In this document: piece by piece, positions 1 through 64,000 of the stretch
Layout of the letters: the number at the start of each line of letters is the position of its first letter
How positions within the stretch are numbered: position 1 is the first letter of the stretch
NCBI GenBank assembly: GCA_964016885.1
Contig: OZ024742.1
Span: 57,226,001-57,290,000 of the forward strand
Direction: 5' to 3'
Length of the DNA stretch: 64,000 bases
Source of the DNA: Eledone cirrhosa
Lineage: Eukaryota
Notes under the pieces: model-generated
What the model saw: only the letters and a program-made list of their open reading frames with translations
The model's database searches: none
Told to the model about the DNA's origin: nothing
Translations under genes and position numbers: made by a program

Positions 1-925
1 CCGAGCATTATAATAAATGTTTGGCGAATCGATACGTACATATATATATGTGTGCATGTATGTATATATATATATATACATACTACTGTACGTCTGTATA
101 AATATATGTATGTACGTATACATACTTATATTTAAGTAACAGCCGTACTAAGAGTGGGAAATGAAATTTCGTTTCATTTTTTCCGTTTATCGTTTTTGGT
201 GCACCCGGCCGATTAACCCACTCGATATGCAAATTGGGCTAATCGGCCGGGTGCACCGAAAACGATAAACGGAAAAAATGAAACGAAATTTCATTTCCCA
301 CTCTTAGTACGGCTGTTACTTAAATATAAGTATGTATACGTACATACATATATGTATACAGACGTACAGTAGTATGTATATATATATATATACATACATG
401 CACACATATATATATGTACGTATCGATTCACCAAACATTTATTATAATGCTCGGTGTGTTTGTAAACAAGCATCCCGTATTAAGCCGTAGTGTCTAGCAA
501 CCACCGTTGCTCGTTTGTTCAACACCGTCAAAGGAACGCTGTACTAGTTTCAAGCTTGTTAGCTATCGTAAGGAAAGTATATACTTTCGGACGTTCAACT
601 ATCTGGCAGGAAGGTATACGTTGCTGACGATAGCTAACAAGCTTGAAACTAGTACAGCGTTCCTTTGTCGGTGTTGAACAAACGAGCAACGGTGGTTGCT
701 AGACACTACGGCTTAATACGGGATGTTTGTTTACAAACACACCGAGCATTATAATAAATGTTTGGTGAATCGATACGTACATATATATATGTGTGCATGT
801 ATGTATATATATATATATACATACTACTGTATGTCTGTATACATATATGTATGTACGTATACATACTTATATTTAAGTAACGGCCGTACTAAGAGTGGGA
901 AATGAAATTTCGTTTCATTTTTTCT

Positions 926-930
<5 letters not shown>
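1..930. mobile_element. Non-coding hammerhead-bearing repeat (family F1) in a zig-zag inverted arrangement, truncated by the window start
   Basis: Arms ~1-215, ~238-568 and ~627-930 are near-identical alternating inverted copies. Homologous to 31762-32825. Ends in (TA)n. Confidence 0.85.
618..660 (+). ncRNA. Type I minimal hammerhead ribozyme (F1)
   Basis: ACGTTG-CTGACGA-t-AGCT-aaca-AGCT-t-GAAA-C-TA-GTA^-CAGCGT. Stem I ACGTTG/CAGCGT, palindromic stem III ACTAGT. Confidence 0.85.
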
Positions 931-961
<31 letters not shown>

Positions 962-966
<5 letters not shown>

Positions 967-1191
967 TGTATATATAGTGTATTTTGCAATACACTGTATG
1001 CTTAATTAAAAGCTTTTCGAAAACCTTATGCAATTGTTTTAGAGTAGTGACAGTCTCACTTACTTTAATTTTCAGCAAACAGGGGAGATAAAGCTGACAG
1101 AGCTCTGTTTCGCATTTCTTTATGCTTATCAAAGCTAACTACTCCTCCTCTTTGTTGAAAATCATGAATGTTTGATTCTCATAGAATTCTA

Positions 1192-1193
<2 letters not shown>
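962..1193 (-). mobile_element. Partial copy of hammerhead-bearing repeat family F2, flanked by (TA)n
   Basis: Reverse complement of 1508-1735. Also matches 49190-49415 and 61240-61400. Confidence 0.85.
1092..1136 (-). ncRNA. Type I hammerhead ribozyme, U3-A8 core variant (F2)
   Basis: Minus strand AGCT-TTGATAA-GCAT-aaagaa-ATGC-GAAA-CAGAGCTCT-GTC^-AGCT. Palindromic stem III ACAGAGCTCTGT. Confidence 0.8.
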
Positions 1194-1269
<76 letters not shown>

Positions 1270-1408
1270 CTATATACAATATTAAATAAATGGAAAACTA
1301 TATTTATTTAATATTGTAAATATACTCCAAGTATTTGTCGAGTGCTTTTATATCAGTTATAAATATTTACTAGTTGTAACCCAACAATTTTAAATATAAC
1401 TTTACATA
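1270..1408 (+). repeat. Fragment of the F10/Naiad pseudo-LTR end, with a short inversion
   Basis: Matches the reverse complement of 36716-36810 (CTCCAA...GAGTGCTTT-ATATCAGTTATAAA...CCCAACAA). Confidence 0.6.
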
Positions 1409-1425
1409 TATCGCTATATATATAT

Positions 1426-1768
1426 ATCGCTATTTCAGAGCACCAATTCTAATTTTCAATTTCTGCTTGACCTGCCACCGCTCTGTATAATCAGTTACTG
1501 ATTATTACTAGAATTCTATAAGAATCAAACATTCATGATTTTCAGCAAACAGGAGGAGTAGTTAGCTTTGATAAGCATCAAAAAATGCGAAACAGAGCTA
1601 TGTCAGCTTTATCTCCCCTGTTTGCTGAAAATTAAAGTGAGACTGTCACTACTCTAAAACAATAGCATAAGGTCTTCGAAATGCTTTTAATTAAGCATAC
1701 AGTGTATTGCAAAATACAATATATATACATTCATATATATATCGCTATTTCAGAGCACCAATTCTAAT

Positions 1769-1772
<4 letters not shown>
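1426..1772 (+). mobile_element. F2 element, ~315-nt monomer plus terminal direct repeat
   Basis: TATTTCAGAGCACCAATTCTAATTTT at 1431 and again at 1746. One hammerhead inside. Flanked by (TA)n. Confidence 0.85.
1564..1608 (+). ncRNA. Type I hammerhead ribozyme, U3-A8 core variant (F2)
   Basis: AGCT-TTGATAA-GCAT-caaaaa-ATGC-GAAA-CAGAGCTAT-GTC^-AGCT, enclosed by the long helix TTTTCAGCAAACAGG/CCTGTTTGCTGAAAA (1539-1631). Confidence 0.8.
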
Positions 1773-1773
<1 letters not shown>

Positions 1774-1847
<74 letters not shown>

Positions 1848-1893
1848 CATGCATTTCTGTTTCTCTCTCTTTCTCACTCACTCTCTTTCACAG

Positions 1894-1954
<61 letters not shown>

Positions 1955-2004
1955 TGGTACATATACGTGTGTGTGTGTGTGTGTCTGTGTCTGTGTCTGT
2001 GTCT

Positions 2005-2066
<62 letters not shown>
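1774..2066. repeat. Compound microsatellite (TA)n, (TC)n, (TG)n/(TGTGTC)n
   Basis: Direct inspection. Confidence 0.95.
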
Positions 2067-2381
2067 AACCATATAAATATATTCTGCTTCAAAATGCTAA
2101 TAGGTTATTATCCAGTATTTCATCAGATAGATCTTCCTTCAACAAAGTAACCTCTTATTATAGAAACCATTGAAATGTGGCGGATGTAAAGATTATATTA
2201 ATTAAATAAATAATATTAATTTTCAGAAACTTCTAAATAGAATATCTAAAATTGCGTGGTTTAATTCTCCATTCAGTACACATAAATCTAAGCATTTCTT
2301 ATTAGATAAACTCATGTAGAATCATAATAAATGATTTCCATCAGAAATATTCAATTTCACTTCAGCTCTATTAATAATATT

Positions 2382-2606
2382 GGTGGTGGATTGGCAGTAT
2401 CGGTAGAGCATCGGACAACATATGGTTTATGGCATAGAGTTACCCCTTTACGATCTGAGTTCAAATCCTACCGAGGTTAGCTTTGCTTTTCATCCGTACG
2501 GAGTCGATAAAATAAAGTAATGCACAGAGGTCGAATTAATCGACAACTCCCCCCCCCCCCCCCCCAAACATTGTTGGCCTTGTGCCTAAATCAGAAACCA
2601 ATATTA
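2382..2606 (+). mobile_element. tRNA-derived SINE (Octopus-type family)
   Basis: A-box-like TGGCAG, B-box GAGTTCAAATCC, body GAGGTTAGCTTTGCTTTTCATCC...GTCGATAAAATAAAGTA. About 9 copies in the window. Confidence 0.8.
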
Positions 2607-2639
2607 GGAATATTAAACCAGCGTCCATGAAGAATTTGA

Positions 2640-2847
2640 AGGCAGTGGATTGGCAGAATTATTTGAGAGTTGGACAAAATGTTTTACAGCATTTAGTTAA
2701 GGCTCTTTACCTTCTGAGTTCAAATGACACCGAGGTCAACTTTGTCTTCATCCTTCCGAGGTTCATATGTACCAGTCATGTACTGAGATGAATGTAACCG
2801 ACTTTCCCCTCTCCTCATATTGTTGACCTTATTAGAAATCAATATTT
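2640..2847 (+). mobile_element. tRNA-derived SINE, tandem second copy
   Basis: GAGTTCAAATGACACCGAGGTCAACTTTGTCTTCATCC. Confidence 0.75.
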
Positions 2848-3837
2848 AACCATCATCTATATCTAATAATTCCATTCACACAACTGTTTTAATCCTATTT
2901 GCAATAAATAATTCAGTTTTCGAATTCTATGATTAGTTATTTGAATATCATTTTAAAGAATGATTTCATCAGCATCGTTATTCCTTTACAAATCCTGAAA
3001 GATCTTTGGATACAGGTTTATCACAATACGCACGGTCCTTAAAAAATAACAACGTTAGAGACTATTAAATTATTTGGGGTATATTACAACAGACCGACAA
3101 TTCAAGCAAGGTTACTACTAGCGTGGTAGTAAAAAAAAAACTAATACATTGTTTCATTACACTTCCATATATAACTATGCATAAATATTATCAAAAACAT
3201 TTATGTAATTAACATGCATTTTCAATAGTTTATCTTTTTTTTAAATGTTTTATATAACTAAATTATCTAATTTATTTCTTGCTTGAGAATCGGCAACGCG
3301 CCCAATTGATAGTCGCAATTCATATTATTCCAACATAAAATTATATTTATCAACTCTTCCATATGTGTGTGGGGAGCATATATATATGTGTGTGTGTGTA
3401 CATAGTAGAGGTGCAATTGAATTGCGTTCACATGTGGTATGCTAAGATGAGCACTCGATCCTCTTGGGGAGCAGAATATCAATAATAATAATAAATGGAC
3501 GTACGTCTACATGTGAGAACACATCTGAGAAGCTTCCGATTCCAGAATCAGGAACGAATATTAGTCGATCGTTCCTCGAGCTAATCGGCAGTGAAGCATA
3601 TGTAATATGCAATTAAATATGTATATGACGCAATACTGATCCTTTGTTCCCTATTTAATATTATATTTATATATATATGTTTTGTATTCGCTTTGCAAGA
3701 TTCTTGCCGTGAAAGCATGTGTTGTCGTTTAGAAGGGTCATGTTACCAATAAAAAATACACGTAGTAGTTGAGTTTCTTTGGTTTAAATCACGTAACTAA
3801 TTCATCAGTTGCTTTAGCAACCAGATAGTTATTTAAT

Positions 3838-3882
3838 TGTCACAACTTTTTCGTCAAACATTCTGTCACCTTCTCAATGACT
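3838..3882 (-). ncRNA. Degenerate hammerhead remnant (F3)
   Basis: AGTCA-TTGAGAA-g-GTGAC...TTGAC-GAAA...TGACA. Homologous to 52131-52175. The cleavage site is mutated. Confidence 0.4.
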
Positions 3883-3967
3883 ATCGACTAATAATTAAAA
3901 CTGAAGTGAAACTGAACTGGTGCGTGTGTTTTATTGGCAGCAAGCGAATGTATGCATACACACACAT

Positions 3968-4043
<76 letters not shown>

Positions 4044-4447
4044 TGGCTGCCAACTCGTTTTCGAGTACGGCCACTACTTTATATCCATGTAGGAGAACCC
4101 CTACCGATGCGCTGAACGAGTGTGACTTTTTAGTCCAGCCAGCGACTTGAAAACTCTGGTACAGACACAACACTTGTGACAATTACTGACACGTAGTGCT
4201 GGGCCCATGGTACCATGTGACAACAAGTGCAGAGAGATCTCCAGATATAAAGCAATGCCTGTGCCGTGAAGCTTTTATAGTGAGCAAAGGCACTGCACAA
4301 AGCCAGTCCCACTCTCTTAACCAAGATGATATTTACCAAAAAGAAGAACAAGTCAACATCATTGGATACCATCATGGTTGCAGGTGTTATATCAGAGTTT
4401 TCCTTCTCCTAAAATTCTGCCTTGGCAAAGACTAAGGGGTCATCCCT

Positions 4448-4451
<4 letters not shown>

Positions 4452-4481
<30 letters not shown>

Positions 4482-4626
4482 TGTATGTATGTATGTATGT
4501 ATGTATGTATGTATATACATACATGTATGTATGTATATACATACATACATACATACATACATACATACATACATACATACATACATACATACATACATAC
4601 ATACATAAATACATACATACATACAT
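4452..4626. repeat. (TATG)n followed by inverted (CATA)n microsatellite
   Basis: Direct inspection. Confidence 0.95.
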
Positions 4627-4758
4627 AGTGAGTAAATTACAGCTGCGATTAACATTTTTCCCAATCAATCTTCAGAAATTGGCACAAAGCATTCAATGAG
4701 ATGATTTCGATAAATTATAGCTCAGAGTAATAACAGACGTGTGACACAGTGAAAATTG

Positions 4759-4857
4759 CGGCCGGAGAGATATTATCACAAAAGCCACTAAAACCACAAA
4801 AATACAAACAGGTTAACCTGTTTTTGTAGTGGCTTTTGTAGCAACATCTCTCCGGCC
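4759..4857. repeat. ~100 bp imperfect hairpin or foldback
   Basis: GGCCGGAGAGAT...CAAAAGCCACTA / TAGTGGCTTTTG...ATCTCTCCGGCC, with inner palindrome AAACAGGTTAACCTGTTT. Confidence 0.75.
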
Positions 4858-5118
4858 ATAGATAGACAGACAGACAGACAGACATATAGATATATTTCTT
4901 TATTTACCATAAAGGCATAAAAAGAAGGGACAAATACAAAGGGGGAGTTTACATACAATCGAGTAAAAAGGGTATAAAATGAAAATAATCGAAAACAACC
5001 TCAAAAGGGAGGGGACGTGATGGGGGGTTGCACACCCCCCCCCCTCCCCAAAAAAGTGTGCAATCCTTTGCCCGGGGAGCACATGGAGAAGGTGCTCCCC
5101 TCTCCTTCACTTCTTTAC

Positions 5119-8100
5119 CTACAGGATGGTATACAGAGAAGGCCCATTTACACGAGCCATTCTCGCCACTATCACCCACCTTTCATAAAACTGCCTGTGG
5201 CCAAGCACCTCTCTCTCCATTCTTATCCTTCTTCCGAAGTGATATCGGAAGAAGTAGACCAGACTATGGCCAGAGAGGAAGTTGCCTGACCTCAGACCTT
5301 TCAATCGTGTCCACCAAACAACCTCTTTCAACATGGCTATTACGCACAGAAAAACCGCCTTTGCTTTCTTTGTGAAGAGGGGAGGCGGTTTGATTGTCAT
5401 CACGGACTCAGCGGTCAATTGAATCGGCGCCACCCGCGACAGCAGTCGTTCGGCGTAGCCCCACAGATCAGCCACGCCCGGACATTGCACCAATGCGTGC
5501 GCAACGGTTTCTTCGTGACGCACGCATCTAGGGCAAATCTTTTTTGAGGGATCCCTGCCCGGGCGTCCGTGTCTGTAGAGCCTCTCTCGAACGGGTAGAG
5601 CCCCGCGGTAGCACTGCCAGGCCAGTGACTTCTGGAAGTTGTCCATTGGTCCTGGGCCGAAAGTCCTACCGAACAGGCTGGCCAGTTCGTCTTCCTCCAT
5701 GTCCAGCGACTCTCCAAGGGTGTCATCGCCTCTGCTAGCCACCAGCCCTCTATAGAATGATGAGGTGGATTCTCCACCGATGGCCTGGCCCGCTTGCCAG
5801 AAAGCCCTGAGCGCCTGAGCACACTCAGTGTGCCAGTCTCCCAGTTTTCCGGATCTTTGCTTGACCCAGGACTGTAGCTCGGTGAGTGAGACGAGTCTCG
5901 GAAAGGCTCGTTTCACGAACGGAGCCCACACCGGTTGACCAGTGAGGAATACCTGTAGGTGCCGTAGCCTTAATGCGTGCCTACGCATCATCAACCACGG
6001 CATCCCCAGCCCTCCTTTCGAAGGTTGTTGGCAGCAGATGGATCTTCTCACCATAGGAGGGCGCTTCTTCCAAAGAAATTGGAAGAGCATGCGTTCCATG
6101 GTGGTGAGTGTTTCCTTAGGGCAAGGCACGACAGTCAGGCGGTAGTAAGTGACGGACGCTATGTAAATGTTCGCCACCTCCGCCCGGCCTTTTAGGGACA
6201 GCTTACACTTGGCCCATTTCTGGGTTAGTGCAAACACCTTGTTCGTAACCTCGTTCCAGTTCTTTTCCACCTGGAGGTCCGGTCCAAACCAGACCCAAGC
6301 AACTTTACCGGGCCCTCCGTCCAGTGTCCGACGACACCGTCGGGAGGCATCGGTCTGCCTCTCCACGTTCCGAGTTGCAGCCCGATGGATTTTTCCCGGT
6401 TCAGTTTCGCTCCTGACAACCTTTCGTAATCCTCCAGTAAGGTACCGATCGCCTCGATCTCCGAGTCGGTCGATACCATTACTGTTACGTCATCGGCGTA
6501 GGCCGACACCGCTTTGCTCAATCCTGGTTCCAGGGGGATACCCTGCAACAACTCCAACTTCCTCAGTAAAGGCTCGAGAGTCAATACGTACAGAAGGGAG
6601 GAGAGAGGGCACCCTTGTCGAATGGATCGTGTGATTTCGAACGGCTTCGAAAGGTAGCCGTTCACCTTGATCCTAGAACAGATGTGGTTGCTATGTAAGG
6701 CAGTGATCCAGCCTCTGAAAACAGGACCGAACCCAGCCGCCGCTAGCACCGCATCCAGGTAACCATGGTCGACCCTATCGAAGGCCTTAGACTGATCCAA
6801 GTTGATCAGGGCCCCACCGAAGCCGGGTTTGTTGCCAACCCTCTCTATGATGTAACGCATGAGGTGGAGGTTATCGTGAATGGACCTGGATGGGATAGCA
6901 CATGTCTGCGCATCTCCCACCAGGCTACCCACGACAAGCGCCAACCTCTTTGCTAACACCTTGGCCAGAATCTTTAACTCTGTGTTTAGCAGGGTTATGG
7001 GCCGAAAATTATTTATACTATCCCCCTTGTTCTCGTCCTTCCTCACCAGCGAGACTACGCCCTTGGCTACAGAACAAGGAATTCTCCCGTTCTGCTGCCA
7101 ATTGCAGTAGACCGCTTCGAGGAGTTCGGAGAAGAAGACCGGCATTGCTAAATAAAGTTCGTAAGGTATACCATCGAGACCTGGAGATTTGCGTCTGCTG
7201 CATTGGCTCAGCGCATCTCCGATCTCATCAGCCGAGATTGGTCCCTCTCAGGACTCTGCCTCTTCGCTCGAGAGACGCGGCAGGCCGTCGAGGTATGGAC
7301 CGAAATCCACGTCCCCGCCCGGACCCTCGCCTCCCCCGAACAATCGGGCAAAGTGCCTTTGAAAGGCCTCGCACATCTGCTTAGGCTCCCGGATCACCCG
7401 TCCATCTTCGTCTTGCAACGACCGGATGGTGGATCGATTTCCACTCTTAGCTTCTGTCACGCGGGCCCAGCCAACGGCTTTGGCCCCCTCATTACCTAGA
7501 GCACGTATTTTACTTCGAATGACGCAGCCTTCGTGCTTTGCATCGAAAAACTGGTTCAAGGCCGTCCTCGATGCCATCACTCTGGCCACATCTTCGCTCT
7601 TGATTGCCTCTTCTAATTTACCTGTTAATTCTTTCTCGTTTCTATTCCTATCGGCAGCTAACATCTTGCTATAACTTATTGATTCTGTTTTAATCTCTCT
7701 TTTGAGAGATGCCCACCATCGGTTGTTGACGATTGCACCCGTCAACCTCTCCTTAACTAATCTGCTAATCCGGTTTCTCTAAGTCTCTTTTGCCGGTAAA
7801 GACAAATTAAGTTTCCAGTAACCGGGACCCTGTTTATGTGTTTTCTCGAGATTGACTACGCAGGTCACTAATTTGTGATCCGTGTAGCCAACCGTGCGCA
7901 TTTCTGGACAGCTTAATATGTCCCTATCCTTACTTCTCACTAAGAATCTATCTAAGTACGATCTAGATTGACCACTGTGGTTTCTCCAAGTCCAGGTAGG
8001 CACAGTTGGAAAATCTAGTCGATATCTATCGACCAAGTTAAAACGGTCGAGTAACCCCTTGAGGCTGTTACACCCCCCTCTATTAGGACATGCTCCTGCA

Positions 8101-8555
8101 TAGTCCCAACGTGCATCTAGGATGTCATTCCAATCCCCCACTAGAAGCAGGGAACGCGACGTTCCCAGAAAAGTCTCTAAACGCTGGAAGAAGTCGGGCC
8201 GTTCAGCTCCGAAAGGGGAGTAGACGGCGACCAGTCTTAAGGCCGCACCTTCACTACTGTCAACGTCTAGCACCAACAAACGACTCTCCGGGTCCGAGTG
8301 CACAACCTGTACGGCAAGACCCAGGTGTTTTTGCAGCAGTACGACAACCCCACCCCCACCTCCAGGTTGACAGAGAGATGCATGCACCTCAAAGTCATCG
8401 AAGGTAGGGGCCAGCTGCCGCACGACGCTGATCCGAGTCTCACAGATAACCATTACATTTATACCACATGACCTGAGGTCATTTAGAAGCTTTGCTTGCT
8501 TCCAAGTTGAGCCCAGGCCACGTGCATTCAAACATCCTACTCTTAACACATCCAT
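5119..8555 (-). pseudogene. ORF2 of copy A: AP endonuclease + reverse transcriptase + C-terminal zinc finger
   Basis: LNARGL, GDWN, SYLDR, TDHK (APE). RPITLLN, DQSKAFDRVDH, RQGCPLS, YADD (RT). CPRC...H...C. Split by one stop codon and about two frameshifts. Confidence 0.95.
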
Positions 8556-8588
8556 GTGGGCGGCAGAGCCAAAGGAGAGTGTAGAGAC

Positions 8589-10486
8589 CTACCTTTCCGC
8601 TTCCCGGGGTTCGGGTCGCACGACTTCCATGGGGTCGGGGGTGTTGGGTAAAGGGGTGTCTTGTGGTGGTGTGGGGTCGTCAGTGTGTGGTGGGGTTGGG
8701 GTGTTTGGAGTTGTGTTGGGGAGGGGAAGGGGAGGGGGAAAGCTTTTTAGTAGGACGCGGTTTATGGGTTTGACAGAGGGTGGTCCTACGTCCTCCTTAA
8801 AATCCATTTTTAGTTTTTGGTAGAGGTTCATTGGGATCTTTATTAATTTTAAATGTGGGTAGTTTTCTGAAGAAACAAAGTTTACACCTTCGGTTTGTAC
8901 CGAAGGATTATTGTTTATGAGTTCATTTAATTTATTATTGTTTCTGTTGATGTAAGTATAGTGTAATGTCTTTTTTTCGGATGGTGTGAGTGTTTCGAAG
9001 AGGGGAGGGGCAGGTTTGGTTTTGTTTGTTGCTGGAGGGGTATTTTCTGTTTTGTTGGATTGTGTTGACATTTGGGTGGGGGTTGTTTGGCCTTGTGTGT
9101 TTTGCACATGTTTTCTTTTTTTCCTTTTAATCTGTCTGAAGGACTCCGTTTCTTCCTCCGAATTCGTTGGGTTATCTTCAGTGTTGGAGGGAAGAGGTAT
9201 GTTTGCTGGTAATATTTCCGTGTTGGTTTTCTTTGTGGGGGAGATGGATGTCACTATGTTAGACTGTGTTGTGTGTTGTGTCTGCGGTGGTTGTGTTGTT
9301 TTATTGAGTGAGGGGTTGGGTGGGCCTGTATTTTGTTTTGGGGTAATGTGTTGTGACTGTTTGTGTTGTGGTGGTGGTGTAGTTTTACTGAGGGACGGGT
9401 TGGGTGGGACTGAGTTTTGTTGTTTGTTTATCTGTTGTGGTGGTGGTGGTGGAGCTGGTGTTGGTAGCAGGGTTTTCTTTTTGTTGAGTTGGGGACAAGC
9501 GGCCTTCAGGTACCCTCTGCCTGCACAGATATGACAGGACGGCCTTCTCCCCTCCACGCTAATGTTTATATACCCGTGGCCCTCTAATAGGATTCTGTCG
9601 GGTATTTGGGCGATGCGTTCAGGCTTCATTTGCACTACCAGCTCTATACCTGTTCCACTGAACGCATTGCCTGTGGTTTTCCCAATGGAAATCACGTTGT
9701 CATTCACTGGATCGATGAAGCCAGCTATGAGCCAGCAGTAGTCCACATCTGGCATCATTGCATCCAGCCATATGCGTTGAGTTCTTTTACCCATATAAGA
9801 TGGATAAAAGGTAAAAAAATTTTGAACGAATCGGTGACAAAGCACATTTTTTTGCCGCCGATTCGTTCTTCATGATAATTGCTAGGCTTCCATACAGTCT
9901 GTCTTTTCTTATGAAAGTGGTTTCATTAAGTACTTCTGTGAGTACTGTTTTGATATCTGCTTGAGAGGGCTGTTCAGGTTTTTTTGAAGTGTTGTTGATG
10001 GTGCGGAACACGACCGTTCGACTTTCAATGTCTTTGGTGAGTTCTTGAGGCATTTTTACCGATAAAATACCATTCTCTCCTTCACTTATGTATTGTTTGG
10101 CGTCTGTGATTCTTCGTGCCACATCTGAAATATTTTCAGGTATATATGTCAAAGATTTCTTTGTTGTTTGTGTAAATGAAATCTTGTCGTCTGCTTTTCT
10201 TTCTGTTATGGTGTTATTTTCAAATGTTATTTTTGTGTTTGTTGTGTCTTTGTTTGTGGTATTAGTATTGTCATGCAATTTTTCAAATTTTTTTTTTTTC
10301 GTTGTTGGAATCCATGTCCAGATTTTTTTTTTCCGTCATTTTTCTCCGCAGATTCATCTGTTTTTATTTTATTTTTTCCTTCCTTCTCTATGACGTTAGT
10401 TGGGAAGGAAGGGGGGACTAAAGCGTGCGAGCTTACAACTCTTACCGCTGTCCCCCCACCACTATTTTCGTTCGCTTCGTTTAACA
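8589..10486 (-). pseudogene. Tx1-type ORF1 of copy A, frameshifted at homopolymers
   Basis: Pieces 10227-10640, 9787-10278 and 8589-9845. YMGKRT...VEGRRPSCHICAGRGYLKAAC knuckle (CCHC with H>Y), homologous to ORF1 of copies B and C. Confidence 0.85.
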
Positions 10487-10723
10487 TTTCTGTCAGACGA
10501 TTGAAATTTTTTTTTGCCACAAAATTTTTTAAAACAGGTTTTTCAGCTCTAGGAGGGGTAAAGATGAGCTGACCCACCGCCTGACAGTTCAGACGGGGGG
10601 TCAAGCTACACAATAGTATCAAAATTAAATTTGAACTCACAAAATTTCCGCAATAAATTTGAACAAAACTTCTGCGCGAAGTGAATTACATCCACACTGT
10701 AGAACAGACGACAGCTAGATTAT

Positions 10724-10819
<96 letters not shown>
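10724..10819. repeat. (GATA)n microsatellite between Tx1 copies A and B
   Basis: Direct inspection. Confidence 0.97.
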
Positions 10820-13800
10820 TGTTTCTTTATTTATTTGCCACAGGGGCGTACAAAAATGGGACATTACAAGACGTGACGGCGTGGGTTTTACATAAAATCT
10901 TTAACAATGATAAATAACAATAAACTATATAAAAATAAAACAATTGAAATCCCCATTAGGTGGGGAGGGGCTAACGCTACTGCGGGGTTGTTTTACACCC
11001 CGTGGATAGAACAACCCTCAACACCAAGAACACGTTTTGTAGGTGTTCCCGTCTTCCCTCTGTTTATCTTCCTCAACCTACAGATTTATATACAGAGAAG
11101 GTCCATTTACTCGGGCCATTTTCGCCACATTCACCCACCTTTCAGCGAATTTACTGGGGTGTAGCACCTCTCTCTCCATTTTCACCTTCCTTCTGAAGTG
11201 ATATTTAAAGAAGGGGGTGAGTTGTTGTGCGGAGAGAAAGGTGCTTGCCCTCAGTCCTTTTAACCTCGTCCATCATATTACCTCTTTCGCCATAGCCACC
11301 TAACAGAGGAAGACCGCCTCTCCCTCATTCTTAAATGAAGGCGGCGGAGTGATCCTCACGATGGACTCGGCTGACAACTGTATGCCTTCCACACGTGATA
11401 GTAGCTGTTCGATATAATTCCACAGGTCGGTCACCCCTGGGCACTGAACAATTGCGTGCAGAAAGGTTTCGATGTCCTGCTCGCATCTTGGCCAGGTCCT
11501 TTTGGCAGGATCTCTGCCAGGGCGTCCGTGCCTGTAGATTTTGACTCGAATTGGTAGAGCTCCTCTGTAGCACTGCCAGGCCAGAGACCTCTGGGAGTTA
11601 TTCATAGGCCCTGGACGGAAAGTCCTCCCAAACAGACTGGTCAGTTCGTCTTCCTCAATGCCTAGAGTTTCCCCGAGAACGTCGTCACACATATCCTCCA
11701 CTAATCCCCTATAGAATGTCAAAGTGGAGTCTCTGCTGATTGCCGTTTCCGCTTGGTAGAGGGCTGTGAGCGCCTGAAGGTACTCGAGGTGCCAGGTGCC
11801 CATTTTCGGTCTTCGCTTGACCCAGGACTGCAGCTCTGTTAGTGAGACGAGTTGTGGAAAAGCTTGTCTCACAAACGACAGCCACACCGGTTCGCCAGTC
11901 AGGAACACCTGGAGATGGCGTAGCCTCAGCTCGTGTTTGCGCATCATCAGCCACTGCATTCCCAGCCCTCCGTTAGCAGGGTGTTGACAGCAGATGGATC
12001 TTTTCACCAATGGAGCCTGTTTCTTCCAGAGGAACTTGAAGAGTAGGCGTTCCATTTTGGTGAGGTACTCGTGGGGACAAGGCACGACTGTCAAGCGGTA
12101 GTAGATGACGGACGCTGTGTAAGTGTTCGCCACCTCCGCTCGACCTTTCAAGGAGAGTTTGCACTCATCCCACTTCTGGGTGAGTGCAAACACCTTCGCT
12201 GTGACCTCGTTCCAGTTCTTGTCCACCTGGAGATCTGTACCAAACCAGACCCCGAGCAATTTCACCGGTCCTTCCGTCCAGCATCAAACGACACTGTCGG
12301 AAGGCATGGGTTTGCCTCTCCATGTGCCGAGTTGCAAACCGACAGACTTGTTTGGGTTTAGTCTTGCTCCTATTAACGTTTCGTATTCCTCTAATAGGTT
12401 TCCAATTACCCCGAGGTTTTCGACACCAATACGGTTATGTTGTCGGCATAGGCCGACGCTGCTTTCCGCAGTCCTGGTTCGATCGGGATGCCCTGCAACA
12501 GCTCCAACTTCCGCAGTAATGGCTCGAGAGTCAGTACATTTATAATGGAGAAGAGAGGGCACTCCTGACGGATGGAACGCATGATTTGGAATGGCTCCGA
12601 TAGGTAGCCATTCACCTTGACTGCCGAGCAGATGCTGGTGTGCATGGCAGCGAACCAGCCTCTGAAGGGGGACCGAAGCCGGCCGCCTTGAGAACCACTT
12701 CCAAGTATTGATGCTCGACCCTATCAAATGCCTTATATTGATCTAAATTGATCAGAGCCCCACCGAAGCCAGGTTTACACCCACCCTCTCTATGATGTAT
12801 CGCATGAGGTGGAGGTTGTAGTGTATGGACCTGGTCGGGATTGCACACGTTTGCGCTTCCCCTACCAGGTTCTCGACGACAAGCGTCAGCCTCGGTGCTA
12901 ACACCTTGGCCAAAATCTTTAACTGTGTTGAGCAGAGTTACGGGCCTGAAATTGCTTAACTCATCCCCCTTGTTCTCATCTTTCCTGATCCCCGTTACTA
13001 CGCCTCTGCCTACAGAACTGGGAATCCTCCCGTTCTGCTGCCAGTTGCAGTAAACCGCTTCAAGGACGCCAGAGAACAAGTCTGGCATGCCTATGTAAAA
13101 CTCATAGGATAGACCATCTAAACCGGGTGATTTGCGTTTCCCACAGCGGCCTAGGGCATCTTCTATTTCGCCCGCTGTGATCGGCCTTTCGCAGCTCTCC
13201 GCATCCGTGCTCGAGAATCGTGGTACGCCGTCGAGGTAGGAGCTGAAGTCCATCACCTCCCTTGACGTACCGCTTTGCCCGAACAGTTGTGCAAAATGTT
13301 GCTGGAAGGACGTGCACATCTGCTTGGATTCAAGTAGAATACGTCCATCTTTGTCTTGCAAAGACAGAATTGTGGATTTGTTGCCACTTTTCTCCTCTGC
13401 CACTCGGGCCCAGCTAACAGCTTTGGCTCCCTCGTTTCTTAGAGCACGTGTTCTACTTCTGACAATACAACCTTCGTGTTTCACGTTGAAGAACTGGTCT
13501 TGTGCCGTTCTCGCCGCTAGCACGTCAACTGTACTGCCATTCCTAAGTGCCTCTTCTACTTTAGCTACCAGCTCCTTTTCGGTTTTGTTTTTTTATAAAG
13601 CTACTTCCTTGCTAAATGCTATTTTCTATTCTAATTGCTCTCTTGAGAGAACTCCACCACCTGTTGTTCACGATCGCCCCCATCAACTGGCACTTAACTA
13701 AGATGCTAATCCGTTTACTGTAGGCCTTACGCGCCGGAAGCGACATGTTTAGCTTTCAGTATCTGGGTCCATGTCTATGTGTTCTATCAAGGTTGACTAC

Positions 13801-16038
13801 GCAGGTGACTAATTTTGTCTGAATAGGCAACCATGTGCATTTGTGGACAGCTTAATGTTTCCTTATCTACTCTTCTAATTAAAATTTATCTAAATACGAC
13901 CTAGAAGACCCAGTGCGGTTGCTGCACGTCCACAGTGGTACACTTTGGAATTCTAATCGATATCTATCGGCCAGTTGGAATCGGCTGATGAGATTTTTGA
14001 GGCTATTACACCCCCTCTATTATCACAAGCTCCTACATAGTCCCAACGTGCATCTAAGATGCCATTTCAGCCCCCGCTAACACTAAGGAGCGAGACGTTC
14101 CCAGGAATGGCTCCAGACGCTTGAAGAACTCTGGTCGCGATGTCCCAGTCGGGGTATATATACGGCCACCAGTCTGAAATCTCCACCTTCACTACCATTC
14201 ACGTCGAGGACCACCAAGCTGCCCTCCGGGTCCAAGTGAAACGTTTGTGCTTTGAGATCCAAGTTTTTTCGAAACAGAACAGCAACTCCCCCTCCACCTC
14301 CTGGCTGACAGAGAAATGCGTAGATCTCAAAGTGGCTATCACATCTATACAATGTGACCTGAGATCATTTCAAAACTGGCCCTGTTTCCAGGGCATGCCC
14401 AGGCCACGTACATTCAAACATGCAACTTGTATATTCGCCATGTTGGTGAAGAAGAGATAGGGAGAGAAAAGGCAGGAACACTTACCTTTTCGTTTCCTGG
14501 AGGTCGGGTTGTTCGATCTCCATGTCCAGATTAGGGGTGTTTGGGGAGGGAGGTAATCCTTTTAGCAGGACACGGTTAAGGGGTTTTTGGCAAGGGGGGC
14601 CCACATCATGTGGGAAGGTCCCTTTCAATGTTTCATGTTGTAGGGTTGTTACCCTGATCAGTTTGAGGTCGTTGGTGGGGAAGGTTTTCGCTTCAGTTTG
14701 GATAGTATGGTCCTTTCGGACAGTATCTACCAATTCTTTGTTTGTTGTTTTTATGTACGTGTAAATGTGTTTTGTATTTTATGTGTGCTGTTTCTGTTTG
14801 TAGATTTCTTTTTGTGGTTGGGGTTTGTGATTGTGGTGGTGTGAGTGTTTGTTTTGATGGTAAGTGTTTGGTTGTGTTGGTGATGATTGTGTTGTTGGTG
14901 TGTTTGTCGTTTGTGGAGGTGTGTTTATGGTGGAGTTGAGCGTGTGCGTGTTTTCTGCAGATGTTTTTGTTTTTGTGTTTTTGTGTCTCTTTTTTGTTTT
15001 TTGGATTTTTGGGGTTCCTCTTCATACTCACTTGGAGATGTAGAGGCTCCCGTGTCTGAGACTTCTGAATCAGGGGTAGATGGGAGGGGTATGTTGTGTG
15101 GTGGAGTGTTTGTGCAGGTGTTTGTGGAAGTATTTGACAGGGAGGGAGGAGGCAATGGAGGGTTTTTCAGTGGGATTTTGTGTGTGGTTGTCTCTGGTCT
15201 GTGGTGGTGTGGGAGTGCATGTTGCAGGTTTTTGTGTTGTGTTTGATGTTGGGGCTTTGGTGTTGGTAATAACACCTTGTTTTCCTCGGTTTGTTTAAGA
15301 GAGCGCAAAAGAGAGGACACACTTATGGCACTGAGGTCTTTTCCCTTCCACTAAAATTGAGATGACATCTTCCTCAAGGACGATCCTGTCCGGGATTTTC
15401 TCAACTCTCTCTGGCCTCATTTGTATCAAAACCTCGATGCAGGTTCCAAACCAGTTATTCCAGTCTGTCCTGTTAGATAGGAGGGTGTCCTCATCCTTCT
15501 TCAGGGTGCAGCGTAGGATCCACCATATGTTGACCTCTGCTGGGATCCTGGTTATTTTTATTTTGTAAGATCTTCTTCCCATGTATGTGGGGAAGAAGAT
15601 GTGTTGATCCGTTTTTATTGAGTGAACCGAGTGTTTTTGAGCCAGAGTTTCGCTCTTAAAGAGCACTGACACACTTCCATACTGCTTAGCTCTTTGGGGG
15701 TATGCCACGTCTGGCTTGATATCTTTTAGTGCAGCGTTATGGGTTTTTTTGGTAATGATGTCAACTGTTCTATAGATTAGTTTCTTTTTCTGTGTAATCT
15801 CTCTTACTCGTGGGGGTATGTGTATGTGTGGGGTGTCTCCCTCAAACGTCACATAGTTGGAGGCTTCTTCCAAATATTGGGACTTTTGGGAAATGTCCAT
15901 GGGTAATATTTAAAATCCTGTTGCTTAGCAACGGTTGCTGCAAATGAAATTTTGTTATTGTTATTGTTGGTGGTGATGATGGTCTCATTCGTTGTGTTGC
16001 CGCTGATTCCTTTTGTTGTATTGTTGTTGTTCTCATTT

Positions 16039-16069
<31 letters not shown>

Positions 16070-16534
16070 CTGCTGCTGCTGCTGCTGGTTGTGGTGGTGT
16101 TAGTATTTGCTACACATTCTTCCTTCTGTGTGTGGATACATGTGACGTTTGTGACGTCAGGCGTGTTCAGTTGCTTACAAGCAACTGAAGCTTGTTCCTC
16201 TTCTAAATGTTGAGGTGATAATGTTGGCATTCCTTTGTCCTGGTCTTCTACTACCTGCTGGTCAAGTAGGCATGGCTTTCCCTTCCCATCTTCTTGTATT
16301 GAGAAAAAGAAGTAGGTGCCTTTGCTTCGGCCATTTTTTTTAAATTGAAATGTTTTGCAAAAATATTTTCGAAAATATGTTGGATGTTTTTGCCCTGAGG
16401 GGCACGATATTTTGGGAGACTGACCAGATCAAAATTTGACCTGTCAGTCCCTCTACAAATTGGTATAAAAATAAAAGACGAATTTCTAAAGGAATTTAAA
16501 CAAAACTTACCGAGCAAGTTTAACACATGTGTCC
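10820..16534 (-). mobile_element. Tx1/L1-clade LINE, copy B (diverged subfamily, multiply frameshifted)
   Basis: ORF1 pieces 14482-~16330 (YMGRRS, VEGKRPQCHKC). ORF2 11078-14441 with RPVTLLN, DQYKAFDRVEH, YADN and KLSLKGRAEVAN. Confidence 0.93.
11078..14441 (-). pseudogene. ORF2 (APE-RT) of copy B, disrupted
   Basis: ORF pieces 14083-14352, 12612-13523, 12406-12645, 12284-12727 and 11300-12265 are collinear with copy A ORF2. Confidence 0.9.
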
Positions 16535-16546
16535 AGATAGATAGAT

Positions 16547-16635
<89 letters not shown>

Positions 16636-16638
16636 CAA

Positions 16639-16686
<48 letters not shown>
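16535..16686. repeat. (GATA)n then (TA)n microsatellite at the 5' junction of copy B
   Basis: Direct inspection. Confidence 0.97.
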
Positions 16687-16690
<4 letters not shown>

Positions 16691-17295
16691 ACAAATTACA
16701 TATGTGTGTTTGTGTGTAGATATATAAAGGCACATTACACATCAACTTTTTTTATATATGTGTGTATATATGTGTGGTTACGTAGATAACTACAATAAGA
16801 AATGCCCTAATTGGAAACAACATATGGCTCAAACATCAAAGACAGAAAGTATTATAGTAATAAAATACTCAGAAAATAAATTTGATCATGGCGTGTTGAA
16901 ATATAAAAAAATGAAGAGTTGATGTAATAAAAATATTTGGTTGCTTTTGTTTTACTACCCAATATCGATGGAAATTGGACTGAATCGAATTTTTTGTAGA
17001 ATTGTCGCAGAATCTTTAGTTTGCTTTTGTCTTTGTTTATTGTATTGAAACTTTCGTTCATAGAACTATATCGCTCAATTTAGGCAACGTGGTTTGTTTC
17101 TCAACGTGGTTTGAAAACCATTGTTTGTGCACATATAATGTCTGGTATAATAAACTAGACATCACAATGGTATTATTTGTATTAAGTAAATGGAGAGGTT
17201 TAGTCCGTCGTTCCAGAGAGCTTTGGGTGGGGGATGTAAGAGACAAAGGTGGCGAAAGACAGGATAGTTTTAATGAGGCATGTAGAAAATTGAAG

Positions 17296-17499
17296 AGACG
17301 GCGAATTGACAAAGTTTAGAACGTCAGATAAAATGATTTGGGGTACTCGTTCCGGCTCCATTCGACCCGAAATCAACTTTGGGGTATTCGTTCCGAGATC
17401 AACTTTGCTTTTCATTCTTTCAGGGGTCAACACAAAAGTACCAACAAAGTACTAGAATCAATTCTTACTATATATCGCCTTCTCACTTCTTCGCTATCA

Positions 17500-17531
<32 letters not shown>

Positions 17532-17645
17532 GGAAGAAATTGGCTGTGTTCAGATGTAGGGGGATGGGCTCCACGAGGTTTGAAAAGTGCTCAAGAAATA
17601 TCCCTGCGACCCCATCAAATGTTACGGCTCCATATACATACATAG
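17296..17645 (+). mobile_element. SINE with a 3' extension, shared with 22750-23065
   Basis: SINE body AACTTTGCTTTTCATTCTTTC followed by TCTCTGGAAGAA...GATGGGCT...CCCA in both copies. Confidence 0.65.
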
Positions 17646-18423
17646 AATTGAAGGCCTATGTATATTTAATACAAAAGGGGAAATATTTACATTACCAAAA
17701 TTTGAATGGAAAATATTCTAATTACAGCTCATAAAATTTTAGTGTTAATAGAATTAGATGAGGCAATGACATGGTACAGGGATTTCTTTTATAGCTCAGT
17801 ATTCACACAAATACATAAACTTAGCACAAAAAAGGTTATTAACCATTCTTAAATTATACAGCGTTTCCGTATGTATTTCCTATTCATAGTACTTAAAACT
17901 AGGTGAACTCGACTATTTGATAGTTTCGAATGTCACTCAATTACATACATATGGTCATACACGTAATAGAACTTAACACTGTAAAATAAATATTGATTTT
18001 ATTTAACCTAAATCGACTGACTCAACCACGGTATGTTCCTGTCCAATGAATGAATTAGCTTAAACAGAACTGATTCTTCCCTGCCACCACTACTGTTGGT
18101 AAGATTAAGGTCAACACCAAGAGAGAAAGAAAGGAAACCACAGAAAAAATGTGAACATTTCTCCCTAAATATGTATGTAAAAACAAAATATTTTCCCCCA
18201 TATTCTTATTATTCTTGTTAATATGCAATTTAATCGCATTATACACTTCCGTCGTTGAAAAAACGTATAAGCTGAAACCGGTACAATTAAATGCGGTAAT
18301 TCCTGTGGTTATTCTGAGAGAAAATCCCTTCAGCATTTTCTACTGCTTTTTTTTCCTTTTCTATGATTTTTTTATATATATCAACTCGTGTGTCACTTCT
18401 CTACATTTCATATATATATATAT

Positions 18424-18498
<75 letters not shown>

Positions 18499-18527
18499 AA
18501 CAAAAGATGGTTAAAAGAGTTCCATGT

Positions 18528-18596
18528 ATTTTATTATGCGCATTTCAAAAACAAATATCATCATGCAATAATATTTGTGTTTTCATCAGATAAAAC
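18528..18596 (-). ncRNA. Type I hammerhead ribozyme (F4) in a presumptive PLE pseudo-LTR
   Basis: GTTTTAT-CTGATGA-AAACACAAATATT...GATATTTGTTTTT-GAAA-TGCGC-ATA^-ATAAAAT. Palindromic stem III ATGCGCAT. Confidence 0.85.
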
Positions 18597-19319
18597 AGGA
18601 AGACATGATATGAAGGTTAAAAAACACTTATGGATAGTTCAGTTTTAAATCAACATATGAGAAGTAGTTTTAGATTGATGTGTGATATTGGGAAAAATAT
18701 TTTATTTAGAGGGGGGCGTTGGAAAGGATGAAAAAGAGGAGGAGATGAGAGTAAAAAGTGGAGAGGGAGGAGTATAATGAGGAAGGATGAGATAGGAGGA
18801 GAGATGGGTGATAGAGAGAGAGAGATAGCTTTTATAACTGAGAAAGATATATTGTTTTACATAGAGAGGTTGAAAACCGTTGGAAGATAATGTATAAATT
18901 AAAAGAATTTGAAAATTAACGAAGAGAAAAATAATGTAAAGTTAAGGTTTGTATATTGAGGGGTTTGATAATATGTGCGATGAAAAAGAAAATGTTAATA
19001 TGTATTGAGAATAATAATATTTAAGGTTTAATAATATGTGCGATGTTAAGAAAATGTTGATATGTATTATTAAAAGGAATAACAGGTTATTTAAGTAAGG
19101 AAATATTGAGAGGAGCATGAATGAGTTAGATGAAAGGGAGAAAAGAATAATGAATTGAGGATGAATAATCTAACGTCAAAAAAATGTGTATATGTTTACA
19201 AAGGATTTTTACAAGGTGATATAGAGTAAGAGTGTATTGTATTATGTAATAATTGATTCTATGTTAGGCAAGAGTGAGAAAAGGTACAGATTAGGGGTTA
19301 GACAATAAAACTCACCTCC

Positions 19320-19401
<82 letters not shown>

Positions 19402-19663
19402 GTATATTAATAATAGGTTTCTGTTATTTCAATCGAGGAAACTCAGTGACATGAATCGAGGACTGTCTCAGCATACAGTTGCTTTTAACTCAACATATGG
19501 ATCATCGCTCGAAGTTACTCCTAGGGTGATCTTCCGTAGGTACCACAATCGATAATCCGTGAAGTAATTATAATTAGTTACACGAATACACCGTTCCCAA
19601 TACAAGAAGGAATAGCATTTACTACATAATGTTTACATGTTTCATTAATATGTGAAATTATTA

Positions 19664-19843
19664 CATCTAGAAAGCACTAATCCCGAGAAGATATTAGGAT
19701 AAATCGGATTCGATTATGCTAATATCTTCGCACGTAAACTTTTCAAAACAGAATATTTTGATAAATTGATGTGCGAAGATATAGACATCATAATGGCATC
19801 CGAATTATTCCAATATCTTCTCGGGATTAGCGCTTTCTAGATG
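19664..19843. mobile_element. Foldback MITE-like element with TA flanks
   Basis: CATCTAGAAAGCACTAATCCCGAGAAGATATT ... AATATCTTCTCGGGATTAGCGCTTTCTAGATG. TA on both sides. It truncates the PLE RT frame. Confidence 0.75.
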
Positions 19844-19845
19844 TA

Positions 19846-21933
19846 ATGTGATTAGAATGTCCAGGAATTGCAGTTGGTCTTGACTATATTCCATTGTGAA
19901 TCGGATATTATTATTAATGCTGTTGATTAAGGTCTTGAATTCGTTCAGTTGGTCGAATATATTCGTCCATAGGATAAGACAGTCATACATGTAGCGTTTC
20001 CAGTTGTCTAGTAAATATGTGTGAAAGTTCAAGTTGTATTTTAATTTAGATTGTTCATATATATATACTTCCAGGTACGCTATGACTAAATTAGCGTCAG
20101 TCGGAGCAACGTTTGTACCCATCGTGTCGCCGATATTTGTTTGAAAATATTGCCATTGAAATATGAAAGGTGATGAAACCGTTTTCTATTCTTTCCGGGA
20201 TTTCATTATGGAATGTTTTCGGGCCAGAATGCTATTGCCTCTAGTCCGTATTGGTGTGGGATCGTATTGGTCAAAAGATACAATAATTATGTCTATGTTA
20301 ACGTGTTTAGAAAGATGTTTTAAGAGGTCCAGATCATCTCTTATAAGGCTTGGTATGTATTTAGGAATTGGTTTCTGTAATATGTTATAAAGTTAATGAG
20401 TTTGAGGGTTTCACAATTTGGGCCTGCCACAGTTAATCTTAGTTTAAGGTCTTCAGAGTGTTATATGCTTATACAGGTTGAATTGGATTCTTTACAGACA
20501 TCGTTAATCATTTTGCTCTTGTGGGATTTGAGAAAAGTCAATAAAGATTGAAGGTTTTGCAATCAAAATTAGTTAAATAGTCACATTATTTTTTGTTAAG
20601 CCTTTTAGATGTTGACAAATGGGTGTGTTTAGTCTGGTCATTGTTTTTTGTAGAAAAGTGTCTTGTAGAAAAGAAGAATATAGAATTTTTATAGTTTCAA
20701 CAACCATAATGTCAACAGTACTTCTCTAATTATAATGTAATTTTTTTTTTGTTATTTCATGGAAGATTTCCCATTCCTTTCGGCTGGTGTTGGGTTTTGG
20801 GTTTAAGGTGTTGTTCATTGTATGGGAAAGTTGATATGTGATCACAAAATTTATCAAAAGTTTATAGGGATTGTGATTGTAGGATGGTGACTGGTTTTAT
20901 TCCGTACAAGTTACTCGACATTGTTTTCATTGTCAAAATGTTGGTCGTAATTTTCTGCAGACGAGTGAGATATTGTCCTATATCTCATTGAGATTAAAGT
21001 ATTGTGATATTGGAGTGAATGTCATTCCCTTTGAGAGGATTTTGATTTGTTGGGTTGAGAGGTTTATATTTGATAGATTGATTTTTTCGATTTTTCAAAG
21101 TCGGTTTTTACCATCGAGTGTCGTGGATTCTGTTAACTTAGTCTAAAAAATAATGATCTTTTAAATTCGTCCTTTCATTGATATTTCTGTATCTGATGGA
21201 TTTCTTTTCTATTATTGTGTGGTCGTTTATAGATATTCGTAGGTTAAGACTGTTGTTGGTTTTATTTGGAATTGTTTTGCGGGTTGTATTTTCTGTTCCT
21301 TTATGTATTTTTTTATCTACGATCTCGGAATAAGTCCTGCCATGAAGCAGGGAGCACTTGGGTTCTTTTAGTGGAATTATTATGTTATTTTAGTTCTATA
21401 TTTTCACAACTCTCTCTCTCTCCAAATTTTATAGGTGTTTTCATGAAGGAAGTTGTCAGATAATTTTGAAATTTCTACTCCCATTTGTTAGTCGAATGAT
21501 ATGAGTTTTTCCTTGTTGCATTTGGATTTTAATTGTAAATAATAATTATATCTTCATTTCTAATATTTCTAAAGCTATCTTTTCCCTAATGTTTTGTTGG
21601 TTTTCAAGTTCATTATGGATAAGCTTTATTTGAAGATTTTAGGGAGAATGATCGGAGTCGAATTGAGCCACTTTTCCTATATATCTGTTTTACTGTTATT
21701 GCTTTGAAATTCCTAAGGGTGAAATTGCGGGTTATAAAGTTTGGAGTCCATATACGGTTCTGGGTGCTTTTCGCTGAGTGGGTTTGTCGTTGTAGATTGA
21801 TTTATGTTGGTTTTAAGATTTTGTTCTGGCTTTTGAAACATTGCTGTCTCTGTGGTTTTCCTTATCTGATTTAGTTTTTGAATAACACCCGCTTGTTGAG
21901 TATTCTCTTCTTCTTCGTGGGGTTCCTTGGCAT
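19846..21933 (-). pseudogene. Degenerate Penelope-like element ORF (N-terminus and RT)
   Basis: INLSNINLSTQQIKILSKGMTFTP, LKLRLTVAGPNCET, MGTNVAPTDANL, WKRYMYD (degenerate RYxDD), IRFTMEYSQDQLQFLDI. Confidence 0.8.
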
Positions 21934-22053
21934 AATTGTTTTTTTATTTCGTCAATTTTGTTTATCAAGAATAATGTTAGACTTTGGTGGCATTCCTCGT
22001 ATTACTATGGTGAGTATGTATAAGAAGTAAGGTTCTTTTATATCCCACACGAG

Positions 22054-22212
<159 letters not shown>

Positions 22213-22749
22213 CATGAATAATTATGGCTTGAATGCTTTCCATCGTAGGTCTGATTGATCGGGGTTAACCTACTACAAAAACATTTGAGGAGAGGTAAAA
22301 ACAATATTGCCCATATCTACTTTCTAGGACCCTCGTAGACTGCTTCACTGGAAGTAGAAATATTCCAAGAACTTATCATCGGACAGTGAATGCTAAAAAA
22401 TAAAGACTCCATGAAATTCTGAATCCGTCCTGATACTAAGAAGAAAATCAATAAAACTGGAAAGTAGTGTATTGGAAATGATTAAATTATTCACCTGGTG
22501 TGTTATATTCGTTTCTCTAGTCAGTCTAATGAATATTGATTTGACGGGTGTAAGCAATAGGCGAGAATCACAGTCGGACGACAAATCGATTTATTTTCAG
22601 TCTAGTAGCTGCAGGTTCGTATTCACTCGTCAACGTCACACAGTAGCTCATGACGAAACAGATTTAACTTTAATGGTTTTGTTTTTACATAACTAGCAAC
22701 TACTGTTTTATATCCCAAGTATCGATTAAGCTAGTCTGAATAGTGTTAA

Positions 22750-23065
22750 AGAGGCGGCGAATTGTCAGAGACTTTAGAACGTCGGATAGAATTATTTGTG
22801 GTATTCGTTCCAGCTCTCTGAGTTCAAATCTCGCCATGGTCAACTTTGCTTTTCTTTCTTTCGAGGGCAAACAAAAAAGTGCCAGTTAAATACTGGGATC
22901 GATTCTTCTTCTGCACATCTTTTTGTATCATTTTCTCTCTCTTTCTCTGGAAGAACTTGATTGTGTTTAGACTTGGAGAAGAGATGGGCTTTGTTAGGTT
23001 TTAAGAATAACCATACGGCGCCACTATGACCCCACCACTAGCAATGGATCCGTACATACATACTT
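22750..23065 (+). mobile_element. SINE with a 3' extension
   Basis: GAGTTCAAATCTCGCCATGGTCAACTTTGCTTTTC. Tail shared with 17460-17645. Confidence 0.7.
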
Positions 23066-23486
23066 AGTGTTAAGCAAACGAGAAATAGTTCTGCCCTCAT
23101 CGGCTCTTTGAAAGAATGTATTTATCTTATCACTCAGAATCTAGAATTCAGTACAAAATTCCCATCAATTTTATAATGACACTGCTGATTATTTGGGTGT
23201 CGAAGTAAGGGGTGCAGACGTGTAGTTAGTGGTTGTGTGTAAGTTGGGTGCATATTATGATACGTGTGTGCGTGTGTGAGTGTTAGGTGTTGTTGCAGGA
23301 AGTGTGGGTGTACTAATGTGTGTACACATGCGTCCGTGAGCAAACAAGTATATGAAACAAACGCAAACATTTATATGAATACAAACACATACTTCTGTGT
23401 CCCTGTGTATGCACTTGTGCATGTGTACATGTGTGCATGTGTGCATGTGTGCATATGTGCGTGCGTGTGTATGTATGTGGCAGGGT

Positions 23487-23537
<51 letters not shown>

Positions 23538-23562
23538 GCACACACATCCATATATATATGGA

Positions 23563-23639
<77 letters not shown>

Positions 23640-24030
23640 TCACTTCTGTTTAATTTATTTTCTCACTTTTTTTCTTTCCCCAATAACTTCCAAAGTTATT
23701 GACGCACTGGGGATATACCTATTGTATGTAACACGTTGAAACGTCCGAGACCCCCAGCAGACAACTGAAGAGAGGACCTGTCCCTTGTTTGTGCTTTCCT
23801 TTCATTTCTAAATACACTTTACCAGTAACCACATTGCACCTTGTTTCTTCTAAATATATATATATATACGCATTTCAAGAAGAGAAATAAGATTTCGCTT
23901 CAAGCATAGCTTTGTACAATATGTATAAAAATTTCATATTTCTAAAGAAATACGGTCTTAGGAAACCGTAGCTATGCAAACACCGGGGGCTAACGCTCTC
24001 TGGTGGTGTTCATCAGAAGGAAGGAGGACA

Positions 24031-24074
24031 ACCGTCTATGCATTTCAGGCTTGACTGGCCATCGTCAGGACGGT
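24031..24074 (-). ncRNA. Type I minimal hammerhead ribozyme (F5)
   Basis: ACCGTC-CTGACGA-t-GGC-cagtcaa-GCC-t-GAAA-TGC-ATA^-GACGGT. Palindromic stem III ATGCAT. Confidence 0.85.
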
Positions 24075-24324
24075 CCCTGCCACCGCTTGCAACTGCTGGA
24101 CTTGAAAGCAGCGGAGAATATATAGTTTTCTCGTCTGTGTAAATGAGGTGATTAATCTTATTTGCATGTGAATACTGCATAAGTTGGGTCAATTTATAAT
24201 AGAAAAGAAATAAGATTTCGCTTCAAGCATGGCTTTATACAATATGTATAGAAATTTCGTATTTCTTAGGAAGCCGTAGCTATTCAGGCACCGGGGGCTA
24301 ACGCCCTCGCAAGCGGTGGGACGG

Positions 24325-24368
24325 ATCGTTATGACGATGGCCAGTCAAGCCTGAAATGCATAGACGAT
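24325..24368 (+). ncRNA. Hammerhead (F5), C3A-mutated copy
   Basis: ATCGTT-ATGACGA-...-GAAA-TGC-ATA-GACGAT. Stem I covaries with the 24031 copy. Confidence 0.62.
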
Positions 24369-24465
24369 TGTCCCTCTTGCTTCTGCTGGACATCACCTGA
24401 GGGTGTTAGCCCCCCGCGGTGTTTGCATAGCTACGGCTTCCTAAGACCGTATTTCTATATAAATA

Positions 24466-24551
<86 letters not shown>

Positions 24552-24655
24552 ATAATAAATTTGAAGACTAAAATCCAAAGAGGGCTCGATAAGGATAAAT
24601 ATATATCAAATATATAAGAACCGTAGAGAAAATATTTATTAAAATAACAGATTAA

Positions 24656-24706
24656 AGTTTAAGCAAAGAATCGCTGCTTTCACCCTTAACGGGATCTTCT
24701 GAAACT
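24656..24706 (-). ncRNA. Hammerhead-like motif with CAGAAGA (U4A) core (F6)
   Basis: AGTTT-CAGAAGA-t-CCC-gttaa-GGG-t-GAAA-GCAG-cgattct-TTG-CTT^-AAACT. Confidence 0.6.
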
Positions 24707-24953
24707 AACAAAGTCAATCTGTAAACGCAGAAGTGGATATTTCAAAAAACGTTGCAACCGGAGGAAGACAGGAAGACGATACTTTGGTTCGTGGAAAGGT
24801 TCCCTGGCAAATAGCGGGGAAAAACGAATATAATACGTCATTAATAGGAGCGGTGACAAACAATTACACGCAAAGACAGGACCACGTTTATGGTATAAAA
24901 AAAGTCGTAGACTAATGTTATATCCACTTCTGCGTTTACAGATTGACTTTGTT

Positions 24954-25006
24954 AGTTTCAGAAGATCCCGTGTTAAGGGTGAAAGCAGCGATTCTTTGCT
25001 TAAACT
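24954..25006 (+). ncRNA. Hammerhead-like motif, U4A core (F6), inverted copy
   Basis: Same fold as 24656-24706 with a 2-nt loop II insertion. Confidence 0.6.
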
Positions 25007-25026
25007 TTAATCTGTTATTTTAATAA

Positions 25027-25097
<71 letters not shown>

Positions 25098-25885
25098 AAT
25101 ATATATATATTATATATATATAATATATATATTTATATAAATATATATATATATAAATATATATATATATCCATGATACTACTGCAAAACATAAAAATAA
25201 CTGTAACTGCACTAAACCAGGTTCGTGCCCATTGAATAATCAATGCCTAACACGCAATATTGTCTACCGATGTACAATAAACTCCGGAACCAGTTGCGCC
25301 AGCATATAAGCAAAATCACCGATTTTGTAAATTATGCAATATGGAGATATACTGCATTTTAACGTCGGAAAACAAACTTTTGAACAGCAAAATTGAACGT
25401 TCACTTTACTGTAAGCATCGTTTAAAAACGACTTTTTCTTTTTTTAAATGCATGTAATGGTATCTTTTTACACCACCATTTGCAAATTTTTATTATTTTT
25501 ATTTCATATTTTTATATGTTTATACAAACGATATGGCTTTTTTATAATAATAGCACTAAACACTGTTTTTAGACCCCTTTAGAAATATCCTGCTACTATA
25601 ATAGCCCCAATAACTTGTCTATTATTCTGTACTACATTGACCCCTTTAACTAAATTTTGTCCAAACAACACCACTAGAAGAATTTACTTCCCCCGCCAAC
25701 CCTAACACGCCTCATTTAGCTAACTGCTGCCAAAACATTTTCTTCTATACAATCTCTACTACTCTGACAGTCTTGAATCCTGAGACTACCTCCCCCTTAC
25801 TCGCTTCCCTCTTCCTCTTCCCTTCCTACCTCCTACTTTCTCACATATCTAGTGTATAAAATATTCTTCTATCATTCTACCATAA

Positions 25886-26003
25886 AGGTCTGACGACATG
25901 GTGTGTTCTTCTTACAGTGTACCTACGATTTATGATAATATTTTTATATTATACAAATAGCGAGGTATAGGTAACCTACACACTATAGAAACAATTGTTA
26001 CCT
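25886..26003 (+). ncRNA. Type I hammerhead with long stem II insertion (F7), 5' pLTR
   Basis: AGGT-CTGACGA-cATGGTGTG...~75 nt...CACACTATa-GAAA-C-AATT-GTT^-ACCT. Palindrome AACAATTGTT. Confidence 0.75.
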
Positions 26004-26231
26004 AATAATTTCTTTATACTCGCATTTCGGTTTCATAAACTTCTTCTTCATATTTTCTCCGGATTTTAAAGCTTATTTTATTATACGTTGAGCAATCTCC
26101 GACGTCGGTTGACTCCATCCAATGCGACTACCTAGTAACATTAAAGTACAGATTTATTAATTCTTCACACTCCTTTACAGTCGAGTAACCTATCAACCTA
26201 CGTCTCTGAAATGGAAAAACATCATTGTGGT

Positions 26232-28491
26232 ATGTCCTTAAAAAATATACCCATTCAAGGTAAAAAAGAATACATTCTTGGTATGATACAAAGGACCAAT
26301 TTATTCGGCGGATTAGATGGAAGGCCTTTCACTTCGATAGGAATAGGATTACACAAACTTCCAACACCAACAACGATAAGTTTGGTTTCAAATCCTACAA
26401 AAACCCACCCTCTAACCCTCTTCTGGATTCTTTCGAGCAAGACTTAATGAAAATGATAACCGGAATCAAATTTTCAAACGGAAGAAAAAACGAACTGCAA
26501 CGGGAGATTAAAACTCTACTCGACAATTTAAGAAATACCAAAGGAATTATTATAAAGGCAGACAAAACATCGAATATATATACCCTAGATGTAGAAACAT
26601 ATAATAATTTTATACGTAATGAATTACATACGAAGTACAAAAAAACAAACGCAACTCCACTAACCAACATTAATAACGCAGCGTGTGATATTGTTAAGAA
26701 ACAGAAAATCGACGACAGTACGGAACCCCTATCTCCAGCTACACCGACTTTTAATTTGAAGGACCATAAGGCTAACTTCGATACTAACCCTAAAATTAGA
26801 TTGATATGTCCTTCAAAATCTGATATAGGTAGAATCAGTAAGTACATATTAGATCGTATTATCCCTCAAGTTAAGGCTGCTAAGGTAGATATTAAATTAT
26901 GGGGTAATACTCAACAGGCAATAAGTTGGTTCAATAACATCAGTGACAAAAACAAATCTTCTTTTATTCAATTCGATATAGATGAATACTATTCCTCTAT
27001 TTCACCTGAAACTCTGCATAAGGCCCTCTCATTCGCTAAGGCTAACTCGGACCTCACAAACGAGGATGTTAATATTATACTTGAAGCTAGACGCACAGTA
27101 GTCCATTTTGAAAATAGTTATTGGGTCCGCAGAGATAGACGCTCGGAATTTGACATTACGATGGGTTCTAGTGATTCGGCGGAAGTTATGGATTTGGTTG
27201 GAATCTATATAGCTCACAGACTCCAGAGCGAATTTATTGACCTCCACGGCGGAATCTGCCGTGATGATGCACTCCTATTAGTCAAAAATATGAACAAACA
27301 AAACCTAGAAAGGCGACGTAAAAACATTAGGAAACTTTTCTTAGAACTAGGACTTAGTATTACCTTTGAACACAATCTTAAAGTGGTCAGTTTCTTGGAT
27401 GTCACCTTCAACCTTAATAACGGTAATATAAAGCCATTTCACAAACTTAATGAAAATCTCAAGTACGTTAATGTAAGATCGAACCATCCCCATTCCATTA
27501 TTAAATCTATCCCTAAAAATATATCCATAAGGATCTCCCGACTATCGTCTAATTTGCAGACCTTCAACGAGCATGCTGAGTATTATAACGACGCACTTAG
27601 AAAAGCTGGTTACTGCGAGAAAATAGAATATCTAGAAGATAACCACATAGGTACTATGAATAAATCACATCTAAGTCGAACTAGTATTGCACCACACAGA
27701 CACATTAATAGGCATAATAATAGGTGCAAACCAACAAATAGAGTTAGACGTAGAGAGTACATATGGTATAACCCCGTGTACAATATTTCTATTAGCACTA
27801 AGATTATCTCACAATTCTATACACTGATCAATAAACACTTTACAACTTCACATAAATACTATAAAATCTTAAACTCGCGTACCATTAAACTCCCATACTC
27901 CACTGCACCTAACATAGAACAACTAATTAAAAAACTCAACTCAACAATACTAAATAAGTACATCCCTAATGACACAGCGCACCAGCATAGCGACATACAA
28001 CGCACTAACACGCAGCTACAACCCCACCAAACTATCCAGGATACTACTGCAAAACATAAAAATAACTGTAACTGCACTAAACCAGGTTCGTGCCCATTGA
28101 ATAACCAATGCCTAACACGCAATATTGTCTACCGATGTACAATAAACTCCGGAACCAACAAATGGTATTACGTCGGATGTACCGCAACATCTTTCAAAGC
28201 TCGCCTATACCAACATCGATCTTCGATCAAGCATGAGAAAATTCGCTCCGTAACAACCCTCGCCGATAAAGCCTGGCAGCTTCGGAAGAACAATCAAGCA
28301 TTCTCCCTTGATTGGAAAATTATTGCAAGGCGCCAGCATATAAGCAAAATCACCGATTTTGTAAATTATGCAATATGGAGATATACTGCATTTTAACGTC
28401 GGAAAACAAACTTTTGAACAGCAAAATTGAACGTTCACTTTACTGTAACCATCGTTTAAAAACGACCTTTTCTTTTTTTAAATGCATGTAA
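26232..28491 (+). pseudogene. Naiad-type PLE polyprotein: RT + Cys-rich linker + GIY-YIG endonuclease, frameshifted near both ends
   Basis: MSLKNIPI N-terminus, KADKTSN, RLICPSKSDIG, FDIDEYY, MGSSDSAE, CRDD (YRDD mutated), FLDVTF, CNCTKPGSCPLNNQC, IVYRC...YVGCT. C-terminal CKLC...E...LN...CNHR continues in another frame to TAA at 28489-28491. Confidence 0.92.
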
Positions 28492-28919
28492 TGTTATCTT
28501 TTTACACCACCATTTGCAAATTTTTATTATTTTTATTTCATACTTTTATATGTTTATACACACGATATGGCTTTTTATAATAATAGCACTAAACACTGTT
28601 TTTTAGACCCCTTTAGAAATATCTTGCTACTATAATAGCCCCAATAACTTGTCTATAATTCTGTACTACATTGACCCCTTTAACTAAATTTTGTCAAAAC
28701 AACACCACTAGAAGAATTTACTTCCCCCGCCAACCCTAACACGCCTCATTTAGCTAACTGCTGCCAAAACATTTTCTTCTATACAATCTCTACTACTCTG
28801 ACAGTCTTGAATCCTGAGACTACCTCCCCCTTACTCGCTTCCCTCTTCCTCTTCCCTTCCTACCTCCTACTTTCTCACATATCTAGTGTATAAAATATTC
28901 TCCTATCATTCTACCATAA

Positions 28920-29037
28920 AGGTCTGACGATATGGTGTGTTCTTCTCACAGTGTACCTACGATTTATGATAATATTTTTATATTATACAAATAGCGAGGT
29001 ATAGGTAACCCACACACTTTAGAAACAATTGTTACCT
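28920..29037 (+). ncRNA. Type I hammerhead with long stem II insertion (F7), 3' pLTR
   Basis: Same fold as 25886-26003. Confidence 0.75.
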
Positions 29038-29080
29038 AATAATTTCTTTATACCCGCATTTCCGTTTCATAAACTTCTTC

Positions 29081-29123
<43 letters not shown>

Positions 29124-29729
29124 GAAATATGGCGAGCTGCGTGGTTGCAAATGGGTTACATATGAATAAAATTAGTCCTTCATCAGTGATCTTCCAACCT
29201 TCATTGGTATTTCTTCGCTTTAAAGATCATATACCTCTGGTTGGTGCGAGCAATAACTAAAGCAAGTTATTGGGACACGTAAAATAGGGTGAAGCGAGCG
29301 AGACATGTAAACAAACATAGATGGTAATGCAACGGAAAGAGAAGAAGAGAAGAAACAAGTCCGTGATATCTATGAACTTAAGTTCTGTGAAATCATAGAC
29401 GAGAGAAAAAGACCATCCGACCTGGGTGAGATGTGAGCGAGAAAAGGATTTCACACAGGTTAAACGGGAGGAAGTGAGAGAAGAGAAGTAGTGAAAGGAG
29501 AGTGAGTGAAAGAAAGTGTGAAGAAGAGGCCAGCTGAGAGAGAGTGACTGGCAGAGGGGGTAAAAGGAAGGTGAGAGATACAGAGAAAGGGGAAGCAGTA
29601 AGAAAGAAACAGACAGGTCACATATATATATATATACAAAAACATGTATACATATATTTATTAGAATGCTGTTGAAGTGTGCATACAGTTTTGGGGACAG
29701 CTTGTGTATATATATATATATATATGTAT

Positions 29730-30280
29730 TATCTTCTTCGTTATTCCTGAGAGGGTAGTGAAGGAAGAGTTCTCAAACACTCCTTCTAGTGGGTAGCAGC
29801 CGTCCCCAACTGATCCGACTGGATCCCCAAGCGAAACCAGCGAAGCTCATGGATATTATCCAAACATCTTGTTCAAGGTCTACCCCTGTGTCTCCTATTG
29901 GCTGGTTTTGCCCGTAAAATCTGTCCAGCGATTCTTTCCTGAAACATGCCCATGGTTTCAGAGCTGTTATCTCTCAATTCGGAGAAGTAGCGGCTCTACT
30001 TAGGGTGACTCTCTTTTCTCCGAGCTACGCACTCTATCGAGTAACGTTACTCTAAAGACCTTTCGGAAGAACCCATTTCGGCCGCTTGTATTCGTGAACA
30101 TAATGTTTCGGTCATTACCCAAGATTCATGACCGTAGGTATGGGTACAGAATTGAGGATAGGGAGTTTGGCTTTTACGCCAACCTCCCTTCTTCTAATTA
30201 GCGAAAGCTGAAGCTGGTGCATTACTGTAGCAGCTCCTATAATTCTTGCATTTAATTTAGCCTCCTGCCTTCCATCACTC
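29730..30280 (-). mobile_element. Degenerate RTE-clade LINE 3' fragment
   Basis: Minus-strand remnants similar to AAEMG(FL)RR and GRPxTRWLDNI. Many stop codons. Confidence 0.6.
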
Positions 30281-31446
30281 GACGGCTATTTCTTGACTAA
30301 ATTAACATTTTTAGCCTGGTGAATAAATAGCCGAACTTGTCAAGAGGTACTTCCTTATATGGGAAGATTGTAATTGTCAAGAGGATTGGTTAAAATTTGT
30401 TGTAAACACAAATAAGTCTATCATGGCATTTGGTGGGAGGTCAGGGTGGCTGAACTTGCATGTAGAATAATAGGGGAGTGAGTGGAGCGGTCAAGCGTTG
30501 AAAGTGATATGTATACAGCAGATTCTAAGGATAGTGTGTGAAATGGAGGAGGGAGGTTATAGAATAGGGAAATCTAATGATAGTAGGAGATAATAAAAGA
30601 TAATAGAAAGAAATAAAAAAATATATAAAATTAGATAGTGAGAAATGAATAAAAGAAATCACAATGCTAACTTACAATTACAGGTTAATAAGTTGAGAAT
30701 AGAAAAAACTTGTAGAAATTGAGTAGTACCAAGACTGATACAAAATTAAAGGGGTCGAACACATCTGCTATAAGTAGTTAGTAAAACGTAATCGGCCAAT
30801 TCTATCTTAAAATTACAGGGGTGGGGGAACTGATGCTACAGAGGCCTGATAGGCTGCATCGGAGTAGGCAAAAGGGGAAAAGCAGACGAGGAAGAAAATA
30901 GGGGGTGGAAGGAAGTGATAGGACGAAAGAGGGGGAAGAAGAAGACAAAGAGGAAAAGAAAAGAGATACATCTACCTAAGTAAGCTGGGGGATTGATATA
31001 GTATGTATGTATGTAAGTATGTATATATGTATGTATATGTATATATGCGTGTGTCTGTGTGAGTAACCACGTGTGAGTAACCATGTGTGTTTTTGTTGCA
31101 TTTAGGTTTATATACGAACGGGTTTAAATATTAATCAAAATTACATACACATATGCAATATATAATCATATACATAAATATAAAACTTCAGTCGGCCAGA
31201 CAATATATTCATAGTGTTTATCAAAAAAATATAAATGCGTATATATATATGTGTGGAGGGGGGTGATCACATGAATGCACATGCACATCATTAACAATCT
31301 TCACTCACACTCATGAATAAATAAATGAAAGTATATTGAAGTAGACATATTTTATATTTATTCTATTTCATATATATGTGTGTGAGTGTCTTATACATAC
31401 ATTGTATTTCTACATACTTTATTCACATTTAAAATATATATATGTA

Positions 31447-31613
<167 letters not shown>

Positions 31614-31851
31614 TTTTATATAATTGTAGCCAAATCATATCCTTAGAATAAATGAAATATTTTAAAGTAGATATTCGACCGAAATCTCTAGACTATCGCT
31701 CAAAACAAAACATCTGCTAGACGTGAAATGATAATGTATAACAATACATAAATATTACAATAATGTAAGTATGTATACGTACATACATATATGTATACAG
31801 ACGTACAGTAGTATTTATATGCATACATACATGCACATATATACATACATG

Positions 31852-31930
<79 letters not shown>

Positions 31931-32053
31931 GTATGGGTTTACCTACCGAACATTTATTATAATGTTCGGTTTGTTTATAAACAAACAGTCCGAATCATTA
32001 GCCGTACAGTTTTCGGCAACCATCGCTGCACTATTTGTTCAACACTGACAAAG

Positions 32054-32096
32054 GCGATGAATTAGTTTCTAGCTTATTAGCTGTCATCAGCACCGT
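32054..32096 (-). ncRNA. Hammerhead (F1), stem III mismatch
   Basis: ACGGTG-CTGATGA-cAGCT-aata-AGCTa-GAAA-CTA-ATT^-CATCGC. Confidence 0.65.
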
Positions 32097-32478
32097 ATAC
32101 CTTCCTGTCAGATGATTGAACGTTTGAAAGTATATACTTTCCTTATGCATATTAACGGCTGAGCAGCCTAATTTGCATATCGAGTGAGTTAGTCGGCCGG
32201 GTGTACCGAAAACGATAAATGTAAAAATAAAATTTCATTTCTCACTCTTAGTACGGCTGATACTTAAATGTAAGTATGTATACGTACATACATATATGTA
32301 TACGTACATACATATATGTATACAGACGTACAGTAGTATGTATATACATACATACATGCGCACATATATATATTACGTATGGGTTTACCGAACATTTATT
32401 TTAATGCTCGGTTTGTTTGTAAACAAACAGCCCGAATTATTAGCCGTACAGTGTTCGGCAACCAACACTGACAAAGGA

Positions 32479-32521
32479 ACGATGAACTAGTTTCAATCTT
32501 ATTAGCTGTCATCAGCACCGT
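32479..32521 (-). ncRNA. Type I minimal hammerhead (F1)
   Basis: ACGGTG-CTGATGA-cagct-aata-agatt-GAAA-CTA-GTT^-CATCGT. Stem I ACGGTG/CATCGT keeps pairing despite differing from ACGTTG/CAGCGT at 618. Confidence 0.8.
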
Positions 32522-33174
32522 ATACCTTCCTGTCAGTTGGTTGAACGTTTGAAAGTAAATACTTTCCTTGTTCATCGTTCCTTTGTCAGTGTTGAACAAA
32601 TAGGGCAGCGATGGTTGCCGAACACTAAACGGCTAATAATTCGGGCTGTTTGTTTACAAACAAACCGAGCATTATAATAAATGTTCGGTAAACCCATACG
32701 TACATATATATATGTGCGCATGTATGTATGTACTGTACGTCTGTATACATATATGTATGTACGTATAAATACTTACATTTAAGTATCAGCCGTACTAAGA
32801 GTGAGAAATGAAATTTCATTTTTTCCAATATTACAATAGATTTAGATATATTCCGATATTCTAATGTTTCTGTCAATACTTCAACTGAAATACTAAACTT
32901 AATTATTACTGATAGAACGTTTTTGACAATATGTCCGCTTGATCGAGGGCTACCTGAGACTAAACTGCAACCGGGACTCAATTCAGTGCGAGACCACCTC
33001 GTGTTCTTCAGTGCATGCCGTATAGTAGATAATGGTATTCCATTTTATCGACAGCGGAAAGATGAAAGACAAAGTTTGCTTAAGAGACGTAACCAAACAC
33101 TACGAAACGTTTTGTCTGGCGCTTTACCGATTCTACCAATCCACTAACCTTTACCTCTCAAATGATGATGTATG

Positions 33175-33242
<68 letters not shown>

Positions 33243-33742
33243 TAAAAAGGAAAAGAAAATGCTGACAAACTTTTCCCAGTGAAAAATAGTTTAATTAGGA
33301 ATAAGTAAAAATTAGTAATAAGTATTAGTTAGTATTCAGTTTTAGTTTTAAGTTTTTACCGGTTGCGCATTTCTTATGCTTTTCAAAAATAATTTTGAGA
33401 TAGAGTGCTCGTGATTTTTGCTCTAATCTGATCAGTTTTGGAAATTCTTCCTGTTTTATGTGAAAAAAGTGGCTTGGATGGTATTAAAATTTGGTTGGTT
33501 GTTGAATGTCACGTGAATAAGCACTATAAATTTCGCGCCAATTCGAATTGCAAAAATTCTTGTAGTCAAAACAATTTTGATTGGTCGGTAGAGAGAAGTG
33601 ATTGCGTGCAAAGGACAGTAAACCAGTGGTCTTTGTGGAATGAGCGGCTAGAAATGGCAGCCCAAAACCACTCAAATAAAAGTGCTCAACCAAACAGAGC
33701 GAGAGGAAAGACTGTTATAAGGAGCAAAATATCAATATATAT

Positions 33743-33851
<109 letters not shown>

Positions 33852-34516
33852 GTAGAATTTAAAATGTGAATAAAATAAGTAGAAATATGAAACATTCTAT
33901 ATAAATACATCATATAGGAAGCGAAATCGATAATTCACGTTGACCTCAGTATCTATATCGACAAATCGATTTAAATATCCCACTATAATTTCCCTCCTGG
34001 CATAATCACATTGCCGGTAAGCTGCGATTTTCAACATCCTCTTGCCTATTTACCTGATAGCCCTTTTCCTGTCTGGCAACTGTAGGGAGCGATCGTACCG
34101 CTGGCCTCGGTACTAGACAGAATTATTTGACTTGTAGGACTACCTGTTGATAAGACTCCGTATTCCTAGTTTGCCAATAATCAATTTTAAATAATTGTGG
34201 TTGGCAAAATTTTCGGGGGTCGAAACCAAAATATTTTGGTCCAGGTGAAGAAGAATCTGTAAATATTTCAACTCTTTCTTTGTTGGAACTCTTAAAGTTA
34301 CTTTAACCCTTATCCGCCTGTTCGTTCTACATGGGTACTGCTGCCCTATGAACGGATCTACTATGATATGCTCCAAAGCTGATTTTTCACACGTGGTTTT
34401 GGCTGTTTCACGTTGGCCTCTATGTCAACAAACCGATTTAAATTCCCCACTATAGCAAACGATACAGTACAGTGAAGAAATATATTAGTTTAACGCTTAA
34501 AATAGCAGGAAAAGAG

Positions 34517-34552
34517 CCTTAATCTTTCGAGCACTAATCCTTCATCAGAAGA
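34517..34552 (-). ncRNA. Degenerate minimal hammerhead (F8)
   Basis: TCTT-CTGATGA-aggattagtgctc-GAAA-GATT^-AAGG. Homologous to 51744-51779 and a partial copy at ~29174-29190. Confidence 0.55.
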
Positions 34553-34760
34553 TAGAGTTAGAAATAAAAGATAAAACAGAAAGATAAAGAGCGAGAAGAG
34601 GAAGGAACGAGGGGAGGGGGATGAGATAAAAAGTGGTGGAGGGACCATTTTGGCTGACTGAATACGCACTTTCAAGTGTTAAACTAATATATTTCTTCAA
34701 TGGTTATATTTCTGCAATGAATATATTTCTTCAATTGCTTTTTCCACACACATACACCTA

Positions 34761-34895
<135 letters not shown>

Positions 34896-35262
34896 CTAAA
34901 CACTACGCCAAGTTTGTAGGGAAGAGCTAGAATCGATTGAGACCCTTCAAGTTCACTCTTACTCCTGTCAGTATATTGCAGGATGGTTGGATACAGAAAT
35001 TACAGAAATGAAACTAAATATCTGTCAGGTATTTACTGCGCTATATATCTGTTCAGAAACAAAAAACATTAGCTATATTTTTAAAGTTATTTTATCTTAT
35101 TGTAATATCATGCGTTTGTGAACAATATCGTGTTAGGTTATACTTTTCCAACGGGCCAATCACTGGTTCACTGCATTTTCGATAGCCAGACATACAAGAG
35201 AGTGTCTGTGTAATTCAAGCGGAATAAATACAAGATATATTTGTTCGACAGCAATTAACCAT

Positions 35263-35404
<142 letters not shown>

Positions 35405-35435
35405 AATGAAACAGTTCTAGTCCTATAGAATCTCA

Positions 35436-35527
<92 letters not shown>

Positions 35528-35668
35528 GAAATTGGAAATAGCACTGAAAATATATTAAGGGTCTGCTTTTCTTTATTTTCCTTTCTTTGATTCGTCAAAG
35601 TGACATTACTGAAAACATGAGAGGGAGAATTATTTTTAAAAAGTGTTATAATGTATATAAAGTATATA

Positions 35669-35718
35669 AAGTATTACCGGTTTCGATGTATTAGTAAAAT
35701 TCATCTCATCAAATGTTG
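35669..35718 (-). ncRNA. Hammerhead (F9), U3-G8 core
   Basis: CAACAT-TTGATGA-GATG...CATC-GAAA-CCG-GTA^-ATACTT. Palindromic ACCGGT. Stem I is weak. Confidence 0.58.
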
Positions 35719-35961
35719 AGTATTAGTATTAAAAAGAATTAATAAGGATTAAAAACTAAAAATGAAAGATTTAAAATTAAGTGTTGAGGTAAGTTTTTTC
35801 ATCTTCCTTGTTGTGAAGGGAGTAAGGTTCTATACAAAACAGGGGTTATAGAGAAAAAGTGGAATTGGAGATAGCACGAAAAATATATTTAAAAGATCTG
35901 TTTTTCTTTTTTTTCTTCTTTAATCCGTCAAAGTGACATTATTGAAAAAATGAGAGGAACA

Positions 35962-36029
<68 letters not shown>

Positions 36030-36161
36030 GCATTTTGGACCCAGTCTTCTTCTCAACAAGAAAGATGAATAGACCTTCTTCAACACATAATTTTCGATTT
36101 TTAATTTTTAATTCTTTTTAATTCTTTTTAATTCTTTTTAATTCTTTTTAATTGTAATATT

Positions 36162-36202
36162 CAACATTTGATAAGATGGATACAGTGAAACCGGTTATAT
36201 TG
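36162..36202 (+). ncRNA. Hammerhead (F9), U3-A8 core
   Basis: CAACAT-TTGATAA-gatggatacagt-GAAA-CCG-GTT^-ATATTG. Confidence 0.58.
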
Positions 36203-36498
36203 TATATATTTTATATACATTATAAAACTATTTTTTTATCAATAAAATTGTTCCTCTCATTTTTTTCAATAAGGCCACTTTGACGGATCAAAGAAGAAAA
36301 AAAAGAAAAACAGATCCTTTAAATACATTTTTCGTGCTATTTCCAATTGCACTTTTTCTTTAATATACATATATATATGTGTGTATGTGTGAGGCCCATA
36401 CGCAGAAAACAACTGTAATAACAGCCGATAATTACGTATAATAGTTGAAAAAATTAAGTAAATTACCTTTAGAGATGGAATAAAAAGTGGACGAGGGT

Positions 36499-36570
36499 GA
36501 CAACGAGAAATCGAACACCATATCTCCCAAATACCGTACGAGTGCGTTACTATTATGCTATGGTGCGACT
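36499..36570 (-). mobile_element. tRNA-like SINE head
   Basis: Minus strand TAGCATAATAGT (A box) and GTGTTCGATTTC (B box). No intact cloverleaf. Confidence 0.5.
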
Positions 36571-36628
36571 GATATATCCTGCCTTTTTTAGGATGCTATA
36601 CTATACGGCTAAGGGGTAGAATGTAGCT

Positions 36629-36719
<91 letters not shown>

Positions 36720-36849
36720 GAAGTTATATTTTATTTGTTGGGATACAACAAGCAAATATTTTTATAACTGATATAAAGCACTCAACAAATTTTTGGAGTA
36801 AAAATACAATATATTAATAAATGGAAACTATATTTATAAAACCATATTT

Positions 36850-36912
36850 ATTTCATTATACATATTTCAAGGACACCAAAGCAAATTATGGTGCGCTTTC
36901 ATCAGATAAAAT
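36850..36912 (-). ncRNA. Type I hammerhead (F10)
   Basis: ATTTTAT-CTGATGA-AAGcGCACCA...TGGTGTcCTT-GAAA-TATGT-ATA^-ATGAAAT. Confidence 0.8.
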
Positions 36913-39069
36913 ATAATATAGATCAGTTTTATAGACAAATATTGACATACCCTTAAAAGAATGCGCCCATGTCTGTTGGAAGCTCCCGGATAGTGGGGTT
37001 ACTAATTTTATTATTGGTCTATTATGCAAATTAGTGTCGGAGAGGTTTAAATCTCAAACATTAATGCTCTTTTACGAATACAAATAAAAAATCTTCAACT
37101 TCTCTATCTAGCTTACTATGGGACCTAAAATTAAAGAACATTAACTATTCTTTACTTTGGAATATTATCTCCAAAGCTCCTCCATTCCATTCCTCTTCCG
37201 AAAATTGCGCTCTTTGTATTGAGGAAATATTCTTTATATTAAAGCGCAAAAATTCTGTGAATTTAAGAAACAATCTTTTCAGTTGCTGCAAACATAGATT
37301 GAATTCAACGTTTAAATATAAATTTAAAATGTAATATATAACTCATCTTATTAAACCCATCGATAAATCACTAGATTCCTTCGTACGACTGCCAAAAACT
37401 CTCTTAATTGAGGAAAAATTTTTCCTTGAAAATTCTTCAAGATAAACATACTTAAAGTTTTTTTTTTAAATGGATATATAAAAAAATTAAGATAAACATA
37501 CTGAAAGTTTCAAAAAAAAAGGGATTTTTGGTTAATTCCTCTGATGGATACATAAAAAGTTGTAATTCATATTTTATACTGTGTTTTTTCTATGTGTTCT
37601 TATATATATTTTTTAAAAGGCTACATATTTTTGGAATTGTATTGCTTAAAAATTACATTGCTTAAAAATGTAATTCCTTTTAAAATTATATAATTATATT
37701 TTTTAAAAATTGTAATTCCTTTTTTAAAAATTGTAATTCCTTTTAAAATTATAATCCTTTTAAAATTATAAATCACATTTTTTTTTTATTTTATAGTATG
37801 TATTTTGTATTTATATATATATATATGTATATATGTATACGTATGTGTGTATATGTATGTATATGTATGTATATATATATGTGTGTATATGTGCGTATCC
37901 ATGTATGTATGTCTATGTATATGTGGGTCTATATATATCGAAATGTATAATTTTGAATGCATTCTATGAATGAACTCATGTAAAAAGGTTTTTTTACGGT
38001 TTATGCTTTAGATATATTCTTAAGAAAAACTTTAAATATTAAGACGTTATAGTAAACAAACTCATATTTTAACAGTCACAACTATATAACAGGTGGATCT
38101 ATAAAATATATAAATTTTATAACTTACTATAAAGTAATATAAGGTTCTCTTATAATCTTAATTTTTTTATCATCTTAACTTTTATAACATTTAATCATTA
38201 GAACTATCTAAATTACAAATAAATCAATTAATTTCCCCTCACGCTGTATTGCTATTACTAAGAAGAGTTTTTCTTCAGTAAAATCTCTGAACATTCCTAC
38301 ATTTTAAACATATTTTGTCATTTCTTATAAGTTTTATTGTTAATTGAAAAATTAATAATAAATTGTTGGTTGATGATTAATAATAAATTTATGTAAGGTT
38401 ATGTAATAATAACATATATTTTAATAATATTTGTTGATGGTATATATATATATATATATAAATGTGTGTGTGTGTGGGGGGGGGGGTGTATTTTTTTAAT
38501 AAAATATAGATCTCAATTTTTAATTTTAACTTTTATAGATCTCAATAATTTAATCAAATTTAAACAATAGATAAATTTCTCCGGTTACTACTATTTATTT
38601 GTTTATTTATCTATACACGCTAACTCATCCAACTATATATTTATCTTTTCGCTTCATCATTTCATAAAACTACGTTAATACAACACTCTCTCACTTAGGG
38701 TTTTCTCTCTTTCTCTTTCTTCTTTTGTTTTTTCCTTTTCCTTTTCTTTTCTTTTGTTTTCCTTCTTTGAAGCGCAATTTTCGGAAGAGGAATTGAATGG
38801 AGGAGCTTTGGAGATAATATTCCAAAGTAAAGAATAGTTAATGTTCTTTAATTTTAGGTCCCATAGTAAGCTAGATAGAGAAGTTGAAGATTTTTTATTT
38901 GTATTCGTAAAAGAGCATTAATGTATGAGATTTAAACCTCTCCGACACTAATTTGCATAATAGACCAATAATAAAATTAGTAACCCCACTATCCGGGAGC
39001 TTCCAACAGACATGGGCGCATTCTTTTAAGGGTATGTCAATATTTGTTTATAAAACTGATCTATATTAT

Positions 39070-39132
39070 ATTTTATCTGATGAAAGCGCACCATAATTTG
39101 CTTTGGTGTCCTTGAAATATGTATAATGAAAT
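39070..39132 (+). ncRNA. Type I hammerhead (F10), inverted copy
   Basis: Same fold as 36850-36912. Confidence 0.8.
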
Positions 39133-39171
39133 AAATATGGTTTTATAAATATAGTTTCCATTTATTAATAT

Positions 39172-39244
<73 letters not shown>

Positions 39245-39291
39245 AAGTGAAGTAAATGCCTTAGTACAGTAAGATATGTTTAAAAAAGAGA

Positions 39292-39588
39292 AGAGAAGAA
39301 TTACTTCCCTGGTGGTTGATGTCCTTTAATAATTCAAATCTTTACAGTAAGTTGTGTTTTATATTAGTTCTGGAAAGTTATTGTTAACTTTGGTGGAGAA
39401 ATATAAGTCCTTTTTAACTTTCTGAGGAATACTAGGAGGTTCCCCAGAAAGTTAACAAGGACTTAAAGTTCTCCACCAAAGTTAACAAGGATTTAAAATT
39501 CTCCACCGAAGTTAATAAGGACTTACCAGGACTAATATCAACAATGACTTACTGTAAAAACTAATCTCCAGTGAAATCATTCTTCTCT
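39292..39588. mobile_element. Degenerate foldback MITE-like element
   Basis: AGAGAAGAAT.../...ATTCTTCTCT ends. TTTACAGTAAGT/ACTTACTGTAAA and GTTAACTTTGGTGGAGAA/TTCTCCACCAAAGTTAAC pairs. Internal 30-bp tandem repeats. Confidence 0.6.
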
Positions 39589-39953
39589 TTATTTTCAAAT
39601 ATATATAAATATTCTTTTATTCTTTTACCGGTTTCAGACGTTCGACTCCCTATGCTGGAAGACCACCTGATTTAGTCAATCACGTTTACGCCAGTATATA
39701 TTCTGGAAATCTGGTACATACTTCATCGACTTATCTTCTTGAACCGCTAATTCGTGTTCTACGGAAATCAATAGTTCCACCGCTGTTCATATATTTCATA
39801 TATTCAATAGATTTAAATTAATCAGTAGTTTATACTACTTTTTAAATGGCAATATTGATGAGAACAAATTTGTTCATGTGAACAATATTGATTTTGAATG
39901 CCAAACGATTAAGTTATTTTAGGCCATATCAACGCTTAGAGATTATATATATA

Positions 39954-40043
<90 letters not shown>

Positions 40044-40310
40044 TTATATATATATATTAGTTATGCATCGAAGCTAAAGCTGCCACAGGACAGATACCAA
40101 TCGAATTATTTGAGGCAGTCACAAAACACTCAATGTTGTGAAAAGGAAATAACATTTCTCAATCGGAATTAACATATTAAGTTATATAAGAGTAACACAA
40201 TGACTATATTGACTAGGTGTGTGTAGCCATAGTATATAACCACAACAATGACAAATACCAACAGGTAAATTACTACCCTGGACAGATTCGGTGTCTATAA
40301 CTCCGAGAAA

Positions 40311-40345
<35 letters not shown>

Positions 40346-40350
<5 letters not shown>

Positions 40351-40524
40351 GAGGAGAAAGTCGATTAAGTCGACCACGTAAGGATGGAAGGCAAAGCTAA
40401 CCTCGGCGGGATTTGAACTCAGAACGCAAAAGGCCATAAACTCTATGCCGCAAATCATGTTGTTCGACGCTCTACAAAGACTGCTTATCCACCACATTAA
40501 CATTATATATATATATACATACAA

Positions 40525-40619
<95 letters not shown>

Positions 40620-40838
40620 TGTGTTTGTATGTATATATATATATAATGTTAATGTGGTGGATAAGCAGTCTCTGTAGAGCGTCGAACAACATGATTTGCG
40701 GCATAGAGTTTATGGCCTTTTACGTTCTGAGTTCAAATCCCGCCGAGATTAGCTTTGCCTTCCATCCTTACGTGGTCGACTTAATCGACTTTCTCCTCCC
40801 CTAAAATTGCTAGCCTTGTGCCTAAATCGAACCATTAT
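40346..40838. repeat. Two SINE copies as a near-perfect palindrome around (CA)n(TA)n(TG)n
   Basis: 40346-~40545 is the reverse complement of ~40595-40801 with about 3 mismatches. B-box GAGTTCAAATCC. Confidence 0.9.
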
Positions 40839-41500
40839 ATATGTGTGTGTGTGCGTGTGTTTGTGTTTTAAAAATATATATTATGGTACTGATTTACGCA
40901 CACGGCTAGCTATTTTAGGAGAGAGTAAAGTCGATTAAATCGACGCAGAGCATTACTGGTGCTTTATTTTGTATTCTCCTTTATTTCTAATCAGTTCAAT
41001 TTAGAAACGCTTTCTATCAGATTCAGATTGATACCCAATTCATCAAGCTTTCATAATAATTAAATTAGTATTCAAAAGTTGAATATTTCGTTTTTTGATG
41101 CACATCTTTCCGCAGCAGTTATAAAACAAAATATCACGTTCAACCTGTCTGAAAACTTCGTCTGTGGAATACTTAACCACTTACAGTTTAATTTAATTTG
41201 TAGCTAGTTCAACTAACCTAATAACTAGAATACCCTTCGTTGAATTCGACAGAGAATCAGTTCACTTTATAGTAATATATGCTTATGTATAAACAATGTT
41301 TGTAGATAGACTGAGAGAAAGATACATGGATAGACTGACAGATAGATTGAAATGTAAACTCTCCGGTAGATATATAGATGGATGGATGAAATGGCAGATA
41401 GATAGACAGACAGATAGACACATAGATTCATGGATAGACTAGCAGATAAATAAAGAGGGGATAGAGATGCCGATATAGATATATAGATAGATAGATAGAT

Positions 41501-44500
41501 AACTTTCTGTTTATTTGCCACCAGGGCATAAAAGATTGGGACAAATACAAAGGGGGAAGTTTACATACAATAAAACGAGTACAAAAATAAAACAAACAAA
41601 ATAAAACAATCGAAGTCCTCAATAGGGAGGGGGCATTTTGGGGGTCGCACACACACCCGAAAAAATGTGCAACCCTTCTCCTCGGGAGCACAAAGAGAGG
41701 GTGCTCCCTTCTTCTCCTATTCTTTCCACCTACAGGCTGATGTAGAGAGAAGGCCCATTCACACGGGCCATTCTCGCCACTTTCACCCACCTTTCATAAA
41801 ACTGGCTGGGGGTGGAGTACCTCTCTCTCTATCCTGATCCTTCTTCCGAAATGATATCGAACAGGCTGGCCAGTTCTTCCTCCTCCATGCCTAGGGCTTC
41901 TCCGGGGGCGTCGTCGCACCTGCTGCTGACCAACCCTCTATAGAATATCGAAGTGGAGTCTCCACTGATAGCTGGGTCCGCCTGCCAGAGAGCCGTGAGC
42001 GCCTGAGCACACTCCGTGTGCCAGGCGCCCAGTTTTCTCGGTCTTTGCTTGACCCAGGATTGCAGCTCGGTAAGCGAGACGAGTCTCGGAAAGGCTCGCC
42101 TCACAAACAGGGCCCACACCGGTTGACCGGTGAGAATTACCTGCAGGTGACGTAGCCTTAGTGCGTATCTGCGCATCTTCAGCCACGGCATCCCCAGCCA
42201 TCCTTTCGAAGGGTGTTGACAGCAGATGGATCTCCTCACCAAAGGAGCCCGCTTCATCCAAAGAAATTGGAAGAGTGCGCGCTCCATTTTGGTAAGCGTT
42301 TCACCTGGGCAAGGCACGGCAGTGACGGACGCTATATAAGCGTTCGCCACCTCCGCGCGACCTTTCAGGGATAGTTTGCACTCGGCCCACTTCTGGGCCA
42401 GTGCAAACACCCTGTTCGTTACCTCACCCCAGTTCTTCTCCACCTGGAGGTCTGGTCCGAACCAAACCCCGAGCAGCTTCACCGGGCCCTCCGTCCAGCG
42501 TCCGACGACGCTGTCGGAGGGCATCGGTTTGCTCCTCCACGCTCCGAGTTGCAAACCGACGGACTTGTCCCGGTTCAGCTTCGCCCCTGTAAACCTTTCG
42601 TATTCCTTCAGTAAAGTGCCGATCGCCCCGATTTCCGAGGTACTCGACACCATTACTGTCACGTCATCGGCGTAGGCCGACACCGCTTTCTGCAATCCCG
42701 GTTCCAGGGGGATGCTCTGCAACAACTCCAACTTCCGCAGCAGTGGCTCGAGAGCCAGCACATACAGAAGGGAGGAGAGAGGGAACCCCTGTCGGATGGA
42801 CCGCGCGATTTGGAACGGTTCCAAGAGGTAGCCGTTCACCTTAACCCTCGAGCAGATGTGGCTACTGTGCATGGCAGTAATCCAGCCCCTGAAAACGGTT
42901 CCGGAACCTGCCGCCGCTAGCACCGCATCCAGGTAACTATGGTCGACCCTATCGAACGCCTTAGATTGATCCAAGTTGATCATGGCCCCACCAAAGCCGG
43001 GTTCATTCCCTACCCTCTCTATGATGTATCGCATGAGGTGGATGTTGTCGTGAATGGACCTGGACGGGATAGCGTATGTCTGCGCATCTCCAACCAGGTT
43101 GCCCACGACAAGCGCCAACCATCTTTGCTAACACCTTGGCCAAAATCTTTAACTCCACATTTAGCAGAGTTATGGGCCTGAAATTACTTATTTCATCCCC
43201 CTTGTTCTCGTCCTTCCTCACTAGCGAGACTACGCCCTTGGTCACAGAACAGGGAATTCTCCCGTTCTGTTGCCAGTTGCAGTAGACCGCCTCGAGGAGA
43301 TCGGAGAAAAAGTCCCGCATCGCTACATAAAGTTCGTATGGAAGACCATCGAGACCCGTGGATTTGCGTTTGCCGCATTGGCTCAGCACGTCCCCTATTT
43401 CAGCAGCTGAAATCGGCCTTTCGCAGGACTTCGCCTCCTCGCTCGAAAGACGCAGTAGGCCGTCGAGGTATGGACCGAAAAGCTAACAGCTTTGGCCCCC
43501 TCGTTTCCTAGAGCACGTATTTTGCTTCTGACAACGCAGCCTTCGTGCTTCGCGTCGAAAAACTGGTCTAAGCCCGTTCTCGATGCTAGCACTCTTGGCT
43601 ACGTTGCCGCTTCCAATCGCCTCTTCTATCTACCAACTCCCTTTCCTTCCTATTCCTATCTGAGGCTAATTCCTTACTAAAACCTATCGAGACTACTCTA
43701 ATCTCTCTCTTGAGAGAGCCCCACCACCTGCTGTTGACGATAGCTCCCGTCAACCGTTCCTTAACTAAAGCGCTAATCCGATCCCTGTAAGCTTTACTTG
43801 CCGGTAAGGACAAGTTCAGCTTCCAGTAACCGGGTCCCTGTCTATGCGTCCTATCAAGGTTGACTAAGCAGGTCACTAATTTGTGATCGGAATAGCCAAC
43901 CATGCGCATCTCTGGACAACTTAGTAGGTCCCTATCCTTATTTCTAACTATGACCCTTTCTAGGTACGACCTAGATGATCCGCTGGGGTTAGTCCAAGTC
44001 CAGGCCGGCGCAGTCGGAAAATCTAGTCGATATCTATCGGCCAGATCAAATCGGCCGATTAACCGTTTGAGGCTGTTACACCCCCCCCCCCTCTATCGGG
44101 ACATGCCTCTACATAGTCCCAACGGGCATCTGGGATACCATTCCAGTCCCCCACTAAAAGCAAGGGGCGGGACGTCCCTAGAAAAGTCTCCAGACGTTGG
44201 AAGAAGTCCGGCCTCGTTGCCCCAAAAGGGGCATAGCGGCGACCAGCCTAAAGGCTCCACCTTCACCACTGCCAGCGTCTAGTACCACCAGTCGACCCTC
44301 CGGGTCCAAGTGCACCGTCTGCGTTGCAAGGCCCAAGTGTTTTTGCAGCAGAACGACAACCCCACCCCCACCACCTGGCTGACAGAGAGATGCAGAGATC
44401 TCAAAGTCGTTAAAGGTGGGGGCTAGCTGGCGTTCGCTGCTGACCCTGGACTCGCAAATAGCCATGACATTTATACTGCGCGACCAGAAGTCATTTAGAA

Positions 44501-46765
44501 GTTTTGCCTGCTTCCAAGGAGAGCTCAGGCCACGCGCCTTCAAACATCTTACTCTCAATACAGCCATGTTGGCGGCGAAGGGGAAGAAAAAGAAAAGGCA
44601 CCTACCTCCTTACGTCCCGGGGACCGGGCTGCACAACTTCCATGGAGGTGAGGTAGGGGTTGTTGGGTGAGGTGGTGGTTTGTGGTGGTGTGGGGACTTG
44701 AGAGTGTGGTGGGGTTGGGGTGTTTGGTGTGGTGAAGGTGTCTGAGGTGGGGGTGGGGAAATTTTTCAAGAAGACGCGGTTCATTGGTTTTGCACAGTAG
44801 GGGGGGAACGTCCTCAGGAAAATTGTCTTTTAGTTCTATATAAATGTCTATCGGAGTTTTAATCATTTTTAAAGAGGGGTTCTCTGTGTCCCTCGTGAAA
44901 TTTGGCCCTTCGGTTTGCACCGAAGGATTTTGTTCAATTTTGTTTACAAGTTTTATATTTTTTGTGTTGAAGTATGTGTATAGCTGTGTCTGTGTAATTT
45001 TTGTTGGTTTTTGTTCTGTATTTTTTTGTGTTTTGTTTTGGGGAGGGGTTATTTTTCTTTGTGTGGGTGCGGTGTGTTTTCATTTTTTTCGCTTTATTTT
45101 TTGGAAGGGCTCCCCCTCGTCTTCTGACGTTAAGGGATCCTCTTCCATGTTGGAGGGGAGGGGTATATTTTGGGGTTTTGTTATGTACGTTGTTGGAGTT
45201 GTTTTAGGTGGGAAGGGGTTGGGTGGGACCGTGTTCAGTTTTTTGTTGACTTGTTGTGTTTGTTGTTTTGGGGGTGCTGGTGGTGGTGGTGATTGTGTTT
45301 TTGTTTGTGGAGTTGTTTTGGGTGTGGAGGGGTTGGGTGGGTCCGTGTTCAGTTTTTTGTTGACTTGCGTTTGTTCTTGTTGTGGTGGTGGTGGTGGTGG
45401 TGTTGTTTTTGGAGGTGTTGGGAGTTAAGGTTTTTTAGTTTGTTGAGGACAGGCAGCCCTCAGGTGACCTCTGCCTCCACAGAGGTAGCAAGTGGGCCGC
45501 CTACCCTCAACTGCAATGTTCATAAATTGGGAGCCTTCCAGGGACACTCTTTGGGGTATCTTTGCGATACGTTCTGGTTTCATTCGAACCAGAACCTGTA
45601 TGCATATACCGTCAAAGTGGCCCCTGGTGGCTTTGCATATATCAAGGAGTTCATCTTCGTCGTCCAGTATCCCTCCTAGTATTCACCACATATTTGTATT
45701 TGGGTGTATACCGGAGATTGTTATTTTTTTAGTTTTATTCCCCATATAGGTGGAGAAGAAAGAGTACTGTTTAGACACAATTGGCGACACCGAGTATTTT
45801 TGGGCCACCAATTGGTCCTTCATCAAAATTATCAGACTCCCATATAACTTCCCTCTCTCAATAAAAATCATATCCTTCAACGCGTCTTTTAACACCAGCT
45901 CAATTTCGCTATGCGATAATTGAGCTGGTTTTTTCGACGCATTTGATATAGTTCTAAAATTAATTGTCCTTAGGACCGTGTCTCTTTTAATATCCTTAGG
46001 GGAAATTATGGTGAATTCACCCTTTTCACCAAAGCTCACCTGTTTTATCCCCTCTTTTAGCAATTCCGCTGCATTACTGATGTCAACTGGGGTGAAAGTT
46101 TCGGTCTCCTTAACGACCTGAGCAAAGGATATTCGTGTAGTGAGGTCTTCTTTTGTGTTTCGTTGCTGTTGTTCTTGTTTTCTTGGGTGTTTGCGTTTTG
46201 TTGTTGTTGTTGTTACAGTTGTGGTACAGTTTTTTGGGGTTTTCACCCATTTTTTCGGGTTTCGCGTTCACATTTATGTTGTTTTCTTTGTCATTGTTGC
46301 TGCTGTTTTCGCTTTTGTGTGTGTTTGTGTTATTTTCTTTGTTATTTGTGTTGGTGTTGTAGGTGTCAGTGTAATTTATACATTCTTTCAATTTACTGTT
46401 ACCATTGTTTGGGTTATTACTCAAGTTTTTACAATCGTTCGCCAAATCCGCTTCCATACTCGCATGCGAAAGCGAGAGAAGGGAAGCTTCAGTAAGTTGA
46501 GTTACTTGTTCCTCTTTATCACTTTCCCTGGGGGGCGTGGCAGTGATGTTTTCATGTATGGTGTCCATTATTGTAAGTTGGTATACAATTTTTCAAAGTA
46601 GTTTTTACCCCCAAAAAGGGGTAAAAATAAAATAACCACCCGTCTGCAAGTCCAGGCGGGAGGTTAGGTCACACAAATAAAACAAAAGAAACACAAACTC
46701 ACAGTCAAAAACGTAATACAAATCCAAAAAGGCTGCAGCTGAAGTAACACACGTCTACTATTAAC
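41501..46765 (-). mobile_element. Tx1/L1-clade LINE, copy C (closer to A), with internal deletions
   Basis: ORF1 pieces 44602-46568. ORF2 41730-44567 with DQSKAFDRVDH and YADD. Deletions near 41857 and 43480. (GATA)n at both junctions. Confidence 0.93.
41730..44567 (-). pseudogene. ORF2 (APE-RT) of copy C, disrupted
   Basis: ORF pieces 44178-44567, 43586-43909, 43003-43389 and 41829-43118. Confidence 0.9.
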
Positions 46766-47831
46766 GATATATAGATAGATAGATGTGTTTTACACTATTT
46801 CATAATTGTCTCATAAAGACAGGTTAAATGGGATTTGTTTTTGCAAAAGAAACTATTAATGAAGGATAACTTGTTGCAATATTTAATTAATACTGGAATT
46901 TCGGCAACACTGTGCCGTTCACTTCATCGTGAGAGGAATTACTACGACTTTTAATCAAAACAAAAAGCTTAGCAATTAAAACTTTAGAAATAACCATTAG
47001 CTGATTAGTTTTTGGGAAAGATATGTGATCGTTAAATTTAAGTGCTGCGCACTCGAAATAATGGTACTATTAATGAAAATGTGTTTTGCCAGTAAATAAA
47101 ATGACCTTCAAGCGATGGTTATTCATTTAATATTTCGTTTTATTGCTGTAATAGAAGATGGTGAAATATAGAGAGGGATAAGAGGTGGTGGGTTATGTAA
47201 AATGTTGTAGCCTTGTGGTGCGTGGCGAAGAGGTTGAGAGGGGGTAGAGCCAGAGTGAAACAGTGAGAGAGAGGATTGAGTAGTAAATAATAAAAAAAAA
47301 TGAGAAATAGTAAGAATTAGAAGGAAAAATAAAAAGACAGAACGATGGACAAAAATAAGCAAATATATAGAAAGAGAGAAATGAAGGAAAGAACAAATAT
47401 ATTTAAAAAGAATAAGAAAGAAAATGTTAACAAGGAAAAACAAAGGAATTAAAAATAAATGGATAAAAAGGTCAGATAAAAGTTAATAAACAGGGAATGA
47501 ATTATATTGTGTGGATAAAGATATGAAAAAAGGAATGAATGAATGGAACCGTGAAGGAGTAAGAAGATTAGAATATTAGATAAAACTTTATTAAAAAAAA
47601 ACATGAAGTAAATGTTTAAAAAATACACGAGAACAAACACAGAGGAAAAATAAAAAGCAAATGAAAAATATTTTTTAAACTTTTATAAGTATTCTAATGT
47701 TGCCAAGTGCCTGCTGTTGTCGCTGTTGTTGTACTGCTGTTGTTGTTGTTAATGTTGTTCCGCTGTTGTTGCAGTTGTTGATATTGATAATAATAATTTT
47801 TTCTATTTGTTGTCACAAGACCAGCAATTAT

Positions 47832-47987
47832 CCCAGTGTATTACTGGTACTTTATTTTATTGACCCCGTAAGGATGAAAGGCAAAGTTAACCTCGGCGGG
47901 ATTTGAACTCAGTCCGTAAAGGGAAGTAACTCTTTGCTGCAAAGCATGGCGTCCGACCCTCTACCGATACTGCCAATCCACCCCCCT
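47832..47987 (-). mobile_element. tRNA-derived SINE
   Basis: GGATGAAAGGCAAAGTTAACCTCGGCGGGATTTGAACTC. Confidence 0.8.
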
Positions 47988-48244
47988 TGATGATAATAAT
48001 AATGATGAGGATGAGGATGATAAGGAAGATGAGGAGGAGGATGTCGTTATTTAACCCCAGGTCAGCTCTGAGATCAACCAAACCTATAACTAAAAGTCTT
48101 TCAGCAATCACCATTGTCTTTTTAAAAAATACAATAACCATTTGAATCTTACCATTTTAATATAGATCGTTTTCATTTGAGGGAGATTGGCTGCTATTCC
48201 TAGCAGTGATATTACATAAAGGCTTGCTATGATGGCTAGGCGTT

Positions 48245-48575
48245 AGTGATGGTGTCTGTGTTAGTGTTGTTGGTGGTTTTAGTGTTGGTGTTGGTGTTGG
48301 TGCTGGTGCTGGTGTTGGTGTTGGTATTGGTGTTGATGTTGATGTTGGTGCTGGTATTGATGTTGATGTTGTTTGTGTTGGTTTTGGTATTTGTAATGGC
48401 GTTATTGTTGGTGGTGCTAGTGTCGTTGGTGTTGGTGTTGGTGTTGGTGTTGATATTGATGATGATGAAGGTATAAGTGTTGTTGGTGTTGGTGTCGGTG
48501 TTGGTGTTGGAGTTCGTGTTGGTAATGGTGTCGGTGTTGGTGTTGCAGTTGGTGTAGCTGTTCGTAGTGTTTTTG
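48245..48575. repeat. Degenerate (GTTGGT)n simple repeat
   Basis: Direct inspection. Confidence 0.85.
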
Positions 48576-48912
48576 TAACTGTTTCCTATGGCTGACTTTT
48601 AAACCAAGTCCATCTAAACTATGACTATTTTTCACTATTGATTTGTTATATATTTAGGAGTACATTATATCAAGTGCCCTTCTATTTTTCTTTTTTTAAG
48701 ACGGTAGGGAATGATTTGAGGAAGATTTGGTTGTTAATTTCAGCTGGTCGATCGGCTGCGTATGCGTAAATCTTCCTTGGCTGGTTTGTAACACATCAAG
48801 TAATTTGTTAATCAGTAGGAATAAAAATTCTTTGCGTTGGCATCAGGCCATATATTTGAGTGAGGCCCAGTGGGGTGTAGAAAGTTGATTAAATCGATAC
48901 TAGCACATGATG

Positions 48913-49028
<116 letters not shown>

Positions 49029-49090
49029 TTATTTATTTATTTATTTATTTATATATATATACATATATATATATATACATATACATATAC

Positions 49091-49164
<74 letters not shown>

Positions 49165-49312
49165 TAGAATTGGTGCTCTGAAATAACTATATATATAGTG
49201 TATTTTGCAATACACTGTATGCTTAATTGAAACCATTTCGAAGACCTTACGCTATTGTTTTAGAGTAGTGACAGACTCACTTACTTTAATTTTCAGCAAA
49301 CAGGGGAGATAA

Positions 49313-49357
49313 AGCTGACGGAGTTCTGTTTCGTACTTTTTGGTACTTATCAAAGCT
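49313..49357 (-). ncRNA. Hammerhead, U3-A8 variant (F2)
   Basis: AGCT-TTGATAA-GTAC-caaaaa-GTAC-GAAA-CAGAACTCC-GTC^-AGCT. Stem II GTAC/GTAC covaries with GCAT/ATGC. Confidence 0.75.
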
Positions 49358-49658
49358 AAGTACTCCACCTGTTTGCTGAAAATCATGAATGATTGATTCT
49401 TATAGAATTCTAGTAATAATCAGGAACTGATTATACAGAGCGGTTGCCGGTCAAGCAGAAATTAAAAATTAGAATTGGTGCTCTGAAATAGCGATATATA
49501 TATGAATGTATATATAGTGTATTTTGTAATACACTGTATGCTTAATTAAAAGGATTTCTGCTTGACCGGCGACCGCTCTGTATAATCAGTTCCTGATTAT
49601 TACTAGAATTCTATAAGAATCAAACATTCATGATTTTCAGCAAACAGGTGGAGTAGTT

Positions 49659-49703
49659 AGCTTTGATAAGTACTAAAAAGTTTGAAACAGAGCTCTGTCA
49701 GCT
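49659..49703 (+). ncRNA. Hammerhead, U3-A8 variant (F2), damaged stem II
   Basis: AGCT-TTGATAA-gtactaaaaagttt-GAAA-CAGAGCTCT-GTC^-AGCT. Confidence 0.68.
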
Positions 49704-49857
49704 TTATCTCCCCTGTTTGCTGAAAATTTAAATTAAGTGAGACTGTCACTACTCTAAAACAATAGCGTAAGGTCTTCGAAATGCTTTTAATTAAGCATAC
49801 AGTGTATTGCAAAATACACTATATATACATTCATATATATATATATATATAAATATT

Positions 49858-50540
49858 CTAGGGCGGGTAATACATAAATATTCTAGGGCTCCCACAGGAG
49901 CACTGACTGCAATGTCAACTCTGGATGTCGGTGAGCATGTCCAGCTAACCTCAGTCTCCTCTGTGTTACATTTGAGCTGACTTTTGGGAGGCTCCCATAC
50001 AGCTCTGAGTTTTTCATCCTCAGTGTATACTGATTAATGTTCAGAGCCATCCTCAGCATTCTCGTGTAGCACCCATCCACCATCTGAGCAGGAGAGTTAA
50101 GCCGAAAAAGATATCAGAATGCTGAATTTGCCGACGACATGGTTTTGGTGACAAATACAGTGAAGGAGGCAGAGGATTTGATGCAGGAGTTTGAGACTGT
50201 GTCGATGAGTGTGGGGCTGAGAATGAATGAGACTAAAACAAAATATCTGGTAGAGAATGTTGAGAAGCCAGAGGGGATCACTAATGTAGGCGGGAAGCCG
50301 CTAGAATTGGTTGAGGACTTCCTGTATTTGGAAGCAAAGATTGGGAATACGGAAGATGATGTGGTTGAGAGGAATAGCAAAGCCTGGGTGGCGTGCCACA
50401 GCTGAGATCGGTGTGGAAGTCGGACCTTCGTAAAGACCTGAAAATCCGCCTCTTCATTGCTGTAGTGGAGTCTGTGGTGCTGTGGCTTGGACACTGACCA
50501 AGAAACTCACTCAGATGGTGGATGGGTGCTACATGAGAAT
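49858..50540. mobile_element. RTE-clade LINE fragment with 5' inversion (twin-priming type)
   Basis: Minus strand 49858-50087 encodes DGCYTRMLRMAL...RRLRLAGH. Plus strand ~50110-50540 encodes the upstream FADD...MNETKTKY...FLYL segment and ends with the same ~30 nt. Confidence 0.8.
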
Positions 50541-50727
50541 ATATATATATATATATACATATATAATATATATATATATATATACATATATATATGTATA
50601 TATATATATATATATTATATATGTATATATATATATATATTCTCATGTAGCACCCATCCACCATCTGAGTGAGTTTCTTGGTCAGTGTCCAAGCCACAGC
50701 ACCACAGATATATAAATACATATATAT

Positions 50728-50806
<79 letters not shown>

Positions 50807-50807
<1 letters not shown>

Positions 50808-51375
50808 ATAATAATAAATTTGAAGACTAAAATCCAAAGAGGGCTCGATAAGGATAAATATATATCAAATATATAAGAACCGTAGAGCAAATATTTATTA
50901 AAATAACAGATTAAAGTTTAAGCAAAGAATCGCTGCTTTCACCCTTAACGGGATCTTCTGAAACTAACAAAGTCAATCTGTAAACGCAGAACTGGATATT
51001 TCAAAAAACGTTGCAACCGGAGGAAGACAGGAAGACGATACTTTGGTTCGTGGAAACGTTCGCTGGCAAAGAACGGGAAAAAACGAATAATACGTCATTA
51101 ATAGGAGCGGTGAAAAACAATTACGCACAAAGACAGAACCACGTTTATGGTATAAAAGAAGTCGTAGACTTATGTTCTCTTAGGTGGTGCATAGAGACGT
51201 TCTCTGGCAATGAACGAAAAAACGAAGATAATACGTCATATGTGGAGCGTGGAGAACAATAGCACGCCAAGACAAAACCACGTAAATGGTATAGCAGAAG
51301 TTGTAGACTAAAATTCTAACTAGGAGACCAAATGAATCTCCGCTATAGAGTTAAGAACAAAGTAAATAAATACAA
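50807..51375 (-). mobile_element. F6 element copy with an internal ~140-nt tandem duplication
   Basis: Nearly identical to 24548-24915. 51195-51310 repeats 51055-51170. Confidence 0.8.
50915..50965 (-). ncRNA. Hammerhead-like motif, U4A core (F6)
   Basis: Identical fold to 24656-24706. Confidence 0.6.
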
Positions 51376-51743
51376 TATATATATATATATATATATTTAT
51401 ATGAGACGGAAAAGCCTGCTGACTTCCATCATCAGGATTTATACACACTGCGAATGGTATGGAACTCTGTCGGTTTCTAAGATGAGTATTCCAGTTGTTC
51501 GATCAAAGTATGGCCTACTCATGATATGAACGTGTAGGTAGCTGAGTATTCTACAGGCACGTGTATCTTTAAAATAATTCTCAGGGAGATTCAGCAGAAA
51601 ATAACTGTAACAATAGCCAATCGCTATAAATAATAGTTTTAAAAAGTCGGGTAAAATATATTTGGGGACGGGAACAACAAAGCAAACAACACAATACAAT
51701 AAAGAAATATATTAGTTTAACGCTTGATATATTTGGAAAAGAA

Positions 51744-51779
51744 TCTTTACGTTTCAGACATTAGTCCTTCACCAGAAAA
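51744..51779 (-). ncRNA. Degenerate minimal hammerhead (F8)
   Basis: TTTT-CTGGTGA-a-GGAC-taat-GTCT-GAAA-C-GTA^-AAGA (A6G change). Confidence 0.5.
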
Positions 51780-51881
51780 ATAGAATGAGAAATAAAATAT
51801 GAAATAGAAAGAGAGAGAGTGAGAAGAGGAAGGAAAGGAAAAACAATTATTTTAGAAAAAGTATTCAGTTAACCATATATA

Positions 51882-51956
<75 letters not shown>

Positions 51957-52130
51957 ATATATATATATTGTTATACTTTGGGAGGGTCATGTTGCCAATA
52001 AGAAACACACGCACCAGTTGCTTTCACTTCAATTTATTATATATTTATAAATTTATAAATTTACAAATTTACAAACTTATAAATTTCTGGTTGGTTGGTT
52101 GGTTCCACAACCAGATAGTTGTTTATATAT

Positions 52131-52175
52131 AGTCATAGTCCTTTCGTCACACACTCTGTGACCTCTTCAGTGACT
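52131..52175 (-). ncRNA. Type I hammerhead (F3)
   Basis: AGTCA-CTGAAGA-g-GTCAC-agagtgt-GTGAC-GAAA-GGA-CTA^-TGACT. Confidence 0.75.
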
Positions 52176-52247
52176 GGGGATTCCTTTCTTTGTTTCTGTG
52201 CCTTTCCTTTCTTCTATCCTACGCCATTTTGTTTCATACAGAAACGA

Positions 52248-52334
<87 letters not shown>

Positions 52335-52385
52335 CATATATATATAAATAAAAAGTCAAATGTTTAAAATTTAGCTTCGTTTATT

Positions 52386-52440
52386 ACTGCTATATATATT
52401 TCAGTGACAGCCATCTTTGGCTGTGACCTCTTCAGGCAGT
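52386..52440 (-). ncRNA. Type I hammerhead (F11)
   Basis: ACTGC-CTGAAGA-g-GTcACAGCCA-aaga-TGGCTGTcAC-t-GAAA-TATAT-ATA^-GCAGT. Confidence 0.85.
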
Positions 52441-52716
52441 CCGAATTAGTGTGGTATAGACAAGTACATATGTTGTTGAGGTGTATAATTTTGTCAATAC
52501 TCTGATATGCCCAGTTCCTGGTTGGGTTGTTATTTCACTGAGGAACTGGAATCATATATATAGCAGTAATAAACGAAGCTAAATTTTAAACATTTGATTT
52601 TTTATTTAACTTTATTTTACATTACTCCGGAGTAACCAAACCAACCTGCGCACTTCGTCGAGTGCTCCAGCCTGTATACTGAGGTGTTGGTATACAACCA
52701 ACATATACTCAAAATA

Positions 52717-52814
<98 letters not shown>

Positions 52815-54238
52815 GATATCTTACCCGATTTTCTAAAGAAATTATTCCTAACCATTGATTGTTATTACAGCTATTTTCTGCATTTCGATTCCCACATTTC
52901 AAATTTAAACTTATATATTTATTCTTTGATGTTGGTTCTCTCGAATATAGAATCTACACACCTTAATTAAGAGAAGCGAGAGAGAAAGTCAGATATTCAG
53001 ACTAGGAATCAACAACTAATCGATAATTGGTGGGAAATTAATTACCTACAAATTCCCTAAGCCAATCCTACCAACGTAATCTTATTCATGTAAATTCATA
53101 AGAATAAAACAGAAAAAAAAATCGTATAAAATTTAGATAATTATTTCCTAGAAGTGTGTTATTTAAACCTATAGCAAATACACCTACTTAACCTACCTTC
53201 TACTTGTTTGAACCTATTGCTAATAAACCTCCTCAACATTCCATCTACTAGTTAATGGGAGTGTATATGAAGGTGTATATGAAATTTTTTATTATAAATA
53301 AACAGATCCCATATGCTTTCATATATACCCCTATTATGAACCACGCTATGTTATTGCTACTGCTAATTAATACCTCTGCTAGTTGTATTTAACGAACATA
53401 CGAATGCAACTCACGTTGCAGTGTCATCAATGACATCCTCTCTGTTGAGTTATCAAGCAAACGTTCAACCGTTTCTTTCAAATTGGCCAGGCTTTTTTAT
53501 ATCTTTGTAATGATTTCATTTGTATGACAGTGACTCATGCAAATGCCTCGTATTCTCATCAGATAAATGTATTACTCTGAAACCATGGCGAGAGCGAGAG
53601 CGATGAGCGAGAAAAGCCATTCCACCTCGCGGGGTTTATTCTTACAAACGTGTCAATCACTTCTAAGGTGGTTCGCTTTCAATCAATGTGCCAGACATTA
53701 TGTATACCCTTCCCTTTTCACAAAAGTTGCATTCTCTGAAACTCTCTATCTAACCATGAGTTTTATAATGCAGGAACCCATATAGAACAGCAACCGTGTC
53801 AAAGACCTCAAAATAATACTTATCTTCAAGTAGAAACGTACCTAAATCAGCTTTGTAATTTAGTTAGCTTCTTCAAAACATCAAATAAAGAACAATATTT
53901 CCCAAATATAACTAAAATAGTAACCTATACATCATGTTATACCGGCACAGATGTGAAGTACACACTCGGAATTTATGCTGGAAAAAAATTCGAATAACAT
54001 AAAATATCAATAATAATATAGTCGTATCAACAACAGATTTCTGTCTAACTGAAAGAGGAGAAAAATATCAAATAATTAACTACATTTGAACTTCCATCCA
54101 ACTATTTCACTTTCATATTTTTTCTGTGTTTTGTTTCTTGCTATTTTCCGGAACAATATAGCATAACGAGGAATTCTGAGTTTCTTTTGACGAATAGAAT
54201 TTCATGTGAACATAACAAAGACATTCTATATATTTTAG

Positions 54239-54410
54239 CCTATTGTATCCTGTGTTGGGAACTTGGCTTTGGCTTCTATCTAGGCGACCGGATATTTTTC
54301 TTTGGCTGGCTGTAATGCGAACGACTACCAGCAAGAAGCCATTGATCAGAGGTCTAAGAGACAAGCAATTGTTAGTAACAAATATGTATAATTGTAACCG
54401 AAAGCGGTAA
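54239..54410 (+). CDS. Candidate terminal coding exon of a lipocalin/apolipoprotein D-like gene
   Basis: TATTTTAG acceptor, then open frame LLYPVLGTWLWLLSRRPD...GLRDKQLLVTNMYNCNRKR-stop. It resembles the lipocalin SCR3 motif (W-I/L-L-S-R-x-P) and the ApoD-type C-terminal T-x-x-x-N-C. No upstream exons were identified. Confidence 0.35.
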
Positions 54411-55029
54411 GAATCTTCTATATTCACTAATAGCACTGACCTTTCAAATAGACCCTATTTTGTAACAATCATCAAAATAGTTAAATTAAGATATTTGTTC
54501 AATATTCTTCCGTTTTTCGATATATTTAAATTTTCATATTATTATTCTTGCATAAAATTTACTAAATAATTTATGTACAACATATTTCCTACATTTAAAT
54601 CCTTGAAACTTTCTATATATGTCTTAATATATTTCTCGGATTCATAGAAAATATTGACATCCTGGAAAATTGTTTATTCATATTTTTTGATAAATAAGAG
54701 TATGGAGATAGAGGCAAGGCCCATATGATATGTTACGAGTCCTAAATACTAGAGTCTAATGCAGACGAGAATATCTTTTGTATGAAATTAAGTTGTTTAT
54801 TTTTGTTTTTGTTCTTGTATTTTGTTTTTACCTTTAGTTAACTTACTTTTATGGTATATATTGTATTTATGGACTCGTAATTCCTGGTGGAGTTGTAAGG
54901 GTGCAATCGTGACGTGCCGCGTGTCTTGGGCACTTTAAACACAGCCTTTTTCTTCAAGAAAAAGAAAGAGTGGGTGAAAGAGAAAGTATGTGTGAGAGAG
55001 AGAGGGGGAAGGAACAAAAGGTTATAGAA

Positions 55030-55195
55030 GATGAATCGATCCAAGTACTGAGCTGGTACTTCTTTCATCGACTTCGAAAGGACGAAAGGCAGAGTTGACC
55101 TTGACGAGATTTGAACTCAGAATGCGCAGATAGCTGGAAATATTACTGCAAAACATTCTATTCGACGTTCTGACGATTCTTCCAATTCGTTGCCC
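55030..55195 (-). mobile_element. tRNA-derived SINE
   Basis: GAAAGGCAGAGTTGACCTTGACGAGATTTGAACTCAG. Confidence 0.75.
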
Positions 55196-55744
55196 TGTCA
55201 TTATACACACGTCAACAAATAATTCGGTTATATCAATATAACGTCCATATCAATTAGGAATTCTCTCTTTCTTTGCAATCCATGTTACACCAACATTTCA
55301 GGGAGCATTCTTATCACTCATATCACACATCGTAACTAGGGTTCTTAATTCAGGATCGACAATCATTGAAATGAAAAAAAAAAGGAAATTTATAGCTTAC
55401 ACCTATACAGTTTTAGTTGGCTCCCTATGAGAATATATTATCATAACAGGTTTCGTGAGAGTTTTAATAGCAGGGGTCCCAGTCCTGTCATAAAAAAAAC
55501 AATACAAAAATGATGTTGCTCAAAAACACAACGCGCCGCCTGGTCTAAAAATTAAACTTATGATTGTGTGTACTGTACCCTAACCATTAAAAATGCATAC
55601 ATTTGATGGCCATTGGATATTAATGTTAATATATATTATCCATACTCAAAATGATATATATTATTTATGTTAATTCAATTTAGAAGTTACTTCACTCTCC
55701 GATGGGAACCTTAGTATTTCTTCTTGCTCAGTGTTCTTCCCGTC

Positions 55745-55870
55745 GAATCCCTAATGTCATCAATTCCTTATGGTCACGACTATCATTTCCTCCAGGACGG
55801 ACTCGTTTGTTTTGTGGTCCATCCAGCTGATGCGTAGAGCCGGCCTTTAACATGTTGTCTCAAACGACAT
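55745..55870 (-). mobile_element. Short degenerate RTE-like fragment
   Basis: Translates as FETTC*RPALRISWMDHKTNESVLE. Confidence 0.5.
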
Positions 55871-56630
55871 TAATATTTAGCAAGATAGATTTGTATAGCG
55901 GCACAGCAAATCACTTCTGAATTTATATCTGTAAGTTTTAGAATGAATAGATGTCTGAAACTAAAACATTCCACGTCGTAATTCGCTACCTCCGCACCCC
56001 AATGAATAATATAGGATCTACACCATGAACAACAGAGATTAAACAAGATTGTCGTTTTCATGTTGTCTCAGGCAACTTTAGTCAAGTTGATTCTTCCGAG
56101 TGGGTTTTGTTGCCGTTTCCCAATAATAGTCTTTAATGTTTTTTCGTGTCTGAAAATAAATAAATTTATGGAAACAATCTAGTCTAACGACCTGCCAAAA
56201 TGGTGAGTGTGTTATAAATAATTAAATAAAATACCTAAACTCTGTGTCATAACTATGTTGTCTTTGCAACAATCTTTTGACATCTATAGAGAAACATCCT
56301 CATATATGTACGATACTTCAGGCATATAGCTCATTTAGTATTGTGTTCATATGTGCAAAGATTTTCACCAAACACAAACAGAAAGATACGTCGAGCCAAC
56401 GAAGGAGTCGGTAAGCGGTCAATCAGCATGCCAATATTGCGGCAAAATCTATTTTTAGAATTCTACACTAGTCTAAACATGAATTAATATACCAGATAAA
56501 ATAATCTTGAATATAATATACCAGAAACGACGTTAAGGCTTGAATAATGGTCAAATTACGTAGATTTGTCACAAAGAAATATTCTATCCGAGGGCAAATG
56601 CAACTAGAATACATTGGAAGCAAACTCTAT

Positions 56631-56995
56631 CTAGGGCGGGTAAAATTCCCGAGATCCATGGACGAGTTCTCTCCAGTGGTCTCTGTCCCTCATCATCGAT
56701 GCCATGCCCTGCGTCTCCAAGAGACCGGTGTCTGTCCTTAGGGCATCAACATATGTCAACCTCGGTCTCCCTCTTCCAGTGTGTCCGTGAAGGGACTCCC
56801 ACAGAAGCACTGAGTGCAGTGTCAACTCTGAATGTCGGTGAGCATGTCCAGCTAACCTCAGTCTCCTCTGTGCTACTTTCGAGCTAATTTTTGGGAGGCT
56901 CCCGTACAGCTCTGAGTTCTTCACCCTCAGTGTATACTGATTAATGTTCAGAGCGATCCTCAGCATTCTCGTGTAGCACCCATCCATCCTCTGAG
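56631..56995 (-). mobile_element. RTE-clade LINE 3' fragment
   Basis: MDGCYTRMLRIAL...RRLRLAGHAHRH...LLWE...GRGRPRLTYVD. Same family as 49858-50087. Confidence 0.85.
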
Positions 56996-58554
56996 TAATT
57001 GTAAATACTTTTTTAAATAAGCAAATAAATCCAATCAGACAACATCATTAACAATATTGTTACAATACTATTACATTACCATTACATTTGTAGTTCTTTA
57101 GGTTTGAGTCTATATACGACTTTCAGTGATTCACCGAACCTCTTTTAATCATGTTTGTCAACATAATGCTGGGTTTCTTTTATCTTTAACAAGTTTTCTT
57201 ACGAGAGTTTTCAATCCTTCTGAAGGACAAGACGGGGATATGAGGAGGACAAAGCCATTACTATTTCATCAATTGTCGCTATTATTCCTACACAGCAGAC
57301 TTCCACTTCTTCTCAGACTTGGAAATATTTTTACCATTCTCATGTTGAACTCACCCTGGGTGACCAACTGGTTATTGCTGGTGACATTCTCCACCAGAGC
57401 TGAATTGAGGCTACACAACAAAAACAACAGCAACAACAAAAGTGGATTGATTTATGCATAGATATCATGTCTTCATTTCAGTTCTATACCTGCAAACTCT
57501 CTTTCAATTAGAAGCAGGTAAACACGCACTAATGTATAAACACAAAACATACAATCTCATATAGAATTTCAAAAAGTCACTTTGTCAATTTGTCAATTTG
57601 TACCATAATTCATATTTCTTTTTATCAACTATGTACTGATATAGATACCATGGTTACATGCAACTGCTTCTCATCCTGACACCTTACATCATATAAAGTA
57701 AGAAGTTATAATTCATTGTGACAATATTCGTATAGAAAAGTTCCTCCCTTTGATAAGTATATACTGGTGAATGAGAGGAAGTTTCTTGTCATACAAAATA
57801 TGACATTCTTGATAAATCGCATGCTGCAACAGATTATATTTCATTTTTTAATCAGCTCTAACCAGAAAGAATGTCAAAACCTATATGGCAAACCATTTCT
57901 TCTTGCTAATCAACAAACCCTTCCAAACAAGTCATAAATTTCACTCGCTGTTCAAAACGAAAAATGTCAAAATAAATTGTTGTTGCTTACCTCATATGAT
58001 GAAACTTCCAAATAAAAAAAATTAAATTATGCAGATGTATTACAAGTTTATGCAACTACTCAGAGGAACCAATGTAGTTGTAAATAACCAGAATATTGTT
58101 CCACTAGAACATATGTGTGGCCTAAAAAGAAATTTGATTAATTGCGCAATACATTTCAGAAAATATGAGACTTACCGAAAAAATATTCAAGAACAAATTG
58201 TTCCAATACATCAACATATTTGAAACCTGTTAAAAAGTAAATAGTGGATAAATTAGAAATAATATAGCATCTTGGTAATTTGATTAATATTAGCTATTCG
58301 GTAAAAAAAATGGTAAAGAACCTGATGGATTCTTAAGGGCACCGTTCTGACACTCAGTGTGTCTTGGCATTTTGAAACCTAATGGAGCCCATCCCTCTTC
58401 AAGTAGGAATACAGCCGAGTTCTTCCAGAAAGAGAAAGAAAACGGAATACATATCGTTATTGTTCTGGTTCCCAATGGTCCGAGTTAAATTCCCTCTCCA
58501 GATAGGAATACAGCCGATTTCTTCATGAGAGAGACAGAAAGAGAAAGAAATACG

Positions 58555-58665
58555 GTCGTTAGAGCGTCGGGTTAAAAAAGAACTTTGTCCTGATTCACAA
58601 TGATCTGAGTTTAATTACAGCTGAGGTCAAATTTGCCTTCCATGCTTTCGGGGTTAATAAATTAG
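58555..58665 (+). mobile_element. Degenerate SINE
   Basis: GAGGTCAAATTTGCCTTCCATGCTTTCGGGGTT. Confidence 0.55.
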
Positions 58666-59010
58666 ACATTAGACATGCTATATCAATAATTGAACGTCTG
58701 TTCTATAAGCTTCGGTGTAATACAAATATTACTTTTACGAAGGAAATCTAGCAAACAGTACCGTATGGCGAACCTAACCTAAAGTAAATATCGAATGCAA
58801 TATCCCTTATGGTGGCATCTCCAGAAATTACACCTAACAATTTCGTGCAATATTGATGTAACGTGATCCAAATTCTGCTGTTACAGTAAAATAATGGATA
58901 CTAATTTAGGTACAAGGTCAGCTGTTTAGGGATAGAGGAAATTCGATTATATTTTCCCCAGTACTGGACAGGTACTTTATTTTATCGAATCTGGAGAGTG
59001 GACTCAGAAC

Positions 59011-59085
<75 letters not shown>

Positions 59086-59119
59086 TGTATGTATGTATGT
59101 ATATATATATGTATGTGTG

Positions 59120-59153
<34 letters not shown>

Positions 59154-59245
59154 AGTGTGTGTGTGTATATATATATAACTTTGATAACTTGTATTGGCCC
59201 AGGCCATGTCTAACTTAATAGCACCACCTGGCGAAATCTTTCAAA

Positions 59246-59705
59246 TCAGGGTTTGGGAACCATGGACCACTCAAGCAGAGAGTTATTGTTTACGGAGGCA
59301 TATCCGGGTGTAGGAGGCTTATCCGGGATTTCTTGAAGGAATTTGTCCAAAGACTTCTGGAACTTGATGGGGTCTGTTTCTGTTTTAATGTGTTTTGGTG
59401 TAATGTTAAAGAGAGCGGGGCTAATTGAGGTGAAATAATTGTGCCGTATTGTTGTTATGAGATGCGAGTGAGATTTTTGTCGTTGGCAGATAGCACGGGG
59501 CCCAAGCCTTGGATGTATATTAAAGGTAATGCTAACATCATTTGGGCAAAGCTGATGGAATATTTTCCACATCATGCAAATAATGTAGCGCTTACGGCGA
59601 CGTTGGAGAGAATAAAGGTTGAGCTTTTCTAATCGACTCCAATAGTCAAGCCCTGTGAAGCCATCTATCTTTTTTGTAATCGATCTTTGGGGTGCTTCAA
59701 CTTTC
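59246..59705 (-). mobile_element. CR1/L2-group LINE 3' fragment
   Basis: KVEAPQRSITKKIDGFTGLDYWSRLEKLNLYSLQRRR, a typical CR1-group post-RT motif. Confidence 0.8.
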
Positions 59706-59805
59706 ATGATACTTTTTCGTGTGGGGAGACCCCAGCGGATAACATTATTCAAGGTGGGGTCGGGAAAAAGTGGAGAAGAGAAATATAACAGTGTGGATAT
59801 CTCTC

Positions 59806-59905
<100 letters not shown>

Positions 59906-59974
59906 AGAAATAAATTAATTAATTAAATAAAAATGGCGTAAACTTTACAATACAATAGGAGGAAACATAATAGT

Positions 59975-60016
59975 ACCACTGATGATGTCGCAGGTGTGTG
60001 ACGAAAGAACTTTGAT
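59975..60016 (+). ncRNA. Hammerhead (F3), slightly degenerate
   Basis: ACCA-CTGATGA-t-GTCGC-aggtgt-GTGAC-GAAA-GAA-CTT^-TGAT. Confidence 0.6.
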
Positions 60017-60241
60017 AGACTATATATAATATATATTTATATCTGTATTTTTAACCGTTGATCAATCACGAAAACCAACCCAAACCAAACAGTGAGTGTG
60101 ATGTGTTATTATTTCTGGGAATATTATAACAATATGACCCTCCCTCATAAATTACAGGGACTAACGCGAGTTTATGACTCCGTTAATTTATTTTGATATA
60201 TTTGTATTTATATATATATATATATGTATGTATGTATATAA

Positions 60242-60813
<572 letters not shown>

Positions 60814-60937
60814 AAAGGGCATGGTTATGTGCGTTCGTACGGTTTTCCTTCCTGTTGGTTACTCTTGAAATATATATAATAAAATAAATATGGTTTTATA
60901 AATATAGTTTCCATTTATTTATATATATATGTATGTA

Positions 60938-61155
60938 TCGTCAGTCGATCGACTTTCGCCAAATCGGAGCGAGGAAACAATGTTTCCAAGGGTCTTTCCA
61001 ATTGCTAATACTATACATCGGTCGCAACTCCAGGTAGAAGTAGCAACGTGAAATAAAGTGTCCTGCTCAAGGACATAACGCATCAACCGGTCCGGAAATC
61101 GAACTCACAACCACGCGATTGCAAATCCAATTCTCTAACCACTCAGCCACACGCC
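60938..61155 (-). mobile_element. tRNA-derived SINE with V/Meta-like domain, copy 2
   Basis: Minus strand GTGGCTGAGTGGTTAG (A box) and GAGTTCGATTTCC (B box). Confidence 0.75.
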
Positions 61156-61210
61156 TTGAAATACGTTGTGTGTGTGTGTGTGATGGGGGGGGGGATATAT
61201 ATATATATAT

Positions 61211-61400
61211 ATTAGAATTGGCGCTCTGAAATAGCTATATATATATGAATGTATATATAGTGGATTTTGCAATACACTGTATGCTTAATTAAAAGCATTT
61301 CGAAGACCTTATGCTATTGTTTTAGAGTAGTGACAGTCTCACTTACTTTAAATTTTCAGCAAACAGGGGAGATAAAGCTGACAGAGCTATGTTTCGTACT
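61211..61400 (-). mobile_element. Truncated F2 copy that breaks inside hammerhead loop II
   Basis: Matches 49163-49337. Confidence 0.85.
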
Positions 61401-61667
61401 GTTTGTTGTTTTGATATTCAAAACAACAAACAGCGGAGGACGCGTTTCGCACCTGTCCGACAGACAACCTTTCCCCCACCCGGAAAAACCCCCAGTTGAT
61501 GGATGTGAATCCGAAATATATAGGGACTGCATAGAACCACAAAGGTACTAAGACATAACATATATATTTGCTAGCATGAGTATACATCTGTATACATATC
61601 TTGGTAGATATACTAATTCTATATATACATATATATATATATATTGTGTATATATATATAATATTAT

Positions 61668-61713
<46 letters not shown>

Positions 61714-61731
61714 GTATATATATACAATATT

Positions 61732-61781
<50 letters not shown>

Positions 61782-61804
61782 AATATTGTATATTATATAT
61801 ATAC

Positions 61805-61867
<63 letters not shown>

Positions 61868-61914
61868 TGTATATATATATAATATTATTGTGTATATATA
61901 TCTATATACATATA

Positions 61915-62417
61915 TACAATGATATTAAATAAATGGAAACTATATTTATAAAACCATATTTATTTTATTATATATATTTCAAGGGTAACCAAGACAACAT
62001 TGGTACGCTTTCATCAGATAAAATACAAAATTTGTTTTATAAATAGAGACATACCCATGAAAATCATACCTTATCGGTTGAAAATTCACTGGATAGTGGA
62101 AATATATTAGGGCTTATTCAAACTTATGTGTGAATATGCAAATGAATATGTAAATAATTGAAAAACAACCGTTTAATTAAATGACACTGGAGAAAGAGGG
62201 AGAGAAAAAATATAAGGGGATAAAGATATAAAATATTACGAGAGAGATAGAGAGAAGAAATAGACAAGAGAAGATAAATATAACGTTAATTTGGGGGAAA
62301 TATATTCTAAGTATAAATCTAATATTATGTGTATTTACGATTATTATTTGTTTAAAATTCGTTTCTAATATAATATTTTCTGTTATAAGTAGATAGATAA
62401 ATAAATAAACATATATA

Positions 62418-62448
<31 letters not shown>

Positions 62449-64000
62449 ATAGATAAATAGATAAATAAATGAATAGATGGGTATATCGTGTTATAGATAA
62501 TTGTTTTAATGAGATATGAGGGATATTGGTTTTCTATTTAATGTAAGTAAATATTAAGTTAAATTAAATTAAATTAACTGAGTTAATAAGAATATTTATA
62601 TTTATATATTTTAAAATGGGAAGATACGGAAAAACTCCAGTTTTGTTTATTTATTCGTTAGTATGAGACTATTTTGTCAAAATAAGTATAAATGTTGAAA
62701 GATATATTTAGCCAGAATTAGTTAGTGGTTATAAATCTAATATTTTTTAAAATATTAAAAATTTGAGAAAATTTTTTCTTTTAAATAATTTATAAGAGAT
62801 AAGTAATTTTTTTAAAATAAGTAATTTTTAAAAATGGATAAAAAATTAGAGAAATAAAAAATAAAGAATTAAAAATTATTAAGATTAAAATTACAATTAA
62901 AATTTAAATTTAAATTTTTAAAAAATTAGAATTATATATGTATATATTTTATGAAACTTTAAGAAGTGAAATTATAGCAAATGTTATAGATATGATTTAG
63001 AGAAATCAATATATTAAAACCAAGTGGATAAGATTGTTATGGAATTAAGTAGAAATATTATAAGTGTAATTATAATTTATATATAGTTCTATAGTTATAT
63101 ATTTATCTATAGTTCAGACGATGTCTACAAGAATTAAATAAATTCGTTCTTAGATTAATAGAGTTCTTACATTTAAGTATGAAAGAAAATTCCTCAACAC
63201 ACAATTTGCAGAATCTAGATAAAACTGTGTTTCGGTACGCGGGTGCTTTTACGAAATTATTTCCCAAGTTAATGAAAAGTCCATATTTTTGCATTTTCCA
63301 TAACAGGTTTGAAAGAGAAGTTGAAGATTTTTGATCAAATCTTCTGAAAGAGAATTTGTGATTATTCCAGCGACTTTTAAATTCTGTAGAAGTTGCACCT
63401 ACATAGTTAAATATATTATCACTGGTTTTGACTGTACATTTATAGACCACGTCCTTATCTAAACACTTATTTTGTAAAGGACAGTTTAATTTAATTCTAC
63501 AGTTACATTTTGCGGAGTTGTTGTTATTCAGAACGGTACTATTATGTTGGATATTGCTAGAGATATTACTGCTATTTTGGTTATTTTGGTTAGGGTTTAA
63601 ATTTCTATTATTGATTCTATTTATGTTTTGTGCTATGTTCATAGTAGTAGAGTAGGATAGGTTTATAGTACGTCTGTTAAAGATTGAGTGGTATCTGTTG
63701 CTTTAAAGAATAGCTTTGCTAAAGGTGTTTTAACTCTTAATGAGAATGGGGGTGAGTACCAAATAATATTTCTAGTTCTATTTCTTCTGTTAGTTTTAGA
63801 GTTTAAGTTAGATTTTTTATTATAATTATAATTAATAGTAGGGTTATTTGCCTTATTACTGCTGTCGATGTATTTAATCTTACTTATATAGCCTGCTCTA
63901 TTTAAAGCTTCATTATAATATTCTGCCTTATCTTCAAAAATGTTTTTATTAGCGGAGATGCGTGAAATACGTTGTTGGATAGAATTAACAATAGTGTTCT
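61915..64000 (-). mobile_element. Second Naiad-type Penelope-like element, 3' part (runs off the window)
   Basis: 63103-63642 CNCRIKLNCPLQNKC, VVYKC...YVGAT (GIY-YIG), CKLCVEE...CRHR. 63640-64000 encodes RISRIS...EYYNEAL..AGY. The AT-rich 3' UTR ends in a hammerhead and (TA)n. Confidence 0.88.
61962..62024 (-). ncRNA. Type I hammerhead (F10) in the Naiad pLTR
   Basis: ATTTTAT-CTGATGA-AAGcGTACCAA...TTGGTtACcCTT-GAAA-TATAT-ATA^-ATAAAAT. Confidence 0.85.

Follow-up and report, generated by a model that had tools for sequence, protein, structure and literature searches.

Three LINEs in the 64-kb stretch of DNA analyzed here (64,000 nucleotides; the window) probably represent a cephalopod clade of L1/Tx1-type elements that prefers (TATC)n microsatellites, and for elements of this known type TATC/GATA probably is a new target among the microsatellites. 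We put at about 0.85 the probability that the (TATC)n tracts existed before the insertions and that the clade prefers them. If this is confirmed, (TATC/GATA)n would be added to the few microsatellites that APE-type LINEs are listed as targeting, with a mollusc as the example. The elements, designated A, B, and C, and their junctions are as follows.

4858..4893, minus strand: 3' junction tract of A, compound TATC/TGTC on the element strand
4894..10716, minus strand: element A, near full-length L1/Tx1-type LINE, about 5.8 kb
4899..4904, minus strand: AATAAA at the 3' end of A
5119..8555, minus strand: ORF2 of A, with APE (PF03372), RT (PF00078), and zf-RVT (PF13966)
8589..10487, minus strand: ORF1 of A, frameshifted
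10717..10820, minus strand: (TATC)24 tract shared by B (3' end) and A (5' end)
10821..16533, minus strand: element B, about 5.7 kb, heavily decayed
About 16334-14482, 14441-11078, and 10831-10826, minus strand: ORF1, ORF2, and AATAAA of B
16534..16635, minus strand: 5' junction tract of B, (TATC)21-TTTC-(TATC)3
41295..41482, minus strand: decayed TCTA/TCTG/TCCA tract downstream of C
41478..41496, minus strand: candidate 19-bp target-site duplication of C, 3' copy
41502..46765, minus strand: element C, about 5.3 kb
About 46568-44602, 44567-41730, and 41515-41510, minus strand: ORF1 with the PF00098 zinc knuckle, ORF2, and AATAAA of C
46766..46784, minus strand: candidate 19-bp target-site duplication of C, 5' copy

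All three are L1/Tx1-type LINEs of 5.3 to 5.8 kb, with a zinc knuckle in ORF1 and an APE-RT-zinc finger ORF2 that is broken in every one of them. The ORF2 of A is interrupted by two stops and a frameshift near 6295, with the endonuclease domain (8555-7782) open; that of B has many stops and many frameshifts, and that of C has frameshifts as well as two internal deletions relative to A. In A, whose 5' end (10716) was inferred from where a high-depth contig ends, ORF1 contains a stretch resembling a zinc knuckle and, after it, a low-complexity region, and is homologous to the ORF1 of a sister family described below. The CCHC knuckle was matched by PF00098 in C and in the sister-family ORF1, is degenerate in A, and is broken in B. 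Tandem duplications lie in a homologous place inside the proline/threonine-rich part of ORF1, 84 bp in A (9265-9460) and about 110 bp in C (45194-45410). No further fragments of these elements were found in the window.

The AATAAA precedes the first TATC by 6 to 8 nt in all three elements. Their 3' ends can be aligned to AATAAA-(0-4 nt)-AGAAA-NN followed by the repeat, which is entered in one phase each time (AGAAA-NN-TATCTAT). No poly(A) was found at the 3' ends of A, B, and C, and these ends folded no better than shuffled sequences (z, -0.6 to 1.6). An earlier note on this DNA, made from the letters alone, had described Tx1/L1-clade LINEs with AATAAA-containing 3' ends running into (TATC)n without poly(A). 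An L1/Tx1-type anatomy is supported by PF03372, PF00078, and PF13966 on A and the knuckle in C, and the description of the 3' ends was confirmed in all three elements. The note had also spoken of the three LINEs as one family; they form one clade, but they are not copies of one family.

A, B, and C belong to three families, with DNA identities of 77 to 85% in the RT and 67 to 70% in the ORF1 core. They formed a clade (SH-aLRT, 100) in a 50-row quick tree without a named reference. In the same quick tree, the protein P0002 and an Argonauta protein joined that clade (99), and relatives at about 42% identity were sister to the resulting cephalopod clade. Among named proteins, those of Argonauta hians come closest (62 to 67%), and together with the repeat-rich DNA and a SINE that resembles those of octopus, they make the host likely an octopod. 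There were no named Tx1 proteins among the protein search matches, and a search for ORF1 homologues gave no match. The ORF2 anatomy of APE, RT, and a C-terminal zinc-binding region is common to the L1 clade and is therefore not diagnostic of Tx1. A separate ORF1 with a CCHC zinc knuckle is a Tx1-clade feature, and at the motif level we take the window elements to resemble Xenopus Tx1. A, B, and C likely belong to Tx1. The endonuclease of A aligns with the L1 catalytic motifs, and the top structural matches of its predicted model (pLDDT, 84) were L1 endonucleases. An LTx chimera ranked first in the fold search, by a marginal difference, and was set aside. Human L1 ORF2p (PDB 8sxt and 1vyb) is like A in its endonuclease fold (A's being predicted), its catalytic residues, and a 9-residue hairpin loop. 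However, it is distant from A (136 bits, versus 611 for a 43% relative), and unlike A, B, and C, human L1 has a poly(A) end and a weak TTAAAA preference.

A appears to be the youngest of the three elements. Between 0.11 and 0.64 of its sampled words were present in nine listed runs, which carry six organism labels and come from five studies. In run X4, 13,043 contigs matched A, and its unique flank was matched without difference, whereas the raw Hi-C run X10 yielded 0 reads. The contigs of run X4 read other letters at both stops of A and an extra base at its frameshift, and A is therefore a damaged member of a family that is young and abundant. The depth was 2374 for one 5'-end contig and 6.5 for that of the unique flank; depth cannot be read as a number of copies, but this suggests hundreds of copies. 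The family seems to be young and abundant across several related species. In Octopus vulgaris, 13 recently active L1-Tx1 families have been counted (80 families in all), with 421 near-full-length insertions of about 5.4 kb on average, a size like that of A, B, and C (PMC13282606). The searched parts of that paper mention no target preference ("target" occurs 0 times in the main text, and GATA, TATC, and AGAT occur 0 times in the supplement), and nothing on targets was found in the available text of PMC11203168 and PMC3747384.

The association of the elements with (TATC)n at both ends is not due to chance. Five perfect AGAT-class runs of at least 12 bp occur in the window (10724-10819, 16535-16549, 16551-16635, 41483-41501, and 46771-46784), and all of them are located at junctions; 10724-10819 is (GATA)24, and the 3' end of A has GATA(GACA)5 at 4861-4884. 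Outside the elements and the junction neighborhoods, the 46,642 bp scanned contained no AGAT run, although 128 other simple-repeat runs were present there, 74 of them AT. All three elements lie on the minus strand, in one orientation relative to the repeat, so that every junction tract reads TATC on the element strand. The independent 5' junctions are only two, those of B and C, as the 5' tract of A is the 3' tract of B; by the rule of three, the chance that both have such a run, so oriented, beside them has an upper bound of about 2e-5. The 5' tract of C has only 3.5 perfect units. The repeats reported earlier were all present where the note had placed them, and the common orientation stood. 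Its statement that (TATC)n precedes the 5' ends holds for B and C; for A, that tract is also the 3' tract of B and is separated from the probable 5' end (10716) by 7 nt, ATAATCT. Kojima's criterion for target preference is that more than 20% of copies are flanked by one sequence type, and in a sample of only three elements from one window, TATC flanks 3 of 3.

Tx1-group elements are often target-specific, among them Mutsu (5S) and Dewa (tRNA spacers). Waldo/Mino, Dong, and Togen are placed in other clades. For the Tx1 clade, Kojima (2015) describes preferences that include those of Keno, Kibi for (TC)n, Koshi for (TTC)n, and crocodilian families for (TTCC)n/(TTTC)n (PMC4494074). Like A, B, and C, the Kibi, Koshi, and crocodilian elements are APE-type LINEs of the L1/Tx1 group in microsatellites. 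In target and host, as described in that source, they differ from A, B, and C: the flanks here are (TATC)n rather than (TC)n, (TTC)n, (TTCC)n, or (TTTC)n, and the host is likely a cephalopod rather than a fish or crocodilian. Elsewhere, ACAY, AC, TC, TTC, and TAA are listed as microsatellite targets (PMC3812793, which calls the mechanism of such specificity not well understood), and TG is listed in another paper (PMC4640811). Waldo/Mino (ACAY and AC), Dong (TAA), and Togen (TG) are, like A, B, and C, non-LTR elements that insert into microsatellites, but their targets are others, and GATA/TATC is not listed in the available parts of these two papers.

Scans of viral, metagenome, and genome contigs yielded no more cephalopod copies with flanks; the genome contigs gave only relatives in metagenome-assembled genomes (MAGs) and one further locus, L040 (JALWDV010000429.1). 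The latter is a 3.6-kb contig of an Anaerolineae MAG, with a eukaryote-type LINE followed by TG-rich repeats, and is likely a contaminant. A scan of prokaryote genomes found 38 loci (L001-L038) in one MAG, G001, with 42% amino-acid identity in ORF2; this MAG evidently holds animal DNA. G001, a GTDB 'Arenicella' MAG (record CAXXMW01; contigs C3-C19; loci L001-L039 and L041-L083), has several hundred kb of animal-like DNA, which flags contamination.

Sixteen G001 contigs were examined whole. They contain head-to-tail LINE arrays, often of intact elements, with an ORF1 homologous to that of A, B, and C. Of 73 sister-family 3' ends found by motif, none had poly(A) and none had TATC or GATA repeats. 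A spacer of about 16 to 18 nt begins 0 to 3 nt past the AATAAA, and it agrees with the host flank on contig C17 over 18 nt with 2 mismatches (both flanks), on C18 over 16 nt, and on C6 over 17 nt (5' flank), whereas the array starts on contigs C4 and C19 match their own spacer only in part. Since no tails were found at the 73 ends and the spacers match the host flank where it is readable, the sister lineage is tailless and makes 16- to 18-bp duplications, a size like that of the candidate duplication in C. The G001 family resembles A, B, and C in its homologous ORF1, its tailless AATAAA end, its head-to-tail copies, and its duplications (a 19-bp candidate in C), but each array has its own nonrepetitive spacer, and GATA is found at no junction.

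The spacers fall into 12 clusters, two of which overlap on contig C8, leaving about 11 unrelated ones, mostly one per array. Ten sister-family endonucleases that were compared are 90 to 100% identical; 33 of 37 loci have one and the same hairpin loop, and the remaining 4 differ from it by one substitution. Near-identical endonucleases at about 11 unrelated sites suggest that site fidelity may have a source other than the enzyme. Neighboring copies are mosaic, 98 to 100% identical in the 3' part and 67 to 100% identical in the 5' part, and the spacer of the array precedes some 5'-truncated copies (contigs C9 and C19). Because neighbors are 98 to 100% identical in the 3' part, the arrays could grow without RNA guidance, and unequal crossing-over or gene conversion may account for much of their growth. 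Rfam gave no match at gathering scores in the window or in four MAG loci and only sub-threshold matches at an array junction, so that an RNA-gene target was not seen.

We propose that the elements, by target-primed reverse transcription, enter a (TATC)n/(GATA)n tract that is already present, the GATA strand of which is predicted to be nicked by the endonuclease. Cleavage of transcripts typically falls 10 to 30 nt downstream of a poly(A) signal. As the element stops at this signal, its transcripts would end in UAUC: they would run a few UAUC units beyond the AAUAAA and pair with the nicked strand. Such pairing would fix site, phase, and orientation and would account for the A-B tandem, B having come first and the younger A having then entered the tract at its 3' side. 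Each insertion would duplicate about 16 to 19 bp, and later slippage would resize the tracts. More tentatively, the endonuclease may merely tolerate the repeat, with RNA pairing carrying much of the specificity. We consider this mechanism in full, as targeted reverse transcription with pairing of read-through RNA, to have a slightly better than even chance of being correct. RNA-target pairing has been described for the I factor, R1Bm, and R2Ol (PMC6007223). As a hypothesis, pairing of the read-through RNA is a serious candidate for the source of specificity in A, B, and C, where one target is found across three families only 67 to 85% identical.

The earlier note had instead attributed the specificity to the APE itself recognizing GATA. 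Recognition by the APE is only one candidate, and the sister family, with its near-identical endonucleases and array-specific sites, favors RNA pairing at least as much. Direct reading of (GATA)n by the endonuclease, comparable to that of its site by Tx1L-EN, with the RNA end adding little, is unlikely but still has real weight. Tx1L-EN nicks nearly only its target in vitro, and the hairpin loop shapes nicking (PMC1950540); Kibi and Koshi are further precedents. A conserved 9-residue hairpin loop is present in A, C, and four cephalopod-clade proteins, unlike in most of the sister group: the loop is 9 residues long in all 5 of the proteins with 55% identity or more and 11 residues long in 62 of the 78 relatives with 37 to 55%. 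This fits specificity at the level of the enzyme. However, L1 likewise has 9 residues, and this length is the most frequent one among distant relatives (124 of 163), and the sites in the sister family are unrelated despite the likeness of its enzymes. Enzyme reading and RNA pairing can also act together.

An RNA-borne "site memory" is a possible extension that we regard as rather doubtful. Each transcript would carry along, as its guide, the 16- to 19-nt target-site duplication of the parent element, which would give locus-specific arrays in unique DNA, as in G001; a cephalopod ancestor that landed in (TATC)n would have made its whole clade microsatellite specific without the endonuclease learning a sequence. 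If true, specificity could be gained in one insertion and reprogrammed through a few 3' bases, and an RNA-programmed LINE target would be of interest for site-specific insertion tools. Together, the clade and a sister family with array-specific sites make the question of endonuclease versus RNA-target pairing testable. Neither a GATA-targeting LINE nor array-specific site memory was found in the searchable literature, mostly without subscription papers, and Repbase may already note such a family.

The repeats could also be a self-encoded 3' tail in the style of RTE, CR1, or L2, the 5' tracts being the tail of a neighbor or due to chance. We consider this quite improbable, and the sequences support the TATC repeats as target rather than tail. 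The single phase at all three 3' joins fits a tail, as does the identity of A's 5' tract with B's 3' tract, and microsatellite tails are common in RTE elements; same-phase joining without poly(A) is compatible with both target and tail. A microsatellite at the 3' end only is the trait of RTE-, CR1-, and L2-type elements, but B and C have TATC at the 5' end although no element lies upstream. C is bounded on both sides by an identical 19-bp string, including the same ATAT interruption (46784-46766 and 41496-41478), for which the probability of a chance match is 1 to 7% under a simple mutation model. Past the 3' tract of C, about 190 bp of decayed TCTA-like repeat continues, with 13 exact TCTA in 188 bp (41295-41482) versus at most 6 in any of 2428 background windows. 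A looser tiling score for this tract was not discriminating, with 22 of the 2428 background windows scoring as high, mostly AT runs. A, although young, is followed by a compound TATC/TGTC tract and not by a clean tail, and the sister family is tailless at 73 of 73 ends. The view that repeats on both sides favor a target over a tail was thus strengthened by the candidate duplication and decayed tract of C and by the tailless sister family. No informative duplication was found in A or B (the best match for A was 9 bp, and the TTTC interruption of B is absent on the 3' side). Among 18 contig loose ends listed of 951, none had a GATA repeat, in a comparison that skipped both junction repeats, and a few 5'-side ends in organism F in this listed set resemble nonrepeat flanks, which counts against targeting.

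That there is no targeting and insertions merely persist in repeat-rich, low-constraint DNA is very improbable. In its favor, 9.3% of the host DNA consists of simple repeat, and (TA)n bounds several foldback elements as well as a Penelope-like element. This explanation is largely refuted by the location of all three LINEs at AGAT, in one orientation, where 74 AT and 0 AGAT runs were on offer.

Other repeats in the window include the Penelope-like element at 25168-29087, which has a 710-amino-acid frame (26264-28396, plus strand), contains a direct repeat of 759 bp (97.8%), and is flanked on either side by (TA)n. The frame gave no Pfam match above the cut-off; we take it to have RT-like and C-terminal GIY-YIG-like motifs. 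A region at 63106-63702 (minus strand) is presumably a second Penelope-like fragment with a GIY-YIG-like region, and one at 59249-59914 (minus strand) is presumably a C-terminal fragment of another LINE with CR1-like motifs. Foldback or MITE-like inverted repeats were found at 265-931, 32223-32823, 36799-39183 (413-bp arms, 99%), 40346-40803, and 49190-49827, several of them bounded by (TA)n. An imperfect inverted repeat (4760-4857) lies directly beyond the 3' tract of A. SINE-like repeat copies are present at 47830-47985, 2382-2519, 40372-40493, and 40656-40777, and we assume that this SINE resembles those of octopus.
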